Position numbers and translations under genes: made by a program
Shown: positions 1 through 64,000 of the stretch, in pieces
How positions within the stretch are numbered: position 1 is the stretch's first letter
How the letters are laid out: the number at the start of each line of letters is the position of its first letter
Notes under the pieces: model-generated
The model's input: only the letters and a program-made list of their open reading frames with translations
Databases searched by the model: none
What the model was told of the DNA's origin: nothing
Origin: a virus
Lineage: Duplodnaviria; Caudoviricetes
IMG/VR virus record: IMGVR_UViG_3300025858_000010
Coordinates: 1-64,000 of that record
Reading direction: 5' to 3' (one strand)
DNA length: 64,000 nt

Positions 1-750
1 TAAATCTTTTATTTTTAATGATCTTAAATACTTTTTATATTCGTTAGTGAATCTATTATCAAAACAATATAAATGTCTTAAATTAGTTAAATATTCAATA
101 CCTTCTAAACTAGTTAATTGATTATTAAAACAATATAAATATCTCAAATTTGTTAAATGTTCAATTCCTTCTAAACTAGTTAATAAATTATTAGAACAAT
201 ATAATTCTTTTAAATTCTTTAAATATTCAATACCTTCTAAACTGGTTAATTGATTATAAGAACAATTTAATACCTCTAAATTCGTTAAATGTTCAACGCC
301 TTCTAAATTAGTTAATTCATTATTATTACAGAATAATACTTTTAGATTGGTTAAATGTTCAATACCTTCTAAACTAGTTAATCTATTGTGAGAACAATAT
401 AATATTCTTAAATTAATTAGATTTTCAATACCTTCTAAACTAGTTAATTCATTATTAGAACAATATAATCTTCTTAAATTCGTTAAATGTTCAATTCCTT
501 CTAAACTATTTAATCGATTATTATAACAAATTAATGTTTTTAAATTAGTCAAATGTTCAATACCTTCTAAACTAGTTAATTGATTATTATTACAATATAA
601 TATTTCTATTTGATCTAATGGTTTATTTTGTTTTTTAGATATAGTTATTATTGGAGTATCATTATCGTCGTTCCAATCTTCCTCACCATAAGGATCAATA
701 TCTTGTCTATTTAAATGTTCAAATATTTTAAAATTTATTAAATTGTTCAT
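1..750 (-). CDS. LRR protein, family B (22-aa LTSLEGIEHLTNL repeats, 9 repeats); 3' end runs off the window
   Basis: Not in the ORF track; manual translation MNNLINFKIFEHLNRQDIDPYGEEDW...KTLICYNNRL...NRFTNEYKKYLRSLKIKDL; paralog of 51667/57753/58375. Confidence 0.9.
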   Translation of the reverse strand, partial: MNNLINFKIFEHLNRQDIDPYGEEDWNDDNDTPIITISKKQNKPLDQIEILYCNNNQLTSLEGIEHLTNLKTLICYNNRLNSLEGIEHLTNLRRLYCSNNELTSLEGIENLINLRILYCSHNRLTSLEGIEHLTNLKVLFCNNNELTNLEGVEHLTNLEVLNCSYNQLTSLEGIEYLKNLKELYCSNNLLTSLEGIEHLTNLRYLYCFNNQLTSLEGIEYLTNLRHLYCFDNRFTNEYKKYLRSLKIKDL

Positions 751-810
751 ATTTTGAGTCGTTTTTATTGTTTTTAAATATTTTATCAATATATATTAAT
801 TCAAAATAAT

Positions 811-1464
811 TTATATTTTTTTTTCAAATGGATTATTGAGTGCCAAAATATTATTTATTTTTGGAGCGTCGTCTAAATTTTTCAAAAGATTATTACTACA
901 ATTAAACGTCGTAGCATGAATCGGTCCCCCACTTAAATCTAATAAATTATTATTTGAGCAATTGTATCCTTTAGATACATGTTTTGGTCCACCATGAAGA
1001 TTTTTGAGAAAATTATAACTACAATTAAAATATCCATGTACTATTTTTGGTGAATTTTCTAAAGTCGACAAATTGTTAAAAGAACAATCGAAATTGCTTG
1101 TCGTTCTATTAAATTTAAACGGAATTTTAAATAAATGCTTATAAGACATATTAATTGGACCATATACGTCAACACTAAGATCATCATATATAGTAAATTG
1201 ATCAGTCAGCAAACCACAATCAATTAAAAATGAAGAAATTTCTTGTTTATTATTTAATTCTTTATTTTTATTTAATAATTCATAGATTCTATCAACATCA
1301 GCATCAGAACAATAAAATTTTTGAATTTTTAAATTTATTTTAACCAATTTCATTCTAAACAATTTTATAATATCAATTTTTTTCATATCAATGACCAATC
1401 CACTTGGCAAACTTACAATATATTCCATTCTATTGATGTCACTGTATGATTTTAAATTATCCAT
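811..1464 (-). CDS. LRR-like protein, family C (FxCSxNxLxxLxGxP repeats)
   Basis: 22-aa repeats e.g. FDCSFNNLSTLENSPKIV; N-domain SLPSG shared with the next two ORFs. Confidence 0.8.
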   Translation of the reverse strand: MDNLKSYSDINRMEYIVSLPSGLVIDMKKIDIIKLFRMKLVKINLKIQKFYCSDADVDRIYELLNKNKELNNKQEISSFLIDCGLLTDQFTIYDDLSVDVYGPINMSYKHLFKIPFKFNRTTSNFDCSFNNLSTLENSPKIVHGYFNCSYNFLKNLHGGPKHVSKGYNCSNNNLLDLSGGPIHATTFNCSNNLLKNLDDAPKINNILALNNPFEKKI

Positions 1465-1469
1465 ATTTA

Positions 1470-2231
1470 CTATATTTTTTTATTGAAATCAGAAATTGGT
1501 TTGCCATATCTTATTAACTTAAAACATTTAGGTTGATATTCTAGATTCTTTTTCAAATTATTTCCAGTACAATCAAAAAAACCATTCACTTCTAAAGGAC
1601 CGTTTAATAAATCAGTTAAATTATTGTTTGAACAATCGAAATCTCTTCCTATTATTCTTGGGGATCCCTTCAAACTTATTAATATATTATTACTACAATT
1701 ATATGATTTTCCCACACTAATAGGCCCTCCAAATAAATCTATTAAATTATTTCCACTAACATCAAATTCTCCTTCAACTATTTTAGGACCGCCTTCTAAG
1801 GTGAGAAGATTTGAATTTTTAAATATAAAATCCCCAGTTATACTTTTAAATTGAAATGGGAAATTTTTATAATTATCACCATCAACATAAATAGAACCAA
1901 TAACATCTATTGAGTTATCACTGGAAATTGTATATTTCCTACAATTCTTCTGCTTTTCAAAAAATTTAACAATAGCTTCAATATCAATTACATTTCTTTT
2001 AATCTTATTCAATCTATATAAAATATTATTATAATCATCATCATTAAATATATAAGATATATATTTTTGACTATAAATTATTAATCCTTCCTGTTTTAGA
2101 TTATTAATATTATTATAATCAATTTCTATAATTTGGCCACTCGGCAATCCAATTAAATAATCGACATCTTTAGTCTTTGTAACATCTATAGACTCTGTAA
2201 ACATTTCATAATTAATCATATTCTGTGTCAT
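1470..2231 (-). CDS. LRR-like protein, family C
   Basis: Repeats LEGGPKIVEGEFDVSGNNL; GLPSG N-domain. Confidence 0.8.
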   Translation of the reverse strand: MTQNMINYEMFTESIDVTKTKDVDYLIGLPSGQIIEIDYNNINNLKQEGLIIYSQKYISYIFNDDDYNNILYRLNKIKRNVIDIEAIVKFFEKQKNCRKYTISSDNSIDVIGSIYVDGDNYKNFPFQFKSITGDFIFKNSNLLTLEGGPKIVEGEFDVSGNNLIDLFGGPISVGKSYNCSNNILISLKGSPRIIGRDFDCSNNNLTDLLNGPLEVNGFFDCTGNNLKKNLEYQPKCFKLIRYGKPISDFNKKI

Positions 2232-3078
2232 TTATTTCATTTCCTTCTTTATAAATGATTTTATCACATGTTGGTGCTCCTAGAAGAGATAATAACCTAT
2301 TATAGGTACAATAGAATTTTCCTTTAGCTTTGATGATTCCATTAGATAATGTTACAATTTTATTATGACTACAATCGAAATTCATTACTTCTGTCGGACC
2401 ATTCATCAAATTTGTTAATTCGTTATGAGAAATATCAAATTGAGAAGTATATATTTTTTTTGGAAGTCCTTTTAGTGTTTTTATGTTGTTTTTAGAACAA
2501 TCAAAAATTACACCGCATTTAGATGGATACCCTTCCAAATTTTCTAATTTATTATCTGAACAATAATAACCGGTACTCACAGAGGTAGGTCCACCAATTA
2601 AAGTATAAATTTTATTTAAAGAACAATCAAACATACCTACTACAATATCTGGTGAGTTTATCAATGTTTCTAATTTATTCATGCCGCAATCAAAATTCCC
2701 GTCAACTATATTAAATTTGAAGGGAATTTTCGTGAGTCCGCGTTGAGACATATCAACATCTTCAAATACGTCAACTGATAAATTATCATATATTTTAATA
2801 TTATTTCTGCTGACCCCTAATTTTTCTAAAAATAAATAAATAAAATCTGCTTTTTCTGCGGATTTAGTAGATCTATTTAATATCTTCATTATAGTATTAT
2901 AATTCAAATCTAAAAAAATAAAAGCTCTATATTTATTATCATATTTGAGAATCCTTTGTTTTTTTAACATTACAATTTCATCTTCAGTAACGTCTATAAC
3001 TTCCCCACTTGGGATTCCAAATATATAAGTTGTTATCATATTATCAACAGATTCGAATTTTTTGTATGTTTTTATCAT
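2212..3078 (-). CDS. LRR-like protein, family C
   Basis: Repeats FDCxxNKLxTLxxxP; leader MIKTYKKFES; GIPSG N-domain. Confidence 0.8.
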   Translation of the reverse strand: MIKTYKKFESVDNMITTYIFGIPSGEVIDVTEDEIVMLKKQRILKYDNKYRAFIFLDLNYNTIMKILNRSTKSAEKADFIYLFLEKLGVSRNNIKIYDNLSVDVFEDVDMSQRGLTKIPFKFNIVDGNFDCGMNKLETLINSPDIVVGMFDCSLNKIYTLIGGPTSVSTGYYCSDNKLENLEGYPSKCGVIFDCSKNNIKTLKGLPKKIYTSQFDISHNELTNLMNGPTEVMNFDCSHNKIVTLSNGIIKAKGKFYCTYNRLLSLLGAPTCDKIIYKEGNEINDTEYD

Positions 3079-3118
3079 TTATTTATATTTAATTTTATAA
3101 TTATGTTTTCAAACAATT

Positions 3119-3634
3119 TCATAAGTTATATTTTTTTGCAGCTAATCTTTCTGGATATTTATTATAGTACCATTTCCAATAACCGTTTAAATCTTTATAA
3201 GGTAATTTATTGTATCCACAATCCAAACAAACTAATGTTTCTGGCAATTCTGGTAATTCAGTTAAATTATTATTAAAACAATATAATTCTTTTAATGTAT
3301 CCGGCAATCCAGGTAATTCAGTTAATTTATTATTATAGCAATATAATATTTTTAATGTTTTAGGTAATTCAGGTAATTCAGTTAAATTATTATTATAACA
3401 CCATAATATTTCTAATGTTTCTGGTAATTTAGGCAATTCCGTTAATTTATTATTAGAACAATATAATATTTTTAATGTTTCTGGTAATTCTGGTAATTCA
3501 GTTAATTTATTATTATAACAATATAATATTTTTAATGTATCCGGCAATCCAGGTAATTCAGTTAAATTTCTACCGGATAAATCCAATTCAGTAATTACGT
3601 TTTCAAATAATTGATATTTTTTAATATATTTCAT
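3119..3634 (-). CDS. LRR protein, family A (20-aa LTELPELPETL repeats, YopM/IpaH-like class)
   Basis: 7 repeats; leader MKYIKKYQLFE; C-cap YWKWYYNKYPERLAAKKYNL. Confidence 0.9.
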   Translation of the reverse strand: MKYIKKYQLFENVITELDLSGRNLTELPGLPDTLKILYCYNNKLTELPELPETLKILYCSNNKLTELPKLPETLEILWCYNNNLTELPELPKTLKILYCYNNKLTELPGLPDTLKELYCFNNNLTELPELPETLVCLDCGYNKLPYKDLNGYWKWYYNKYPERLAAKKYNL

Positions 3635-4206
3635 AAGTTATATTTTTTTGCAGCTAATCTTTCTGGATATTTATTATAGTACCATTTCCAATAAGATTTT
3701 AAATCATTATAAGGCAATTTATTACATTCACAATTCAAGTATTTTAATGTTTCTGGTAATTCTGGTAATTCAGTTAAATTATTATTATAACAATATAATT
3801 CTTTTAATGTATCCGGCAATCCAGGTAATTCAGTTAATTTATTATTATAGCAATATAATATTTTTAATATTTTAGGTAATTCAGGTAATTCAGTTAAATT
3901 ATTATTATAACACCATAATATTTCTAATGTTTCTGGTAATTTAGGCAATTCCGTTAATTTATTATTAGAACAATATAATTCAATCAGTGAATCATGTAAT
4001 TCAGGTAATTCCGTTAATATATTATTAGAACAATATAATCCTTTTAATGTATCTGGTAATTCTGGTAATTCAGTTAATTTATTGTTATGACAATATAATT
4101 CTTCTAATGTATCTGGTAATTCAGGTAATTCAGTTAAATTCTGATTAGATAAATTTAATTCAGTAATTACCTTATCGAATAATTGATATTTCTTAATATA
4201 TTTCAT
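3631..4206 (-). CDS. LRR protein, family A
   Basis: 8 repeats; same leader and C-cap; ATGA overlap with 3119..3634. Confidence 0.9.
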   Translation of the reverse strand: MKYIKKYQLFDKVITELNLSNQNLTELPELPDTLEELYCHNNKLTELPELPDTLKGLYCSNNILTELPELHDSLIELYCSNNKLTELPKLPETLEILWCYNNNLTELPELPKILKILYCYNNKLTELPGLPDTLKELYCYNNNLTELPELPETLKYLNCECNKLPYNDLKSYWKWYYNKYPERLAAKKYNL

Positions 4207-4285
4207 AAGTTATATTTTTTATCTTATATATAAAAATCATAAAATAAAATTTATATATAAGATAAAGAAAAAAATTGAAAATAAT

Positions 4286-6366
<2,081 letters not shown>

Positions 6367-6390
6367 TTAAACAAATTGTTTAATTTAAAT

Positions 6391-6708
6391 CTAAGATTTA
6401 TAAAAACATTTAGTGTCTTCTATAGTCTTTATTAATTCTTTTAATCTACTATCGTTTGAAGTTAATAATATTATATTTTTATTTCCATTACATTTTTGTA
6501 AATTGACGATTAGGGTATCTATCGAATAGTCTTGTTTATATTCGAATAATTTAAAAATAATATCTATTGTATCATTTATTTTGTAAGTATATACATATAC
6601 CGAATGTGTTAAAAGCGTTTTCTTCGACCACAAATATGATTGACTATTAATAGTATCTTTAATTAGTCTATCTATGACTAAATCCTCTGTTATATTTTTA
6701 TTAATCAT
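6391..6708 (-). CDS. Hypothetical protein (similar in style to 20236..20550)
   Basis: ORF with a late-promoter-like motif at ~6717; LIKDT...W pattern. Confidence 0.6.
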   Translation of the reverse strand: MINKNITEDLVIDRLIKDTINSQSYLWSKKTLLTHSVYVYTYKINDTIDIIFKLFEYKQDYSIDTLIVNLQKCNGNKNIILLTSNDSRLKELIKTIEDTKCFYKS

Positions 6709-6736
6709 TGAACAAGTATATATAAAAATAATTATA

Positions 6737-8542
6737 TTAAAAATTAATTTGATATTTTAAATGACCTGAGTCATAGATTCTAAATATCCCTTTTTCTAAC
6801 ATTATTTCGTGTTCTGTTTTATTCGGATCGGCTCCATTTTTAACCAAAATATCTTTTCTAAATCCAAATCTATGTTTTCTGTGTATTTTATCTATGATAT
6901 AATAATAGTTTGGATTAGTTTTATGAATTAATCGAAATCCAAGTTTTTCATACAAGTTTCCATTAGACCAACTTCTATCCGCGTAACTTATAATCTCATC
7001 AGGATTATAATTATCAATAAAATATTTGAATAAACGACTGGCACCACCTACCACATTAGTATTCAATTTGTTACAAAATCTTAACATCTCATAGGTTTTT
7101 TCTTTTGATTTTTGACCCATTGCTTTTCTATATGAACCAAATGTCATGATACTTATTAAGTCGTTTTTATAAAACAATCCAATTTTTACTTTCGATCCGA
7201 CAAATCCTTGAAGATGATTATTTTCAAGAAATTCTCTGATTAATTTATTATCGCTTATCTCTTTTATTTCACAATTCCTAGCATATATTTTATTTGATCG
7301 ATTAAGAAGATTCAATATTCTAGATTTAACTATATTTTGTTTATATATCCAATCATCTTCATATATATGAATTAATTTTATGCCTAATTTTTCAGATATT
7401 TCTGTTTTATTCCAATGATAATTATTTTCTTTTTGAGCTTCCGAATGCCAATATAATCCATTAAATTCAAACCCCAATTTTAATTCCGGCAAATATATAT
7501 CTATTTCATATGGATCTATAATTTTTTCGTTTTCAATAATTTCACCAACATAATTATTTTTTATAAAAATAGATAATTGATTTTCTAAACCAGATATATG
7601 TTTTTCTATTGGATTACAAATTGTGCATATCGACGTTTTCGAAGAATTTCTTTGTATCAAATTAACAAACGGTATTTCAAATATATGTTTTTGTTCGCAT
7701 TCAAAGGTGTAATATTTTTCATTATCATTTATGGATATGTATTTTATATTTTGATTTTCTTCTAATACTTTATTTAACCATTTTTTCTTTTTGTTTTCTT
7801 TCATCTTCGATATCATATCATCTGTCATTATTCCAAAAGAAACTCCGTATTTATCAAAATAATTTTTCTTAGATTTCTCCTTAACCCAATCCAATTTAAA
7901 AACATTATCAACACCATATTTTTCCATCATCGTTTTTTTCTGTTTATCTTTGACTATTTCACTCTTAGAAGACCAATCAACACCATAATTTTTATTGAAT
8001 GTTTTTATCATTTTTTCTTTTACCATTTCACTTTTAAAAGCATTATCAACACCGTATTTTTCAATTAAAGTGATTTTTATTTTATCTTGAATAGATTCAT
8101 TTTTAAATGGAGTAACTTCACCGTACTTTTCAATATTAGTTTTTTTAATTTTTTCTTTCACTTCATTATTTTGAGTGAAATGTTCACAACCATAATTCTT
8201 TAAAGATGTTTTTAAAACTCTATCTTTATATTCTTTTGTCTGTGTGTAATATTCAGAACCAAATTTTTCAAAATTGGTCTTTTTTACTTTTTCCTGTGCA
8301 CATCCACTAGAACAAGCATAAAAACCACCATTCTTAATATTTTTTATGTATTTTTGAAATAATATTTTCTTTACATTACCACAAATATCACACTTAACAT
8401 CTATTAATAAATGACTACCATGATTTATATCCATCGTAGACACTTCAATGACATCTTTCAATTCACCATCATATCCAAGAGATTTGAAATGTTCTATATT
8501 TTTTTTCGATAATTTTATTTTAGTTATTTCATTTAATAACAT
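6737..8542 (-). CDS. Free-standing homing endonuclease (Zn-finger, KTxxEKYGV repeats, PD-(D/E)xK/Vsr-like nuclease, Hef-like C-domain)
   Basis: EIDIYLPELKLGFEFNGLYWH; ARNCEIKEI...HLQG...SYADRSWS; paralog of 62550..63887. Confidence 0.75.
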   Translation of the reverse strand: MLLNEITKIKLSKKNIEHFKSLGYDGELKDVIEVSTMDINHGSHLLIDVKCDICGNVKKILFQKYIKNIKNGGFYACSSGCAQEKVKKTNFEKFGSEYYTQTKEYKDRVLKTSLKNYGCEHFTQNNEVKEKIKKTNIEKYGEVTPFKNESIQDKIKITLIEKYGVDNAFKSEMVKEKMIKTFNKNYGVDWSSKSEIVKDKQKKTMMEKYGVDNVFKLDWVKEKSKKNYFDKYGVSFGIMTDDMISKMKENKKKKWLNKVLEENQNIKYISINDNEKYYTFECEQKHIFEIPFVNLIQRNSSKTSICTICNPIEKHISGLENQLSIFIKNNYVGEIIENEKIIDPYEIDIYLPELKLGFEFNGLYWHSEAQKENNYHWNKTEISEKLGIKLIHIYEDDWIYKQNIVKSRILNLLNRSNKIYARNCEIKEISDNKLIREFLENNHLQGFVGSKVKIGLFYKNDLISIMTFGSYRKAMGQKSKEKTYEMLRFCNKLNTNVVGGASRLFKYFIDNYNPDEIISYADRSWSNGNLYEKLGFRLIHKTNPNYYYIIDKIHRKHRFGFRKDILVKNGADPNKTEHEIMLEKGIFRIYDSGHLKYQINF

Positions 8543-8652
8543 ATAATATCTTACTTTGAACCATATATATTAAGTGGTACGATCATTAGTATATAATAAA
8601 ATATATAAAATGTTTTTTTTTTGAATATTATTTTTTAATATATAAAGTAATT

Positions 8653-10050
8653 ATGGATAAATTTAGTAATAAATACATTGGTTATTTTGATATTTTAAAA
8701 AAATCTATTGTCGGTTTTGAATTCGAATTTTATACTGACAAATCATATTATAAACTACTTGAATTATTAAACAGAGAATTATCACCAATAAAAATATGGG
8801 GGCGTAGGAAATATCATTCCGATATGGAAGTCGATGAATATAATTTTAAAATAGAACCGGATTTGAGTATGGGACCAGATGGTGTTGAATTAATAACAGG
8901 TCCAATGCCTTATAATAATGCTAAACTTATTTTATTGAAAATTTTAAGCATTTTACAAAAATATGCTAAAACGGATGATAAAACTTCTATTCACATAAAT
9001 ATATCCTTTGATAAAGACTTAACTGATAAAATATTAGATAAATTAAATAGATTAAAATTAATTCTAAATTGCGATGAAGAATTAATATATAAATATTTTC
9101 CGACAAGAAAGAACAACTTTTATGCAAAAAGCGTAAAAAAACTCATTCCATTTAAGGGATATAATTATGTTAGTGATGCTATTAATATTTTAATTGAAAA
9201 TATACAATTACCAGATACTAAATATTATGGGGTTAATATTAAAGAAGCATATAATGGTAGATTAGAGTTTAGATATATTGGAGATACTGATTATCAATTT
9301 AAATCAAGAGAAATAATTGAATTGATGGATTATTTTATTTCTTTAACATGGAACAGCATAGATGAAAAATTAGATGAAGATGATATGTCAATATTAAGAA
9401 AATATCTTGATGATAATATAAATAACTTTAAAAATTTTTCAAGACTAGAAAATTTTATTGCTGAATTTCCGACTATTCAATTGGAAATTGATAAAGAAGA
9501 TGGATTTGTAATAGTCAAATCTTATTATTCAAACATATACAGCAAGATTTACGATATAATTAAAAATATTAACAATTTAAATAACTGTATATTAAATTAC
9601 GATACAGAAACCAAAATGATGGAAATTGTGGACGCGGATTTTCATACAATTTTTGATTTAAATAATTTAGCGGTTATTGATAGCAATGCAAATGGAGGAA
9701 CATATAAAGATTGCACATTTATAAATTGCGAAATTAAAAACGCTCATATACACAATTGTAAATTCATTAGTTGTGACGTTTATAATTGTAAAATGGAAAA
9801 TAATATTGTAGATCAGACGAGTATGATAAAAAATTGTTATTTTTATGGTGGTGTCCTTGATGGCGAAATGATAGGAGGTGTTTGGAGATCTGGTAAAGTC
9901 GGAGAGTTTGGCACTTTATCCGATACAACTAAAATTGCGACAGACATGGATAGTTATTTCAATACTAAAATTGATAATGAAGAAGAACCATTAAATAAAG
10001 ATAATTTCAAATCAAAAAAAATAAATCCCTTTCAACCAAGGAAATTTTAA
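8653..10050 (+). CDS. Putative amidoligase with beta-solenoid-like C-terminus
   Basis: GFEFEF, ELITGPM, SIHINIS, KYYGVN, LEFR motifs of the phage amidoligase family. Confidence 0.7.
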   Translation: MDKFSNKYIGYFDILKKSIVGFEFEFYTDKSYYKLLELLNRELSPIKIWGRRKYHSDMEVDEYNFKIEPDLSMGPDGVELITGPMPYNNAKLILLKILSILQKYAKTDDKTSIHINISFDKDLTDKILDKLNRLKLILNCDEELIYKYFPTRKNNFYAKSVKKLIPFKGYNYVSDAINILIENIQLPDTKYYGVNIKEAYNGRLEFRYIGDTDYQFKSREIIELMDYFISLTWNSIDEKLDEDDMSILRKYLDDNINNFKNFSRLENFIAEFPTIQLEIDKEDGFVIVKSYYSNIYSKIYDIIKNINNLNNCILNYDTETKMMEIVDADFHTIFDLNNLAVIDSNANGGTYKDCTFINCEIKNAHIHNCKFISCDVYNCKMENNIVDQTSMIKNCYFYGGVLDGEMIGGVWRSGKVGEFGTLSDTTKIATDMDSYFNTKIDNEEEPLNKDNFKSKKINPFQPRKF

Positions 10051-10052
10051 TT

Positions 10053-10283
10053 ATGAACGATAATACTAAGAAAAGTAGAATAAGAAGACTTGTCAAAAAA
10101 TCAGCTTTTATTGAATTATTTGGTGGTGAATGTGAAAAATGTGGTGAAAAAGATCATTTCTTATTAAGTTTCCATCACATGGATCCTAGTAAGAAACTTT
10201 TTAATTCATCTCAATTATGGGACTGTTTGCCATCTTTTTCGGATTTTATAAATAAATTCTTTATGACAAAATCCTTAGAGTGA
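10053..10283 (+). pseudogene. Truncated HNH endonuclease
   Basis: GGECEKCG...LSFHHMDPSKK; the frame then runs into the antisense strand of the DUF4186 relic. Confidence 0.6.
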
Positions 10284-10396
10284 CTTCTTATAGTTTCAAT
10301 ACCTTTATTTTCAATATATTTCTTATCCTTATCAGATAAATGAAATTTAGATCTGAATTTTGATTTAGATAAATTATATTCTAATGAGTAATTCAT
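10211..10396 (-). pseudogene. Truncated DUF4186-family protein
   Basis: LSKSKFRSKFHLSDKDKKYIENKGIETIRSH...DGKQ resembles the DUF4186 N-half; C-half absent. Confidence 0.6.
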
Positions 10397-10539
10397 TTTT
10401 CAACATAAATATTTGTTAATCTTCTATAGACGCATTTATTTTTTCCGCCAGCATCTGGTTTAATTACCAACTTAAATTCGTATTTAGATGTGAATTCACT
10501 AAAAGTATATGCCATATCGTCTATAAATTTTCCATTTTT

Positions 10540-10656
10540 ATGAAAAACAATGTGCCTTATTCTATGCAAGATGGAGATATGGAAAAAGACCCAAATTCGG
10601 TTACAGATGCAGCAAAAGCAATCGTAAATATGTTAAAGGAACGAGGATTGATTTAA
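10540..10656 (+). CDS. Short ORF, probably the 3' remnant of a cassette
   Basis: MKNNVPYSMQDGDMEKDPNSVTDAAKAIVNMLKERGLI; stop 10 nt before the first attC-like site. Confidence 0.4.
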   Translation: MKNNVPYSMQDGDMEKDPNSVTDAAKAIVNMLKERGLI

Positions 10657-10666
10657 ATTTTATTAT

Positions 10667-10721
10667 CACTAACGGTTGAGTGTAAAAAATCGTTTTTAAT
10701 GTTTTTTACACTTTGTTATAC
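10667..10721 (+). repeat. attC-like site 1
   Basis: CACTAAC-GGTTG-AGTGTAAAAAA-loop TCGTTTTTAATG-TTTTTTACACT-TT-GTTATAC (perfect 11-bp arms). Confidence 0.8.
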
Positions 10722-10787
10722 ACAGTATTTTGTGGGAGGTTTTGGAATAAAAATTAATTCTGAATATTTATATATAAAGACAAAATT

Positions 10788-11084
10788 ATGAGTAAAGAAA
10801 TGAGAAAATACATAGATACATTCAAAAAATTTAATTTGAATGAAAATAAATCGTTAGAAATAAAATATAGAATTGTGTCAGATTATGGTCATGGTGATAA
10901 ATCATGGATTGAAAGGGATTTAACTAAAGATGAAGTTAAAGAATATTTTGTAAAATATCGTGGTTGGTCTGAACAAGATTTTGATGAAGTTGGTATTGAT
11001 TATTTTATGAATAACGATTTCACACATTACGTTGAAATTGATAACGTTAATGATGTAGAAGATTGGAATTGGGAGGATTCTTAA
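10788..11084 (+). CDS. Cassette ORF 1, hypothetical
   Basis: Flanked by GTTATACACAGTATTTT and AAAATATTGTGTATAAC; leader MSKEMR..ID.FKKF.LNE. Confidence 0.8.
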   Translation: MSKEMRKYIDTFKKFNLNENKSLEIKYRIVSDYGHGDKSWIERDLTKDEVKEYFVKYRGWSEQDFDEVGIDYFMNNDFTHYVEIDNVNDVEDWNWEDS

Positions 11085-11093
11085 AAATATTGT

Positions 11094-11147
11094 GTATAAC
11101 GGTTGCAAATATGTTGTCGTTTTAATGCAACATATTTGATGTTATAC
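11094..11147 (+). repeat. attC-like site 2
   Basis: GTATAAC-GGTTG-CAAATATGTTG-loop TCGTTTTAATG-CAACATATTTG-AT-GTTATAC. Confidence 0.85.
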
Positions 11148-11256
11148 ACAGTACGGATTATTAAGGTAGAATGTTGATACGAAAAAACGAATAAAAACTT
11201 TCTAAAAATGTGCTGTAGAAAATTAAATTCCGAATATTTATATATAAATTAAAAAC

Positions 11257-11703
11257 ATGTGTAAAGAAATGAGAGAACAAATAGATAGAGTAAAAAACTG
11301 GAAACAGTTTTTGAACGAAAATAAATTAAACGAAGATGTTGAAATTAATAAAGATTATGTCAATAATTTTTTAAATGATTTTGGTTTTTTAATTACTCTA
11401 AATTTATCACAAGTAACAAAAATGGGCATTGATTCCAACTCAACAAACGAATTAACTAATATGATGATGAATTTGAGAAAACCAATAATTAATGGGTTAA
11501 ATTATATTGAACTAACAAAAGATACTAATAGTTTATATAATAAACCAAAATTATTGTCTGAAATATTAAATAAGATAAGAGAATTTTTAATTTATATTGA
11601 ACCAAGAATAAGTAAATTCGTAAAAGATAGTGAATATAAAATTAAATGGTTAGAAAAAATAGAAGATTTAAAAAATAGATATAAAAATATTATTTCTAAA
11701 TAG
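11257..11703 (+). CDS. Cassette ORF 2, hypothetical
   Basis: Flanked by GTTATACACAGTAC and GTATTGTGTATAAC; leader MCKEMR..ID.VKNWKQFLNE. Confidence 0.8.
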   Translation: MCKEMREQIDRVKNWKQFLNENKLNEDVEINKDYVNNFLNDFGFLITLNLSQVTKMGIDSNSTNELTNMMMNLRKPIINGLNYIELTKDTNSLYNKPKLLSEILNKIREFLIYIEPRISKFVKDSEYKIKWLEKIEDLKNRYKNIISK

Positions 11704-11762
11704 GGAGATTTTTAAAAAGTTTTTTACACAGAACTATAATTGAAATGATAATGTAGTATTGT

Positions 11763-11894
11763 GTATAACGTTTCTCAGATATATTTAGTTCTGAGATTTA
11801 ATATATAAACTTAAAATAACGAACAAAATTATGGAAAAGAACAGAATTAAGAGATTTAACGAAAACTCAGAATTGAATATATCTGATGTTATGA
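11763..11894 (+). repeat. attC-like site 3 (long; loop holds a promoter and start codon)
   Basis: GTATAAC...TCAGATATATTTAGTTCTGAG (11775-11795) pairs with CTCAGAATTGAATATATCTGA (11866-11886), then T-GTTATGA. Confidence 0.8.
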
Positions 11895-12046
11895 AACGTA
11901 TTAACGACTTAAAAGATGAATATGAAAGAATACGAAATTATGAATATGATAAGTATGATGATGAATGGGAAGCAATGGATAGAAAAAGAAGTATAGAAAC
12001 GGTTTTCTATTTATTGAATATAGATTTTAATGAGTTTGATAGATAA
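11831..12046 (+). CDS. Cassette ORF 3; first 20 aa are encoded by attC-like site 3
   Basis: MEKNRIKRFNENSELNISDV|MKRIN...; cassette ends GTTATGAAACGTATTA / TAATATGTTTCATAAC. Confidence 0.75.
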   Translation: MEKNRIKRFNENSELNISDVMKRINDLKDEYERIRNYEYDKYDDEWEAMDRKRSIETVFYLLNIDFNEFDR

Positions 12047-12052
12047 TATGTT

Positions 12053-12090
12053 TCATAACGTATGCGTATCTTTACAAGTAGAGATATTTT
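12053..12090 (+). repeat. Degenerate attC-like site 4 (left half only)
   Basis: TCATAAC followed by a TATCTTTAC/GTAGAGATA hairpin; no properly spaced GTT. Confidence 0.45.
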
Positions 12091-12411
12091 TTAAAAAATG
12101 AAATTTTTAAATACAGTGAACATGAAAAAAAATTGATGAGGATGAAAAAAATTGATTATACTAATTTTTGTGATGCTATTGCTGAAATTGCTAAACAACT
12201 TTTAAGCGCACTGATGAAAAATCGTTATTGTGAAAAAAAAAAGGATTATGCCATACGTGCCACAATAAGATAAAAGTAAAGAGAAATGGGATATACTAAA
12301 CAAGGACGAGAATATTATGATAGAATGAAATGAAAAAAAAAATTAAATAAAAAGTAGACATTTAATTCAAAAACACAAATCCATATTTTACTATATGGAT
12401 TTATGAAACTA

Positions 12412-13194
12412 TCATTTTAGAATATTTTTTAATTCACAAATCAATGAAAAAACATGAAGTGGAGGATCAGTTGTTGTTTCAAATTCGGCATTATATATCT
12501 TATTTAATTCTAATAATTTGAAACCTTTTTCATCAATTATTTCTTTATGATTATTTATTAGATATTGATAAAATGGTCTCCCCAAAATATCAATTAATGT
12601 TTTCGGTTGATTGACCCAATTATCCATAACAAAATAAAAATTTTCTGAAAAATTGTTATTTTTGTTTAAAATAAAATCAAATATGTCTTTGTAGTTACCT
12701 TTTATTGATATGTTCTGATCTTCTGTTATATAAATTGTTTGTAAATCTTGAATAGATAATCTAAGATCTGGAAAATTTGTATCTATAATTTTTCTTATAA
12801 TATTATCATCTACTGTCATTTTTGAATGTTTAACAACACTCATTAAATATTTGTAATATCCATTCAATAAAAAATTTTTCTCGTCATCATTTATTGGAGT
12901 AAAACATATCTTATTAAATCTTGATAACAAAGGACCAATTACTTTAGATATGTCATTCATAGATATAATAAACCTAACTCTATAATCATATTTTTCTACA
13001 AAACCCTTAAATCCGTCTTGAAATTCTGGACTAGCTTTTTCGAATTCTTCCAAATAAACATATTTCATTTTGTCATCTGTTTTGACAAGAGGTGAAGGCA
13101 TGGAATCACAAAAATCCAACATTTTCTCTCGTAAAACATTTATACCGTTATCTATGTTGGCGTTTATTTTCATTGAACATTTATCTTTAAGCAA
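12412..13194 (-). pseudogene. Clamp loader AAA+ subunit (T4 gp44/RFC-like), lacking the N-terminus and Walker A
   Basis: KINA..GINVLRE, YLEEFE (Walker B), RFIISMN, LLSRF, FPDLR; the upstream frame gives ...NDISLAEILL with no GKT. Confidence 0.65.
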
Positions 13195-13319
13195 AATTTC
13201 AGCCAGCGAAATATCATTTAAAAATAACTGAAATTCATAATTCTTTTTGTCAATTACAAATCTTTTATTTTCATTTGTGAAATCTAATCTGGTTTTAATA
13301 TTTGAATTTTATTTGCAAG

Positions 13320-13327
13320 CAAAGATA
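13320..13327 (-). promoter_or_regulatory. Bacteroidota-type sigma-A -7 box
   Basis: TATCTTTG (TAnnTTTG) in an intergenic region. Confidence 0.5.
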
Positions 13328-13351
13328 ATAAAAAAATGTAATAATAAAAAA

Positions 13352-13624
13352 TTAAATTTTCTTTTCTTTTAAAAACTGAAAAAATTCTTCAAATGTTATA
13401 CTTGTGAAATCAAAATCACAATCATTTGGAATTATTATATAATCAAAAATTTGTTTATATCTATCGTCATTGTGATCATCACACCATTCAAACATAAGAT
13501 AATTTAAAGCTTCAAGATGAGGAGATCTTGTTTTTGGCATAAGATTATCATTAAATCTCCTCAGCTTGAAGTTTTTAGATTTATATTGTAATAGTATGCG
13601 ATCGTAATATTCGTGAAGGTTCAT
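13352..13624 (-). CDS. Hypothetical protein
   Basis: ORF co-oriented with neighbours. Confidence 0.55.
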   Translation of the reverse strand: MNLHEYYDRILLQYKSKNFKLRRFNDNLMPKTRSPHLEALNYLMFEWCDDHNDDRYKQIFDYIIIPNDCDFDFTSITFEEFFQFLKEKKI

Positions 13625-13646
13625 GTTGTTGTCTTATATTCTGTTT

Positions 13647-14300
13647 TTATATTAGTTTTTCATTTTTCCATTTTATAAAATTATTTCCAGTGTCCATAAA
13701 TTTTCTTTCTGTATCAAAACAATTTGTTGTAAATTCAGGACATGTTTTTATATTAATTATAATTTGATCCGTATCTTCATTATATTTGATTATCATTTCA
13801 TGATAAAATTGATAGGAACATAATCTTACTTTTGAATTCATTGACATTTCCATAGGATAAAATTTATCGATCATAAAATTTAAAATATCTTTTTTAAAAT
13901 CATGTTCGTTTTTATAATTAAAATATTCTATTAAATTTATATTATCCCCTTTGTATCTCTTTTGTATTATCTTAATGTTTGTTCTTATGAATAATTTACT
14001 ATTTCCATCTATTTCCAAATAATATGTTTCTATGGTATTATTTTTTCTTTCTACATGTATAATATTATTATTAAATATATCATTGATGTTCATATATTCA
14101 TCAATACTTGTATTATTTTCAATTAATTCAAAGTCATCAAGCTCTTTATAATTATTATTTTTTAATTTTTTCAAATATAAAATTTTTATATTAGTGGGAA
14201 TTTCAGATTCAATTGAATCAAAAAAAGACTTTAATTTATCTTGTTTTTCACCTATTACTGTGAAATTTAACGAATTGTTTTCAGTTATGTAAAGTTTCAT
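13647..14300 (-). CDS. Hypothetical protein
   Basis: ORF directly downstream of the RM-like gene. Confidence 0.6.
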   Translation of the reverse strand: MKLYITENNSLNFTVIGEKQDKLKSFFDSIESEIPTNIKILYLKKLKNNNYKELDDFELIENNTSIDEYMNINDIFNNNIIHVERKNNTIETYYLEIDGNSKLFIRTNIKIIQKRYKGDNINLIEYFNYKNEHDFKKDILNFMIDKFYPMEMSMNSKVRLCSYQFYHEMIIKYNEDTDQIIINIKTCPEFTTNCFDTERKFMDTGNNFIKWKNEKLI

Positions 14301-14309
14301 AATTTTTTT

Positions 14310-17300
14310 TTATTGTTTTTTAATTTTAATCGTGTGAACTTTGATGAATTTTATTTCATCGATATCCAAATTAAAATATTTGTAAATTTTATCTTCATTA
14401 TCCACTATATTTAAATCCACTTTTGGAATTCTGTTCAAAACTGGGTTTGCGAATCTGCCGTTTCTATAAATGTTATTTATAAAAACCACTATGTTTGATT
14501 TTAAAAATATTCTTAATTTTTCACAATCTTGAACATTTTCCATTTTATAATAACCAGATTGTTTCCCAACACCTTTATCAATAGATACTTCCGTAAAATG
14601 TTCGACATTATCATTATCGAAATCATTTATGTATGATGATATTAATTTAATCAAGTTTGCCCCATTAAAAGGTTCTTTAGAATATACCAGTCTTCTAGAT
14701 TTTTCAGAAGAATAAAATAAAGGAAATTTATATTCATCATTTTTTTCAAATGAAACAAATTTAGTATTTATAGAATGATTTGTCCCATTGTGAAATTCAA
14801 AAACACCATTTTTAAATATTTTATTCAAAATAATGAAAAGTTCATTATTTATAACATCAGCAGATAAAGGCAACAAATCTAAATCACTTATATTAATTTT
14901 AGATTTTCCTAATTTTGTTACTATTGTTGTTTCTTTTTGATATTCTTTATTTTGTAATAAAAAATAACTAAAAGTGTTATCTATTTTAAAATATTTCGAA
15001 CAATCATTCATATTAATGAACAATAAATTATATTTTTTAAATCTTCCAAAATCAGTTTTATTACCTGCCCACGTATTTGGAACAACATATAATAAATATC
15101 CATTAATATTAAAATATTTTATAGATTTATAAATAAATTTTTTCCACAGTCCACTTTCACCGCCTTGACCTCCCCCTATTCCACCTTCAGAATTATACGG
15201 TGGATTAGTTAATATCAAATCGAATTTTTCGATACCCCATTCTTTCATTTTATTATCAAATCCATCGTCTAAAAATGAACCTCTATGCCATTTCATTTCT
15301 TTATATTCGTTATTCGGATCAAATAATTGAAGATAAATGAACATGTTTTTCGGTTGTAATTCACAAACATGAATAATTTTCTCAATAATATGTTTATATC
15401 TCAAGTTTTCATCTTTCTGCCATGATTCAAGTCCTTTCATAAATCTTTGAATAGCCACACAAACAAATACTCCAGACCCATTGCTTGGTTCTAAAACTTT
15501 AGCATAGGGATTACTCCAAAATTCTACTGGAATAGTATCAAGCATTTCATTGACTAATTTCGCTGGAGTCTGAACTTCACCTAGCAACTTTTTCTCGATT
15601 TTCGAAACCCCCACGTAGCTCTCAATTAATTCTAATACTTTTTCAATATTAATCACTCTATCGTTCTTATTTTCTGTATATATCAATTTGCGAAATTTCG
15701 TATTAAAAGTCAATATCCTATCATTTAATAATTCGATATTGATATAATTTCTATAAACAAAATCTGCTGTCGCAAAATTAATATTTAAATGCCCATCAAG
15801 CGATAAAAATTCAACAAAATTCTTTTCTCTTTCAGCATCGCTATGAATATAATCCAAACAATCGTTTAAATTATCTATCTTATAGTCACAACAAATAGAA
15901 AGAAGAGGAGTTTTACCTAAAATATATACTACATCCTCAAATGCTAATTTTTTATCACTTTCTACTATATTTCTATCTCTTTTTTCTCTTAAAGTTTGTT
16001 TAGTTTTTCCTTTTTCAATGTCATTATCATTAACACGGACATTTATAGATCCCTTATCGATTTCACCACCAATTTTCCCCATCATTTCTAATAATAATAG
16101 ATAATCATTATCTACTTCATCTTTACGAATTAAATAATTACCAAAGAAATTTCTAGATTTAATATCCATTATGTCAACAATTTTATCTTTAAATCCTTGA
16201 AGATCAATGGAACTGAACTTACCATCTTCATTGCATTCAAAAATGCTCAACGAGTCGAAAAATTCAACATATCTTTCTTCCAGAGATTTATTACCACTAA
16301 TATAATTGACTTCAATAAATTCTTTAAAGATTTTAAAGGTTCTATATGGAGTAAAATCAATCACACTGCAATTAGTTTTACCTTTCATTGGGCTTTGACA
16401 GCGATAACTGGCTTGAATATATTCGTCCATAGATGCCCAATCATTCATAAACATCACCATATCACATTTTCTCAAAGTAATACCAGTAGTTAATTGACGA
16501 TTAGCAATGACAATAGATTTCTTTCCGTCTCTTGGAATAAACTCATTTTTAGTTTTCCATAACAAATCAGCAGAGTTTGTATTGACTTCACTATTAGTAT
16601 AATGAATATTATAATTATTTCTATAAAAATCTATATTCATTAAAACATCTACCAGAAGTGGTTGACATTCATTATTTTGAACAAACATTAAGATTGAATC
16701 GGCATTCAATTTTTTGAGAGGCATATTGATGTTGTTTCCATAAAAACCAGCAATCCATTTGAAAAATATTTCAATATCATTTTTATATTTCAATTTTCCA
16801 TCTTCAACTTGAAAAAATTTATTCCAATTGAAAAATTCTTCATCCTTATAATACTGCATTAATGACTGTATAGTTTTTGAAGGATTATATAAATAAAAAG
16901 AAATATCAGGAAGAGTATAGATTTCTGGATATAATTTTTTAAATTTCTTTTCGTCAGAAATACTATATGTATGAGTATCACATGGGAGAAATGTTCCTCG
17001 TAAAAGATTTCTAGTTGGTGTAGCTGATAAACCAAGTAATCTATCATAATTTAAATGACCTAGAAGTTTATCAGTTAATTCTGATTCTTTTCCGCGATGA
17101 CATTCGTCCACAATGATCAAATCCCATTTTATTCCGCGAAGAATTTTGAATTTTTCTTTAAGCATCGGAAGATCTGAATCTGAAATTTTTCCTTTAGCAT
17201 CCTGAAAAGATACCATAACGAAATTTGGTCTTTCGTCAAACATAATTTTTTCAGTAATCGTGTCAGAACAAACATTTATAATATCATAATCTAATCCATA

Positions 17301-17867
17301 AATATTTAAAGCTCCACTTTGCCATTGTCCGTTTAAAACTGGATAGTTAGTAAAAAGAAGAACATTTTTATATTTTTTATCTTTTAATAATTGATAACAA
17401 ATATAAGTTTTTCCAGATCTTGGTTTATGATTCAATAAAACATTACGAGAACCATTATCAAATCTATCACAAATAAAATTATAGGCATCTAGTTGATGTG
17501 GCATAAGTTGCAGTCTCATTTTAAAAGCGTCTGGATCAACTAAAATGGCTTTAATGGCTGTCTTAATATCATCAATGGTGATATCGTAGAACCATTCGCG
17601 ATCTTTATCAAGACGAAGCCTTTTTCCTCTGTCGTCAAAATATTTATGAAGTTTATTTTCTAATTCTTTTGGTGTAATATTGTATCCATTAACAGAAAAT
17701 GTCATTAATAATCGTAAAGGTTCTGGAACAGCAGTAACATCTTGTTCTAAAACTCTTTCGTCGAAGATTCTATTGGTAGATCCTATTTTATACCAATTTT
17801 TTTGAATATAAGTGTCAGTGGAATAAACATAAATTCCATACCCAAATCCATTATAATTTTCCATCAT
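14310..17867 (-). CDS. Single-chain restriction-modification-like enzyme: T5orf172/GIY-YIG nuclease + SF2 (ResIII-like) helicase + N6-adenine methyltransferase
   Basis: GIYVY..YKIGST..R..DREWF; PRSGKT, DECH, LSATP, QASYR; EPSNGSG, TNPPY. Confidence 0.8.
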   Translation of the reverse strand: MMENYNGFGYGIYVYSTDTYIQKNWYKIGSTNRIFDERVLEQDVTAVPEPLRLLMTFSVNGYNITPKELENKLHKYFDDRGKRLRLDKDREWFYDITIDDIKTAIKAILVDPDAFKMRLQLMPHQLDAYNFICDRFDNGSRNVLLNHKPRSGKTYICYQLLKDKKYKNVLLFTNYPVLNGQWQSGALNIYGLDYDIINVCSDTITEKIMFDERPNFVMVSFQDAKGKISDSDLPMLKEKFKILRGIKWDLIIVDECHRGKESELTDKLLGHLNYDRLLGLSATPTRNLLRGTFLPCDTHTYSISDEKKFKKLYPEIYTLPDISFYLYNPSKTIQSLMQYYKDEEFFNWNKFFQVEDGKLKYKNDIEIFFKWIAGFYGNNINMPLKKLNADSILMFVQNNECQPLLVDVLMNIDFYRNNYNIHYTNSEVNTNSADLLWKTKNEFIPRDGKKSIVIANRQLTTGITLRKCDMVMFMNDWASMDEYIQASYRCQSPMKGKTNCSVIDFTPYRTFKIFKEFIEVNYISGNKSLEERYVEFFDSLSIFECNEDGKFSSIDLQGFKDKIVDIMDIKSRNFFGNYLIRKDEVDNDYLLLLEMMGKIGGEIDKGSINVRVNDNDIEKGKTKQTLREKRDRNIVESDKKLAFEDVVYILGKTPLLSICCDYKIDNLNDCLDYIHSDAEREKNFVEFLSLDGHLNINFATADFVYRNYINIELLNDRILTFNTKFRKLIYTENKNDRVINIEKVLELIESYVGVSKIEKKLLGEVQTPAKLVNEMLDTIPVEFWSNPYAKVLEPSNGSGVFVCVAIQRFMKGLESWQKDENLRYKHIIEKIIHVCELQPKNMFIYLQLFDPNNEYKEMKWHRGSFLDDGFDNKMKEWGIEKFDLILTNPPYNSEGGIGGGQGGESGLWKKFIYKSIKYFNINGYLLYVVPNTWAGNKTDFGRFKKYNLLFINMNDCSKYFKIDNTFSYFLLQNKEYQKETTIVTKLGKSKINISDLDLLPLSADVINNELFIILNKIFKNGVFEFHNGTNHSINTKFVSFEKNDEYKFPLFYSSEKSRRLVYSKEPFNGANLIKLISSYINDFDNDNVEHFTEVSIDKGVGKQSGYYKMENVQDCEKLRIFLKSNIVVFINNIYRNGRFANPVLNRIPKVDLNIVDNEDKIYKYFNLDIDEIKFIKVHTIKIKKQ

Positions 17868-17881
17868 AACTAATATTTATA

Positions 17882-17889
17882 CAAAAATA
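17882..17889 (-). promoter_or_regulatory. Bacteroidota-type sigma-A -7 box upstream of the RM-like gene
   Basis: TATTTTTG with TTTG further upstream. Confidence 0.5.
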
Positions 17890-18387
17890 CAACAATTATC
17901 TCAAACAAAAAAATAATTAAAAATGTCAGAAATCTAAAGCAGGAGGGTTTCATTGACCATCAAATTGAGATTCAATTCCTCTGGAATATAAGCATCAAGT
18001 CTTGGAGATAGGCAATGACCGACTATTTTTCTGGAATATGCGGAATCCTCCCATCGAACCGGCCCAGATCCTTCCATTCCAGGTGTAAAGCTTGGTGATC
18101 AATTTCATTATAAGAAAACAAACCAGTTACCATTAAGGTCGTTTGTTCATTTAAAATCAGTCAAAGACAATACTAAGCGGCTCGATCCCAACTCCATCGT
18201 TTCCAGCCCTGACCTTGCCGATACCGCTGAAGAAGTAATAAAGATTAATTGTCTCTATTATAAAATTCGTCTAATTTCTTGTTTGTGAATTGTTAAAAAG
18301 TTTTCATATTCATTATATATATTTATTTTTTTATAACGATAAACTTCATCAAAACATTTTTATATATAGAATAAATAGTTTTTACAT

Positions 18388-18669
18388 ATGGCTGGAGTCA
18401 AAGAATGTTTAAGAAGATTAACTGAAAAAAATATAGACATGAAGATTAATCAACACGTTAAATATCTTATTGATAATGTTGACGAATCACAATTAGAATA
18501 TAAATTATCTCAAACAACAGGTATTAAAATAGACGGTCAAATGATACAACTATGGTATACCCCCGGTATAGGATTTCAATGCAAGAATATGTATCAAGAA
18601 AGATACGGTAGATTGCCGTTATGTAATTTCGTAGAAAGATTTTTAAATGAAGAACTTCATAAACTTTAA
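18388..18669 (+). CDS. Hypothetical protein
   Basis: ORF preceded by TTTATATATA. Confidence 0.6.
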   Translation: MAGVKECLRRLTEKNIDMKINQHVKYLIDNVDESQLEYKLSQTTGIKIDGQMIQLWYTPGIGFQCKNMYQERYGRLPLCNFVERFLNEELHKL

Positions 18670-18778
18670 CCAGCAGTTCCAATTCTTTTGACTATGATGA
18701 TGCGGAAGTCGAAACCCGAACCGGAACACATCTCCACCATACTCGTAACCGATAAAAACGACCATTTTGTTTCGTCGC

Positions 18779-19381
18779 TTACCCTCGGAGAGCGGTAGTA
18801 AAGTTGACGTACATAATGGGTGTTTTTTTACCAAGAGTTTTCTTTTGAATATCTTTTTTATCTTTCTTTGGTTTATTCGGATAGTCGAAATTTGAATATT
18901 TTTCTCTAAATTCTTTAAAATATATTTCAAATATATCTATAGGTATATCTGTTTTCAAATTCTCAAAAACTTTTAATTGATTATCATAACCTAATTCTCT
19001 AAGATATTTAAAAGTTCTTCTAGTATCAACTATATCATGTTTGGCTGATAATAGAATTTTCTTTTCTGGAAATTGTTCTTGATCATAAACAGATTTTAAT
19101 TCACATCCGTTTTTAAAATAGAATGACGGGTTAAAAAGAAGAGATGGTATTTTTGTAATATTGGACACATATAATGCTAAATAAGCGCCCATCATATTAC
19201 CAATAATTAAATTGTTGTAGTCAAAATCAACATTATTAGATAATGAAGATATAATGTTTCTATTGTTTATGTAATCTAAATCCGGAGTAAAAATTTCATC
19301 GCCAAACTTGCTTAAAATTTTCAATTTAGATTCATTTATTTTTTCATTCCAATCAGAGATATATAATATTCTATATGACAT
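18779..19381 (-). CDS. YqiA/UPF0227-like alpha/beta-hydrolase, probably inactive
   Basis: TPDLDY, IIGNMMGAY (GxSxG elbow without Ser), LFNPS, DIVD. Confidence 0.55.
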   Translation of the reverse strand: MSYRILYISDWNEKINESKLKILSKFGDEIFTPDLDYINNRNIISSLSNNVDFDYNNLIIGNMMGAYLALYVSNITKIPSLLFNPSFYFKNGCELKSVYDQEQFPEKKILLSAKHDIVDTRRTFKYLRELGYDNQLKVFENLKTDIPIDIFEIYFKEFREKYSNFDYPNKPKKDKKDIQKKTLGKKTPIMYVNFTTALRG

Positions 19382-19400
19382 ATGAAGAAGTGATTAGGAT

Positions 19401-19571
19401 TTAAAAAACGATCTTTTTATCTCTTTTGCGATCATAAATCTTTTTGCTCTTATGAACTTTATGTTTAACAACGAAACCGTTAGTTAAATCATCATTACGA
19501 GAAGCAATTCTATTAGCTTTGATGTAATCATCTAAACCGAAAGTAAACTTTATGTTTTCTAACCTTTTCAT
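19401..19571 (-). CDS. Small basic protein (56 aa)
   Basis: Manual translation MKRLENIKFTFGLDDYIKANRIASRN...HKVHKSKKIYDRKRDKKIVF; TATCTTTG box at 19604-19611. Confidence 0.6.
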   Translation of the reverse strand: MKRLENIKFTFGLDDYIKANRIASRNDDLTNGFVVKHKVHKSKKIYDRKRDKKIVF

Positions 19572-19639
19572 TGATTTTAATTATTAAGAGATTTTTGATA
19601 TGACAAAGATAATATAAATTTTCTATATAAAAAAATTTT

Positions 19640-20233
19640 TTATATATCTTTTGTCGTACTATAGGCATTGAATAATAAATCATTGACTTCATCAAATGTT
19701 TTTGAATTAAGTATTTCATCCATTATATAATTCAATTGAATTTTACGTTCTTCTTTGTCTATAGTATTTGTAAGATCATTTATCATATCTTTAATGATAT
19801 CTATCGACTGATATTTATATTCTTCTAAATCGTTAGCCACGATGCTTAAATGTTTTGGTTTTTTTTCGAGATAAATATTTCTCAATAATTTTATTAGTTG
19901 AATCAATGACGGATAATCGTTTAATGACATGTTCCTAATGTTTAAAGTAGCACTTGACACGGGAGGTTTTAAATTGTTCGTTTTCCACGTCACTCTTAAT
20001 ATGTTGTGATCATTAATTTTAGAACCTTCTTCACATCTTAATATAAAAATTATTTTTTTATTTTCTGTGATTTTATAGAAAGTGGAAAAAGTAATTACAA
20101 CATTATTTTTATCCCTATATAAAATATCCCATTTTAATTTATCATTATATGTATCTTTTCTGAGTTGATGAATAAGTTTAATACTCTTAATTCTTTCACT
20201 TCTATTTTCAATATTTGAATTAAAATTATTCAA
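19640..20233 (-). CDS. Hypothetical protein
   Basis: ORF; LRKDT...W pattern shared with 6391 and 20236. Confidence 0.6.
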   Translation of the reverse strand: MNNFNSNIENRSERIKSIKLIHQLRKDTYNDKLKWDILYRDKNNVVITFSTFYKITENKKIIFILRCEEGSKINDHNILRVTWKTNNLKPPVSSATLNIRNMSLNDYPSLIQLIKLLRNIYLEKKPKHLSIVANDLEEYKYQSIDIIKDMINDLTNTIDKEERKIQLNYIMDEILNSKTFDEVNDLLFNAYSTTKDI

Positions 20234-20235
20234 TG

Positions 20236-20550
20236 TTATATTTCGGTTTTATTTTTAGCGACTAATTCAATTAGATCATATAACAAAAATTCCGTTGATG
20301 CATTTATAGTTTCAATAAATTGTTTTTTATTTTTATCTTGGTTTTGAACAAAATATATCTTCATATATGAATAACTCAATTTTTTTCCATATACAAAGAT
20401 ATTAAATTCAATATTTTTATTTTTTGTTAAATTTAATGTAAATCTATAAGTGTGATAAGCTTTCGAGTATCCGTAAGTATTTACCCAATTTATTTTACCT
20501 TCAGATGTGTCTAATATTAATCCTTCTAGAATTTTAATTGAATTTTTCAT
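20236..20550 (-). CDS. Hypothetical protein
   Basis: ORF with a late-promoter-like motif at ~20555. Confidence 0.6.
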   Translation of the reverse strand: MKNSIKILEGLILDTSEGKINWVNTYGYSKAYHTYRFTLNLTKNKNIEFNIFVYGKKLSYSYMKIYFVQNQDKNKKQFIETINASTEFLLYDLIELVAKNKTEI

Positions 20551-20583
20551 AGAGGTATATATAAAAAATGAAAAATAAAAAAA

Positions 20584-20841
20584 TTATTTTATCATATCAA
20601 TTATATCTTTATCATAAATTATTTTCCTAACAATCACACCACAACTATCTTGTTCTATTCCGTAAAAATATGTTGTATCCTTTGATTTTATTATACCAAA
20701 AAACTTAATTATAGCTATATTAGAATCCGTTTTTAAATATACTGAATCGTGATACTTAGGGGAAGGTACAAATTTCTTTTTATTATTATCACAACTGACC
20801 ATTAATAAAAAGAAGATTATTAATAATATTATATGTTTCAT
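20584..20841 (-). CDS. Putative lipoprotein
   Basis: Signal peptide with lipobox LMVSC. Confidence 0.6.
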   Translation of the reverse strand: MKHIILLIIFFLLMVSCDNNKKKFVPSPKYHDSVYLKTDSNIAIIKFFGIIKSKDTTYFYGIEQDSCGVIVRKIIYDKDIIDMIK

Positions 20842-20859
20842 TATTTTATTTTTTTAAAT

Positions 20860-20890
20860 AAAAAAAGACGGATTTAAACCGTCTTTTTTT
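20860..20890. terminator. Intrinsic terminator (bidirectional type)
   Basis: A7-GACGG-ATTTAAA-CCGTC-T7. Confidence 0.75.
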
Positions 20891-20906
20891 ATTTCGTTAA
20901 AACCTT

Positions 20907-21266
20907 TTAATTATTTTTTGCGGTTTTTCCTTTCACCGGTTTTGTTTTCAAACCCGGATTTCCTGTAGATTTGCTTTTGTCCCAATACATCTCAACACCA
21001 TTGTAACCACCCTCGGGAACATCAATGTAAATTGACCCCCACTGGCCGTAACCGCTGGCATAGACACTTGCTGTTCCTCCTCCGGCATTTACAATGTATT
21101 CAGTGTAATCATATGGGCCGACGCTCATATCATAACCACACCAAGAAACCGACATGGATAACTCAGTGTAATTATCACATCCGAATGTTCCCTTTGGCTT
21201 AGCACAACCGGAAAATAAAACAGTAAAAGCGACAAACAATGTCAACAATGCGATAATTTTTTTCAT
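20907..21266 (-). CDS. Putative lipoprotein
   Basis: MKKIIALLTLFVAFTVLFSGC lipobox. Confidence 0.7.
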   Translation of the reverse strand: MKKIIALLTLFVAFTVLFSGCAKPKGTFGCDNYTELSMSVSWCGYDMSVGPYDYTEYIVNAGGGTASVYASGYGQWGSIYIDVPEGGYNGVEMYWDKSKSTGNPGLKTKPVKGKTAKNN

Positions 21267-21408
21267 AGCTTTTTTTTATTTGTTTTTTTTTTATATCATA
21301 TATAATTCATAAAAACGTAAAAGTTTAAAAAAAATTATTTCAATAGGATATGACGTTTTTAAACTTTTTTTATTTTAATATGTATAATTTACAAAAAAAA
21401 ACATTAAT

Positions 21409-21822
21409 ATGAAAAAATTTTTATTAACTATTATCTTAATTGCTATGAGTTTTTTTGCTCAATCTGCTCTTCCAGAAAAAGATTTATCGAAACTGACAAT
21501 TAATAGTGTACCTCCATCGAGTTCTATTTCACCGCCATATATAGATGCTCATTCATATATCAGTAAAGGTATAACTAATATGGTATTTGGTGCAATTTTT
21601 ACAGGTTGTGGAGCTGTTTGTTTATCATATCAACCCAGCCCGTATGTAAATTATGATACTCAAACGAGATTTTGGTGTGGAGTTACTTTTTGTGCTCTCG
21701 GTGGAATAGATTTCATTGTTGGAACTGCTTATTTAATAACTGGTTCTGTCATGTTAAATAAAGAAAAAAATATATCACTATCACCATCTAAAAATAATAT
21801 TGGAATTGCGATTAATTTCTAA
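21409..21822 (+). CDS. Secreted/membrane protein
   Basis: Signal peptide ending FAQ, two hydrophobic helices, C-terminal Phe. Confidence 0.65.
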   Translation: MKKFLLTIILIAMSFFAQSALPEKDLSKLTINSVPPSSSISPPYIDAHSYISKGITNMVFGAIFTGCGAVCLSYQPSPYVNYDTQTRFWCGVTFCALGGIDFIVGTAYLITGSVMLNKEKNISLSPSKNNIGIAINF

Positions 21823-21840
21823 AAAAAAAAATGAAAAAAG

Positions 21841-22728
21841 ATGAAAAAATTTTTTATGTTATTTATATTTATATTACTTGCTATTTCATCTATTGCTCAA
21901 GAACAACTTGGTTTACCTGGAGATGATTTAAATTTATATAGTGTACTTAATTTATTTCAAAAGTCTCCGACATTAGAAATATTTGAAAAGAATATCAATT
22001 TAGAAAGTTATAGAATAAACAATTTAGATATAAACGATGATGGTAAAATAGATTATATTCACGTTTTTGATTACGTAAATAATAACGCTCACTTTATAGT
22101 ATTAAGAGTTAATATTAATGGATACGAATCCCAAGATGTTGCCGTAATAGAAGTTGAAAAGGTTAACGATAAGATACAAGTTCATATTATAGGTGATGAA
22201 AAATTATATGGTAAATATTATATAGTTGAACCTAACGATACAAATCCTCCTTATCAAGGAGAATATATTATTGAACCGGTATCATCATGGATTATATTTA
22301 GTTACATATATCATCCTTATTATGTAGTATATACATCGCCATATTATTGGGGGTATTATCCATTTTATTGGAACACTTGGGCACCAATATATTATAACAA
22401 TTATTACAATTATCATCGTCATTATTATAATTATTATAGAAGAAGTTATTATTATCATCCAGTTCATAATTACTATGTTCCACGTAGGGTGACAACAAAT
22501 ATAAATAGATCACTATATCGACCAAATAATTATCACCCTTCAAATTATCCAATAAATAAACCAAGTAATTATAATAATAATCATCCAACAAATTATCAGC
22601 ATAATAGATATGATAATAACTATCAACAACCATATCAACCGTCAAGTTCTCCAAGACAATCAACATCACCTAGACATCAACCATCAAGTTCTCCAAGTCA
22701 TTCGGGTAGTGTTAGAAAAACGAGATAA
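21841..22728 (+). CDS. Secreted Bacteroidota-type protein with EF-hand-like motif and Tyr/Pro-rich tail
   Basis: Signal peptide ending IAQ; NNLDINDDGKIDYI; YWGYYP repeats. Confidence 0.65.
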   Translation: MKKFFMLFIFILLAISSIAQEQLGLPGDDLNLYSVLNLFQKSPTLEIFEKNINLESYRINNLDINDDGKIDYIHVFDYVNNNAHFIVLRVNINGYESQDVAVIEVEKVNDKIQVHIIGDEKLYGKYYIVEPNDTNPPYQGEYIIEPVSSWIIFSYIYHPYYVVYTSPYYWGYYPFYWNTWAPIYYNNYYNYHRHYYNYYRRSYYYHPVHNYYVPRRVTTNINRSLYRPNNYHPSNYPINKPSNYNNNHPTNYQHNRYDNNYQQPYQPSSSPRQSTSPRHQPSSSPSHSGSVRKTR

Positions 22729-22751
22729 ATTATAAAAAAAATGAATATTTT

Positions 22752-22973
22752 ATGACTAAAAAAGAATCTATTGAAAAAACAGATATAATAATTAAAGATT
22801 TCATCAATTATGATAATGATGAAATTGCAACAGAAGGATTTGACATTATCGGATACGCTAAAAGAAATTCATTAATAGATATATTATATTATAAAAAAGG
22901 CATAGCTTATACTAAGACATTTTTTGAAAAAGAAAAGGATATGAAGAAAATTGATCATATGACAGATGAATAA
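22752..22973 (+). CDS. Hypothetical protein
   Basis: Short ORF in operon context. Confidence 0.45.
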   Translation: MTKKESIEKTDIIIKDFINYDNDEIATEGFDIIGYAKRNSLIDILYYKKGIAYTKTFFEKEKDMKKIDHMTDE

Positions 22974-22981
22974 ATCAAAAA

Positions 22982-25900
22982 TTAATACTTTATTATATAA
23001 TATCTTCCATCAGTAATTATATAGAATCCATAATCATCTGCTAAATATTTATAATTAATTCCAGTAAAATTATTATTAACCAATATGAAATTTCTTCCTT
23101 CGTTGTAATTAAAAAATCTAGTATTTGTATATCCTAAACCATAATCATTGTATGATTGTGTTTCTATATACATGTAAGGATCTATATTTTTATCCACATT
23201 AAAACTATACGATAATAAATCAAATTTATATAATTGATGATATTGAACAGGTTCTAATTCCAGTGTCGTTTCATTTAAGTGAAATGTTTTTATTTTACAT
23301 GTCCAATATTTTGGCATAGTAGCTCCACTAGTTAAATAGAAATTAATAGTAAATAAATAATTTGTATCTATATTTAAAGTTTCTATATAATCGAAGTTAA
23401 TTGCTGCACAGTCTTGATTTACAATTATTTTTTTAATATAATTAGAACCATTATAATTTAAATACATAGTGCCTATTGTTTGAGCAACCCCGGTTACATC
23501 TAATATATTTGCTGATAATGGAACAACGTTATTTCTTAACCAATGAATTAATTTATTTAATTTTTTTTGAACTTCTTCTAATGAATACATTAATATATAA
23601 TTACCATCGAAATCCGTTATATTATATGTTAAATTAAAAAGATTTGTCTTTAAATAATTAACATCATCCATTTCTATTTCATTCCAACCAGGTATAGTAT
23701 TTATGAATATATCTTCAATGTGTATTCTTTGAAGTTTTCCAAATAATGGTGAATTTGGTTTTATACATTTATAATATTCGTAAAGTTCTAAATCATTATA
23801 ACCAAAATAATTAATAGAATTAATGAGAGCTTTATAAGAACTAATATAATTATAAATGTCATTATAAACTGATAATAACTCTTTTCTTTTTCTATTTAAA
23901 ATTATATAATCTATACCAACCTCATTAATATCAGATTCTTTAAAAATCTGTTGAACATCACTTTCTAGTTTTGAACCTATGAGTTTTAAATTTTGATTGA
24001 ATCTTTCATCTTCCACTTCTGTTTGTCCATATAATTGAATAATAGCTATTGTAATCGGTTCTGTTTTTATTGTAAAATCATAGGTTTTCCCACTTAGAGA
24101 TGAATCAAAAAATTCTAAAATTTCATTGACAGTAATTTTATTTTTTGTAACATCGACGATTGTATAAGTATCGTAATTACCAAACAGTGTATGTCCAGTA
24201 ATAGTATTTTCCAAGAAATTTAAAGATATTTTTTGATTTACCTCAAATCCCAACAAATTAAAATCAAAATAATAATCTGAAGTAATATAATAAATATCAC
24301 TATAATAAGTAGAACCTGTTATCAAAAAATTGTTATTTGAATTGGTTGTTCCTGAAAAAATTATATTTTCAATTTTTTCAATTATCATATTATTATTTGA
24401 TACTCCTTCGTTTTTAGAATTAAATCCGATAAAAATTTGCATTGGATAAGCGACATAATTATAATTGGTTGATGAATTGAGTTTTTCCAAAGTGTGTGTA
24501 ATGTTACTAAAAACTGTTTGTTGATACTCAGGATCGTATATTCTATTTATGTTATTGTTTGGTTCTTTATTCAAAAAAACTAAATTTTCTGTATAACTAT
24601 TCCACAGAGGTTTTTCGCCGAGATAAGTTAACCCGTCATTATATTGTAATTGATCACCAGAATAATCATAGAAGAATATATCATCTGTTATTTGTGGAGA
24701 ATTATCTTCAATTGGTTGCCAAGAAAATTTATAATAAATATCTCTATCATATGTCCCTCTCGGATATCTTATGAATTCATTAATATTTATATTTAATTCC
24801 ACATTTTCTTCATCTAAAAATGCTCCTTGATAAGATAATTGTATAGTATCTTCAGTGACTCTTAATATATTAAATTGTTTATTGTTAATTGTGTGTGAAA
24901 ATCCAGATACGTTTATTATCATGCCTGTTGATAATTCATAACCATATAAAGTATTCCCGCGAGAAACGTTTGATACAAAAGTGATATATGGATCATAACT
25001 GCCACCACTAGGACTAATGTCTATATCTGACCAAAGATTAATATATCCACTTAAATTGGCATTTTCATTAATTTCACTGGTATGACTAGCACGAATTTGT
25101 GCCCCCTTAGTAATCGGACCATAAACTTGACCATCAATATCAAAAGAATAACATTCAATTAAACTTTTTGAACTTAATGAAACATAACCAGTACTTGATA
25201 TATTAAAACAACCAATAATATAAAAATATCCATTGGAGTCATTAACTAATCCGTGAGAAGATACAGATCCATTAACTATATTTAAAGCGTCACTAGAACT
25301 ATTATTAATAAAAAAAGAACAGTTATTAACAATTTGACCGTCATTTTCAGTAGAAACGGTTCCAATAGTAGTAAAGGTTCCTTTATTTGTAAGAATACCT
25401 TTAATAACAAGTGGATTAGATACATTAAATGTATTATAATTATGAAGAGTTCTATCGACATTTAAATTGATTTCATCACTAGGAGAAGGAAGAGTCATAT
25501 CAACTATTCCGTAATTTTCAATGTTGACGTTTATATTTTTAATAGGTATAGTCACATTACTATTTTTACATACAATCAATGTTCCGAAATTAGATGCACT
25601 ATATCCGGCAAGCCCTAATATATCAGCGTATCCACAAATACGAATGGTTGCTCCCTTGTTAATCGTAAGATGAAGTTGAAGACGACTTTCAGAAGTACCT
25701 CCAGTAATACACAAAACTCCAGAGTTCGCACCATAGGAACCATTCGTATAATATGTATATGCACATCCATCAACACAATTAATTTCAGGAATTACGCTAG
25801 TTGATTCACAGTTATCTGGATAATATCTTTCGTCTACTGTATACAAACATAATTCATCACTAGCCACTACTACATTTTGATTCAAAATTTTCTGTATAAA

Positions 25901-27835
25901 AGAATAATTAGAATATGAATTAACTTTAACTTCGACGTTATAAAGATTTATGTTTGGTTGTTGACTCTCTATTATTAGTGTATATCCTGTATATCCACTA
26001 TATGTATATCCACTATAAACTGTTATTCCATTTCCATCTAAAGCATTACTATATTTATTAATGAAAGAGTTAATAGTTTCTTGCGTATATGTTGTATTGC
26101 CACTTAAATCAATATAATAATCGGAATTGTTTAAATTTATATTAAATCCATATGATGTTGAATCTATTGCAATATCAAAATATATTTCAACATAAAAATT
26201 TCTAGCTAATTGATCATAAATGTTAAATTTTTCGTAATTGTTAAAATTTTCATCGACATTAAAATAATATATGTCAGAATCTATATAAGTACTACCAGAA
26301 AAATTATTATCGATGTTTAATGGAGTTGAGTTTATATAAGCGGTAGCTCCACTATAATATGGTCTATAATTATAATCCAAACCTTCGAAAATTAAATAGT
26401 CATTTCCCATATAATGATAATGATACAAATTTAATCCGTATCTATCTAGCAACGTTTTGTATTTATTTTTCATCGCTGCTATAGTATTTTCATAGTAATA
26501 TGTGGTACTACCGGAGTTCAACACATCTTGAGTCATGCTTATGTAATTTGATGTTGAGTAACATACAGTATAACCAGAAAAAGTACCTATAGTATCAACA
26601 GCAGTTCTCTTACAATATAAATCTTGAACTTTGTTTTTCTTTATAATTTTATCTATTCTGTAAGTTGATCCGCTTTCAAGTATGATATATTCCCTCACTT
26701 GTATATTATTATTAGTGACACTCAAAACTTGAAATTGCCTTTTATCATGATAAGAATATTCTCCTCCGCTAATTAATGTCAATTCTATTTGATCATTATA
26801 TGTTATTCCTGTTATTCCGGATAAGCTTTGTATAATATTCACGCTTTCATTAGTAAAAAAATTCAATTGATCTGTTATAATTTCGTTCCTATTAACGAAT
26901 CCAGTAATTGTAAAAATTGGATCGTCTGCATGAATATGACTGCCGTCTATGTTCTCAAATATTATAGTTTGCCCTGTTGTCGTAAAGTCGATGTTAGTAT
27001 TTATATAATTATAAAATTTGATTGTTGTACCTGTTTGATCGTTAATATCGATAGAATTATATGTTATTAAAATATTACCTTCATATAATTCCGGTCTTTG
27101 AGTCATAAGATAAAATCCGAGATATATTGTTCCACCGGTTTGAATAGACAAATTAAAATCATATATTTTTATTTTTAATTTATCATAATCATTATATGTA
27201 TAAACACCATCATTATTTGCACTTCCAGAAATACTCAATTTTTTATCTTTGTAATAATTAAGATAATTTAAATCAATTAATTGATTTCCATAATCTGGTG
27301 ATTTTATTATGTTTAAACTAGACACTGTTCCTCCAGAAAAAATAAAAGTGAAACCAGATCCATTATTTTCGTTTGTGTCAATAAGAAATGCCCCCTTTTG
27401 ATTCCCCAATACATTATATATTATCCCAGTATCACTTAAATCTATTAAAGTAGAACCTGTAACCCCACTGAAACTAACTACGGACCCTATAGGAAATTTT
27501 TTATCAAAATTATATCCATATATCCATTTAGAATAATAATTTTCACTACTATTAACTTTTTGTATGTCTGTTATTGTTTCTCCTGTTGATGTTGATGGAA
27601 CAAAAGTTATTCCACTATAATTGAATAATTGAGATGATCTTACATCAAAAGTGTCTGTAAAATTGTATCCCGAAACTTTTTCAAATATATACATACATAC
27701 AGTTTTGAAAGTATCGCTACCATTATCGTCAAAATATATTTTACCGTACCATTCGTTATTTTCTTCATCGTATGTCAAATTATATGGATAACCTTCCTTA
27801 TTGAAGAAAAGTAATTTATTTGTTGGAGTACTCAA
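22982..27835 (-). CDS. Large virion structural protein (baseplate/tail-like)
   Basis: 1617 aa, SGxT-rich beta composition, late-promoter motif at ~27853; ISSYKALINSINYFGY segment typical of baseplate wedge proteins. Confidence 0.55.
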   Translation of the reverse strand: MSTPTNKLLFFNKEGYPYNLTYDEENNEWYGKIYFDDNGSDTFKTVCMYIFEKVSGYNFTDTFDVRSSQLFNYSGITFVPSTSTGETITDIQKVNSSENYYSKWIYGYNFDKKFPIGSVVSFSGVTGSTLIDLSDTGIIYNVLGNQKGAFLIDTNENNGSGFTFIFSGGTVSSLNIIKSPDYGNQLIDLNYLNYYKDKKLSISGSANNDGVYTYNDYDKLKIKIYDFNLSIQTGGTIYLGFYLMTQRPELYEGNILITYNSIDINDQTGTTIKFYNYINTNIDFTTTGQTIIFENIDGSHIHADDPIFTITGFVNRNEIITDQLNFFTNESVNIIQSLSGITGITYNDQIELTLISGGEYSYHDKRQFQVLSVTNNNIQVREYIILESGSTYRIDKIIKKNKVQDLYCKRTAVDTIGTFSGYTVCYSTSNYISMTQDVLNSGSTTYYYENTIAAMKNKYKTLLDRYGLNLYHYHYMGNDYLIFEGLDYNYRPYYSGATAYINSTPLNIDNNFSGSTYIDSDIYYFNVDENFNNYEKFNIYDQLARNFYVEIYFDIAIDSTSYGFNINLNNSDYYIDLSGNTTYTQETINSFINKYSNALDGNGITVYSGYTYSGYTGYTLIIESQQPNINLYNVEVKVNSYSNYSFIQKILNQNVVVASDELCLYTVDERYYPDNCESTSVIPEINCVDGCAYTYYTNGSYGANSGVLCITGGTSESRLQLHLTINKGATIRICGYADILGLAGYSASNFGTLIVCKNSNVTIPIKNINVNIENYGIVDMTLPSPSDEINLNVDRTLHNYNTFNVSNPLVIKGILTNKGTFTTIGTVSTENDGQIVNNCSFFINNSSSDALNIVNGSVSSHGLVNDSNGYFYIIGCFNISSTGYVSLSSKSLIECYSFDIDGQVYGPITKGAQIRASHTSEINENANLSGYINLWSDIDISPSGGSYDPYITFVSNVSRGNTLYGYELSTGMIINVSGFSHTINNKQFNILRVTEDTIQLSYQGAFLDEENVELNININEFIRYPRGTYDRDIYYKFSWQPIEDNSPQITDDIFFYDYSGDQLQYNDGLTYLGEKPLWNSYTENLVFLNKEPNNNINRIYDPEYQQTVFSNITHTLEKLNSSTNYNYVAYPMQIFIGFNSKNEGVSNNNMIIEKIENIIFSGTTNSNNNFLITGSTYYSDIYYITSDYYFDFNLLGFEVNQKISLNFLENTITGHTLFGNYDTYTIVDVTKNKITVNEILEFFDSSLSGKTYDFTIKTEPITIAIIQLYGQTEVEDERFNQNLKLIGSKLESDVQQIFKESDINEVGIDYIILNRKRKELLSVYNDIYNYISSYKALINSINYFGYNDLELYEYYKCIKPNSPLFGKLQRIHIEDIFINTIPGWNEIEMDDVNYLKTNLFNLTYNITDFDGNYILMYSLEEVQKKLNKLIHWLRNNVVPLSANILDVTGVAQTIGTMYLNYNGSNYIKKIIVNQDCAAINFDYIETLNIDTNYLFTINFYLTSGATMPKYWTCKIKTFHLNETTLELEPVQYHQLYKFDLLSYSFNVDKNIDPYMYIETQSYNDYGLGYTNTRFFNYNEGRNFILVNNNFTGINYKYLADDYGFYIITDGRYYIIKY

Positions 27836-28025
27836 TTTAAATAAGTTTATTTTTATATATTAAAAAACAGATGATTAAAAATAGTTTAATATAAAATTTA
27901 TTTATAGTCTTTTTTAAAACATTATTCAAATTTCAGATATAATTTAAAGATTTGTTAAGTATGGGAGTAAGAAAAGACTTGAACCCTAATTATTCCCATT
28001 TATTATAAAAAATAATTGTATAAAT

Positions 28026-28592
28026 ATGTTGATAATTGTGATTTCTGGTTCAAATCAAAGCGGAAAAGATAATTTCGTTAATTTTTTTATTAAACATTAT
28101 GATTTTAAATCTGTTAATTGGTCAACAATAGATAAAATAAAAGATCTAGCTTTAAATCACTTTGGGTGGAATGGTAAAAAAACAGAAGAAGCGAGGAGAT
28201 TTTTATCTGAACTTAAAAGAGTCTGGTCAGAATACAATAACGGTCCTTTTTTAAATATGGTTAAAAAAATTAAGGATCATTATTCTAAACTAAGTAAAAA
28301 AGATAAAAAAAATTTTATTTATTTTGTCCATTGTCGAGAACCGAAAGAAATTCAAAAGTTTAAAGATAAATATGGAAAAAAATGCTTAACTGTTTTAGTT
28401 AAAAGAAATGAAAGAACAGAAAAAAACAAAATTGCTAATAACGATTCGGATAGAAATGTAGAAAATTATAATTATGATAAAATAGTAAATAATAATGGAA
28501 GTAAAATAGATTTAGAATTAGACGCCGTAAAATTTGTAGAAGAAGTTAGAAACATTTTTAAAACAAAAACAAATAAAATAAATAAAAAGTAA
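28026..28592 (+). CDS. Deoxynucleoside-monophosphate-kinase-like P-loop protein
   Basis: SGSNQSGKD, FGWNGKK, HCREPKE, YDKIVNNNG. Confidence 0.65.
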   Translation: MLIIVISGSNQSGKDNFVNFFIKHYDFKSVNWSTIDKIKDLALNHFGWNGKKTEEARRFLSELKRVWSEYNNGPFLNMVKKIKDHYSKLSKKDKKNFIYFVHCREPKEIQKFKDKYGKKCLTVLVKRNERTEKNKIANNDSDRNVENYNYDKIVNNNGSKIDLELDAVKFVEEVRNIFKTKTNKINKK

Positions 28593-28593
28593 T

Positions 28594-29301
28594 ATGATGA
28601 ATAATACTAAAACAAATTTAGGTAAAATTCTAGAAAATCATCTATATCCAATATTATCAACGGATCAAACGGATATAAACATGTTGTTTATAGACTTTAA
28701 AAATAATAATACTGAAGATGAATATCATCCTCTGGATATTTTTACAAAAAAAATAATTTTAAAAACAATACCCGTAGATATCATAAACGATGATATTGAA
28801 ATATCAATATATAATCATCTAAATTTGGAATTTGTTCAAATAATTAGGGATGAAGCTATTAAAAATAGAAACAATACTTTATCCATCATTGAAAATTTTG
28901 ATATAAATATTGAAAAATCGCCAGTAGATCAATTAAATAAATTTATATCAGTTAAATTATTTAACTGTTGTAATTATATAGCCACAGATGGGAGAATTGG
29001 CCCATCTCAATATATTATTACGAGTCAAAAAACAAATGATTATTTTTTTGATAAAATGGGTGATAGTATGTTCAATCTAAACAAAAAATTTTTTATAGAT
29101 AAAAATCTTAGTGACGATGAGATAATATTTGGAAGAAAAAATGACATAGACCAACCAGGTGTATCTCTGATTATAAATGAAAATTCGTTCGATAATATAA
29201 TATATGATGATGGAAAAATGAAAGTCAATTTGTCTTATTCCTTTACAGTTAACGGATTTAACCCAGAAAAACAATATTTTCTAATTAAAATAAATCAATA
29301 A
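28594..29301 (+). CDS. Hypothetical protein with a weak major-capsid-like (gp23) segment
   Basis: NYIATDGRIGPSQYIITS. Confidence 0.4.
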   Translation: MMNNTKTNLGKILENHLYPILSTDQTDINMLFIDFKNNNTEDEYHPLDIFTKKIILKTIPVDIINDDIEISIYNHLNLEFVQIIRDEAIKNRNNTLSIIENFDINIEKSPVDQLNKFISVKLFNCCNYIATDGRIGPSQYIITSQKTNDYFFDKMGDSMFNLNKKFFIDKNLSDDEIIFGRKNDIDQPGVSLIINENSFDNIIYDDGKMKVNLSYSFTVNGFNPEKQYFLIKINQ

Positions 29302-29319
29302 AAAAATAATTTAAAAGTC

Positions 29320-29601
29320 ATGCCAAAATCACGTACAAGAAAAGGACATCGAGCTAAAGTTCAAAATTACAGAAAAAGAGTAGAAGACCTTAAAAGATCC
29401 AGAGAAAAACAATTGAGAGCTCTGTATGAAAAACAACAACAAGAAGCACTTGAAAACCAGATATCATCTACTGAATCTCAGGTTCAAGAAGCATCTGTCG
29501 ATGGTATTAACACAGAAGATTTTCAATTAGATTTGCCATCTGAAATACCAACTGGTAACATAAACGAAGTTGTTGGAATAAGTGACCCCAGTCAAATTTA
29601 A
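29320..29601 (+). CDS. Hypothetical protein (basic N-terminus, acidic tail)
   Basis: MPKSRTRKGHRAKV...; followed by a hairpin. Confidence 0.65.
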   Translation: MPKSRTRKGHRAKVQNYRKRVEDLKRSREKQLRALYEKQQQEALENQISSTESQVQEASVDGINTEDFQLDLPSEIPTGNINEVVGISDPSQI

Positions 29602-29621
29602 ACCAATCAGTTTTAAGAAAA

Positions 29622-29646
29622 AAAGACCCGATTTTATCGGGTCTTT
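29622..29646. terminator. Intrinsic terminator
   Basis: AAAGACCCGAT-TTT-ATCGGGTCTTT. Confidence 0.7.
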
Positions 29647-29766
29647 ATGCATATTCTAGTGCTTTTGATACTTTACTTCTTGTATTTTTCTTAAATGATA
29701 TGCCGTCTATTTTATTTAAATTCATAGTAACCGATTTATTTTTATTTTTCAAAAAATTAAAGTCGC

Positions 29767-30108
29767 TCATATTGGATCTTGTTTGTCCAAATCGTAATTC
29801 ATACTATATGTTCTATCGTAATCCGACATATTGAAAAGATCATCATATTTTAACATATTTGTGTTTTTAATTCTTGTATATTTACATTTTTGACAATAAT
29901 ACAGGTCGTTTTTTATTGATTTCATATAAACATTATATTGCATTAATAAAATATTACCACACTTATCACATTTTACATTAACTAAAGAATGTGATCCTTT
30001 GGTCAAATGTCTATTATCTATATCTAAAAATTTATCATTGATGTCATAACCAAGTGAAATAAAATGTTGTCTATTCCTCTTTGTTCTTATCTTCTCATAT
30101 ATCAACAT
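29767..30108 (-). pseudogene. N-terminal relic of the 6737-type homing endonuclease
   Basis: HFISLGYD, GSHSLVNVKCDKCG, KNTNMLKY match 6737..8542; nuclease domain missing. Confidence 0.65.
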
Positions 30109-30139
30109 AAAATATTATTATTTGTTATAATATATTAAA

Positions 30140-31152
30140 TTATTTTAATTTTTTACCGCACATCGGGCAATGTGTCCATTTTCCTTTACCTCTTGTTGTT
30201 CTATAAGAACACCTGGGACAATATTCTCTTATAGTTGATTCATTCTTAATATAAGAATTACCACTAACTATATTTTTTATTGTGTTTGAATCATAGAGTT
30301 TTTTTTTACCGGTTTCAAAGAAAACGGTAATAATTTAAACTTTATTTTATAGAATTCTTCGCCAACTTCGAAATTAATTGGAGAAAAATATTGATTAGAT
30401 ACACTACCTTTTTCAATTCGACCAGTTTCTAATTTTGTATTATGAATTAAAGATTGATCATGTTCTGTCGTAAATACACCTGTGGATATAAAATTAAAAT
30501 CAAATTGTTTATCATCAAACCAAAAATCTTTATCGTTTGATATATTGGTGTTAGATAACGATCTATATATTCTGGAATTGTGATTAGTTCCATTGGTTCC
30601 ATTTGTACCAGATACACCAGCAAATCCAAATGTTCCAGATGAGCCAGATATACCTGCAGTTTTTAAATTACCATTAACTGTTAAATTACCATTTACAATC
30701 ACATCATCACCACTTATTGTTATAGTAGATCCGGATAGTGGATATGCTCTATAATTAATTGTGGAAGTATTTGTATAAACAGTTTGAACTGGAATTTTTT
30801 CGTTCCAGAAAATTACATCTAGAATACCATTTTTTTCAATGGCTTTAACCGCTTCTTTATTGGATTTATCTATTTCGTAAGTAGAAAATGATAGTTTTCT
30901 ATTTGTTCCTATGAAACGTTCAATTGTAATTTCTTGTCCGGGTTTTAAAATTAACAGATCATTATCCACTTTTATACCGTTCATACGTAATTGAACACCT
31001 ATGCGTTCTTGAAGTGGATTAAATAATTTTAGTTGGAAATTGTCTCCGTTATGGAGATAAACTTTATTTTTCTTTTTGCCGTAAAGTTTGCGTTTTTGAC
31101 CATTGACAAGTATATCACAAGTCGGCAAGGTCATGCCGTTAAGATTATTCAT
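30140..31152 (-). CDS. Conserved phage protein whose C-terminal Zn-ribbon is reached only by a -1 shift at an A9 run
   Basis: GGAGG before ATG at 31152; the shifted frame gives KLYDSNT...REYCPRCSY...HCPMCGKKLK. Confidence 0.6.
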
Positions 31153-31367
31153 AAATCCTCCTTTTTTATTTTTTATTTTTGAAATGTCGGTTTTTTCATT
31201 GTTCTTCACAATTCCAAAGTGATAATCACTCAAAACAAACATGACCAAAAAAGATGTTACTACGATTGTAACTAGTCGTATATATTATATCAAAGAAGTC
31301 CAAAAAACATATTTTTAAAAAAAAAATATTAAAAATTTTCAATGAGAAATATTTAATATATAATTTT

Positions 31368-31886
31368 ATGAAATATATTAAGAAATATCAATTATTTGAA
31401 AAAAAAGTCGTTACTACATTAAATTTATCACGTAGAAATCTAACTAAATTACCTGAATTACCAGATACATTAGAACATTTAGAATGTGATTATAATCAAT
31501 TAACTGAACTACCAGAATTACCAGAAACATTAGAATATTTAAGTTGTGGTATCAATAAATTAACCGAATTGCCGGAGTTACCTGATTCATTAAAAGAATT
31601 GTGGTGTTATGATAATAAATTAAAGAAATTACCTAAATTACCAAAAACATTGAAGATATTATATTGTTTTGGTAATAAATTAACCGAATTGCCCGAATTA
31701 CCAAAAACATTAAAAAGATTAGATTGTTATAACAATAAACTAATCGAATTACCTGAATTACCAGAAACATTAAATTATTTGAATTGTTATGATAATAAAT
31801 TACCTTATGATGATTTAGAGGAATATTGGAAATGGTATTATAATTTATATCCAGAAAGATTAGCAGCAAAAAAATATAACTTATGA
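31368..31886 (+). CDS. LRR protein, family A
   Basis: 7 LTELPELP repeats; same leader and YPERLAAKKYNL cap. Confidence 0.9.
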   Translation: MKYIKKYQLFEKKVVTTLNLSRRNLTKLPELPDTLEHLECDYNQLTELPELPETLEYLSCGINKLTELPELPDSLKELWCYDNKLKKLPKLPKTLKILYCFGNKLTELPELPKTLKRLDCYNNKLIELPELPETLNYLNCYDNKLPYDDLEEYWKWYYNLYPERLAAKKYNL

Positions 31887-32992
31887 AATATATTAAAAAA
31901 TATCAATTATTATTTGAAAACGTAAATACTAAATTGAATTTTTTAGATTTATTAAAATTACCTCAATTTTGTATTAGAATTCATAATGAAAACGAATACA
32001 TCATATTAATGATTGAACTGGAAAAAAAAGGATATAAATGGTTAAGTGAAAAAAATCCAACTGATATAGGTTGGACAAGATATATAGAAATCATTTGGAT
32101 AAATAATATTAAAAAAATTTTAACATATTCAAGTTTCATGTTTTATTTTTCAGACTTTAAATTTGAAAAAATAAAATTATTAGAATTTGAAGATGTAGAA
32201 ATTGATAAAAATCATAAAATTAAGAAAATAAAAAATCTCGATCTAGATCCATATTGTGAAGAAGATTGGGGATATGTTCAAGAAAATAAAATTAATGAAT
32301 TATTTGAAACTAAAAATGTATATGATTTTAAATTAATTAAAAAAAGAGATATGTTTCCTTTTGTTGATTATATATACACTTTCACTTCAAGAGATAATAT
32401 TGAATATTACGTAACTCTATCTCATAATAAGGATAATGATTCTATGAGTGTTAAATTCACAGATAAAAAGAATTTTATTGGAATAAGAAATAAAATAAAA
32501 GACAAATACGTTAATATGAATAATTTCGACGCTATTAATGTACTAAATACCGTAGTTAAAATATGTAAAGATTTTTATGATGAAAACAGTGATATAATCA
32601 AAAAATTCACGACATCAACATTAGACGAAAAAAGATTAAGAGTATATAAATACATACTTAAAAAATATTTCAAAGATTGGGAAGTGGATTCATATATAGA
32701 TCCTCGCGGAGATATAGTCATAGAATGCAAGCCAAAAATAAATGAAAAACATGAAGATGTAGATCCGTACGGCGAAGAAGAATGGGATGAACCTTATGAA
32801 CCTTATGAATATGGAATAGGAGATGATGTTGTATGTGTGGATACAAGATGTTCGATGGGATTAACTGTCGGTAAAACATATAAAGTATTAGATGTCGATG
32901 ATTTGACATATTCATCGACTGTGACAAAAATAATTAATGATGATGGCAAAATTGCAAATTATGTTAAAACAAGATTTAAAAAATTAAATTAA
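31883..32992 (+). CDS. Modular hypothetical protein with the family-A leader and two DPYxEExW motifs
   Basis: MKYIKKYQLLFEN; DPYCEEDW; DPYGEEEW; C-terminal SH3-like IGDDVVCV..LTVGKTYKV. Confidence 0.7.
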   Translation: MKYIKKYQLLFENVNTKLNFLDLLKLPQFCIRIHNENEYIILMIELEKKGYKWLSEKNPTDIGWTRYIEIIWINNIKKILTYSSFMFYFSDFKFEKIKLLEFEDVEIDKNHKIKKIKNLDLDPYCEEDWGYVQENKINELFETKNVYDFKLIKKRDMFPFVDYIYTFTSRDNIEYYVTLSHNKDNDSMSVKFTDKKNFIGIRNKIKDKYVNMNNFDAINVLNTVVKICKDFYDENSDIIKKFTTSTLDEKRLRVYKYILKKYFKDWEVDSYIDPRGDIVIECKPKINEKHEDVDPYGEEEWDEPYEPYEYGIGDDVVCVDTRCSMGLTVGKTYKVLDVDDLTYSSTVTKIINDDGKIANYVKTRFKKLN

Positions 32993-32997
32993 AAAAA

Positions 32998-33309
32998 ATG
33001 GACGGATGCTTAAACGGTGGATTTCAAGTGAAAAAAATTGATCCATCAAATGAATTAATGGTAATGAACGATTTTAATAGTAATGTTAATTTGGTTATTG
33101 ATGGTGAAATCCTGACACAAGAACAAATTTTAAATAAATATTATTATTCAAATGAAGCTTTTCAAACAATGAAAAACAATGAATTTACTGTAAATAAAGC
33201 TAAACCATTTAAAAAAGAAATAGAAATACCGGATGAACCAAAACCCTTAGAACCAGGTCAAGTTGATCCTGTTGCTTTTTTTGGCAATTCTATGAAAGGA
33301 TTGTTCTAA
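32998..33309 (+). CDS. Hypothetical protein
   Basis: ORF in operon. Confidence 0.55.
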   Translation: MDGCLNGGFQVKKIDPSNELMVMNDFNSNVNLVIDGEILTQEQILNKYYYSNEAFQTMKNNEFTVNKAKPFKKEIEIPDEPKPLEPGQVDPVAFFGNSMKGLF

Positions 33310-33500
33310 AAATTTCTAACTGATCAATATTTATATTTTGTATCATATGATTTGCTACGAACTGATACATTATCATTACCAAAATCAATTGTTTTCGCCC
33401 ATGTTCTTGATTATTTTCTGTTGAACTCCAACATAAATCGGTATCAAAATTACCAATAATATCTTTTTGTAAATACATTAGATTCAATTCATCTACGCAA
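33306..33500 (-). pseudogene. DUF1566 (Lcl C-terminal) relic
   Basis: DELNLMY...IGNF...WSSTE, then a frameshifted IDFGN...SVRNF. Confidence 0.55.
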
Positions 33501-33526
33501 GAATAATTTGATTCCTTTACAATGGA

Positions 33527-35688
33527 TTACCAAGACCCTCCTGCTCCGCCTCCACCACAAGTACCGCCGCCGAATCCGAATCCGCCGCCACCTCCGCCGA
33601 ATCCTCCTATTCCGCCTCCGAATCCGCCGCCGTATCCACTTCCAGAATGACTATTTTCTTCTCTCCTTCTTCTAGCTCTGCGTTCTTCCTCTTCTTTTCT
33701 TCTACGTTCATCTTCTTCGTTATTTTCACATCTTCTCACGATTTCTTCTAATAAATTTATCAATTCGTTTAATTTTGCGCTTATTTTTAAAACATCATCT
33801 GTTCCATTTTTGAAATCTTCATATTCTCTTATGCCATCATCAGCTAAATTTAAATCTCCTCTATTAAGATATCCGCCACTTTTATATCTTTGAATTTTAA
33901 GATATAAATCTTTATAAGTTTCTTCATTTTGATTAATATATTTTTTAGCTTGAATTATATCATTATATTTTTTAATTGGTTCGTGTATAGAACCTGATAG
34001 GGCTACCTTTTTTTCACCATATTCTTCTAATAAATTTATAGCCATTGGAAGATCATTCATAAAAATAGCTCCCATTTGATCAATATAAATTTTAAGATTA
34101 TTTATGTCATCTTCTGTAGCGTTTAGCTCGGTTTTGTATCCGAGTTCTTCTACTTTCTGATAATAAGATTTTGATTTTTTTAGATCGTTAACGAGATCCT
34201 GTTTTGCATCTTCAAATTCTTTAATTTGAAAATTAATCGTTTCTAGTCTATTTGCATATGTTTCATATTCTTTATAATGTTCTAAAACTCTGTTCATTAA
34301 ATTTTTATATCTTCTTACTGATTCATCGCTAACATCGACTTTATTAAAAGTTATTTGACTCAAAGTATCTAGAATATTTTTCGCAACATCTTGCATTTGT
34401 GTTGGTTTATTTTCATAATTATTTAGAATTCTTCCTATGTTTTCACATTTATTTTTAATTGATATTATATCTTTTTCTGCTTTTTTAATTCTGTTGAGAC
34501 TTTCTATAATTTCTAAGATGTCATTTTCGACAATATCAAGAGTTTTTTCTTTTCCTATTCTTTTGGTTTTTAATTTATCAACAGATTCTTTTAACATCGC
34601 AAGAACTTTATCATCATCGAATATTTCATCAGGACCCATCCCTCGAGATATTTCAATATCCAATCTATTTAGAACATTCTTAACTTTATCGATTCTTTCT
34701 CTCAATTTTCTTCTTTTTTTAATACTCGAATATATTAACCAAGAAATTAAACCCATTGCTAATGTCAGTAATGAAAATTGACCCAGGCCAATAAAAAATT
34801 CTTTAGTTTTTTCTTTTTCTATTTTATCGTATTTGGCATCTAAATCTTTTTTCATTTGAATTGGAATAGAACCAAATTCTTTTTTCATTCTTTCAACAAG
34901 TTCAATAAATCCTTTATCGTAATCTCCTTCTTTAAAATTTGAAGATAAACAATTTTCACCAAATCTTTTACATAAAGCATCAGGTAATAATCCTTCCATA
35001 CCATAACCCGGTTTTATAAACCATTTTCTGTCTCCCATCGAAGCCAAAATCAAAATACCATTATCGTTTCCTTTTTTACCCACTCCCCATTTATTAAACA
35101 TTGTTCTTGCATATTCCTCTGGACTGTTAAAATTGCAATTTCAACTCCAGTCAATCTCTCGTATGAAAATAATACACCATTTAATGAATCTTCAATGCTT
35201 TTTTTCATGAAATCTCCATAATCACTTATTAGTGCAATTCCATTACCATATTTAGCTGGTTGTATTTTATAAATGTCGGTACCTACTTCAGACGTCATAG
35301 AAGGACTAAACGTCCATTTATAATAAGTATCATCATCTTCACTATAACTATCACAGTTTAAATATGTAATTACTTGACCTATACTTAAATTATATCCATT
35401 TTTTTTATTAAAATCTATCAATAAATCTTTTATATCATCTTCATCTCTATTACTAACTGTTTTTTCTCTAGTTAAAATACCGGCAAATTTACCAAGTTCA
35501 ATTGAATTTTTAGGAAGACTTTTCACCCATTCTATTTTTGTTTGAGTGTCAGATGCTTGTATTTTAGGTGATACTATTCCCATATTGAGAAGTAACATAA
35601 ACGTTGCAAGCCAATTTTTCCAACTGACTTCTTCGTTTAACTTATCATTATTAATATAATGAGCGTAAGAAAGTATATATTCTCCCAT
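33527..35688 (-). pseudogene. TPM-domain membrane protein split by a frameshifting deletion (ORFs 35050..35688 and 33527..35101)
   Basis: GVEIAILTV | EEYARTMFNKWGVGKKGNDNGILIL...GYGMEGLLPD; TM helix, coiled coil, Gly-rich tail GGGAGGSW. Confidence 0.7.
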
Positions 35689-35705
35689 TTTAATTCATTT
35701 ATTTT

Positions 35706-36281
35706 TTAATCTGTCCATTCTTCTTCACCGTAAGGATCAACGTTTTTATGTTTTTCTCTTTCTTTTAATTCCAATTCTCTATTTTTAAATGATATTACGT
35801 TTCCATTTTCCACACAATAAAAAACATCATCGTTTTCACTATATTTACTATTATAAAGGTTTTTATGAATCTCGTTTAAATAAAATACTGAATCCATCAA
35901 TGATTGCAGAATATCTTTGAATGATTTCTGATCAGTTAATTCTCTATGCACCAAAAAATCAGACAAAAATTCAAACTCATCATCAAAATCAAAATCCTCT
36001 ATATAAACTTTATATTTTGATAATCTGTAAAAATATTTGCACGCATCAAGAAAGAAAGATATTGATTTATCGTAATAATAATGATGTCTATCTTCAATTA
36101 AATTGGCCTTAAATAATCTCCTGTAAAGAAGAACGTTTTTTTTCAATTCTAAATATTTATCTATGGTTTTTTTAATTTCTCTATCTTTTAATACAGGATT
36201 ATTAATTTCTTTTTGAACCTGCGTTTTTTTATTGATTTTAAACCAATTTAAGTTTTCATTAAATGATAATAAATGTTTCAT
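35706..36281 (-). CDS. Hypothetical protein with leader and C-terminal DPYGEEEW
   Basis: MKHLLSFNE ... VDPYGEEEWTD. Confidence 0.7.
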   Translation of the reverse strand: MKHLLSFNENLNWFKINKKTQVQKEINNPVLKDREIKKTIDKYLELKKNVLLYRRLFKANLIEDRHHYYYDKSISFFLDACKYFYRLSKYKVYIEDFDFDDEFEFLSDFLVHRELTDQKSFKDILQSLMDSVFYLNEIHKNLYNSKYSENDDVFYCVENGNVISFKNRELELKEREKHKNVDPYGEEEWTD

Positions 36282-36398
36282 TTTGAATTTATTTTTTTAA
36301 ATTTTCTTTTCTTAATTTTATTTGGTTCATCTAATATTTCGATCGATTAAATCGTGTTTACCTTCAAAAGTATTAAATTTTCTTATCATATATTATTA

Positions 36399-36806
36399 TT
36401 AATTTTCATACATATTTATATCTTCTATATTAACACTTAAAATATCACACATGTTTTGTAACGTATCATATTTCACTATTCCAAAGTTTTCAATATATCC
36501 GACTAGTTCTTTACCTTTCAAAATATTATCTACGTTTTGTACTGGATATGGATCATTAACGTATCCTATTATATCAAAATCGAAATAAAAAATATTTTCT
36601 TTTTTCGTAGCTACCACATAATAATAATCTTTCCAATTCCCTTGTCTATCATTTATTATTCTTTCCTTTTTCTTTGCTAAAAAATGACTATCTTGACCAA
36701 TCACATAAATAACATACAAATTATTATTATCTTCCCAATCCTCTTCATCATATGGATCTAAATCATTTTTAATTTCAAATATTTTAAATTTCGTAATAAT
36801 TTCCAT
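36399..36806 (-). CDS. Hypothetical protein with leader and DPYDEEDW
   Basis: MEIITKFKIFE..DLDPYDEEDW. Confidence 0.7.
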   Translation of the reverse strand: MEIITKFKIFEIKNDLDPYDEEDWEDNNNLYVIYVIGQDSHFLAKKKERIINDRQGNWKDYYYVVATKKENIFYFDFDIIGYVNDPYPVQNVDNILKGKELVGYIENFGIVKYDTLQNMCDILSVNIEDINMYEN

Positions 36807-36890
36807 TTTTCTTATATATTAAAAAAATAAAACAAAAAATATATTTTTGTATATATGACATATTGACACGTTAGAAAATATCATATATAC

Positions 36891-36905
36891 CGGCATAATT
36901 TTTGA
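36891..36905 (+). promoter_or_regulatory. Sigma-54-like -24/-12 promoter upstream of dnaK
   Basis: CGGCATA-ATTT-TTGA versus consensus TGGCACG-N4-TTGC. Confidence 0.4.
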
Positions 36906-36937
36906 ATGATACAAGAAAAATAAAAAAATAAAATTAT

Positions 36938-38818
36938 ATGAATATGAAAAGTAATAAAACTATTGGGATTGATTTAGGAACAGTGAACTCGGCTGTTGCT
37001 GTTATGGAAAATGGAGTGCCTGTTATTATTGTAAATAGTGAGGGAGAAAGAACAACACCCAGTACTGTGGGTTTTACAGATAATGATAGGAAAGTCGGTA
37101 ATCCGGCTAAAAGACAGGCTGTTATGAACAGTGAAAGGACTGTTCATTCTATTAAAAGACTTATCGGTGAAAAATTTAAAAATTTAACAAACGAAATAAA
37201 TAGATATAGTTATAAGATAGTAGAAAAACATGAAACTCCTTTTGTTAAAATTGATAACAAAGAATATTCCCCGCAAGAAATATCAGCAATTATTCTTCAA
37301 AAAATGAAGAAAACTGCTGAAGATTATCTCGGTCAAGAAGTAGAAAAAGCGGTAATTACAGTACCTGCTTGGTTTAATAATGATCAAAGACAAGCAACTA
37401 AAGAAGCAGGTGAAATTGCGGGGCTTAAAGTTGAACGTATTATAAACGAACCAACAGCTGCGGCTCTAGCCTACGGACTTGATAAATTGAAAAAAGATAT
37501 GAAAGTCGTTGTGTTCGATTTTGGAGGAGGAACATTTGATGTTTCTATTCTAGATTCTGGTGATGGTGTATTTGAAGTAAAATCTACTTGTGGTGACGTA
37601 CATCTAGGTGGTAATGATATCGATGATGTAATCATAGATTGGTTGGCTAAAGAATTTAAGAATGATAATGGTATGGATTTGAAAAAAGATCCAATGGCAT
37701 ATCAAAGATTGAAAGATGCCGCTGAAAAGGCCAAAATTGAATTATCTTCAAACACAGAAACAGAAATAAATCTTCCGTATATAACATCTGTAGATGGTGT
37801 GCCTAAGCATTTGATATATAAATTGAATAGGGCCAAATACGAACAAATTGCTGATTCTGTTTTTAAAAGACTTATTCCCATTTCTGAAAAAGCCATAAAT
37901 GACTCCGGAATTAGTAAATCGCAAATAGATGAAGTTATTCTAGTTGGTGGCTCAACTCGTATTCCAGCTGTAAGAGAAATTGTTAAAAAAATATTTGGTA
38001 AAGAACCAAATAATTCGGTTAATCCTGACGAAGCGGTATCTTGTGGTGCAGCTATAATGGGATCGATTTTATCTGGAGAAATCGACGATATTCTTTTACT
38101 TGATGTAACACCATTATCTTTGGGTATTGAAACCATGGGTGGTGTGATGACAAAACTGGTAGAAGCCAATACTACAATTCCAACTAGCAAATCTCAAATA
38201 TTCTCCACAGCATCAGATAATCAACCAGGAGTAGAAATTCACGTATTACAAGGTGAAAGACCTATGGCCAAGGATAATAAAACGTTGGGTAGATTCCACC
38301 TTGAAAATTTACCGCCAGCTCCAAGAGGAATTCCACAAATTGAAGTTTCTTTTAATATCGATGCAAATGGAATTATGGACGTTAAAGCTGTTGACAAGGC
38401 AACTGGAAAGCAACAAACAATCAGAATCGAAAATTCATCTTCAATTCCAAAGGAAGAAATAGAAAGGATGAAAGATGAAGCAAAAGAAAATGAAGAAACA
38501 GATAAAAAAGAAAAAGAAAAAATAGATAAGTTAAATCAAGCTGATGCCATGATTTTTCAGACAGAAAAACAAATTAAGGAATTATCTGAAAAATTAACAG
38601 AAGAAGATAAAAAAGATTTAAATGATATTGTAGAAAAACTAAAGGATTCTCATAAGAGTCAAAATGTAACAGATGTAGATAAATATCTATCGGAATTAAA
38701 TGAAAAATGGAATTTAATTTCAACTAGATTATATCAAGAAACATCATCTGAACAACAAGGACCAAAAGCAAAAGACGCAGATCCGGTCGAAGATGTTGAA
38801 TTTTCAGAAGTTAAATAA
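36938..38818 (+). CDS. dnaK: Chaperone DnaK (Hsp70)
   Basis: [60 protein letters not shown]. Confidence 0.97.
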
Positions 38819-38848
38819 AAAAAAAGCCATCGATAGATGGCTTTTTTT
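38819..38848 (+). terminator. Intrinsic terminator after dnaK
   Basis: AAAAAGCCATC-GATA-GATGGCTTTTTTT. Confidence 0.8.
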
Positions 38849-38907
38849 ATTTAATTTTTTTTAATTAGATTATTTTTTATTATATTTACAAAAAATATAA
38901 TTATTGA

Positions 38908-39087
38908 ATGATAAGACAAAGATTTGATTTAATTTGTTCACAGACAGGTGAGGTCTTTTCTATAAATGATATTCAATTTTATAATTTATATGAAAACGAT
39001 CTAATTTATCTGAATTATGAAAAAGAATATTGGTACTTTAATGAAGAAGACATCAATAAAGTGAATAGAATTATTAAATGTTTATAA
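38908..39087 (+). CDS. Small protein resembling the N-domain of family-C LRR proteins
   Basis: Manual translation MIRQRFDLICSQTGEVFSINDIQFYNLYENDLIYLNYEKEYWYFNEEDINKVNRIIKCL. Confidence 0.45.
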   Translation: MIRQRFDLICSQTGEVFSINDIQFYNLYENDLIYLNYEKEYWYFNEEDINKVNRIIKCL

Positions 39088-39100
39088 AAAAAATAGAAAT

Positions 39101-39889
39101 ATGATTATTCTAAAAACTATTATAGTTTCGGATATTCATCTGGGAAATCCATATTCCAATTGGAAATTATTAGATGAATTTTTAAAAAACAATAAATGTG
39201 AAAATTTGTTCTTGAATGGTGATATTATAGATGAACATTATTTAATACAAAATAATAAACAATTAAATAAAGAAGAATTGGAATTTTTATATAAAATAAC
39301 TAATTCGAAAAATTCAAAATATATAATTGGCAACCATGAAGTATTTAATCATATAATACATAGTGATGGTGAGTTTTGGGATAAATATAATGTGAAAGTT
39401 TATGATTATTTTCTCTATCATCCTGGTGTACCATATTCTTGGTCAAGATATTATATTTCACACGGACATAAAACAATATTTAGAAATCCAATAACATCAA
39501 ATCAACGAATACTAAATTTAATAGATTGTTTCATTAGATTTGTTGCAAAAATACAAAAAATCCATAAGGGAATTATTTTCCAAAAAGGAAAACTTGATGT
39601 AACAGAAGGAGTAGAATTTGAAATATTATCTAATGATTCTAGGAAATTTTTCAAAACAGCTTTAAAAATTGTAAGCGGATTTAAAAAGAAAGCGAAAGAA
39701 TATCATATGGCTTATCACGCTGATGGAATTATTTGCGGACACATACATCATCCAGAGATCAAATATTTTAAATCAAAATATATATTCACTGGAAAATTTC
39801 CGTATTTAAATAGTGGAGATTGGTTAGAAAATAACAGCGTATTGGTTCAAGATATTGAAGGAAATTGGGAAATAATAAAAATGAATTAA
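39101..39889 (+). CDS. Metallophosphoesterase (LpxH-like family)
   Basis: SDIHLG, NGDIID, GNHE, SHGH, CGHIH, YLNSGDW. Confidence 0.85.
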   Translation: MIILKTIIVSDIHLGNPYSNWKLLDEFLKNNKCENLFLNGDIIDEHYLIQNNKQLNKEELEFLYKITNSKNSKYIIGNHEVFNHIIHSDGEFWDKYNVKVYDYFLYHPGVPYSWSRYYISHGHKTIFRNPITSNQRILNLIDCFIRFVAKIQKIHKGIIFQKGKLDVTEGVEFEILSNDSRKFFKTALKIVSGFKKKAKEYHMAYHADGIICGHIHHPEIKYFKSKYIFTGKFPYLNSGDWLENNSVLVQDIEGNWEIIKMN

Positions 39890-39914
39890 TTTTCTTTCTT
39901 ACTTATGCTTTCCA

Positions 39915-40289
39915 TTAGTTTGGTAGTTGATTTATTATGCTACACTCATAGAGATATAATTTCTTATTAAAAAGAAATTTAACCATATCGTGATTAATGA
40001 TTTTAACGTCATTAAAATTGTTATAAATATCATATATAGTTTTATCACCATCAATAATATTTAAAAAATAATAATCAGGAACAATTTCATCCTTAATCAA
40101 ATTATATGTACAATTAGATAGAAAATTTTTCAATTTCATATATTTATTTTTAATATTATCATCATCAACTAAAAATTTATCAATATGATTTAAAATATCA
40201 TCAATAGAAAATTCATTTTTAGTCTCTTTTTTAGTAGATCTACCCCACCCACTAAAAAAATTTTCATTAAATTTTTTGATGTGTTTCAT
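39915..40289 (-). CDS. Hypothetical protein with leader MKHIKKFNE
   Basis: ORF with a late-promoter-like motif at ~40305. Confidence 0.65.
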   Translation of the reverse strand: MKHIKKFNENFFSGWGRSTKKETKNEFSIDDILNHIDKFLVDDDNIKNKYMKLKNFLSNCTYNLIKDEIVPDYYFLNIIDGDKTIYDIYNNFNDVKIINHDMVKFLFNKKLYLYECSIINQLPN

Positions 40290-40332
40290 ATATTTATTTT
40301 TTTATTATATATATAAATATTTCAAAAACGAA

Positions 40333-40701
40333 TTAATTATCTTTCTTACTTATTTCCAATAGTCTATTATAAACAATTTCACCATATTTACTGGCTGTTT
40401 TCATACTTTCCATCGTAACTATTCCCATTTTACTTAAATATATCTTACCTATTGGCGTTTTATAGAATTCTATTATTTCCAAGATTTCTTCGTTAGTAAA
40501 GTATTTATCATAGATAATAATGGTTTCTTTTTGAATATCTTCAACGATATCTTTTATATCATCTGGTTTAATTTTATCAGAATTGAAATTCGGAATTAAA
40601 TGTTTTATTGAATCTATAATTGATATAGCAATATTTTCATTAGATTTAGTTCCTCCATTTATTTCTAATAAATTTTTAATATTTTGCATCTTTTCGTTCA
40701 T
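40333..40701 (-). CDS. DUF2059-like protein
   Basis: IYDKYFTNEEILEIIEFYKTPIGK. Confidence 0.7.
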   Translation of the reverse strand: MNEKMQNIKNLLEINGGTKSNENIAISIIDSIKHLIPNFNSDKIKPDDIKDIVEDIQKETIIIYDKYFTNEEILEIIEFYKTPIGKIYLSKMGIVTMESMKTASKYGEIVYNRLLEISKKDN

Positions 40702-41243
40702 GTTAAAAATTTATTTTTATACAAATCATATATAGCTTTTTTTCCATTTTCATTTATTTCTCTTGTACCTATTCCTGCAAATTTTTCAGTTAAAATTGGA
40801 ATATAATCTATTTTTATAAACTTATAAAAAACATATGAAAATGTGTACCACAAATTTTCATTTTGTTCAAAAACAAATACATCTTTTTTATTGTCAATTC
40901 CCATCATGCAACACCAACCCGTTCCACCTTTAACTCTTTTCATATCATCCTCTAATACACCTACAGCAAATATTGCATCTGATTCGTTTACTTGATACCA
41001 ATTCCTAGATAATAGATTTTTAACATATTTACTCAATTTACCTATATATCTTTTAAGATTCTTATTGGCCATTTTAACGTGTTCAAATCCTTCTTCTAAT
41101 TCATCATCTGTTAATATTTTTGTATGATTGGATTTTGTTTTATGTCCATTGAAAGAATATGCAATAATATCAACATCATATTTTTCACAAAATGATTCGA
41201 ATAACATATCAGTTCCTTCAGCTCCTCCAGATCTACAAATCAT
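40698..41243 (-). CDS. SLOG/DprA-Rossmann-like nucleotide-binding protein
   Basis: SGGAEGTD, RNWYQV, GGTGW, FAGIGTR. Confidence 0.55.
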   Translation of the reverse strand: MICRSGGAEGTDMLFESFCEKYDVDIIAYSFNGHKTKSNHTKILTDDELEEGFEHVKMANKNLKRYIGKLSKYVKNLLSRNWYQVNESDAIFAVGVLEDDMKRVKGGTGWCCMMGIDNKKDVFVFEQNENLWYTFSYVFYKFIKIDYIPILTEKFAGIGTREINENGKKAIYDLYKNKFLT

Positions 41244-41249
41244 ATTTAA

Positions 41250-41774
41250 TTATTTTTTTGTGCTACCAAAACCTCCTCTATTATCAGATTTTAAATCATC
41301 AACTTCAATAAATTGAATTTTATTATCAAAAATCCATTTAATTTTAACCCACCAAGGTGCAAACATTGTTGGTCTAATTTCGAATTGACAAATTCTATCT
41401 CCTTCCATAACTCTATATTCACCTTGATAAATTCTTTCTCCATCCACAATTCTATATTCGTTATGATGTTCTTTTAATGCAATTGCGCTAAATTTCCAAA
41501 TATCATCATTTCCGCTATATCCATTTGATGTCTTATCAGGACCATCTATTATACCTGTATGATTTGCTTGTATTATTCCAAATTTCATATAAGTTGAACT
41601 TCTAGGTACAACATTGGCTTGAAAATATTTTGGCAATTTCATAGATACTCCGAGTGAAATTAATTTATGATCAGAAACGTTCATTTCAACATTTTCAGCA
41701 GATTTTAAATCGATCCAATTTCCAAAGGATTCTATTTTACAATTTTTATTATGGTACTTAATTTTTATTTTCAT
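41250..41774 (-). CDS. dut: Trimeric dUTPase
   Basis: PRSS, GIID..YSG, GDRICQF, RGGFGST. Confidence 0.9.
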   Translation of the reverse strand: MKIKIKYHNKNCKIESFGNWIDLKSAENVEMNVSDHKLISLGVSMKLPKYFQANVVPRSSTYMKFGIIQANHTGIIDGPDKTSNGYSGNDDIWKFSAIALKEHHNEYRIVDGERIYQGEYRVMEGDRICQFEIRPTMFAPWWVKIKWIFDNKIQFIEVDDLKSDNRGGFGSTKK

Positions 41775-41881
41775 AATTTGTTTTATTTTTCATTTATTTT
41801 ATTGGTCATTAATTCAAAAGTTTAATAAAATAAAAGAGGAACTAATCAGCCCCTCTTTTATTAAAGTAATTCAATTTTGAA

Positions 41882-42772
41882 TTACTTTATCACATTGCCA
41901 GTTTCTTCATTTACAACAGAAATATCATCTAATGGTTTATTAGATACATCATTTATTGGTTCTACTACTCTACCTACTAATTCTCCTTCTGTAGAAAGAG
42001 CTCCACCCCACAATTGAAAATCGGAACTAATTCTTTCAATAAGAACATTATAAGCATTATAAAGTTTTATTCTTTCACCGATTTTAGTTAAAATTTGTAA
42101 GAAATTATAATGTTCCTGCGTAATTCCTTTTACTTTATATTTAGATATAAGATGATAAAAAACTATAAGATCTTTTACATTTATATATGTCAAAAAAGTA
42201 CCATCATCTTGTTTATTGAAATCTTTATCGAGATAATTTTCTTTAAGATCTTTAAGTTGGAATACTTCATTTTGATCATATTCTAATTTGTCTCTAAATA
42301 CTTTGAAAATAAATTTTACTTCTTCAGCTGTTAGAGGAAAACTAAAAGTTAAAAGACCTAATTTTTTTTGATAAACATTAAATAAATATTGAGCAATATC
42401 ATAAATTTTATCTTTTTGATCTTCTGTCATATTTCTAACTTCATCTATATTTGGATCATATCTTTTTATCATATTAATAAGATTTTCTTCTTCTTTATTA
42501 AAAGAATCAACAAAATCAGAATTTAAAAAATTTTTAGCATCCTTTTCTATGATATTTTTAGCTTCTTGTAGTTTGACATATTGTTTATGTTCATCTGTTT
42601 CTTCTTTTTGTTTTAAACTAATAATAAGTTCATGACTTTTTTCTATGTCAAATTCTTTATCACTGGCGAAATCAAAACTATCTATTTCGTCAGTTGAAGA
42701 TACTACATTGTAATCGACTTTCTTTTCTATTTCATCATCAATAATAAATTTGTTCAATTCTTCTTTTTCCAT
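41882..42772 (-). CDS. Hypothetical protein
   Basis: 296-aa ORF. Confidence 0.65.
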   Translation of the reverse strand: MEKEELNKFIIDDEIEKKVDYNVVSSTDEIDSFDFASDKEFDIEKSHELIISLKQKEETDEHKQYVKLQEAKNIIEKDAKNFLNSDFVDSFNKEEENLINMIKRYDPNIDEVRNMTEDQKDKIYDIAQYLFNVYQKKLGLLTFSFPLTAEEVKFIFKVFRDKLEYDQNEVFQLKDLKENYLDKDFNKQDDGTFLTYINVKDLIVFYHLISKYKVKGITQEHYNFLQILTKIGERIKLYNAYNVLIERISSDFQLWGGALSTEGELVGRVVEPINDVSNKPLDDISVVNEETGNVIK

Positions 42773-42852
42773 TGTATTTTTATTTATTTTTGGTTTTATA
42801 TATTACACGTTCGCAAAAGTTTAATAAAAAGGGGATCAAATTTTTTATTTAA

Positions 42853-43272
42853 TTATTCACTACTTCCATTGAATAACATATTATAACTTTCACTGAAAGA
42901 GGCTTGTAATTTATCGCATCTTGAATCAATCTTTGAATTGAGATTTGTTATTTGAGTATCTATATTGCCATATATTTCTACATGTTTATGATCCATAGAT
43001 TTGTTTAATTCAATTATCTTATTATATAATGCTTTGTCTTCTTTATATATCCTATCGTTTATATCATTAACTGAATCCTTTATCCATTTTTCATGATATT
43101 GAATAGTTTCACTTGTATTTTTTTTGAATTTCATTAACTTAAATGACGTTATACCTAACCACGTGAGAAACGCAACTAGACACACCCCAAAAATGGTCGA
43201 CAAAATTGTTATTATAATTATATTCATGTTTATTTTATTTATTTTTGTTTGACCCCTTTTTAATATATTCAA
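42853..43272 (-). CDS. Membrane-anchored coiled-coil protein
   Basis: N-terminal TM helix followed by heptads (IDSRCDKL). Confidence 0.55.
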   Translation of the reverse strand: MNILKRGQTKINKINMNIIIITILSTIFGVCLVAFLTWLGITSFKLMKFKKNTSETIQYHEKWIKDSVNDINDRIYKEDKALYNKIIELNKSMDHKHVEIYGNIDTQITNLNSKIDSRCDKLQASFSESYNMLFNGSSE

Positions 43273-43324
43273 TGTCGGGACTTTCGACCATTCGTAAAGT
43301 CCCCTGTGTCAGTTCAGAAATATG

Positions 43325-43579
43325 CTATCCGATCGCAGGACCCGGTGCTTTGTTATAATCAAAAGTGCCTTCATCATAAATATCAGCAATTTGTTCTATG
43401 GTTTCAAGATTACATTTCTTCATGATTTCCATGAGTGTTTCAAATTTATATTGTTCATCTAAATTTTCATAATATTTTGGACCAATTTTATCTCTAATTA
43501 TTTTTCTCTCTTTTTCACTTAAATATTTGATAGATTCCAATATATCTTCAAATGTTATTTCTTTTGTATAATTTTTCAT
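43325..43579 (-). CDS. Hypothetical protein
   Basis: ORF in operon. Confidence 0.55.
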   Translation of the reverse strand: MKNYTKEITFEDILESIKYLSEKERKIIRDKIGPKYYENLDEQYKFETLMEIMKKCNLETIEQIADIYDEGTFDYNKAPGPAIG

Positions 43580-43597
43580 AACTATAATTTATTTTTT

Positions 43598-44071
43598 TTA
43601 TTTCCATTTACCGGAATATGATTTTTTACTTTTCGGTGTTATTTGACTTTCTTGTTCTTTTTTATCTTTTTTTTGTTTTTCATATTCTTTTTGAAGACGA
43701 TTTGCGTTTTCTACGAGTTTTAATGTAAATTTTTCAATAATGCCACAAGATGTATTAATTTCTGGTTCTTTAATTCTAATCGTACCTTTTTCTAAATCAA
43801 ATTCAATTTTATCTATTTCTTGTTCTATAAGAATTTGTTTTGTTTGTTCATCAAAATTATTAAAATAATCTTCATTAAAAATAACAAGTACATCTGCATC
43901 TAATAAGTAAGAATATGTATCTGTGATTTTTGATATTTTAACGAGTTTTTTTTGTTTACTATTTGCCACGTATACAAATTTAATATCCATCGGCATAGAA
44001 AAACTTTCTTCAATTTTTTTAAAGTATGTGATAATTTCATCACTTAAACTTTCGTAACTCTCTTTAGCCAT
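43598..44071 (-). CDS. Phage metallopeptidase-like fold protein lacking HExxH
   Basis: DVLVIFNEDYF...ILIEQEI...IRIKEP...IIEKF pattern. Confidence 0.4.
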   Translation of the reverse strand: MAKESYESLSDEIITYFKKIEESFSMPMDIKFVYVANSKQKKLVKISKITDTYSYLLDADVLVIFNEDYFNNFDEQTKQILIEQEIDKIEFDLEKGTIRIKEPEINTSCGIIEKFTLKLVENANRLQKEYEKQKKDKKEQESQITPKSKKSYSGKWK

Positions 44072-44122
44072 TTAATTTTATTATTTTTTATCCTATATAG
44101 GATTTTTCTTTAATTTCCATAT

Positions 44123-45223
44123 TTATTTATTAAAACGATTAAAACTATTTTGAGATATCAAATTTAGTTCAACTTTACCTATAAAATCATCCAATGATAA
44201 TTTCCCAGTATAAGACATAGCTGAAGCTAAATAATGTTTAAAATTTTCTGTCCATCCTTCTATAGTATATTCAACAGGATTTATTCTAGTCACTCCTTCT
44301 GAAGTTTTCAGATATTCATTACCCAATAGTTTTTGAACACCTTTAGTACTCATTCCTCTAAATTTCTTATAAAATTTTGCACCATTTTTAAAAGCATTTT
44401 TAACCCCATCAGAATATTGATCAACTTTTTCACCTGGTTCCAACCATCCTCCAGTTGGAGTATCGTGATGAATATTAGCGCCATAAGTATCCCCTGCACT
44501 TTCTAAGGATTTGTTTAGAATACCACCGATCATAACATAATCAGATCCTAATGCTAAAGATTTAATAATATCAGAATAATTTTTCATTCCGCCATCAGCA
44601 ACAATTTTAGCTGGGGATTTTAAAGTACAACTCATATCATAACACTCTGAAATTAGAGATGCCATTGGATATCCAACACCTACATTTTGACTTGTTAAAC
44701 AACCTGAACCGCCACCTATGCCAACACGAACGAAATCAGCACCGGCTTCTGATAAATATTTATATGTCTCTGGATTTGCAACATTACCAATCATAATAGT
44801 AAGAAGTTTATATTTTTCTTTAGCTTTTTCTATCAAAGTAATTAATTTTCGCATATGTCCGTTTGCTATATCAATAAGGATGAATTTTTCAAAAGTATTG
44901 CGCGCATGTTCAGGATTTATATAATATTTATTGTAATAATCATCATTTATAAAACTGTCTTCAAATTCTTTTAATCCAATAGCTTTCCAAGCATCATCCA
45001 TCGCAATATTAACAGTAGTTCTTGGAATTATTGGATATATTTTATTTTCGTGAAATATTTTGAAATTATTCATATTTACAACAGTATCCATAGGAGCTGT
45101 AAATAATGGTAACATACCATTTTTATCGAATACGTTAACATCCTTTCTCGAATTGATCATACTATTAGCACAAGGCTGAATTAGCAAATCATCGAAGTCA
45201 AATTTGAGTTTATTATTAATCAT
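44123..45223 (-). CDS. IMP dehydrogenase / GMP reductase family (no CBS domain)
   Basis: FDDLLIQP, APMDTV, IDIANGH, RVGIGGGSGCLT, ADGG, FRGMS. Confidence 0.85.
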   Translation of the reverse strand: MINNKLKFDFDDLLIQPCANSMINSRKDVNVFDKNGMLPLFTAPMDTVVNMNNFKIFHENKIYPIIPRTTVNIAMDDAWKAIGLKEFEDSFINDDYYNKYYINPEHARNTFEKFILIDIANGHMRKLITLIEKAKEKYKLLTIMIGNVANPETYKYLSEAGADFVRVGIGGGSGCLTSQNVGVGYPMASLISECYDMSCTLKSPAKIVADGGMKNYSDIIKSLALGSDYVMIGGILNKSLESAGDTYGANIHHDTPTGGWLEPGEKVDQYSDGVKNAFKNGAKFYKKFRGMSTKGVQKLLGNEYLKTSEGVTRINPVEYTIEGWTENFKHYLASAMSYTGKLSLDDFIGKVELNLISQNSFNRFNK

Positions 45224-45233
45224 TGATTTTATA

Positions 45234-45707
45234 TTATAAGGAAATAATAAAGTTTATTAAAAAAATTAATAATTTTATGAATCCTGCAATTAAAGCCGAC
45301 CCTAAAATTAATCCGATTGATCCAAGGAAAATATATAGAAATAGTTGATGGTTTTTAAATTTATACCTCAAAACCAATAATACATTAACATCGTCTATAT
45401 AATCTTTTCTAGATAAAGATACTAATTCAAATAAACCGATGCTAAAAAAATATTCAGATATAGAGTTTATATAACTATCTACCTCAGTATCAAGATATTT
45501 TTTAACATCAGTTTCAATTGGATTTTGTAAATTTGATGGTACTTTATAGTTTTTGAGTATCTCTTGTCTGCGTTCTGGTATACCAATTATAGTATATAAT
45601 CTACCATATTTTTTATCATATTTAAGTTTATATCTTTGAGTTATAATCTGTAAATTATCATTTATTATTTTTCTATATTTAAAATATCCAAATATCTTTT
45701 TAAACAT
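45234..45707 (-). CDS. Membrane protein
   Basis: C-terminal TM segment. Confidence 0.6.
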   Translation of the reverse strand: MFKKIFGYFKYRKIINDNLQIITQRYKLKYDKKYGRLYTIIGIPERRQEILKNYKVPSNLQNPIETDVKKYLDTEVDSYINSISEYFFSIGLFELVSLSRKDYIDDVNVLLVLRYKFKNHQLFLYIFLGSIGLILGSALIAGFIKLLIFLINFIISL

Positions 45708-45770
45708 AAGAAACCTCTTTTTTTCTTATATATTCTAATTTAAAAAACTTGTTTTAATTATTTTTTTATT

Positions 45771-48700
45771 TCAGTTAACTTTATTACCTTTTGAAGTCTG
45801 TTCGATTTCTTCGTTTTCTTCGTTCTCAAAAGGTTTAGGAGTTGCCATAATTTTGACATTATCATCAAGACTTTTAACATATGTCAAAATATCTTCATAA
45901 AACTTATTTTTGGTATCTTCGACTATTGAACTTATATCCGGAGTTTCAACTTTATTTTCAATTGAAGCTGTTTCTTTAGTTTTTGCTGTTGCATTATCTG
46001 ATAATATAGATTTAATTTCATTTTTCTTTTCATCCAAAACTCTTAATGTTTCTTCTAACTTTTTATCATCAATTAATGATAAAATTAAAACGCCATTTGA
46101 GAATTTAGATAAATTTGTTAATGCTGTTGTATCTAACCTGGATAAAGATTCTCCAAAATCATTTATTGCTTTTGATAACATCCATATAGAAAAACTACCG
46201 GATATTCCCATAGATGTTATACTATTCATAGCGTCTGCTAACGTTTTAAGTCCTTCGGCTGATTCTTTAGTTGGTAAATTATCTACTAATTTTTTAATAG
46301 ATTTACTAAAATTATCTAAAGATCCACCGTCTTTGAACAAATCTTTGTAATTATCTAGTCCTTTAATGATTTTAGAGAAATCAATCATAGAATTTCCAGC
46401 ATCTTTCAATAAACTAAAATTATTATATCCAATAGAAGACAACATAGATATAGAAGATGTAAAAGATTGTATGGATTTTAAAACAGCATCAGACCATTCA
46501 GTTGGTGGATAATTTGTCCAAATAGTTTTTTCATTATCGCTAAATTGTCTTGCTGTCCACAATAATGCATTTATAGTTAAATATAGTCCTATCAAATTTC
46601 CAACGCTCATTGATGATCTATATACCATATCAATAAAAGAATTTATTGCTAAATTAACATTAGTCACCCATGTATCTGGTGGGTAATTCGTCCATATGTT
46701 AACATTATCTTTATTACTAAATTGCCTTGCTGTCCATAATAAAGAATTTATAATTAAATATAGCCCTATCAAATTATCAGTGCCTATTTCGGTTTGATTT
46801 ATATTGTTCAACACGTCAATAAAAGAATTTATTGCTAAATTAACATTAGTCACCCATGTATCTGGTGGGTAATTCGTCCATACATTAACGTTATCTTTAT
46901 TACTGAACTGTTTAGCTGTCCATAATAAAGAATTTATAATTAAATATAACCCTATCAAATTATCAGTGCCTATTTCGGTTTGATTTATATTGTTCAACAT
47001 GTCAATAAATGAATTTATTGCTAAATTAACATTAGTCACCCATGTATCTGGTGGGTAATTCGTCCATATGTTAACATTATCTTTATTGCTAAATTGTTTG
47101 GCTGTCCATAATAGAGATTTTATAATTAAATATAGCCCTATCAAATTATCAGTTCCTATTTCGGTTTGATTTATATTATTCAACATGTCAATAAATGAAT
47201 TTATTGCTAAATTGACATTAGTTACCCATGTATCTGGTGGATAATTTGACCATATATCTCCGCTATCCTCGAATTTTTCTGCAGTGTTGATCATAGCAGA
47301 TATAATACTATTCAAATTTTTGATATCCCCTTTACCAATATCCTTTTTTTCAATTTCAACTAAATATTTGAGGAATGTCCCGATAGATTTTCCAACTCCC
47401 TCAGCCCAATCACCGGTCGGATATATGCTCCATATAGTGGGATCATCACTAAAATCTTCAGCTGCGTCTATCATAGCTGAAATGGTTTTTCTCAATGTTT
47501 TAACATCACCCCTACCAATATCTTTTTTTTCAATTTCAGCTAAATATTTAACGAATGTCCCGACAGATTTTCCAACTCCTTCAGCCCAATCACCGGTCGG
47601 ATATGTGTTCCATATATCAGGATTATCATTAAATGCTTCAGCAGCATTAATCATTGAAGCTATTGTTTTTTTCAATATCTTGATATCACCCTTACCAACA
47701 TCTTCTTTCTCAATCTCAACTAAATATTTAACAAAAGTACCAATAGCCTTTCCTACTGCATCAGACCATTCTGAAGTTGGATAATTATTTACCGCTTCAT
47801 TCCAATCATATTCACCTATTATCTCAGCTGCGTCTATCATACCATAAGCCAATCTTCTTATACTCCTTGTTATATCTCTTCCTGTTATATCATTTTTGCC
47901 TAATTCAGCCAAAGGACTAGCAAAGGCGTTTATAGCTTCTCCAACTCCTTTAGACCATTCAGATGTTGGATAATTTGTTATTTTTGACCAATCAAAACCA
48001 TTTAATATATTAGCAGCTGTTATTATACCGTGACAAATATATTCTACGGCTTCTATAAAATCATCATAATCCACATCAGCTTCTTCTAAAGCGGCCAATC
48101 CCTTAGCAAACATCATAATAGCCCCACCCACTCCTTTTGACCATTCTTCATTTGGATAATTTCCAGACCAACCTACGCTACTCAGTATATCATTGGCTAC
48201 TGTCATGGCATTCGCTATTTCTATTATCTTATCTGATTGACTTTGACCAAATATAGATCCAAGGAAACTGTCTGATTCAGATAAAGCTGATAATCCTTTG
48301 GCAAATGCCATTATAGAACCACCAACTCCCTTTGCCCATTCTTCGGTTGGACCACCAGTATAATCCCCCATTGCTAATATATCAGCGACATCAACAATAG
48401 ATTGAGCAACGTATTTCATAACAAAACCGCCAATGATCACAAATGGTAATAATGATGTAAATAAAATTGTGGACATCCCGACAGCCAATAACAACGCACC
48501 AGTACCCAACGACCATTCAACCGTTGGCCCTTTTTCATAATTTCCTTGAGATAATATATTTGACACTAATACAATAATTCCCGAAACTCCTAATGTGGCT
48601 AATCCTCCAGCGACTAAAGATAATAAACCGAAAGAACCTAATATGGCCATAGTTCCAGAGAAAGCCACAATTGATAATCCTACACCAGCAGCCCATTCTA

Positions 48701-50852
48701 AAGAAGGATAATCTTCATAATTACCTAAACCTATAATTAAAGAAGTTAACATTATAGTTCCAGCAACGGCTAAAGTGGCTACAACTCCGACTAACATTGC
48801 GTCAGCAACTAATCCACCAGATGCCAATGTTAAAGATCCAATTACACCCATAGATGTTCCAAATGCTATTAAAGATAGACCAACACCAAGTGACCATTCT
48901 ATCGTTGGATACTCATAATAATCCCCTTTATTTAAAATTAAAGAAGTTAACATTATAGTTCCAGCAACTGCTAAAGTTGCTATAGCCCCAATTAACATTG
49001 CTCCTGCAGTCAATCCACCAGTTGCCATTATTATAAGTCCAAGTACTCCCATTGCACTGCCAAAAGCAATTAAAGACAATCCTACACCCAAAGACCAACC
49101 AACCGATGGATATTCATCATATTTTCCTTCATTTAAAATTATAGAAGTTAACCATATAGTACCTGCCACTGCTATGGTAGCTGCAGATCCTATAGTCATT
49201 GCTATAGCAGCGGAACCACCAGTCATTGATATAATACCACCGATAATCATCATAGCGGTACCAAAAGCAATTAAAGACAATCCTACACCCAAAGACCAAC
49301 CAACCGATGGATATTCATCATATTTTCCTTTATTTAATATCCAGCTCGTGATCATAATAACTGCAGATATTCCAATTAAACTCAGCCCACCAACAAATAA
49401 TTCTTTTGTACTAAGATTTAATTTTTTTATTGTCCAAACTAAACCAGCAAAAGCTAATATTACTAATCCTGAACCGATTGACCACTTCCAGTCCGGGAAA
49501 TTATCATATATACCCAAATTTAATAACCAACTACTCGCCATTATAGTACCTGAAGCAATTAATATATTGGTTGATGCTCGCAACATTTCTTCAGATTTAA
49601 TTGGTTTTAGGGCGTATATAGCTGGTGTTAAAAACAATACAGACAAACCTATAGCCAAACTAGTCATTATTAATTGTAATGATTGTCTAAATGAAAAAAA
49701 CTTAATACCTACTAATATCCAACTAGCTGCCACCAATCCTACTGATAAAGCTGTCACCAAGAGTCCTGCAGATACTACTTCTTTTAATGTGAAATCTTTC
49801 ATTTTGTTTATAAGAGGAGACATTAAATAAACTAAAACCCCAATAGTAACCGCTACAAAAACGGAACTTATCATTTGCATAAAGGATATGGGTTTTATTC
49901 CGGATAAGATCCATGATGATATTACTAAACCCTGCGCTAAAGCAGGAACTATTATAGGAACCATTAAAAATTGGTTAACGTGTCTATTTTCCAATTTAGC
50001 CTTGTCTAATGCTTTAGTTATCAACCACAAAGATGTACCTATAGCGGTGGCAACGAATATTGTCGTTATTACTTGTGCAAATGTCAATGGAACCACTGCT
50101 GCTAATATTAAACTAGATATAGCTATACCCAAAGCTATAAGTGGTAATACTAGAGGGAGAAGCATCATTTTTGGATAATCTTTTTTATCCAAATTAGATT
50201 TTTTAACAGCATAATATACTAATGGGAGAGATATACCCATAGCAGTTGCTGTAAATATAATAGACATCATTTTAGCAAATGATATTGTTGCGGCTAAACC
50301 AAGTGCCCAACTTGATACCATTAAACCAGTGGACATCACAACCATTATAGATGATACGATTGCAGCATCCTTCCATGTCATTCCTTCTGTTAATGAAGCC
50401 ACCATAACGAAAGCTCCAGCAATAAATACCATGGTCAATCCTATGCCGATAACTGATAAAAAGTCGACAGGAGCAATTAATTTTATAGCCAATCCAATAG
50501 CTAATATTCCGGCGGCTATAAGTGTAATAACTTTAACTGCGTCGATAATTTTCTTTTTATTTTCAGTTTCGGATATAGATTGAAAAACACCACCTTTTTC
50601 TTTATCTTTTTTAGATGCTCTAATTTCCTCTAAAATTTTATCTGTGGTATTTTCAATTTTGCCAACAGATTTAACTACAATTTGAAGATTTTTAACAACA
50701 GAACCCAAATCATTGTTCATGGCAGATAACATTTCATTTACGCTATCTGCATTTTCTTTTTTTAAATCCTCATTAAGTAACTGTACTATTTTATCTAATG
50801 CGGTTGTAAAATTCTCTAATCTATCGACAAATTTTCTATCTATTGTAGGCAT
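45771..50852 (-). CDS. Tape-measure-like protein with hydrophobic and YPxxEW repeats
   Basis: 1693 aa, helical, periodic Trp, long hydrophobic middle; late-promoter motif at ~50873. Confidence 0.6.
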   Translation of the reverse strand: MPTIDRKFVDRLENFTTALDKIVQLLNEDLKKENADSVNEMLSAMNNDLGSVVKNLQIVVKSVGKIENTTDKILEEIRASKKDKEKGGVFQSISETENKKKIIDAVKVITLIAAGILAIGLAIKLIAPVDFLSVIGIGLTMVFIAGAFVMVASLTEGMTWKDAAIVSSIMVVMSTGLMVSSWALGLAATISFAKMMSIIFTATAMGISLPLVYYAVKKSNLDKKDYPKMMLLPLVLPLIALGIAISSLILAAVVPLTFAQVITTIFVATAIGTSLWLITKALDKAKLENRHVNQFLMVPIIVPALAQGLVISSWILSGIKPISFMQMISSVFVAVTIGVLVYLMSPLINKMKDFTLKEVVSAGLLVTALSVGLVAASWILVGIKFFSFRQSLQLIMTSLAIGLSVLFLTPAIYALKPIKSEEMLRASTNILIASGTIMASSWLLNLGIYDNFPDWKWSIGSGLVILAFAGLVWTIKKLNLSTKELFVGGLSLIGISAVIMITSWILNKGKYDEYPSVGWSLGVGLSLIAFGTAMMIIGGIISMTGGSAAIAMTIGSAATIAVAGTIWLTSIILNEGKYDEYPSVGWSLGVGLSLIAFGSAMGVLGLIIMATGGLTAGAMLIGAIATLAVAGTIMLTSLILNKGDYYEYPTIEWSLGVGLSLIAFGTSMGVIGSLTLASGGLVADAMLVGVVATLAVAGTIMLTSLIIGLGNYEDYPSLEWAAGVGLSIVAFSGTMAILGSFGLLSLVAGGLATLGVSGIIVLVSNILSQGNYEKGPTVEWSLGTGALLLAVGMSTILFTSLLPFVIIGGFVMKYVAQSIVDVADILAMGDYTGGPTEEWAKGVGGSIMAFAKGLSALSESDSFLGSIFGQSQSDKIIEIANAMTVANDILSSVGWSGNYPNEEWSKGVGGAIMMFAKGLAALEEADVDYDDFIEAVEYICHGIITAANILNGFDWSKITNYPTSEWSKGVGEAINAFASPLAELGKNDITGRDITRSIRRLAYGMIDAAEIIGEYDWNEAVNNYPTSEWSDAVGKAIGTFVKYLVEIEKEDVGKGDIKILKKTIASMINAAEAFNDNPDIWNTYPTGDWAEGVGKSVGTFVKYLAEIEKKDIGRGDVKTLRKTISAMIDAAEDFSDDPTIWSIYPTGDWAEGVGKSIGTFLKYLVEIEKKDIGKGDIKNLNSIISAMINTAEKFEDSGDIWSNYPPDTWVTNVNLAINSFIDMLNNINQTEIGTDNLIGLYLIIKSLLWTAKQFSNKDNVNIWTNYPPDTWVTNVNLAINSFIDMLNNINQTEIGTDNLIGLYLIINSLLWTAKQFSNKDNVNVWTNYPPDTWVTNVNLAINSFIDVLNNINQTEIGTDNLIGLYLIINSLLWTARQFSNKDNVNIWTNYPPDTWVTNVNLAINSFIDMVYRSSMSVGNLIGLYLTINALLWTARQFSDNEKTIWTNYPPTEWSDAVLKSIQSFTSSISMLSSIGYNNFSLLKDAGNSMIDFSKIIKGLDNYKDLFKDGGSLDNFSKSIKKLVDNLPTKESAEGLKTLADAMNSITSMGISGSFSIWMLSKAINDFGESLSRLDTTALTNLSKFSNGVLILSLIDDKKLEETLRVLDEKKNEIKSILSDNATAKTKETASIENKVETPDISSIVEDTKNKFYEDILTYVKSLDDNVKIMATPKPFENEENEEIEQTSKGNKVN
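46560..47260 (-). repeat. Near-identical 186-bp tandem repeats (~3.5 copies)
   Basis: CATGTATCTGGTGG at 46669, 46855, 47041, 47227. Confidence 0.9.
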
Positions 50853-51003
50853 AAAAAAGCCGCGTTTTTCTTTTATATATTAAATACGCGACCTTCTTTT
50901 TTTTAAAATAGAAAAAGATTATGATTCCTATTCCATTATTATGGAATAGATTTTTCTAATTTCATCATCGTCCAATTTAGATAATAGATTTACAATATTG
51001 TGA

Positions 51004-51141
51004 TTATCTTTTTTTGAGATAGTCATAAATATATCTTTCCATAGGATCTGATATAAAATAATCAAGTTTTAATTTATCGATACCATCTAAATTAGTTAAT
51101 CTGTTACCATCGTTTTCTTTTAAATATTTTAAATGTTTCAT
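51004..51141 (-). pseudogene. Leader plus half family-B LRR relic (45 aa)
   Basis: MKHLKYLKENDGNRLTNLDGIDKL... Confidence 0.4.
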
Positions 51142-51151
51142 TTTTTTTTTA

Positions 51152-51571
51152 TTATTTTTTTAAATATTTTTCTTTATTGTTTGCGATTTGTGTTTGTAAA
51201 ATTTTAATTTTATCTTCTAATGCTTTTAATATTGTTTTATTATTTTTTATTTTTGCTTTTTGACTATCAATAAAATTCTTTTGATTTGTGGCGTTATTTG
51301 GATCATTTGGATTATTTGGCATCAGATCTCTTTGAGCGTTTTCCATTTGATTAATTTCATCAGAAATTTTTTGTTTTTGAATATTCAAAAAATTTATATA
51401 TTCTTGTGTATTAGTTATATTAGTTTTAACGTTTTTCTGTATATCTTGTTGTGGTTGAGATTGATTTGGATTCAATGGTTTTTTATTTTGCATTTCAATA
51501 TTAAGATCAATAGCATTTTTCATATCGTCCATGTTGATTGCTTCAGTGAATAATTCAAATTTAGTTATCAT
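51152..51571 (-). CDS. Coiled-coil protein with leader MITKFELFTE
   Basis: ORF; Q/N-rich coiled coil. Confidence 0.65.
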   Translation of the reverse strand: MITKFELFTEAINMDDMKNAIDLNIEMQNKKPLNPNQSQPQQDIQKNVKTNITNTQEYINFLNIQKQKISDEINQMENAQRDLMPNNPNDPNNATNQKNFIDSQKAKIKNNKTILKALEDKIKILQTQIANNKEKYLKK

Positions 51572-51666
51572 TATTTTATTATTTTTTTTACATTAAAATC
51601 ATTGTAAATAAATTTCATATTTTCTATATTTTATTTAATTCGAATATTTTAAAATCCTTTATTATT

Positions 51667-52551
51667 TTATATTCTTAAATTTTTTATTTTTAATGATTTT
51701 AAATAATTTTTATATTCATCAGTAAATCTATTATTATTACAATATAATCTTTCTAAATTGGTCAAATGTTCAATTCCTTCTAAACTAGTTAATTGATTAT
51801 TAGAACAATGTAAATATCTTAAATTAGTTAAATGTTCAATTCCTTCTAAACTAGTTAAATGATTACGTGAACAATATAATATCTCTAAATTCGTTAAATG
51901 TTCAATTCCATCTAAACTAGTTAATTCATTATTAGAACAATATAATTCTCTTAAATTCGTTAAATGTTCAATTCCATCTAAACTAGTTAATTCATTATTA
52001 GAACAATATAATTCTCTTAAATTCGTTAAATGTTCAATACCATTTAAATTAGTTAATTGATTACCAAAACAAATCAATTCTCTCAAAATTGTTAAATGTT
52101 CAATGCCTTCTAAATTAGTTAATCGATTATAAAAACAATCTAATGATATTAAATTCGTTAAATGTTCGATTCCTTCTAAACTAGTTAATTCATTATTAGA
52201 ACAATCCAATTCTCTTAAATTCGTTAAATGTTCAATTCCTTCTAAACTAGTTAATTGATTATAAGAACAATCCAATTCTCTTAAATTCGTTAAATGTTCA
52301 ATGCCTTCTAAATTAGTTAATTGATTACCAAAACAAATCAATTCTCTCAAAATTGTTAAATGTTCAATTCCTTCTAAACTAGTTAATCCTTTATAAGAAC
52401 AATCTAAAGACATTATTTGATCTAATGGTTTATTTTGTTCTTTAGCTAACTGTATTATCGGAGTATCATTATCGTCATCCCAATCTTCCTCACCATAAGG
52501 ATCTATATCCGATCTGTTTAATTGTTCAAATATTTTAAAATCCTTTATCAT
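51667..52551 (-). CDS. LRR protein, family B (11 repeats)
   Basis: MIKDFKIFEQLNRSDIDPYGEEDW leader; LTSLEGIEHLTNL repeats; cap NRFTDEYKNYLKSLKIKNLRI. Confidence 0.9.
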   Translation of the reverse strand: MIKDFKIFEQLNRSDIDPYGEEDWDDDNDTPIIQLAKEQNKPLDQIMSLDCSYKGLTSLEGIEHLTILRELICFGNQLTNLEGIEHLTNLRELDCSYNQLTSLEGIEHLTNLRELDCSNNELTSLEGIEHLTNLISLDCFYNRLTNLEGIEHLTILRELICFGNQLTNLNGIEHLTNLRELYCSNNELTSLDGIEHLTNLRELYCSNNELTSLDGIEHLTNLEILYCSRNHLTSLEGIEHLTNLRYLHCSNNQLTSLEGIEHLTNLERLYCNNNRFTDEYKNYLKSLKIKNLRI

Positions 52552-52552
52552 T

Positions 52553-52691
52553 TTATATACTTAAATATTTTATTTTCAATGATCTTAAATAGTTTTTATA
52601 TTTCTTGAGTAAATCTATTATTGTTAAACATATGGATCAATATCCATCTATTTAATTGATCAAATATTCTAAAATTCATGAAATTGTTCAT
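52553..52691 (-). pseudogene. Empty family-B LRR gene: leader joined directly to the C-cap
   Basis: ATGAACAATTTCATGAATTTTAGAATATTTGATCAATTAAATAGA..GATATTGATCCATATG followed at once by AATAATAGATTTACT..TATAAAAACTATTTAAGATCATT. Confidence 0.75.
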
Positions 52692-52707
52692 TTCTAATGA
52701 CAAATTA

Positions 52708-53655
52708 TTATTTATCGAATTGTTCATATCTGTCATCTTGAAGAACAACATCATTTGGAAGAGGTTCTGGATTTTCTTCTGAATATTCTTCTATCTTTAA
52801 TCTTTTTCTAGCTTCTATTGGATTATCCTCACTTCCTACTACTTGTTCTATTTCGTCTTCGGTTTCTAATTCTTCATCATTAATATAATCTTCAAAATCT
52901 TCCTCTTCTTCATCTATTAACCCCATTTGTTGTTTATTAAAATTTTCCCAATATTTAATCCAACTTTCATTTGGCATTTCTCTTTTATTTCCTTTATTTA
53001 ACCCCATAGGATTATCTTCTGTTCCGCGTAATATGTCATTATCTTCTTCTTGATAATCTTCTTCTTCACCTTCATCCCAATCCTCTTTTTCTTTATATTC
53101 TGGTTCCATACCTGGATTATATGTATCTCCTACTAATTCTTCGTCATCATCTTTGAAATTTTCATAAACATCATCGATATTGATTCTTTCATCATCTATA
53201 TCTTCATCTACATCATTATCTATTTTATCACTATATTCGTCTGTTATTTCATCTTCCGGATTTTCTATTGTGTGTACTGCCTGTATTTTTTTCTGTTCCA
53301 AACCTTCTTTTACAATTGGTTTTTTTGCCCATTCCGGTGTACCAGTAAATCCTTTTAATGGAATTTCATCGATTTTATTTCCTGTGATTTCTTTAAGAAT
53401 TTCTTTAAAAGTATATTTTTTAATTTCACCTGTAATCCTATCTGATATATATACTCTTTCATTTTGAACACTGTCAATAAAACCGTCAATTTTTTTAGTT
53501 AAAATATGTTTACCGATTCTCAGAAAATCCAATGTCTGATTTGAATTATTTAATGTTTGTTTTTTTGGAGTTGTTGGTATAAGATCTATATTTCCCGGAC
53601 CTTTTCCTTTATTCTCTACGCTTTCCTTTACGAAATTCTTAAAATCTTTTATCAT
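52708..53655 (-). CDS. Acidic low-complexity protein with leader
   Basis: MIKDFKNFVKE; D/E-rich; repeated GxEDNP. Confidence 0.7.
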   Translation of the reverse strand: MIKDFKNFVKESVENKGKGPGNIDLIPTTPKKQTLNNSNQTLDFLRIGKHILTKKIDGFIDSVQNERVYISDRITGEIKKYTFKEILKEITGNKIDEIPLKGFTGTPEWAKKPIVKEGLEQKKIQAVHTIENPEDEITDEYSDKIDNDVDEDIDDERINIDDVYENFKDDDEELVGDTYNPGMEPEYKEKEDWDEGEEEDYQEEDNDILRGTEDNPMGLNKGNKREMPNESWIKYWENFNKQQMGLIDEEEEDFEDYINDEELETEDEIEQVVGSEDNPIEARKRLKIEEYSEENPEPLPNDVVLQDDRYEQFDK

Positions 53656-53687
53656 TTTTATTATTATTATTTTTTATTAATGTGTTT

Positions 53688-54476
53688 TTATATACCATTT
53701 ATGCTTGGCATATCTTCTATCATACTCAATTCTTTTCTAAGTTTATTGATTTTTCTATCAATAATATGTTGAGGAGTCCTATTATAGACATAATTCCCAA
53801 CATCACTTATTTTTTTATTTGCTATTAACCAAATAGCCTCTGCTTCATACTCATTTCTTCCCTTTACCCATCCCTCAGTATATCCAGGATCATTGGGCCC
53901 TCCTTCTTCATATCCTTTTATCATAAATATTTTTTCATTATCCTTGTCTCCTTCAGATAGATGTATCAACAATTCATCGTATCTTCCTTTTAACCATCTA
54001 TGATACCAATTTTTGTTATTGATCATGAAATCACAGTTTTTAGATAATTCATTTAATTTATTTTTAATTTTCAAAGTTATTTCATCATCTTTTGGCCATA
54101 TTTCTTCGCCATATGGATCATCTAATATTTTATCATAATTTTCTTTAACGTAATCAGTTCCTTTATGTAATTTCGGATCACCATTCTTTGTATATCCTAA
54201 AGATTTTCTACTATCATTTTTTACAAAAGTCTCATATGAGTCTATGTGTCTATCCAATGGATTATCCCACCAAAATAAATTATTCATACCTTTATGTTTA
54301 ATAAGGTCATCTGATACCCTATCGCCAACATCACCTTTCATAATAGATTCATCAGGTCCGACTTTAACCTTTTGAGATTTATTTATTTCGGCTCTAATTC
54401 TTTTTAATTGGTCAACTGTTGATTGACGAGGTAAACTTTCAAATAATTTATCATGTTTATTAATTTTTTTCGTCAT
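53688..54476 (-). CDS. Hypothetical protein with DPYGEEIW
   Basis: ORF and motif. Confidence 0.7.
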   Translation of the reverse strand: MTKKINKHDKLFESLPRQSTVDQLKRIRAEINKSQKVKVGPDESIMKGDVGDRVSDDLIKHKGMNNLFWWDNPLDRHIDSYETFVKNDSRKSLGYTKNGDPKLHKGTDYVKENYDKILDDPYGEEIWPKDDEITLKIKNKLNELSKNCDFMINNKNWYHRWLKGRYDELLIHLSEGDKDNEKIFMIKGYEEGGPNDPGYTEGWVKGRNEYEAEAIWLIANKKISDVGNYVYNRTPQHIIDRKINKLRKELSMIEDMPSINGI

Positions 54477-54491
54477 TGTGGTTTTGATTTT

Positions 54492-54764
54492 TTAAAATTT
54501 TATTCTTGACGACTTACTATCCATTTTTTTATATTTAATTTCATCTCTTTTAATTTGTTCAATTTCATCTTTTTCGTTCCAGTTTTCTTCGCTATATGGA
54601 TCTACTTTAGAACGTTGATCGCTAATTTGTTTAGTATATTCATCTTTTAATTTTTTTGCCGATTTTTCAGATTTTCTTTTTTGTTTTTGATATTCTTCGT
54701 CAGGAGTCAATTCTTTCTTTCTTCCGAATAAATGAAATTCTTCAAAAGTTTTCATATTTTTCAT
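54492..54764 (-). CDS. Hypothetical protein with leader and DPYSEENW
   Basis: MKNMKTFEEF. Confidence 0.7.
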   Translation of the reverse strand: MKNMKTFEEFHLFGRKKELTPDEEYQKQKRKSEKSAKKLKDEYTKQISDQRSKVDPYSEENWNEKDEIEQIKRDEIKYKKMDSKSSRIKF

Positions 54765-54770
54765 ATTTAT

Positions 54771-55106
54771 TTATTTTTTTTTTAATTTCATGTAACTTTC
54801 AATCGAAGAAAATTCTTTTTCTATTTCTTCTATCGTATCTTTAATATTTGGATAACCATCTATTAACTTATCTTTTATATGATCAACCATTTCATACACT
54901 TCCGCATCATAGTGATACAAGTCCTGCATAAATTCCGCAATTTGTAAAGGCAGAGTTTTTTCTATCTGTTTACTCACGTAATTTATAGTATCGCCGAGTG
55001 CAGATATGATGTGTTTTTTATTAATCATAGACTGCATGACTTCATCTATTTTTTCTTCATCATTTTGATCGCCATCAAAAGATTCATATGTTTTTAATTT
55101 ATCCAT
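54771..55106 (-). CDS. Hypothetical protein with leader
   Basis: MDKLKTYESF; weak similarity to 55099..55644. Confidence 0.7.
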   Translation of the reverse strand: MDKLKTYESFDGDQNDEEKIDEVMQSMINKKHIISALGDTINYVSKQIEKTLPLQIAEFMQDLYHYDAEVYEMVDHIKDKLIDGYPNIKDTIEEIEKEFSSIESYMKLKKK

Positions 55107-55644
55107 TATTTGTTGGTTTTTTTCTTTTCAGTTGATCTTCGACTTCATCGAAAGGATTTCTGCTTCCATTTTTAGGTTTTTTTATTTCTGTTTTATTTGA
55201 TTCATCATCTTCGTCATCTTCTTCTTCATCCTCTTCTTCCATATAATCATCATCATCGTCTTCGGCCACTTGATTTAATATTAAATTTATATTATCACCT
55301 TCAGTATAATCTTGAATTTGATCTATATATCCGATTATTTCATCCATTTCATCCATTGCGGTTGAATTTTCTATTTGATCATATATCATTTCTACGAGTT
55401 CTGCCAGCATGTTATCTCTTTTATATATTTCTTCGATGAAAGCAGAATGAGACTTAGGATATTTATTAATAACCATACTGTAAACGTGCTCTGTTGTATC
55501 TCTGAGCATTTTAACGTGTTGTTTGACTTTAATTATACCATTAATTATGATCTTAATTTTTTCATTAAGTACTTCTTTATTTGGTATATCTGAATCACCA
55601 GTTTTTTCGTAATTTTCGAATGTTTTTAATATTTCCATAAACAT
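55099..55644 (-). CDS. Hypothetical protein with leader and acidic tail
   Basis: MEILKTFENYE. Confidence 0.7.
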   Translation of the reverse strand: MFMEILKTFENYEKTGDSDIPNKEVLNEKIKIIINGIIKVKQHVKMLRDTTEHVYSMVINKYPKSHSAFIEEIYKRDNMLAELVEMIYDQIENSTAMDEMDEIIGYIDQIQDYTEGDNINLILNQVAEDDDDDYMEEEDEEEDDEDDESNKTEIKKPKNGSRNPFDEVEDQLKRKKPTNNG

Positions 55645-55649
55645 ATATA

Positions 55650-55832
55650 TTATTTATTAAAAGTTCCAGATGTTATACCAGTGGTTATGCCGGATAAATA
55701 TAAAGCGTTGACATAACCGACGGTTGATGCTGAATTTGAATCAAAAAATGTAGGATGAGATAAGTTTAATTTTCTCTGTTCTATACTAAAATCTTCGAAC
55801 TGTTTACCTTTTTCTTGCGAACCCCGTTGCAT
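55650..55832 (-). CDS. Small putative structural protein
   Basis: Late-promoter motif at ~55854; SGIT-rich end. Confidence 0.5.
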   Translation of the reverse strand: MQRGSQEKGKQFEDFSIEQRKLNLSHPTFFDSNSASTVGYVNALYLSGITTGITSGTFNK

Positions 55833-55903
55833 TTTTGACTCGATGTTTTTATCTTATATATTAAAATTAAAAATTGAAAATATTTAATAAACAAGAAAAA
55901 AAA

Positions 55904-56518
55904 TTAAATTAGATATTCATAATCTAAATAATCAGTGCTGTCTAAATCAAAACCGGCCACAGAACCTATCCAATATAGTAAATCACCGACTTGTACATCA
56001 CCATCATTAACTCTGGCTTTGATCGGATCTCCATTATCATCACTTGAAGTGAAATAACATCCAACATGTATACCATCAGGTACACCAGCCTGAACATATC
56101 CACCGTTATTCACATTTACTTTAATTCTGGATCTTGGTATTTGCAAAACTGGAGTACTACAAGATAATTGATAATCTACACCAGATACTATATCTAAACA
56201 CATCATATTAATATTTAAAGTATTGAACGTTGGTCTATTGTCTTTGGATACAATTTCTCCAGTTAAAATCATTAATTCTTTTCTATATGATTCTAATTTG
56301 TCTGCTGCCTGTTGAGCAATTAAATGTGTTTCGAAACTTAATATTAAATCATTTTTATTTGTAATCTTTATAACTAAACAATTATTTTTAACAAACCAAT
56401 GTGATAAATCAGTTATTATACTGTCAACGAAATTATCATTTTTATCATAAATAAATATTCTTTTATCATTACTTATTGGTTTCATTAAAAAATTTTCAAG
56501 TCTATAATTATATGTCAT
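55904..56518 (-). CDS. Putative structural protein
   Basis: Beta-rich; GDLLYWIGSVAGFDL; late operon. Confidence 0.55.
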   Translation of the reverse strand: MTYNYRLENFLMKPISNDKRIFIYDKNDNFVDSIITDLSHWFVKNNCLVIKITNKNDLILSFETHLIAQQAADKLESYRKELMILTGEIVSKDNRPTFNTLNINMMCLDIVSGVDYQLSCSTPVLQIPRSRIKVNVNNGGYVQAGVPDGIHVGCYFTSSDDNGDPIKARVNDGDVQVGDLLYWIGSVAGFDLDSTDYLDYEYLI

Positions 56519-57647
56519 AATACACGCTTATATATTTTTGTTGACTATTAATATTATTAGCCAAATCTTTTATAGAAAATATGACACTATATATACCAAT
56601 TGAATCGATACTACTAATTGGTACTAAATCATCTAATGGATATATTACAACATTAGCATCATAAATACTTATTGATCCATCAACATTATCCGTGATTCCG
56701 GATACGAATATTTCTTTCAACATTGTATCGGTATAAGTTATAGCACTAGTTGCACCACTATAAGGCAATAAATATATAACAGTAGATCCACTTGTTATAC
56801 CTGTTGTCGTACCTGTTAACACATTATTCCAAGTGAATACTGGGGCATCTATATCAACAGGCGTCGTATTCGTTAAAATTCTATATCTTTGTGATTCTAA
56901 TACCCAATGCAATCTACTATTAGCCTGATCACAATTAAATGCGCTTAAGAATTCAAGTTTTATTTTTTCATCTGTATCTAATCCTATTTGTAAGGATGTT
57001 GAATTTAATTTCACAACTGTTCTAATATTATTATAAGGAATAATGGCAATAGTATTGCCTGTTATATCTAATATTTTTAGTTCAGTAGAACCAGTTGACG
57101 TTGGTATAATATAATTCACCACGTCAGAAATTAAAGAATTATAATATAACCCGCAATATGAACTATTCTGTGTATATTGACTTATGTTTGTCAAATTATC
57201 TTGTGCCAAATTAGCCATTAATACTTCAAGATACACTTTATAAGTGGAACTTGGATTATTAAAATATATTTGAGGAATTCTTTTTACACTATTACCAGTG
57301 AATATCATTAATTGACTCATATTTCTAACTTTAGTTGGATCGTCTTTGAAATAATATTCAATATATTGATCTGCTTCTATGGCCCAATTCGGATCTAATG
57401 GCATAAATTTTGCTCTAATCATCATAAAAGTAACATTTTCTCCCAAAAAACCATACATCAATGGTTGATCTTTAGATGATTCATTCAATGTAAGTTGAGA
57501 TAAATAAAAAGATTCATATTTTATTTCAAGTCCATCGAGATTTAATTTTCCTTTCATATTAGGTCCTTCAATTACAATGAAAGAACATTCATATGGTTTT
57601 ATCAACTTTTCAGTAGGAGTTAATAAAATATTTGGTTGTATGTACAT
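56508..57647 (-). CDS. Putative structural protein with C-terminal Ig-like domain
   Basis: DIDAPVF...ITDNVDG...YSVIFSIKDLANN. Confidence 0.55.
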   Translation of the reverse strand: MYIQPNILLTPTEKLIKPYECSFIVIEGPNMKGKLNLDGLEIKYESFYLSQLTLNESSKDQPLMYGFLGENVTFMMIRAKFMPLDPNWAIEADQYIEYYFKDDPTKVRNMSQLMIFTGNSVKRIPQIYFNNPSSTYKVYLEVLMANLAQDNLTNISQYTQNSSYCGLYYNSLISDVVNYIIPTSTGSTELKILDITGNTIAIIPYNNIRTVVKLNSTSLQIGLDTDEKIKLEFLSAFNCDQANSRLHWVLESQRYRILTNTTPVDIDAPVFTWNNVLTGTTTGITSGSTVIYLLPYSGATSAITYTDTMLKEIFVSGITDNVDGSISIYDANVVIYPLDDLVPISSIDSIGIYSVIFSIKDLANNINSQQKYISVYYDI

Positions 57648-57752
57648 TATTTATATTTTTTCTTTTTTATGATTTTTTCTATTGTTATATATTTATTTTT
57701 AAAATTGATTTATGAATCATATCTATTTAATTTTCTAAAATCCTTTATTATT

Positions 57753-58373
57753 TTATATTCTTAAATTTTTTATTTTTAATGATTTTAAATAATTTTTATA
57801 TTCATCAGTAAATCTATTATTATAACAATATAATACTTCTAAATTCGTTAAATGTTCAATTCCTTCTAAACTAGTTAATAAATTACTAAAACAAAATAAT
57901 CCTCTCAAATTCGTTAAATGTTCGATTCCTTCTAAATTAGTTAATCGATTATAAAAACAATCTAATGATATTAAATTCGTTAAATGTTCGATTCCTTCTA
58001 AACTAGTTAATTCATTATTAGAACAATCCAATTCTCTTAAATTCGTTAAATGTTCAATTCCTTCTAAACTAGTTAATTGATTATAAGAACAATCCAATTC
58101 TCTTAAATTCGTTAAATGTTCAATGCCTTCTAAATTAGTTAATTGATTACCAAAACAAATCAATTCTCTCAAAATTGTTAAATGTTCAATTCCTTCTAAA
58201 CTAGTTAATCCTTTATAAGAACAATCTAAAGACATTATTTGATCTAATGGTTTATTTTGTTCTTTAGCTAACTGTATTATCGGAGTATCATTATCGTCAT
58301 CCCAATCTTCCTCACCATAAGGATCTATATCCGATCTGTTTAATTGTTCAAATATTTTAAAATCCTTTATCAT
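57753..58373 (-). CDS. LRR protein, family B (7 repeats)
   Basis: First ~154 aa and C-cap identical to 51667..52551. Confidence 0.9.
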   Translation of the reverse strand: MIKDFKIFEQLNRSDIDPYGEEDWDDDNDTPIIQLAKEQNKPLDQIMSLDCSYKGLTSLEGIEHLTILRELICFGNQLTNLEGIEHLTNLRELDCSYNQLTSLEGIEHLTNLRELDCSNNELTSLEGIEHLTNLISLDCFYNRLTNLEGIEHLTNLRGLFCFSNLLTSLEGIEHLTNLEVLYCYNNRFTDEYKNYLKSLKIKNLRI

Positions 58374-58374
58374 T

Positions 58375-59070
58375 TTATATTTCTAAATGTTTTATTTTTA
58401 ATGATCTTAAATAGTTTTTATATTCATCAGTAAATCTATTATTGAAACAATATAATGTTTCTAAATTCGTTAAATGTTCAATTCCTTCTAAATTAGTTAA
58501 TTGATTATTATAACAATATAATGATTTTAAATTCGTTAAATGTTCAATGCCTTCTAAATTAGTTAATCTATTATTATAACAAATTAATGTTTTTAAATTA
58601 GTCAAATGTTCAATACCTTCTAAACTAGTTAATTGATTATTAGAACAATGTAAATATCTTAAATTAGTTAAATGTTCAATTCCTTCTAAACTAGTTAATT
58701 GATTAGAATGACAATATAATTCTCTTAAATTCGTTAAATGTTCAATTCCTTCTAAACTAGTTAATTGATTATTAGAACAATGTAATAATTCTAAATTCGT
58801 TAAATGTTCAATTCCATCTAAACTAGTTAATTCATTATTAGAACAATATAATTCTCTTAAATTCGTTAAATGTTCAATGCCTTCTAAACTAGTTAACCGA
58901 TTATGATAACAAGATAAATCAATTATTTGATCTAATGGTTTATTTTGTTTTTTAGCTAACCATATTATCGGAGTATCATAGTCATCCCAATCCTCCTCGC
59001 CGTATGGATCAATATCCGATCTATTTAATTGTTCAAATAATCTAAAACTCATTAAATTGTTCATTTTCAT
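58375..59070 (-). CDS. LRR protein, family B (8 repeats)
   Basis: MNNLMSFRLFEQLNRSDIDPYGEEDW leader; same scaffold. Confidence 0.9.
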   Translation of the reverse strand: MKMNNLMSFRLFEQLNRSDIDPYGEEDWDDYDTPIIWLAKKQNKPLDQIIDLSCYHNRLTSLEGIEHLTNLRELYCSNNELTSLDGIEHLTNLELLHCSNNQLTSLEGIEHLTNLRELYCHSNQLTSLEGIEHLTNLRYLHCSNNQLTSLEGIEHLTNLKTLICYNNRLTNLEGIEHLTNLKSLYCYNNQLTNLEGIEHLTNLETLYCFNNRFTDEYKNYLRSLKIKHLEI

Positions 59071-59243
59071 ATATTATTATAAAATCGTTTCAATTTTAGC
59101 GTATCTATCTTATAATATATATTAATTCACGATATTGATTTTTACGAAAATGATCGGTTATCTTTCTTTTTTACAAGAAATTCAATACATATTTATATGG
59201 AGTTAAAGTACCAAAATCAATCAATCAAATAGAGTATCTATTT

Positions 59244-60332
59244 TTAGTCATTAAAGAATTCTTTTTCATCTTCTTCAAATTCACCATCAATTCGATTGAA
59301 TAAAATTCCAACATCTGGTCCTTCTTCAATATTTTCTTCAATCTTTGATTGTTTTAATTTAAAGTCAAATAATGATCCAAGCACTCCCAATCTTTTATTA
59401 ATCATTGGTAAATCTAGGGCTTTTAAAAAACTATTACAAATAGTCAACACGGTCTTATCGAATTGTGCGTCATAATCAAATATAACTTTTTCTTTATCTG
59501 TTATTTCTATTGGATGCATGCCTCTGATATATCCGAACACATTATTTTTATCATGTTTACAATAATAGTATTTTATCTTACCCGACCGTATCATATCATA
59601 TTTGGTTTTAAATTCTGAATTTTTGTTCAATAAATAATTATATAAACCAGCAGCTTTTATAGAAAAATGAGCACCTAAAACGGCTTCTAAATTAGTCGTG
59701 TCATTGACTATTTTATCTGGATAATTCGAACAATTGGTTTGACTTGATATGTTATCGACATCTTCTAAATCAAATTCTTTTCTAATTTGTTTAACAATTT
59801 TTAATATGTCTTTAATATTAAGATTATCAGCATTTGAGAACAAATATTTTATGAATTCCCAAATGCCTCCTTTTTGATCTTTTCCTCTCACAAAAGGAGG
59901 AGTTTCACTTCTAACAATCTTAATTCCAGTCGGTGAAAAATAAGATAATGGTTCAAAGAAAATACCATCTTCATAAACTATATTTTTAAGATAATTCTTT
60001 TTCTCGAAGAAAAGAATAGAATTACTTATAGTTTCTAGTTCGAAATCTTGTTTATTTTCAACTCCAAATCTTTTTGAATACTCGTCCAGGAATTTATGGT
60101 GAAGTTTCTTCATAATTACTTTATCAAAATGTAATATAAATTCTAATTCGTCTTCTTTATAATTACATGATTCTATTAATGGTTTATAAGACATATAATA
60201 AGAATTATGTACAAGTATATCATTAGATATAAAAGTATGACTTTCATCGTCCATTTCTATATCATAAACATATTCATTTTCAAACGAACCAATTTGTTCG
60301 CATGAATCTATTTCGTCAAAGTAATATTCCAT
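59244..60332 (-). CDS. polB: Split intein C-fragment (43 aa) fused to the DNA polymerase B C-terminal part
   Basis: VYDIEM..HTFISNDILVHN|S; FELET, KKNY, GIKIVRSETP. Confidence 0.9.
   Translation of the reverse strand: MEYYFDEIDSCEQIGSFENEYVYDIEMDDESHTFISNDILVHNSYYMSYKPLIESCNYKEDELEFILHFDKVIMKKLHHKFLDEYSKRFGVENKQDFELETISNSILFFEKKNYLKNIVYEDGIFFEPLSYFSPTGIKIVRSETPPFVRGKDQKGGIWEFIKYLFSNADNLNIKDILKIVKQIRKEFDLEDVDNISSQTNCSNYPDKIVNDTTNLEAVLGAHFSIKAAGLYNYLLNKNSEFKTKYDMIRSGKIKYYYCKHDKNNVFGYIRGMHPIEITDKEKVIFDYDAQFDKTVLTICNSFLKALDLPMINKRLGVLGSLFDFKLKQSKIEENIEEGPDVGILFNRIDGEFEEDEKEFFND
60204..60332 (-). other. IntC of split intein
   Basis: Blocks F/G ending HN, +1 Ser. Confidence 0.9.
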
Positions 60333-61395
60333 CTATTATATTTTTTATTTTATTATTTTCTTTATATGAAATTTCGACATAATTAATATTATTTTCAATG
60401 CAAAATTTCTTTTTTATTTCGTCATTGTTTTTAATATAAAAAAGAGTTTCTTCACCACCAAACCATTTTATAGGTTCGTAGTGTTGTTTGCCGTTATATT
60501 CTATAACTAGATTATATTCTGGAAGAAAAAAATCAAAAGGTAAATAATTTATATTTTTACATTTTTCAAAAATTTTTTGTCTATTAAAAATAACATTTTT
60601 TGATTTCAAAAGTTCACTTATTTTATTCTCCATTATACTTTTTTTACAAGATGGACATCCTTGACCAAGTAAATGAAAATTAGGAATTTGTTGAAATTCA
60701 CCGTGTTTTGGACATATTATTATAACCTTGGTATAATTATTAATATATTGAACTTTATTATAATCATAATAGAAATCATGTATAATATTTGACCTTCTGA
60801 TAAAATCAAATAAATTAAGTTTACTGTCATTTATTTTACATTCTCTACATCCTTGACCAGACAAATGATTTCTTGGCGTTTGTTCAAAAACGCCATGTAA
60901 TTTACATATTATTTTAACTTTAGTTTTAGAGTCTATATAATCAACTAAAGAATAATCATATTTATCACCGTGTATTAATTTAGATTCTTTAATAAATTCA
61001 TCGTTGGTTTTTTTACTTTTTTCACCCATGCATTTTACACAACCGTGTCCTTTTGTATGATTATATGCCTGCTGATAAAAACTACCATGAGTTGGACAAA
61101 TTATTTTTACTTTATCTATAGAACTTTTATATTCAACCAATGAATAATCGTATTTATCACCGTGTATTAATTTTGATTTTTTAATGAAATCATCCTTGTT
61201 TTTTTTTAAAGATCCACCACAGAATGGACATCCCCTACCACGAAGATGAGATACTGGTTTTTGTTCGAAAATACCATGAATATGACATATTATTTTAACT
61301 CTAGTTTTAGAGTTTATATAATCAACTAAAGAATAATCATATTTATTCTTATGAATATTATCCGCTATTTTTATAAATTTTTCAGTATTATACAT
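60316..61395 (-). CDS. Free-standing homing endonuclease (KYDYSLVxY/CxxHG repeats + Vsr-like PD-(D/E)xK domain)
   Basis: Four repeat units; LPFDFFLPEYNLVIEYNGKQHY; lies between the intein halves. Confidence 0.8.
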   Translation of the reverse strand: MYNTEKFIKIADNIHKNKYDYSLVDYINSKTRVKIICHIHGIFEQKPVSHLRGRGCPFCGGSLKKNKDDFIKKSKLIHGDKYDYSLVEYKSSIDKVKIICPTHGSFYQQAYNHTKGHGCVKCMGEKSKKTNDEFIKESKLIHGDKYDYSLVDYIDSKTKVKIICKLHGVFEQTPRNHLSGQGCRECKINDSKLNLFDFIRRSNIIHDFYYDYNKVQYINNYTKVIIICPKHGEFQQIPNFHLLGQGCPSCKKSIMENKISELLKSKNVIFNRQKIFEKCKNINYLPFDFFLPEYNLVIEYNGKQHYEPIKWFGGEETLFYIKNNDEIKKKFCIENNINYVEISYKENNKIKNIIDGILL

Positions 61396-61418
61396 TATAT
61401 ATCCTCCAAAACTACATA

Positions 61419-61775
61419 TTAATATTTTATAACTAATATTTTATCTGTTTTTAGAATATCACAAGGTTTTACTTCTATTTTTTCACCGTTTCTAAAAACT
61501 ATCATCGAATGATCATTTGTAACAATTATTTCTTTACCAGATTTTGTTTTTAATTTCCATTTAGGTTTAGTCACCTCATGTCTTATAATTCTTTTAACTG
61601 GCGCATAATATAATCCATTTTCTTCTGTCCAATTTAAAACCTTTTCTTTAGTATGGACACTATTATGACCCATTAAAGTATTTCCAGCACTACCATTTAT
61701 TATGTTTCTGTTATAAAAATCTTCAATACTTGATATTTTATCGTTTGTGACTACGATTGAACTAGAATCAACTGA
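61419..61775 (-). other. IntN of split intein (118 aa, Ser1)
   Basis: SVDSSSIVVT...IEDFY...KEIIVTNDHSMIVFR...EVKP.DI...D.I. Confidence 0.85.
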
Positions 61776-62513
61776 ATCCGTATCACAGTACATAGAAATT
61801 GGATTATTGCCCTTGTAAAAAGTGGCATTAGTTTCTGGATCTTTTTCCCATTTTGGATTATCGTCTAATGTTTTAACACCATTAAAATCAAATATTTTAT
61901 ATTCGTATAATAATTCGAAATCATTAACATTCCCTTCTATTTTTTTTAACTTATCTAATTTTATTTTTCTAGATAAAAGGATATCACCAAGTTCACCATT
62001 ATTAAAAAAAGGATAAGGTCTATCTATATTTTTATATTCTTTATTTAAAAAATAGTATTTATTGTCTTTAGTGGCAATATATTCAATACCGAGAAGTTTT
62101 TGCATTTCAACATCTTTTGCCCAATCGTTATAAAAATAATCTTCTGTACGTATTACCATGTATCTAATGAGATCTCTTCCCATTGCTGTAATAGCATTAG
62201 CAATTTTAGCATTCGATAAAACAAAATATTTATTCGCAAACGCTCCATATGTCGCATTCAGTACAGTTTTGAGCGCCAATTGTAAAGCTTTGTTATATGA
62301 ATATAATGCAGATTTCTCTGATATTTTATATTTGAGATCTATTATGTTTTTTAATTTGACTATTTGTTTCTTAGAATATTCTAGTTCTGGTTTTAATTCG
62401 ACCGCTTTATTATAAAGTCCTAGTGCTTGATCATATTCTTTACTTTTACAACATTGATCTGCTCTTTTTATAGTATCGTTATATGTTCTATTGATTAAAG
62501 CGATATCTGACAT
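61419..62513 (-). CDS. polB: DNA polymerase B middle part fused to the split intein N-fragment
   Basis: QLALKTVLNATYGAF (motif B), ITAMGR, YCDTD|S (motif C), intein block B VTNDHS. Confidence 0.9.
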   Translation of the reverse strand: MSDIALINRTYNDTIKRADQCCKSKEYDQALGLYNKAVELKPELEYSKKQIVKLKNIIDLKYKISEKSALYSYNKALQLALKTVLNATYGAFANKYFVLSNAKIANAITAMGRDLIRYMVIRTEDYFYNDWAKDVEMQKLLGIEYIATKDNKYYFLNKEYKNIDRPYPFFNNGELGDILLSRKIKLDKLKKIEGNVNDFELLYEYKIFDFNGVKTLDDNPKWEKDPETNATFYKGNNPISMYCDTDSVDSSSIVVTNDKISSIEDFYNRNIINGSAGNTLMGHNSVHTKEKVLNWTEENGLYYAPVKRIIRHEVTKPKWKLKTKSGKEIIVTNDHSMIVFRNGEKIEVKPCDILKTDKILVIKY

Positions 62514-62549
62514 TAAATAAGAATTTTTATCTATTATAACTATTTAATT

Positions 62550-64000
62550 TTAATTTGTTTTAAAAACATATTTAATTGAACCGCTATCGTATATTCTATA
62601 GATTTTGCGTTTTAACATTATTTCGTGTTCAGTTTCATTAATATCGTATCCATCTTTTACTAGTTTATCTTTTCTGAAATTAAATCTGTGATATCTTATA
62701 CCGTCAATAACATAATAATAATTCGGTTGAGTTTTATGAATCATAGTAAATCCCAATTTTTCGTATAAAATTCCCTGGCTCCAAGATCTATCTGCATAAC
62801 TTATTATTTCTTTGGGTACGTATTTTTTAATGAAATATTTAAATAATTTACTAGCGCCACCTATAACTGTTGTGTTTAATTCATTACAAAATCTAATCAT
62901 TTCATAGGAACCATCAATCGACTTTTGACCCATTGATTTTCTTAATTTCCCAAACGTCATTAAAGAAACCAATTTATTTTCATAAAGCAGTCCTATTTTT
63001 ATTTTAGATGAAATATATCCCTGTAAATGATTTTTTTCCAAAAAATCTCTAGATTTTTTATTATCCGAAATATCTATTATTTCACATTTTCTAGCGTATA
63101 TTTTTTTTGATTTTCCTAGTAAATTTAATATTCTTGATTTAACGATTTCTTGTTTATAAATCCATTCATCTTGATATATGTGTATTAACTTAATTTTATC
63201 TTTTTCGGCTAAATTTGTTTTTTCTAAATGATAATTTTTATTTTTATATAACTCATTATGCCAATAAGTGCCATTAAATTCAAATCCTATATTTAGTTCC
63301 GGTAAATAAATATCAATTTCTTTTCCTATTTTTTTATCGTTTGTCAAAATAACACCATTATAATGATTTTTTATAAATTCTTTTAGCATTATTTCTTGTC
63401 CACTTTGGGAATGAGATCCCACAGGATTACAACATGTACATATAACAGTTTCTTTATTTTTTCTTTTTCTGTTTTTTAGAGTTTCTGAATCAATTTTAAA
63501 TTGATGACCTTTATCGCAAATCATAATATAATTATAATTATCGTCTATATCTATAACACCATCACATTTTAATTTTTTTAATAAATTTTTTTTATAAATA
63601 TTGTCTCTTTTTTCTTTATATTTTTCTTTGAAATTATTAGTAGATAGAAAAAATTCAACTCCATATTTTTCTAAACATGTTTTTTTATGTTTTTCTATAT
63701 TGTTATAATTTTCACTACCATATTTATCTTTATTTATTCTTTTAACAATATTCCCATATCCTTTTAGTTTAGCGTAATTATCCACACCAAATTTTTCTAA
63801 ATTGGTTATTTTCTTTTTTTCAATTGAACATTTCTTGCAAGTAAAAAAACCATAATGTGACATATTTTGGCAATATTTGGCGTACATTAAAGAATATTCT
63901 TTTTTACACCTATCACATACGACATCAATTTTTAAATGAGAAATTAATTGGTAAATCTACTGTCTTAATTATGATCTTGTTGTCATCAATAAGATATCCT
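62550..64000 (-). CDS. Free-standing homing endonuclease (paralog of 6737..8542); 5' part frameshifted near 63942 and off the window
   Basis: EIDIYLPELNIGFEFNGTYWH, SYADRSWS; upstream GYLIDD..VDLPIN/SHLKIDVVCDRC. Confidence 0.75.

What the first reader, a model, noticed from the sequence alone, without database searches (positions are those of the whole stretch)
1..59070. Modular LRR repertoire (family B): constant caps, variable repeat number, swapped repeat units
Seen: four genes (1..750, 51667, 57753, 58375) share a leader, DPYGEEDW, a near-invariant 66-bp scaffold (LTSLEGIEHLTNL) and a C-cap, but carry 9, 11, 7 and 8 repeats. Variation is concentrated in the xxLxCxxNx positions. Identical units recur across genes: RYLHCSNNQ and RELYCSNNE-LTSLDG in 51667 and 58375, KTLICYNNR in 1..750 and 58375. 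Within 51667, repeat 6 copies repeat 2 and repeats 7-8 are identical. Known: those positions form the concave ligand-binding face of LRRs, and lamprey VLRs diversify by copying LRR modules. Inference: the phage keeps a recombination-diversified library of binding proteins, possibly anti-defence effectors.
Basis: partly seen in the sequence, partly recalled or inferred. Interest (0 to 1): 0.78.

Follow-up and report, generated by a model that had tools for sequence, protein, structure and literature searches.

The report
Recombining tagged LRR gene family, huge phage
An uncultured 243-kb phage carries a dozen small leucine-rich-repeat binder genes that share a fixed frame and address peptide but swap and vary the repeat units forming the binding face, by ordinary recombination rather than a programmed system.

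Summary
Four genes in the window belong to a family of 12 genes plus one decayed remnant in a 243-kb T4-type phage. Each has a disordered leader, the acidic tag DPYGEEDW, an N-cap, 4-10 full 22-residue repeats and a C-cap.

Variation is concentrated at six x positions of LxxLxCxxNx: 1.7-2.7 bits against at most 1.0 elsewhere, and pN/pS about 2 against 0.2. Of 84 units, 70 have their closest relative in another gene. Exact tracts of 446 and 386 nt join otherwise diverged paralogues.

No reverse transcriptase, invertase or integrase was found, and every gene is complete. This is inherited recombination, not lamprey-like assembly.

The main caveat is assembly. None of 8 contig-encoded LRR proteins looked up is in the protein collection, while two hybrid forms joined at shared cassettes are. 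A gene block that is contiguous in a relative is split here at three LRR genes. Repeat counts and 5'/3' pairings therefore need long reads.

Function is inferred only. The tag occurs 46 times genome-wide, and the family's leader resembles the T4 capsid-targeting peptide, so head-packaged injected binders is my best guess (about 35%).

The scan reported the same kind of family before, on this genome and on other jumbo-phage DNA.

The parts
1..750 (-). LRR family member g750: leader, tag, N-cap, 8 full repeats and a C-cap cut by the contig start
   Evidence: LRR_4 E 2e-68; 66-bp array 55-600, 8.3 copies. Units 3-5 differ by 0, 1 and 0 nt from units 1-3 of the orthologue in a sister phage (L007). 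Units 6-8 differ by 4-7 nt and are in another order.
51667..52551 (-). LRR family member g51667, 294 aa, 10 full repeats
   Evidence: LRR_4 E 8e-52; array 51730-52407, 10.3 copies.
52106..52551 (-). First 446 nt of g51667, identical to the first 446 nt of g57753 (57928-58373). The last 71 nt of the two genes are also identical.
   Evidence: Exact-match scan and windowed alignment.
52553..52691 (-). Decayed 13th member: leader, partial tag (DIDPY) and C-cap in three frames, with all repeats lost
   Evidence: It lies inside pieces starting at 52529 with 0 differences: 5237 nt in runs X2 and X4, and 1315 nt in X9. Its leader is most like that of g58375, so [remnant + g51667] mirrors [g58375 + g57753].
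57753..58373 (-). LRR family member g57753, 206 aa, 6 full repeats. This is the protein that was modelled.
   Evidence: LRR_4 E 4e-29. AlphaFold2 pLDDT 91.7: residues 1-28 below 65, solenoid 30-206.
58375..59070 (-). LRR family member g58375, 231 aa, 7 full repeats; first gene of a tandem pair with one base between the genes
   Evidence: LRR_4 E 2e-42.
58446..58831 (-). 386-nt tract of g58375 identical to nt 297-682 of the paralogue at genome 147224-147976, 89 kb away. Flanks are about 64-85% identical.
   Evidence: The tract holds a run of 5 consecutive identical units, against a maximum of 2 in 1000 shuffles.
53688..54764 (-). Two non-LRR genes carrying the same DPY(G/S)EE tag, next to the LRR gene and remnant (53688-54476 and 54492-54764)
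   Evidence: no Pfam family.

Best explanation
This is an inherited multigene family: 12 genes plus one remnant in this genome, and tandem arrays in related phages. The proteins are small and soluble, of the SDS22/internalin type of leucine-rich-repeat fold.

Each protein has four parts: a disordered N-terminal address (a short amphipathic leader plus the acidic tag DPYGEEDW), a helical N-cap, a variable number of 22-residue repeats, and a C-cap.

How it diversifies. The 39-nt frame of each 66-bp unit is kept nearly identical across all copies. It therefore offers homology for ordinary homologous recombination: gene conversion, unequal crossover, and inversion between oppositely oriented copies. 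This moves single 27-nt variable blocks or runs of units between genes, changes repeat number, and occasionally collapses a gene. Selection keeps amino-acid changes at the six x positions that line the concave face.

What is shown and what is inferred:
- Shown: family, fold, where variation sits, mixing of units between genes, long identical tracts, absence of a dedicated diversifying enzyme.
- Inferred (about 75%): the mosaics are biological and not only assembly paths.
- Inferred (about 35%): the address peptide loads the proteins into the T4-type head, so that they enter the host with the DNA and bind varied host proteins early.
For: Family and fold:
- Pfam LRR_4, E 4e-29 to 2e-68.
- AlphaFold2 pLDDT 91.7, with beta strands at repeat positions 15-17.
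- Foldseek: SDS22 E 4.6e-10; 6mky rmsd 1.1 A over 142 columns, 38% identity; also internalins and VLR-derived repebodies.
- phmmer against PDB sequences: InlA E 4e-50, SDS22 2e-38.

Where variation sits, from 84 units:
- Entropy is 1.7-2.7 bits at positions 14, 15, 17, 19, 20 and 22, and at most 0.97 elsewhere.
- pN/pS is 2.18 against 0.19, with similar pS (0.20 against 0.23).

Mixing of units:
- 70 of 84 units are closest to a unit in another gene, 8 to one in the same gene, and 6 tie. Clustering by gene is 0.124 against 0.078 +/- 0.033, reached by 56 of 500 shuffles.
- 13 of 54 distinct variable blocks are shared by two or more genes.
- 19 exact tracts of 70 nt or more lie between genes, including 446 and 386 nt, with sharp drops to 64-85% identity outside them.
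- The leader and C-cap give discordant nearest paralogues.

Birth and death: a frameshifted remnant is confirmed in pieces with 0 differences from runs X2, X4 and X9.

No dedicated enzyme: no RT, resolvase or integrase.

Generality:
- 69 of the 120 listed homologues share leader, tag, Cys-type repeats and a length of at most 235 aa.
- Tandem arrays of 4, 6 and 5 genes occur in other viral contigs.
- Two samples give identical arrays for two genes of a sister phage.

Address peptide:
- Residues 1-28 are predicted disordered.
- The tag is at 46 sites against 0 in the control, with varied synonymous codons.
- The leader motif is in 66 of 286 ORFs, against 16.6 +/- 3.4 in shuffles.
- T4-type portal, head protease and Gp23 capsid genes are present.
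- The protease carries 14 Y[ILV][AG]E units.
- The T4 CTS is MKTYQEFIAE (PMC8442874, passage). The family consensus leader is MIKKYxQYIKE.
Against: Assembly:
- 0 of 8 LRR proteins as encoded by this contig are in the 15-billion-protein collection. Two hybrids are (P0005 and P0014, ENA, 2 contigs each), joined exactly at cassettes shared between paralogues.
- Many related contigs end inside LRR genes.
- Public contigs of four runs break in the arrays and cannot confirm unit order.

pN/pS between repeats of one protein is not a formal test of positive selection. pS is capped by the strong A/T codon bias.

Packaging:
- The window's own leaders (MIKNFKIFE...) do not score among the top 45 N-termini with a profile of the scaffold units.
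- That profile is only weakly enriched at N-termini: 8 of 285 above the 99th percentile and 24 of 285 above the 95th.
- The proteins are acidic (pI 4.6-6.1), whereas T4 internal proteins are described as highly basic (PMC8442874).
- 23% of ORFs carrying the leader is a lot for one cargo class.
- No RecA-family recombinase was found in the genome.
- No target, no expression data and no proteome exist.
Confidence: 0.5

Rival explanations
1. Assembly-path artefact. The units and the family are real, but which 5' half goes with which 3' half, and how many units each gene has, results from threading short reads through near-identical repeats. The 'swapped units' between particular genes are then partly not biological.
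For: - 0 of 8 contig LRR proteins are found exactly elsewhere. P0005 (g110057 units 0-3 plus g149520 units 7-8) and P0014 (g149520 units 0-2 plus g147224 unit 8) exist in other assemblies.
- The block [82 aa][60 aa][78 aa][404 aa], contiguous in the closest relative L067, has its homologues here at 110 kb, 148.5 kb and 56.5 kb. Each lies beside an LRR gene.
- By my reasoning, a path that swaps at the 81-nt and 386-nt shared tracts would restore that order and would contain P0005.
- Contigs of relatives often stop in LRR genes.
Against: - Four distinct unique flanks adjoin the 386-nt tract, so it must be present at least twice whatever the path (inference).
- The pair g51667/g57753 is a two-copy direct repeat with only one possible order.
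- The remnant gene has unique junctions and is identical in pieces from runs of three studies.
- Two independent samples give identical arrays in the sister phage.
- Unit-level statistics do not depend on the path.
Confidence: 0.25
2. Virion-surface binders. The tag docks the LRR proteins, and the other tagged proteins, onto the outside of the particle (head, collar or fibres). There the variable concave faces act as adhesins that widen or shift host recognition.
For: - In chimallivirus Goslar a shared N-terminal module (DUF7941) carries carbohydrate-binding, hydrolase or LRR payloads into a tail-associated fibre cloud proposed for host recognition (PMC13742148, passages).
- The closest non-viral relatives include Bacteroidota LRR proteins with a type IX secretion sorting domain (P0071, P0076).
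- Two of the genes sit next to genes conserved beside a collagen-like giant protein in relatives.
Against: - No oligomerisation or fibre-anchor domain; the proteins have 184-481 residues.
- The acidic, disordered 8-residue tag also ends many tiny proteins.
- 14 of 14 relatives lack LRR genes at the locus next to the structural genes.
Confidence: 0.15
3. Non-packaged intracellular adaptors. The proteins are made after infection and bind host proteins in the cytoplasm. The tag recruits them, and about 26 other tagged proteins, to a shared hub such as a chaperone, protease or replication factor.
For: - No signal peptide or membrane segment; the longest hydrophobic run is 5 residues.
- Acidic proteins, unlike T4 internal proteins.
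- The phage encodes its own Hsp70 at 36938-38818, with two tagged genes immediately beside it.
- SDS22, the best structural match, is an adaptor of a phosphatase.
Against: - No hub has been identified.
- The tagged proteins have no known domains: 1 of 26 passes a Pfam cut-off.
- The leader resembles a head-targeting peptide in most relatives.
Confidence: 0.25
4. Programmed diversification, the strong form of the first reader's idea: units are copied into an expressed gene during each infection (VLR-like), or varied by a diversity-generating retroelement or an invertase shufflon.
For: - Fixed frame, variable concave positions and reuse of units resemble VLRs. Repebodies built on VLRs are among the structural matches.
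- Most variable codons are of the NNT type.
Against: - All 12 genes are complete and separately translatable.
- There are no cap-less donor cassettes.
- PF00078 gives only 13.8 bits, with three stops inside the match.
- No resolvase or integrase was found, while the controls matched in 12 and 14 of 14 control genomes.
- The unique DNA between the genes is identical in runs from different studies and years.
Confidence: 0.03

Closest known systems
T-even phage internal proteins (IPI, IPII, IPIII) with the capsid-targeting sequence
   Same: Both are a diverse set of proteins sharing only a short N-terminal address. T4's is MKTYQEFIAE, cut once by the head protease (PMC8442874, passage). T-even internal proteins are described as a highly diverse set of defence proteins sharing only a conserved CTS (PMC3012670, passage). 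Here the family consensus leader MIKKYxQYIKE shares Y-x-x-[YF]-I-x-E, and T4-type portal, protease and capsid genes are present.
   Different: The payload here is one modular fold in a dozen copies, not unrelated folds. The proteins are acidic, not basic. There is a second signal, the DPYGEEDW tag. The window's own leaders have drifted from the motif. Packaging and cleavage are not shown.
SDS22 (PPP1R7) and Listeria internalins (InlA, InlB, InlJ): 22-residue LRR class
   Same: Same repeat length and pattern, and the same fold. SDS22: 6mky rmsd 1.1 A, 38% identity. InlA E 4e-50, InlJ E 3e-23. InlJ is recalled as having a cysteine in the ladder position.
   Different: No signal peptide, no Ig-like inter-repeat domain and no wall anchor. 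The genes are phage-encoded, much shorter, multi-copy and carry a disordered N-terminal address.
Lamprey variable lymphocyte receptors
   Same: Fixed caps, a variable number of LRR modules, diversity on the concave face, and modules reused between genes. VLR-derived repebodies are structural matches.
   Different: VLRs are assembled somatically from cap-less donor cassettes into one incomplete germline gene (established knowledge, recalled). Here every copy is a complete inherited gene and no dedicated enzyme was found.
Goslar (Chimalliviridae) DUF7941 payload proteins
   Same: One shared N-terminal module on several proteins with different payloads, LRR domains among them (PMC13742148, passages).
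   Different: DUF7941 is a folded domain that oligomerises into tail-associated fibres. Here the shared element is a disordered 8-residue acidic motif plus a short leader, in a T4-type phage rather than a nucleus-forming one.
Repeat-protein multigene families that evolve by gene conversion and unequal crossover (plant LRR resistance-gene clusters, Leptospira and Bacteroidota LRR families)
   Same: Concerted evolution of the frame, excess change at solvent-exposed x positions, and mosaic paralogues (general knowledge, recalled). Leptospira LIC10831 is a 41%-identity structural match.
   Different: Here the family sits in a lytic-type phage genome of 243 kb. The units are unusually uniform: 39 of 66 nt are nearly invariant.

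Membership tests
Leucine-rich repeat superfamily, SDS22-like/internalin 22-residue class | Tandem 22-residue units with LxxLxLxxNxL | tested here: met
   84 units in strict 22-codon register. L13, L16, N21 and L1 are invariant; Cys replaces the third Leu in 84 of 84 units.
Leucine-rich repeat superfamily, SDS22-like/internalin 22-residue class | Profile match above the curated cut-off | tested here: met
   PF12799 LRR_4 scores 100-225 bits against a cut-off of 27, for 4 of 4 genes.
Leucine-rich repeat superfamily, SDS22-like/internalin 22-residue class | Curved solenoid with a parallel beta sheet on the concave side | tested here: met
   AlphaFold2 pLDDT 96-99 over residues 30-206, with one 3-residue strand per unit. 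Foldseek gives 464 PDB matches at E <= 0.001, headed by SDS22 and internalins.
Listeria-type internalins | Secretion signal, Ig-like inter-repeat region, surface anchor | tested here: not met
   The N-terminus is acidic and hydrophilic, with a longest hydrophobic run of 5 or fewer residues. The proteins end in a 20-residue cap directly after the last repeat.
T4-type capsid-targeted internal proteins | N-terminal peptide of about 10 residues like MKTYQEFIAE, ending in (I/L)-x-E | tested here: inconclusive
   The family consensus MIKKYxQYIKE fits (profile score 6.8 against a 99th percentile of 1.2). The window's genes read MIKDFKIFE or MNNLMSFRLFE: they keep I/L-F-E but do not score.
T4-type capsid-targeted internal proteins | A T4-type prohead protease and scaffold in the same genome | tested here: met
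   phrog_207 head maturation protease, E 1.5e-26, on residues 1-224 of the 808-aa ORF lying between the portal and Gp23 genes. Fourteen Y[ILV][AG]E units follow the protease domain.
T4-type capsid-targeted internal proteins | Presence in the mature head and removal of the leader | not testable with these tools
   No proteome exists.
T4-type capsid-targeted internal proteins | Basic proteins that lie with the DNA | tested here: not met
   pI 4.55-6.08 for 12 of 12 proteins. T4 internal proteins are called 'highly basic' in PMC8442874.
VLR-like somatic assembly | One incomplete expressed gene plus cap-less donor cassettes | tested here: not met
   12 of 12 genes have a start codon, leader, N-cap and C-cap (11 end in a stop codon; g750 is cut by the contig start). 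The only incomplete copy is a frameshifted remnant without any repeat.
VLR-like somatic assembly | Cytidine deaminase of the AID/APOBEC type | not tested
   No search was made for deaminase families.
Diversity-generating retroelement | Reverse transcriptase with template and variable repeat | tested here: not met
   PF00078: best match 13.8 bits (cut-off 29.6), with three stop codons inside.
Invertase shufflon / invertible tail-fibre segment | Serine or tyrosine site-specific recombinase | tested here: not met
   PF00239 and PF00589 give no match at E <= 0.01. The control genomes matched in 12 of 14 and 14 of 14.

The most novel reading that the evidence does not exclude
The LRR paralogues may do two things at once. 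First, they are a standing repertoire of head-packaged, injected binders, whose address peptide is shared with dozens of other cargo proteins. Second, their near-identical 66-bp frames act as portable homology. Through it the phage population keeps flipping and re-pairing gene halves, and even 40-90-kb genome segments. Natural populations would then hold several genome isomers, each with a different set of binders.
Probability: 0.2. Interest if true: 0.85.

Novelty: new variant of a known kind. Interest (0 to 1): 0.6.

Why it matters
If the proteins are delivered binders, this would be a phage counterpart of the variable effector repertoires of cellular pathogens. It would extend the T4 'internal protein' idea from a few unrelated inhibitors to a modular, recombining binder scaffold. 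That gives a direct route to finding which host proteins large phages must neutralise.

The uniform frame with six variable positions per unit is also a natural design for engineered binders.

Independently of function, the family shows how repeats inside genes can confound the assembly of huge-phage genomes, or genuinely rearrange them. This matters for anyone who reads gene order from such contigs.

I found no paper describing the tag or such a phage LRR family.

Tried and rejected
- Read-level test of the arrays. The only data served were Logan contigs of four runs (X2, X3, X4, X9). They break inside every LRR array, and paralogues cross-map. Unit order, heterogeneity and the listed 'joints' could therefore not be interpreted.
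- Exact 35-nt anchor from the neighbouring gene: no match in viral contigs or metagenome contigs.
- Orthologous locus in relatives: 3 viral and 11 metagenome loci (63-85% identity of the 379-aa neighbour) have no LRR gene there, so no strain-to-strain comparison of these two genes was possible.
- Prokaryote genomes: 29 stretches match the tag pattern, but none encodes a relative. This gives no host clue.
- Tag partners: 26 tagged non-LRR ORFs give no usable Pfam hint.
- Scaffold-mimic idea. A profile of the 14 scaffold units is only weakly enriched at N-termini and does not pick up the window's LRR leaders. I kept it as a lead only.
- A phage recombinase: no PF00154 match, so the enzyme behind the recombination is unidentified.
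- DGR, shufflon and VLR readings were rejected.
- One literature search failed on a term that was too short.

Full report
SETTING

The window is the first 64 kb of a single 243,112-bp virus contig with 26% G+C. CheckV rates it complete, and no end repeats were found. It is a T4-type phage by the following evidence:
- a T4 portal (PF07230, E 7e-74);
- a Gp23-family capsid protein (PF07068, E 6e-25);
- a head maturation protease (phrog_207, E 1.5e-26; weak PF03420);
- a clamp loader, and a DNA polymerase split by homing endonucleases.

A 1693-aa ORF is 46% identical to a protein of the 735-kb uncultured phages LR756501 and LR756503. Near-identical DNA is held by 20 of the 24 listed public runs, from 10 studies of activated sludge, wastewater, bioreactors, groundwater and food production.

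THE OBSERVATION

The four genes are real and lie where stated.

The genome holds 12 complete members. Two of them carry extra N-terminal sequence. A 139-nt remnant at 52553-52691 keeps a leader, part of the tag and a C-cap in three different frames and has lost all repeats. The remnant plus g51667 mirrors the tandem pair g58375 plus g57753, so a two-gene unit was duplicated and one copy then collapsed.

A second, unrelated LRR family with 60-bp units lies at 3119-4206 and 31368-31886.

WHERE THE VARIATION SITS

I cut 84 full units in the register LTSLEGIEHLTNLxxLxCxxNx.
- Entropy is 1.7-2.7 bits at positions 14, 15, 17, 19, 20 and 22, and at most 0.97 bits at the other 16 positions.
- Between units, pN/pS is 2.18 at these six codons against 0.19 at the rest, with similar pS of 0.20 and 0.23. 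Using only the 70 distinct units gives 2.00 against 0.21.
- In the AlphaFold2 model of g57753 (58-sequence alignment, pLDDT 91.7) the strand of each unit covers positions 15-17. Positions 15 and 17 therefore point from the sheet, and 19, 20 and 22 follow it, which is the concave face by the standard LRR geometry.

Comparing repeats within and between paralogues is not a formal selection test. In addition, A/T codon bias caps pS. I therefore read this as a strong concentration of amino-acid change on the binding face, not as proven positive selection.

MIXING OF UNITS

It is not met.
- 70 of 84 units have their closest relative in another gene, 8 in the same gene, and 6 tie.
- The share of nearest neighbours in the same gene is 0.124 against 0.078 +/- 0.033 (56 of 500 shuffles reach it).
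- By ordinal from the N-terminus the share is 0.193 against 0.115 (22 of 500 shuffles).
- Only the ordinal counted from the C-cap is clearly non-random: 0.273 against 0.116 (0 of 500 shuffles).
- There are 54 distinct 27-nt variable blocks. Thirteen occur in two or more genes and five in three or more.

Nineteen exact tracts of 70 nt or more link different genes.
- Seventeen are 70-125 nt long, mostly about one unit in size, and most lie at different repeat ordinals.
- The other two are long. The first 446 nt of g51667 and g57753 are identical, as are their last 71 nt. And 386 nt of g58375 equal 386 nt of the gene at 147224-147976, while the flanks of that pair are 64-85% identical.
- The long tracts give runs of 5 identical units, against at most 2 in 1000 shuffles.

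Between phages, units 3-5 of g750 differ by 0, 1 and 0 nt from the orthologue in a sister phage. Units 6-8 differ by 4-7 nt and are ordered differently.

MECHANISM OF DIVERSIFICATION

No dedicated machinery was found:
- no credible reverse transcriptase (13.8 bits, with stops inside);
- no serine or tyrosine recombinase;
- every family member is a complete gene.

The 39 nearly invariant nucleotides of each unit supply homology on both sides of each 27-nt variable block. General homologous recombination is the simplest explanation. It would account for short-patch conversion, unequal crossover that changes unit number, deletion (the remnant), and inversion between oppositely oriented copies. 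The recombinase itself is not identified, since there is no PF00154 match.

THE ASSEMBLY CAVEAT

This is the main weakness.

Eight LRR proteins as encoded by the contig were looked up, and none is in the 15-billion-protein collection. Two hybrids are present, each on two ENA contigs.
- P0005 is g110057 units 0-3 joined to g149520 units 7-8.
- P0014 is g149520 units 0-2 joined to g147224 unit 8.
- Both are joined exactly at a cassette that is identical in the two parents.

In the closest relative of the neighbouring 379-aa gene (L067, 85% identity), the ORFs of 82, 60, 78 and 404 aa are contiguous. Here their homologues are scattered:
- the 82-aa ORF matches the N-terminal extension of g110057 (E 8e-14);
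- the 78-aa ORF matches 148549-148773 (E 2.5e-34);
- the 404-aa ORF corresponds to 56508-57647.
So one block is split three ways, each time beside an LRR gene.

By my own reasoning from the tract coordinates, two nested inversions would restore the relative's order and would create P0005. The first goes through the 81-nt tract shared by g110057 and g149520, which are in opposite orientation. The second goes through the 386-nt tract.

Either such isomers exist in nature, or one of the assemblies took a wrong path. Public contigs cannot decide, because they break in the arrays.

Several points argue that not everything is artefact:
- the 386-nt tract has four different unique flanks, so it must be at least duplicated;
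- the g51667/g57753 repeat allows only one order;
- the remnant is identical in contig pieces from runs X2, X4 and X9;
- two samples give identical arrays, with 0 mismatches in 687 and 750 nt plus flanks, for two genes of a sister phage.

The unit-level statistics do not depend on the path. The repeat counts and the 5'/3' pairings do.

SPREAD OF THE FAMILY

- 69 of the 120 best homologues listed share a leader, the tag, at least two Cys-type repeats and a length of at most 235 aa. All 120 come from metagenomes or viral contigs.
- The consensus reads MIKKYxQYIKE ... IDPYGEEDW ... LxPVLQIAKKQGKPYDQI, then repeats, then FSxEYKxYLxxYCKxKxIxLxI.
- 47 viral loci were recovered, with tandem arrays of 4, 6 and 5 genes.
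- No relative was found in one genome per prokaryote species.
- Other hits are Bacteroidota LRR proteins with a type IX sorting domain, and a different leader-less LRR family on contigs labelled as giant-virus bins.

THE ADDRESS PEPTIDE AND LIKELY FUNCTION

Residues 1-28 are predicted disordered, with pLDDT 47-64. There is no hydrophobic signal sequence.

The tag:
- DP[YFW]xEE occurs at 46 sites, against 0 in the reversed genome. Synonymous codons vary (CCT 23, CCA 20; TAT 29, TAC 16), so it is kept at the protein level.
- 12 sites are in LRR leaders, about 15 at extreme C-termini, and 6 in one 673-aa ORF.
- The 26 other tagged ORFs are unknowns; 1 passes a Pfam cut-off.

The leader:
- A leader motif (M, then two aromatic or hydrophobic residues three apart, then E) starts 66 of 286 ORFs, against 16.6 +/- 3.4 in shuffles.
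- It co-occurs with the tag: 13 of 26 tagged ORFs have it, against 41 of 245 untagged ORFs (odds ratio 5.0, p 2.7e-4).
- The family consensus leader shares Y-x-x-[YF]-I-x-E with the T4 capsid-targeting sequence MKTYQEFIAE. That sequence is removed by the head protease, while the protein stays in the head (PMC8442874, passage).
- T-even internal proteins are described as a diverse set of anti-restriction proteins sharing only that sequence (PMC3012670, passage).

The head protease:
- This phage's head protease is fused to a scaffold-like region with 14 units of Y[ILV][AG]E.
- That is a conserved trait: 107 of the 151 proteins examined (the query plus its 150 best homologues) have at least 5 such sites.

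Against the packaging idea:
- The window's own LRR leaders have drifted (MIKDFKIFE) and do not score with a profile of those units.
- That profile is only weakly enriched at N-termini.
- The proteins are acidic.

I therefore rate 'packaged and injected binders' at about 35%, 'intracellular adaptors that are not packaged' at about 25%, and 'virion-surface adhesins', as proposed for the Goslar DUF7941 payload proteins (PMC13742148), at about 15%. The rest is open. The complex-prediction tool that could have tested a leader-scaffold contact was not available.

COMPARISON AND VERDICT

By fold and sequence these are SDS22/internalin-class LRR proteins, but they lack every internalin feature outside the repeats. 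They work like a multigene binder repertoire that evolves by conversion. They resemble lamprey VLRs only in architecture. The closest functional analogue is the T-even internal-protein system, but membership in it is unproven.

I found no paper on the tag or on such a phage family. 'DPYGEE' gave 3 unrelated papers, and two LRR-plus-phage searches gave nothing pertinent in the listings.

Earlier notes of this scan describe the same family: a cluster at 146-150 kb of this genome, and leader-bearing LRR arrays in other jumbo phages. Those are AI notes and not independent evidence, but my tests agree with them.

What this report adds is the remnant gene, the hybrid forms in other assemblies, and the split synteny block. 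Together these show that the LRR genes are breakpoints of real or apparent genome rearrangement.

Noticed in passing
window 3119-3634 (-), 3631-4206 (-), 31368-31886 (+): A second LRR family with 20-residue LTELPxLPxTLxxLYCxNNK units (60-bp arrays). It has a leader MKYIKKYQLFE but no DPYGEEDW tag, and a shared C-terminal end. The unit type recalls YopM/IpaH-class repeats (recalled, not tested).
   Followed up: partly
whole genome; in the window at 31883-32992, 35706-36281, 36399-36806, 53688-54476, 54492-54764: The acidic motif DP[YFW]xEE(x)W occurs at 46 sites in about 38 ORFs, often as the last residues of the protein, against 0 in the reversed-sequence control. Twenty-six non-LRR carriers have no known domain.
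   Followed up: partly
whole genome, N-termini of ORFs: 66 of 286 ORFs start with M..[FY]..[FY]..E-type leaders, against 16.6 +/- 3.4 in shuffles. The same kind of N-terminus is seen in relatives' ORFs (L001-L003, L065-L075).
   Followed up: partly
genome 127379-129805 (-), outside the window: The head maturation protease is fused to a long C-terminal region holding 14 tandem 14-residue units with Y[ILV][AG]E. 236 homologues have E <= 1e-30, and 107 of the 151 proteins examined (query plus 150 homologues) have at least 5 such sites. It looks like a self-digesting scaffold.
   Followed up: partly
window 56508-57647; genome 110063-110182 and 148549-148773: Homologues of three ORFs that are contiguous in relative L067 lie 54 to 92 kb apart here, each beside an LRR gene. 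This points to LRR-mediated inversions or to a wrong assembly path.
   Followed up: partly
window 59244-63887 (-): The family-B DNA polymerase is split into at least two ORFs (59244-60332 and 61419-62513), interleaved with homing-endonuclease ORFs (60316-61395 and 62550-63887). Similar endonucleases also sit between the portal and the protease.
   Followed up: no
window 45771-50852 (-): A 1693-aa ORF without a Pfam or PHROG family, 46% identical to a protein of the 735-kb uncultured phages. It contains internal repeats of 180-201 bp (46626-47255 has 3.4 copies at 93%).
   Followed up: no
window 36938-38818 (+), 5143-6336 (-), 44123-45223 (-): Phage-encoded Hsp70 (E 6e-242), adenylosuccinate synthetase (E 5e-138) and an IMPDH/GMP-reductase-like protein.
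   Followed up: no
window 14310-17867 (-): An 1185-aa fusion of a T5orf172 domain, a helicase (ResIII/Helicase_C) and an Eco57I-type methylase region.
   Followed up: no
window 51135-51261, 53645-53684, 54757-54795: read laying skipped these stretches as repeats, and reads seem cut there. The 127-bp stretch lies just downstream of g51667.
   Followed up: no
L019, L020, L025 (viral contigs): Arrays of up to 8 tandem genes of another Cys-type LRR family. It starts MW.I.DF.KW and has no leader or tag. Related forms lie on contigs labelled as giant-virus bins (L027, L043).
   Followed up: no

Follow-up and report, generated by a model that had tools for sequence, protein, structure and literature searches.

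We found that the first part of a phage genome carries an array of small gene cassettes separated by attC-like hairpins, and that this array is a member, without a recombinase, of a large integron-like family in Bacteroidota phages. The family is apparently undescribed; no paper on it, its recombinase or its unit structure was found within the literature searched. The array comes from one 243,112-bp phage record with 26% G+C, and the window, that is, the whole stretch of DNA that was analysed, is the first 64 kb of this record. An initial annotation, made from the letters of the window, had proposed an integron-like array here. The array was confirmed to be real, with its sites at the positions that had been given, and the earlier reading as a whole was partly supported. 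In our view, the locus is probably the decayed end of an integron-like cassette platform, which has no recombinase of its own and whose units are moved in relatives by an Xer-like enzyme.

Structure of the array and its units

One truncated and three complete cassette units were contained in 10550-12175, and their features are collected in table 1. Sites 1 and 2 follow the same plan. They have the loop TCGTTTT(T)AATG in common, and their arms are unlike at most positions yet fully paired. Under covariance model R1 they scored 68.4 bits (E 8e-13) and 71.2 bits (E 2e-13), respectively. Site 3 is much longer; its arms are 88% complementary, its loop contains TTAATATATAAA together with the ATG (11831) of ORF3, and the spacer class of about 118 nt to which it corresponds is common in other arrays. 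Together with its promoter and leader, site 3 belongs to unit 3 and is no donor to a foreign cassette. Hairpin sites of this kind in the whole genome were sites 1-3 only.

Table 1. Features of the cassette array, in window positions
Feature	Position	Strand	Description
Unit 0, truncated	10550..10673	+	last 107 nt of a cassette ORF (stop 10654-10656) and 3' box ending in TAAC
Site 1, attC-like hairpin	10670-10718	+	TAAC, GGTTG, 11-nt arm, loop TCGTTTTTAATG, second arm, TT, GTTA
Unit 1	10674..11100	+	hairpin core; 5' box 10715-10731; promoter-like TATTTATATATAAA at 10765-10778; ORF 10788-11084 (98 aa, leader MSKEMRKYID...); 3' box 11084-11100; boxes pair over 17 bp
Site 2, attC-like hairpin	11097-11144	+	plan of site 1; other, perfectly paired arm; loop TCGTTTTAATG
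Unit 2	11101..11769	+	hairpin core; 5' box 11141-11154; promoter-like motif 11235-11248; ORF 11257-11703 (148 aa, leader MCKEMREQID...); 3' box 11756-11769; boxes pair over 14 bp
Site 3, long attC-like hairpin	11766-11891	+	TAAC, GTTTC, 25-nt arms (11775-11799 / 11862-11886), 62-nt loop, T, GTTA
Unit 3	11770..12059	+	leader hairpin; ORF 11831-12046 (71 aa); 5' box 11888-11903; 3' box 12044-12059; boxes pair over 16 bp
attI-like remnant	12056..12090	+	aligns with the sequence after the last TAAC in nine relatives; diverged
11-codon stub MKKIDYTNFCD	12142..12174	+	resembles the N-terminus of the array-linked recombinase

The claim that the start of each cassette is complementary to its own end was upheld. 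The boxes of units 1-3 pair within their own unit over 14-17 bp and not with the neighbouring site, and each pairing contains one G.T pair at the same position (11). Sites 1 and 3 are hybrids, as had been suggested, with own flanks that pair over just 4-5 bp. When GTTA.../...TAAC pairs of at least 14 bp were collected genome-wide, four of the five lay in the array locus, and the fifth was a low-complexity pair. As to the extent of the array, all three sites had been recognised, but the truncated unit 0 upstream had been missed, and the array stops at 12059 without a further hairpin. Two other contigs (L182 and L185) have an intact 81-aa ORF behind a leader hairpin, and the sequence of unit 0 forms its 3' end; their identity to the window begins at 10550.

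The three cassette proteins had no Pfam family; ORF2 gave a single weak, sub-threshold match to DUF7834, and its 141 relatives in metagenomes were unnamed. The leader M-x-K-E-M-R-x-x-I-D was present in this genome in ORFs 1 and 2 only. In other arrays, the same leader heads nine different protein bodies, which makes it a portable module within the family of cassettes; that it serves as a sorting or protease-cleaved signal is a guess. The motif TTAATATATAAA had 17 occurrences in the genome, where shuffles gave 3.3; most of the 17 precede an ATG by 4-34 nt, and the motif looks promoter-like. A sigma-70 scan gave promoter-like matches at chance level. RNA runs X15-X20 contained under 0.12 of the sequence words.

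Covariation of the sites and the folded strand

To survey other viruses, IMG/VR was scanned with the pattern TAACGGTTG, eleven free bases and TCGTTTT, which gave 115 loci. Within these loci, 88 sites had a complementary stem (at most two mismatches) and the same loop, nearly all of them with GTTA. The short-class site consists of the loop TCGTTTTAATG and a covarying 12-bp stem. Among 46 distinct sites, the stem was 96.9% paired, compensatory changes were seen in 11 of its 12 pairs, and TAAC and GTTA were invariant (46/46); none of 500 shuffles reached the observed covariation score. The shared plan of sites 1 and 2 and the covariation of their arms, which the initial annotation had pointed out, were thereby borne out. 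Only 60% of cases were paired at the three bases outside TAAC and GTTA, as is expected for hybrid sites.

In most of 70 unique sites, the own flanks paired over 4-7 bp; in most of them, too, a TAAC-ended box lay 160-700 nt downstream with which the right flank paired over 10-26 bp. Pairing of own start with own end was found in about 200 cassettes elsewhere. Arrays contained up to 10-11 consecutive units, and one ORF made up a median of 78% of each cassette. The spacers fell into length classes of 40, about 72, 80, 107, 118 and 130 nt, all of which were hairpins, and the long ones carried a start codon and N-terminal leader in the loop and 3' arm, as site 3 does. The internal loop was asymmetric (4 nt vs 1 nt), no extrahelical bases were identified, and the sites were between 48 and about 140 nt long.

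Inverted repeats of 10-26 bp around segments of 100-700 bp, the size range typical of Bacteroidota invertible promoters, could also flank phase-variable switches that a tyrosine recombinase flips. We consider such switches highly improbable here, because the cassette ORFs were co-oriented with the asymmetric hairpin core (70 vs 2), units recurred next to different neighbours instead of inverted at one place, and no reads with both orientations of a unit at one locus were seen in the alignments to 9000-13600.

Outside viral records, a strict pattern scan of 185,579 species genomes gave 7 matches only, mostly on short phage-like contigs in metagenome-assembled genomes. Finding chromosomal sites needed a covariance model instead of the strict pattern. 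With this model, a check that had been proposed for the window, sites were detected in 44 of 151 Flavobacteriaceae genomes, several with an identical loop, and none further in the phage genome itself. A recombinase homologue lay within about 1.5 kb in 3 of the 20 Flavobacteriaceae loci fetched.

The folded strand was investigated by re-scoring 211 oriented cassettes with a strand-neutral score for mismatches in the end pairing. On the ORF-sense strand, G.T and T.G mismatches numbered 151, versus 21 for A.C and C.A, the wobble pairs of the opposite strand, and the bias persisted in a subset controlled for detection bias (44 vs 11). Moreover, the plus strand folded better than the minus strand at sites 1, 2 and 3. 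Thus, the folded strand is the ORF-sense strand, as DNA or as RNA. The bias would fit RNA structure equally well. A rival explanation is that the hairpins and end pairings act in RNA (processing, termination or stability of each small mRNA) and that the units are shuffled, in a PeSL-like manner, by homologous recombination at the conserved hairpins and the 5' and 3' modules. This explanation appears unlikely to us. It accounts for wobble pairs on the transcribed strand and for the position of the hairpins between co-oriented ORFs or at their start, but sites 1-3 were not terminator-like in a terminator scan, and Rfam gave no relevant match in 9500-13000 at E up to 5. The unit boundaries and the linked enzyme bear on it further.

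Unit boundaries, mobility and the linked recombinase

Contigs from four other studies were aligned to 9000-13600 in order to see the context of the units. These contigs carried unit 1 or unit 2 with 0-1 differences, continuing into unlike sequence at 11096-11101 and 11769-11771, and both units were found at 98.6-100% identity between other neighbours in other metagenomes. Unit 1 occurred in six further contigs (99.2-99.8% identical) with at least four different downstream spacers; its identity across contexts stopped at 11100-11105, and in one contig, L184, straight after the C. The exact 148-aa protein of unit 2 was present on contigs with three or more other neighbourhoods, and its cassette in L169 was identical at 628 of 629 positions. 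The identity of unit 2 started at 11086-11095 and stopped at 11770, after TAAC-G, with at least three different neighbours per side and a diverged leader hairpin or an unrelated spacer beyond. In L175, hairpin 2 was intact and identity started from the TAAC box before it. In L174, a few changes set the neighbouring hairpin apart from hairpin 2, one of them a double change of G-C to A-T. So, whole units 1 and 2 stand between different neighbours in other samples, which, together with the negative terminator scan, agrees with the proposal of mobile cassettes at structure-defined sites rather than plain terminators.

The IMG/VR arrays gave the same picture of the boundaries. Six cassette pairs in differing contexts kept 36-48 nt upstream (44-48 in five of the six), and four of these six pairs lost identity 0-5 nt past their own TAAC. 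The length of 44-48 nt equals the 40-nt core plus TAAC. In other arrays, ORFs spanned the GTTA box in 25 of 96 cassettes, versus TAAC in just 2 of 93. In fact, the breaks in identity between copies of units 1 and 2 fell within TAAC(G) at both ends, at a resolution of 5-6 nt, and therefore the hairpin usually moves with its downstream ORF. On this mapping, the mobile unit is composed of hairpin, GTTA box, promoter-like module, small ORF and TAAC box, and the exchange point is TAAC(G), the 5' box of the folded strand, corresponding in integron terms to AA|C cleavage of the attC bottom strand, with the ORFs in the opposite orientation to those of a classical integron. Recombination at G|TT, on the 3' side of the hairpin, had been expected instead; this part of the earlier reading was not supported, since the breaks map to TAAC, on the 5' side, on the ORF-sense strand.

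These boundaries also tell against shuffling by homology, because the sequence is unrelated beyond 5-6 nt of TAAC(G), which is too short for homologous exchange. On the other side, the 5' modules (promoter-like motif plus leader) and the 3' module 11708-11771 were common to many cassettes, at high depth, and the PeSLs offer a precedent (PMC2839356). The one exception among the boundaries points the same way: L184 has cassette 1 behind a different upstream hairpin, a swap on the GTTA side that homologous exchange in the common 5' module could explain.

A unit that starts after TAAC, with a hairpin close to its left end, and that ends in TAAC, which would regenerate a target, also resembles an IS200/IS605-type single-strand element or a gene-less derivative, inserted 3' of TAAC by a Y1 HUH transposase. 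We regard this origin as highly improbable. The transposase family (PF01797) was absent from this genome and occurred in only 2 of 30 array-bearing records, in these well away from the arrays; long pairing of the unit ends is no feature of IS200/IS605 elements; and the enzyme linked to the arrays is a tyrosine recombinase.

That enzyme was found in relatives. No tyrosine recombinase was detected in the 243-kb genome by PF00589 search or tblastn, so its absence, noted before for the window, extends to the whole genome. The best tblastn match (E 0.45) contained a stop and was rejected as chance. Two complete jumbo relatives (G022 and G023) had sites and no recombinase either; thus, orphan arrays are common. 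Among 29 array-bearing IMG/VR records, most of which were fragments, 14 had a recombinase, always of a single family of about 267 aa, and in at least nine records it lay 0.4-0.8 kb from the array. It was co-oriented with the cassette ORFs in all 10 intact cases. Its ATG stood 45-65 nt past the last TAAC (10/10 intact relatives). The sequence in between is conserved, with the form TAAC, TAT-N-ATATAT ... CAAGT, and may be regarded as attI-like, by analogy with attI. Read on the other strand, the order in the relatives is recombinase, attI-like site, G|TTA and cassettes, which is the order of an integron. A dedicated recombinase with a conserved attI-like site at the array end is a further argument against hairpins that act in RNA and units shuffled by homology.

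The recombinase had its best family match in NF040815 XerA (178-184 bits, cut-off 220), and all of its family matches were below the family cut-offs. It matched the integron-integrase model TIGR02249 to profile position 205 only (145-151 bits, cut-off 265) and aligned to IntI4 (2a3v) over residues 18-183 only, and therefore the IntI insert is absent from it. The closest solved structure was the Pyrococcus Xer-like protein 4a8e. IntI reportedly needs its insert for attC recombination, a finding ascribed to Escudero in 2016. The initial annotation had invoked circular cassettes recombined by an integron integrase; a tyrosine recombinase and an attI-like site do occur in relatives, but the enzyme is Xer-like and lacks the insert.

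We infer the following mechanism for the family. In a free circle, the two boxes of a unit and the hairpin would form one long imperfect palindrome, and in the array every site is a hybrid of two units. The short Xer-like tyrosine recombinase, encoded right after the last TAAC behind the attI-like site, would insert and excise the units, presumably with the folded single strand as its substrate, and exchange would take place in the TAAC box of the folded ORF-sense strand (the counterpart of the bottom strand of attC, which is cleaved at AA|C). If the enzyme has been lost here, the three units would be mobile only via a recombinase from a co-infecting phage or host. Circles joining the ends of a unit had been proposed as a check in reads; no circle or excision junction was seen in the contigs and reads covering 9000-13600. 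A single back-joint from 11765 to 10670 in run X3 was dropped as a candidate circle because it is ambiguous; an array elsewhere, where the common core follows a cassette carrying the common 3' module, would explain it equally well. Several observations count against the mechanism, namely the absence of a recombinase here, the relatives' enzyme without the IntI insert, the published failure of IntI1 to recombine a site of this class (PMC9892861), L184, the wobble bias that RNA structure would fit equally and the absence of circles.

The downstream end of the array carries possible traces of the decayed platform. Past the last TAAC (12056-12059), the following 30 nt can be aligned with the attI-like sequence; this remnant does not fold and forms no hairpin. 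The recombinases of relatives start MKK(T/L/I)DYY(E/K)IC, and the stub in the window reads MKKIDYTNFC. This pattern had a single occurrence in a six-frame search of the genome and none in 20 shuffled genomes; since it was picked after the alignment was seen, deletion of the platform's recombinase gene after codon 11 is suggestive rather than proven. The region is accessory: unit 0 is cut at 10550, a near-identical strain has 487 other bases in place of 10554-13303, and in the 735-kb relative LR756501 the flanking 465-aa gene is 78% identical with no array beside it. The comparison with LR756501 shows accessory status only. No relatives of the flanking 465-aa gene were found in IMG/VR.

Comparison with integrons, PeSL cassettes and Xer systems

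With moderate confidence, we propose that the family is a separate integron analogue in Bacteroidota phages and some host chromosomes, in which a minimal Xer-like recombinase acts on sense-strand hairpins and moves self-expressed single-gene units, some with a portable leader, between viral genomes; it may be convergent or kin of the integron ancestor. If the mechanism holds, integron-type gene capture extends beyond bacteria with IntI, and virulent and jumbo phages would exchange small accessory genes, probably for anti-defence or injected proteins, on a platform of their own. Hairpin recombination would then proceed without a domain thought essential, which bears on the evolution of IntI from Xer-like ancestors, and a compact structure-specific recombinase could become available for engineering. 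The rule of GTTA box, TAAC box and hairpin would also annotate hundreds of unexplained small-ORF regions in phage metagenomes.

Classical integrons and CALINs are similar in many respects. Like the phage arrays, they have units with a single ORF and structure-defined sites of 48-140 nt, in which the AAC/GTT boxes are invariant, a spacer stays unpaired and the terminal stem-loop varies; their array sites are hybrids, and exchange falls in the AAC box of the folded strand. A recombinase gene at one array end, next to a candidate attI-like site in the relatives of this phage, and the existence of orphan arrays are likewise in common. The plan of attC, with its AAC/GTT boxes, unpaired spacer and variable terminal structure, is thus the plan of these sites, and the locus resembles a CALIN in having three attC-like sites within 1.3 kb and no integrase. 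In contrast to integrons, the recombinase of the relatives is a protein of about 267 aa, Xer-like and without the IntI insert; the boxes pair over a longer stretch, 10-26 bp; the short class has a conserved loop and a conserved 5' spacer; the ORFs lie on the folded (bottom-equivalent) strand; the hairpin is upstream of its ORF; and the arrays are carried mainly by phages. Because promoter-like modules lie inside the phage units, no common promoter is implied, unlike in integrons, whose mostly promoterless cassettes have the ORF on the top strand of attC and depend on one shared promoter.

Seventeen CALINs in phages were reported by Qi et al. 2023 (PMC9892861). One of them, a small CALIN of the Polaribacter phage P12002L, has two predicted attC, and P12002L_attC1 was treated as one of the two; IntI1 did not recombine P12002L_attC1, and the neighbouring attC2 was recombined (PMC9892861). 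The P12002L_attC1 oligo in Table S3 of that paper has the same plan as our sites and the identical loop TCGTTTTAATG. We found further TAAC...GTTA hairpins in phage P12002L, on the sense strand of its methyltransferase genes. PMC9892861 describes no family, recombinase of its own, attI-like site or unit boundaries.

The PeSL cassettes of T4-type phages (PMC2839356, PMC4122927) are alike in that small accessory genes with conserved promoter-plus-stem-loop modules are shuffled between related phages. PeSLs reportedly are direct repeats that work by homology; here, by contrast, breakpoints lie in a 5-nt box, the two ends of a unit are complementary to each other and the arrays are linked to a site-specific recombinase. 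Lastly, the linked enzyme is like Xer-type recombinases (XerA of archaea, XerC/D) in that its best match is XerA, and its system is unlike Xer systems in that hairpins whose arms vary serve as sites instead of dif-like duplexes.

Repeated modules and hairpin variants of the cassettes

In four metagenomes, the final 64 nt of cassette 2 formed a repeat of high depth (maximum 82), to which many different cassette bodies were joined. This repeat and a shared module (promoter plus leader) frame a variable ORF body between them. The sequence TTAATATATAAA, which may be a phage promoter motif, occurred 17 times in the whole genome (e.g., at 8635, 11798, 64097, and 97161) against 3.3 expected occurrences, and was usually located 4–34 nt upstream of an ATG.

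"Empty cassettes" were found in two of the compared contigs, within a composite spacer in L084 and just before the recombinase in L132. Their order was GTTA, five bases, TCGTTTTAATG, five complementary bases, and TAAC, and the loop that directly closes both boxes was the same one that caps the inter-unit hairpins. In another contig (L174:287-347), the hairpin differed from window 11086-11144 by a double change from G-C to A-T in the stem and, beyond the stem, by a few single changes. The altered hairpin adjoins a copy of cassette 2 that is 98.7% identical, and the double change appears to be a compensatory event that arose recently in a single unit lineage.

Upstream boundary and strain replacement

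A patch of gene fragments cuts the truncated unit 0 at 10550. Within it, a 76-aa ORF carrying a CxxC ... HH motif, which looks like a cut HNH endonuclease, is followed by two minus-strand ORFs, the first of which is DUF4186 according to the annotation of an identical contig (L177). A strain in metagenome sequencing run X3 was identical over 9125-10553, with 487 unrelated bases then replacing the whole stretch that holds the array and a 260-aa minus-strand gene.

Features of the window discussed here
Feature	Position	Strand	Remark
397-aa ORF	5143-6336	minus	putative purA
Gene-fragment patch	10053-10569		directly upstream of the array
Stretch replaced in run X3	10554-13303
Repeat ending cassette 2	11708-11771
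1185-aa protein	14310-17867	minus	predicted fusion gene

Other genes in the window

On inspection of its sequence, the 397-aa ORF reads like an adenylosuccinate synthetase, a phage auxiliary metabolic gene. The 1185-aa protein is predicted to be the product of a large fused nuclease/helicase/methylase-like gene, because its identical copy in L167 has T5orf172, ResIII helicase, and Eco57I-type methyltransferase domains.

Follow-up and report, generated by a model that had tools for sequence, protein, structure and literature searches.

Organization of site 3 and of the surrounding array

The window analyzed here is a stretch of 64,000 nucleotides (24% G+C) from a virus record of 243 kb that was judged complete. 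Structural genes recognized in the 243-kb genome encode a gp23-like major head protein, a head maturation protease, a portal protein, and a baseplate wedge protein. The head protein matched PF07068 (Gp23) with an E value of 9e-27, indicating a T4-like head module. The protease matched phrog_207 (head maturation protease; E value, 1.5e-26), and its match to Peptidase_S77, the Pfam family of T4 gp21, was under the cut-off (E value, 0.0016). The phages that carry the cassette system described below are huge phages that probably infect Bacteroidota.

Three cassettes and the sites that precede them make up the array, and their features are collected in Table 1.

Table 1. Positions of array features in the 64,000-nucleotide window
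Feature	Position	Strand	Remarks
Site 1, short site, same family	10670-10727	+	
Site 2, short site, same family, without start codon or leader	11091-11153	+	
Left core box of site 3, which is the end of cassette 2 (variable 6 nt plus TAAC)	11760-11769	+	Inverted copy of the cassette 2 start, 11141-11150
Unpaired spacer GTTTC, on the left side only	11770-11774	+	Asymmetric bulge; all sites of the family have 5-6 nt on the left and 1-2 nt on the right
Left arm, imperfect palindrome	11775-11799	+	Covaries with the right arm in 49/53 sites
Late-promoter-like box TTTAATATATAAA in the loop	11797-11809	+	About 30 nt 5' of the ATG; enrichment of the 8-mer AATATATA
Start codon and 20-codon leader	11831-11890	+	Codons 1-10 in the loop, 11-19 in the right arm; codon 20 is the core GTT
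Fused ORF, leader plus body, 71 aa	11831-12046	+	Stop codon at 12044-12046
Right arm, translated within the leader (..NSELNISD)	11862-11886	+	Inverted repeat; comparison of right-arm contexts
Cassette 3 body, 172 nt	11888-12059	+	Bounded at both ends by inverted 10-mers; encodes a two-helix protein
Right core box, GTTA plus 6 cassette-specific nt	11888-11897	+	First 10 nt of the body; GTT read as Val
Terminal inverted copy of the body 3 start (6 nt plus TAAC)	12050-12059	+	
Array-terminal element without palindrome or GTTA partner	12060-12141	+	Resembles the conserved array end by the recombinase gene of relatives (both have ACAAGTA, at about the same offset)
Possible remnant, first ~11 codons of a Xer-like recombinase gene	12142-12177	+	N-terminal resemblance, after which similarity stops

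The arms of site 3 are 25 nt each, are 88% complementary, and are separated by a 62-nt loop. Their non-Watson-Crick positions are G.T pairs on the plus strand, and the stem is extended by TAAC (11766-11769) and GTTA (11888-11891) across a bulge of 4 to 5 nt on the left. Folded as single-stranded DNA, the plus strand of site 3 reached −15.2 kcal/mol (z score, −2.9; 2 of 200 shuffles were equally good), and the minus strand reached −12.6 kcal/mol. A preliminary description of this DNA had placed a promoter box and an ATG at 11831 in the loop, and the coordinates and sequence were all verified. It had also read the loop and right arm as a leader in which GTT is a Val codon in frame with an ATG at 11891. 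Translation confirmed this reading: the leader spans 20 residues and ends in LNISDV, its GTT occupies 11888 to 11890, and the ATG at 11891 to 11893 is in the same frame. AlphaFold modeling of the 71-aa product gave a confident two-helix body (residues 17 to 35 and 45 to 61) and a low-confidence leader.

The 10-mer that opens body 3 (11888-11897) is reverse-complemented at the end of the cassette, with no third occurrence in the 243-kb genome, and the TAA of the terminal TAAC is a second in-frame stop. Cassettes 1 (10715-11100) and 2 (11141-11769) likewise end in inverted copies of their starts, each with a different 6-mer. Genome-wide, 10-nt GTTA...TAAC inverted pairs were not in excess (10, versus 6 to 19 in shuffled sequence); the inverted-pair signal in this genome is restricted to 10.7 to 12.1 kb.

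Several further observations concern the neighborhood of site 3. Short 40-nt sites have a near-invariant loop of 11 to 12 nt, TCGTTTT(T)AATG, between arms of free sequence (10690-10701 and 11117-11127 in the window, and many other loci, e.g., in contigs L004, L012, L014, and L032); this conservation suggests that something reads the hairpin tip. Each of cassettes 1 and 2 has its own internal late box and an MSKEMR..-type leader, and cassette 2 also holds an apparent decayed junction, GATGTT, at 11335 to 11340, within ..LNEDVE... One possible origin is the recapture of an older site-body fusion between short sites. Immediately 5' of site 1 (10664-10673), TATCAC plus TAAC is the commonest cassette end of the family, the partner of bodies starting with GTTAGTGATA. 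No matching body start was seen just upstream of site 1; the nearest GTTAGTGAT, at 9169 within a 465-aa ORF, is probably a chance occurrence, and the 5' border of the array looks eroded. Searches of viral contigs for synteny via the flanking 465-aa protein or the bare body gave no matches. A 76-aa ORF just 5' of the array (10053-10283) has no Pfam match and carries a Cys/His-rich motif that is nuclease- or zinc-finger-like.

Modular joining of leaders and bodies

Scanning for exact DNA matches to the right arm gave 23 viral contigs, the longest reaching 640 kb, along with more than 120 metagenome contigs whose sources were lakes, sludge, sediments, and the sea. Together, the viral and metagenome contigs yielded a comparison set of 156 distinct contexts sharing the right arm. 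A protein search with the 71-aa query returned two kinds of match, one in which the 20-residue N-terminus leads into unrelated sequence and one in which the body is the same but stands behind other leaders. The 125 bodies of at least 30 aa fell into 97 clusters without detectable mutual similarity. Even the exact IKRFNENSELNISDV form was found upstream of 12 different bodies in 12 contexts, and, conversely, the body family of the window was found behind at least 10 different leaders. The preliminary description had predicted that many unrelated sequences would follow the DV of this N-terminus and had named, as the outcome that would count against it, a peptide that always precedes one C-terminal domain. 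The 97 unrelated clusters agree with the prediction and contradict that outcome.

The ends of the bodies were compared in the same contexts. In 74 of 119 cognate cases, the 10 nt that open the body recurred downstream as an exact inverted copy, compared to a mean of 2.8 (maximum, 8) for non-cognate pairs, as had been anticipated in the proposal that each body ends in a self-complementary TAAC. Fifty different 6-mers were represented among the cassette ends. The frame following GTT was open for at least 30 codons in 125 of 135 complete cases, and the stop codon lay no more than about 11 nt from the terminal box of the cassette; in 30 cases it was the TAA of TAAC itself. A different result was obtained for the ATG at 11891, which the preliminary description had taken to be the cassette's own start codon. 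ATG directly 3' of GTT was present in only 14 of the 156 contexts; the remaining 91% had AGT, AGA, ATA, AGC, or other codons there. Homologues with the same body carry Ile, Thr, or Tyr in place of the Met at 11891, so that translation cannot depend on this ATG; this runs counter to the second outcome that the preliminary description had named against itself, initiation at 11891 only. Since the bodies are start-less and lie in a fixed frame, the site constitutes the transcription, translation-start, and N-terminal module for whatever body stands behind it.

The bodies themselves are tiny (median, 62 aa) and mostly acidic, with a net charge of −3 or below in 52 of 96 (97 representative bodies, alignment A1). 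After the Val, most start S-D-S, R-S-S, S-E-S, or I-S-S. When the 97 representatives were compared to Pfam and PHROGs, almost none could be named. A match to ornithine carbamoyltransferase in contig L118 was discarded as probably a chance occurrence of the 18-mer in a bacterial gene.

The hairpin was also examined as a structure. In the left arm, the 7 distal nt vary in concert with the opposing leader codons, with six compensating variants, and the distal arms were paired in 49 of 53 distinct sites (mean with shuffled partners, 20.8; maximum, 31). Among non-Watson-Crick arm positions, 166 were G.T on the plus strand and 4 were A.C. Of the 336 inter-cassette sites, all types included, 292 had the better fold on the plus strand. 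The fold and the G.T asymmetry together imply that the coding strand is selected to fold, as DNA or as RNA. A recognizable left arm accompanied the right arm in 107 of 148 contexts and was missing in about a quarter; the full palindrome is thus not required for a junction to be maintained or to recombine. A terminal-inverted-repeat transposon was rejected as an explanation, because only GTTA/TAAC is constant and the adjoining 6 nt vary and covary; this combination points to recognition of structure rather than sequence.

Promoter box and leader carried by the site

The central proposal for this locus had been that the site furnishes a promoter box, a start codon, and a leader to the downstream body and that the resulting expression is late. 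Both parts held up: 97 unrelated bodies stand behind the LNISDV leader, and the box and its spacing are shared with the genes for the gp23-like head protein, prohead protease, portal, and baseplate wedge. No upstream word in this genome is more enriched than AATATATA, the 8-mer of the loop box (16-fold). Late boxes lie 27 to 32 nt 5' of the ATGs of the four structural genes. Among related loops, 104 of 133 contained the late box, most commonly 29 nt from the ATG. Because the box and spacing at site 3 are the same as those at the structural genes, late expression is likely, and late transcription of the site 3 gene is well supported by analogy within the phage.

Third codon positions account for the main variation at the Phe, Asn, and Glu codons of the I-K-x-F-N-E core in 56 distinct 22-codon leaders. 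This synonymous variation argues that selection acts on the peptide and that the leader is translated. The fused ORF is intact even in contigs with decayed arms and core boxes. At other long-loop sites, whose arms are unrelated, an ATG reads through GTT into the next body in 68 cases, versus 23 and 10 for the other two frames, and short 40-nt sites such as sites 1 and 2 have no such leader ORF. The leader ORFs at other long-loop sites indicate that site-encoded leaders belong to the whole system and not to site 3 alone. Comparison of the contexts has shown modular joins, a fixed frame, a translated leader, and a late-type box.

As a side observation, many genes with late boxes outside the cassette arrays start with leaders of similar flavor, e.g., MKHIKKFNENFF.. 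(39915-40289, minus strand), and the leader class is genome-wide in this phage. A loose leader pattern was found in 72 of 253 N-termini versus 35 internal controls, and its association with the late box had an odds ratio of 2.8. Leader families retain [FLV]-x-E 6 to 10 residues upstream of the junction.

The closest functional analogue of the leader appears to be the capsid targeting sequence (CTS) of T4 internal proteins IPI to IPIII and Alt, an N-terminal propeptide cut by the gp21 protease after L/I-x-E (PMC9026906). Like the leader, the CTS is a short N-terminal peptide common to unrelated, poorly conserved small proteins, and the T4 peptide is portable to foreign proteins (PMC9026906); in this phage, too, a gp23-like head protein occurs together with a head maturation protease. 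The leader differs in having no sequence homology to the CTS, which in T4 is not located within a recombination site. By this analogy, a capsid-targeting role is suggested for the leader: it might act as a CTS-like propeptide that directs small, mostly acidic products into the prohead, where it might be cut after hydrophobic-x-Glu. Two residues ahead of its Glu, the leader carries F rather than L or I, and cleavage of the T4 type is thus not assured.

We tentatively extend this analogy to a recombinase-driven library of virion cargo, a speculative picture in which each site would combine a recombinase hairpin, a late promoter, and a cleavable capsid-targeting leader, and in which any of hundreds of small start-less ORFan bodies could be swapped in and would automatically be made late, packed in the head, and injected along with the DNA, for example, as anti-defense effectors. 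Should the leader serve to target the head, the arrays would delineate the proteins that an uncultured phage group injects, and the recombinase and site would form a compact toolkit for in-frame cassette exchange.

Candidate recombinase, mobile unit, and relation to known systems

In several relatives, the arrays stop about 50 nt 5' of a tyrosine recombinase gene on the same strand. A search that started from the recombinase gave 69 viral loci, 32 of them with enough flanking sequence; strict cassettes (80 in all) were present in the 2.5 kb upstream, on the same strand, in 31 of the 32, and no cassettes were found downstream or on the other strand in any of them (0/32). The conserved array end consists of TAAC followed by a TAT..ATATA element. 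The array-linked recombinase has 265 to 271 aa and PF00589 and PF13495 domains, and belongs to the Xer/IntI clade; its nearest solved relatives are XerA, IntI4, and XerD. It scored below the TIGR02249 and NF040815 cut-offs, aligned to IntI4 (2a3v) in two pieces, lacks the IntI additional domain, and is shorter than expected of an integron integrase.

Neither a tyrosine recombinase (PF00589) nor a homologue of the array-linked recombinase was detected in the 243-kb genome studied here. The array of this genome is therefore probably an orphan, similar to the attC clusters without integrase known as CALINs, and with the recombinase lost, its three cassettes are probably frozen in place. Five other huge-phage contigs (L227 to L231) retain only the first 19 to 38 residues of the recombinase gene; loss of the recombinase may be recurrent. 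The site was not found in the isolated phages of INPHARED, whose closest recombinases, from Cellulophaga and Polaribacter phages, are less than 40% identical.

Bodies shared between contigs were used to ascertain which unit moves. The body of the window occurs elsewhere with different sequence on both sides, the breaks falling exactly at the core boxes. Among 28 same-body pairs, both flanks differed in 17, the downstream flank alone in 9, and the upstream flank alone in 1; since both flanks differ in 17 of 28, no single crossover point fits the data. Of 32 body families, 14 had fewer upstream than downstream site types, and 2 had the reverse. The strict integron model, in which a body is linked to its downstream site, was rejected on this linkage (1/28 pairs, 2/32 families). 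The folding strand reads TAAC...GTTA in the 5' to 3' direction; the bottom strand of integron attC sites, the recombinogenic one, has this polarity, which would put cleavage at the TAAC side. Linkage, the downstream recombinase, and the polarity of the folding strand together favor a cassette composed of a site and the body that it feeds, with crossover at TAAC. The comparisons suggest that a site travels with the body it feeds more often than with the upstream cassette. Re-pairing of leader and body at GTT has nevertheless been frequent and could proceed via a reaction on the other strand or via homologous exchange in the 25-nt conserved arm.

These results lead us to propose, with a probability of about 0.7, that huge phages possess an integron-like cassette system and that site 3 is one of its attC-like recombination sites. 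The site is an imperfect palindrome that consists of 6 specific nt plus TAAC, a 5-nt bulge, an arm, a loop, an arm, 1 to 2 nt, and GTTA plus 6 specific nt. Its variable loop supplies a late promoter box, an ATG, and about 13 codons of the conserved leader, and the right arm and core GTT are translated as well (LNISDV). Bodies lacking a start codon follow GTT directly, in a constant frame, and terminate at their own final TAAC or just short of it. Exchange would be carried out by the Xer-like tyrosine recombinase (265 to 271 aa) encoded directly downstream of the arrays of relatives, with the folded plus strand as its substrate, much as folded attC is the substrate of integron integrases. The main crossover would probably lie at the TAAC side, and site plus body would usually form one mobile cassette. 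Such a cassette would mirror the integron arrangement, in that its attC stands 5' of the gene, where it can carry a promoter and a leader.

A second reading, and one that we regard as unlikely, keeps the crossover at G|TT as in integrons, so that the site would be a fixed socket of cassette 2 feeding any downstream body. The preliminary description had likewise treated GTT as the crossover, with the site owned by the previous cassette. The separability of leader and body at GTT, with 97 bodies behind one right arm and at least 10 leaders before one body, is what a socket would produce, and the core GTTA fits the integron GTTRRRY box, at which integron crossover occurs (PMC9892861). A socket also predicts, however, that bodies remain linked to their downstream sites, and the pairs and families counted above show this linkage in one and two instances, respectively. 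The recombinase and the attI-like end are situated at the downstream end of arrays, and the better-folding strand reads TAAC...GTTA 5' to 3', making it doubtful that GTT is the crossover or that the site belongs to the cassette before it.

Slightly less probable still is a reading that needs no dedicated recombinase: the module of about 100 nt would be a regulatory cassette like the PeSLs of T4-type phages, general homologous recombination would shuffle the bodies, and the hairpin would be an RNA terminator or processing site for read-through transcripts. Arrays do contain near-identical modules in multiple copies (five in L024), which would serve such exchange well, and PeSL mini-circles in RB49 and phi1 arise in this way (PMC2839356); G.T-rich stems are compatible with an RNA hairpin, and the array is kept in this genome without a recombinase. 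Against this reading stand junctions that fall exactly at TAAC even where the flanking sequences share nothing, the 6-nt complementarity of each GTTA side with its own TAAC side in 50 variants, for which homology does not account, and the tight one-sided link to a tyrosine recombinase gene. The last reading, an ordinary small-protein family with a conserved N-terminus whose inverted repeat and matching ends arose by chance in AT-rich DNA, can draw on the genome-wide inverted pairs, no commoner than in shuffled sequence, and on the modest z score of site 3 alone but is extremely improbable given the recurrence across contigs, the covariation, and the cassette-end and recombinase-locus controls.

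The attC-like reading was compared with known systems. Integron attC sites share with the phage sites an imperfect palindrome, AAC/GTT core boxes, an asymmetric spacer, arms of free sequence, and a variable loop (here 11 to ~100 nt), and integron cassettes share the complementarity of the cassette start to its own end. Co-oriented arrays of single small ORFs beside a recombinase of the Xer/IntI clade, with one strand folding better, are also common to both. Differences were found in the enzyme, in the position of the site, and in expression. An integron integrase is absent from this genome, and the enzyme of the relatives (~267 aa) does not have the additional domain with which integron integrases recognize folded attC; moreover, the phage recombinase is encoded 3' of the array, in the same orientation. 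The phage site is 5' of the gene that it serves and is partly translated, whereas the integron attC is at the 3' end of the gene. Phage cassettes are start-less and take their promoter from the site, whereas integron cassettes use a common Pc. Finally, the same phage body occurs with different sites on both sides.

The inversion systems of the shufflon (Rci) and of the tail-fiber segments (Gin/Cin) also place a site inside an ORF and join a constant N-terminal part to alternative C-terminal parts. They invert a few resident segments of one protein family, whereas the phage system exchanges unrelated bodies as cassettes between genomes.

CALINs are known in virulent phages (Qi et al. 2023, PMC9892861); as here, attC-like arrays occur in lytic phages, including Bacteroidota phages, with no integrase in the same genome. 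Those arrays differ in that they were found with integron attC models and were tested with IntI1, and no in-site promoter, start codon, or leader and no start-less cassettes were reported (PMC9892861). PeSLs (Arbiol et al. 2010, PMC2839356) resemble the phage sites as repeated intergenic modules of promoter and stem-loop that flank ORFans in plastic regions and take part in modular shuffling. The promoters of PeSLs, however, are sigma-70-like and early, and their terminator stems are GC-rich; PeSLs reach only to the start codon, without N-terminal coding, and recombine by homology, with no core boxes, cassette-end complementarity, or linked recombinase (PMC2839356). The module described here has a late structural-gene box, an AT-rich 25-bp stem, and 20 codons.

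Literature searches found no description of sites that encode a promoter, start codon, and leader in this design. Textbook integron cassettes are passive and promoterless and are read from one promoter; here, the site would itself be the module for expression and N-terminal tagging. The mobile bodies would be incomplete genes, functional only when joined to a site, and the arrangement would amount to a natural plug-in fusion vector. Such a design would explain the turnover of hundreds of tiny ORFan genes in huge phages without loss of expression, and it provides a defined sequence grammar (TAAC/GTTA, a fixed frame, and TAA at the probable crossover) together with a candidate recombinase. A minor observation concerns the core boxes: in contig L018 (6222-6311, minus-strand view), a single G separates two cassettes as TAAC-G-GTTA, without arms or loop, and this junction may represent the bare core of the recombination site.
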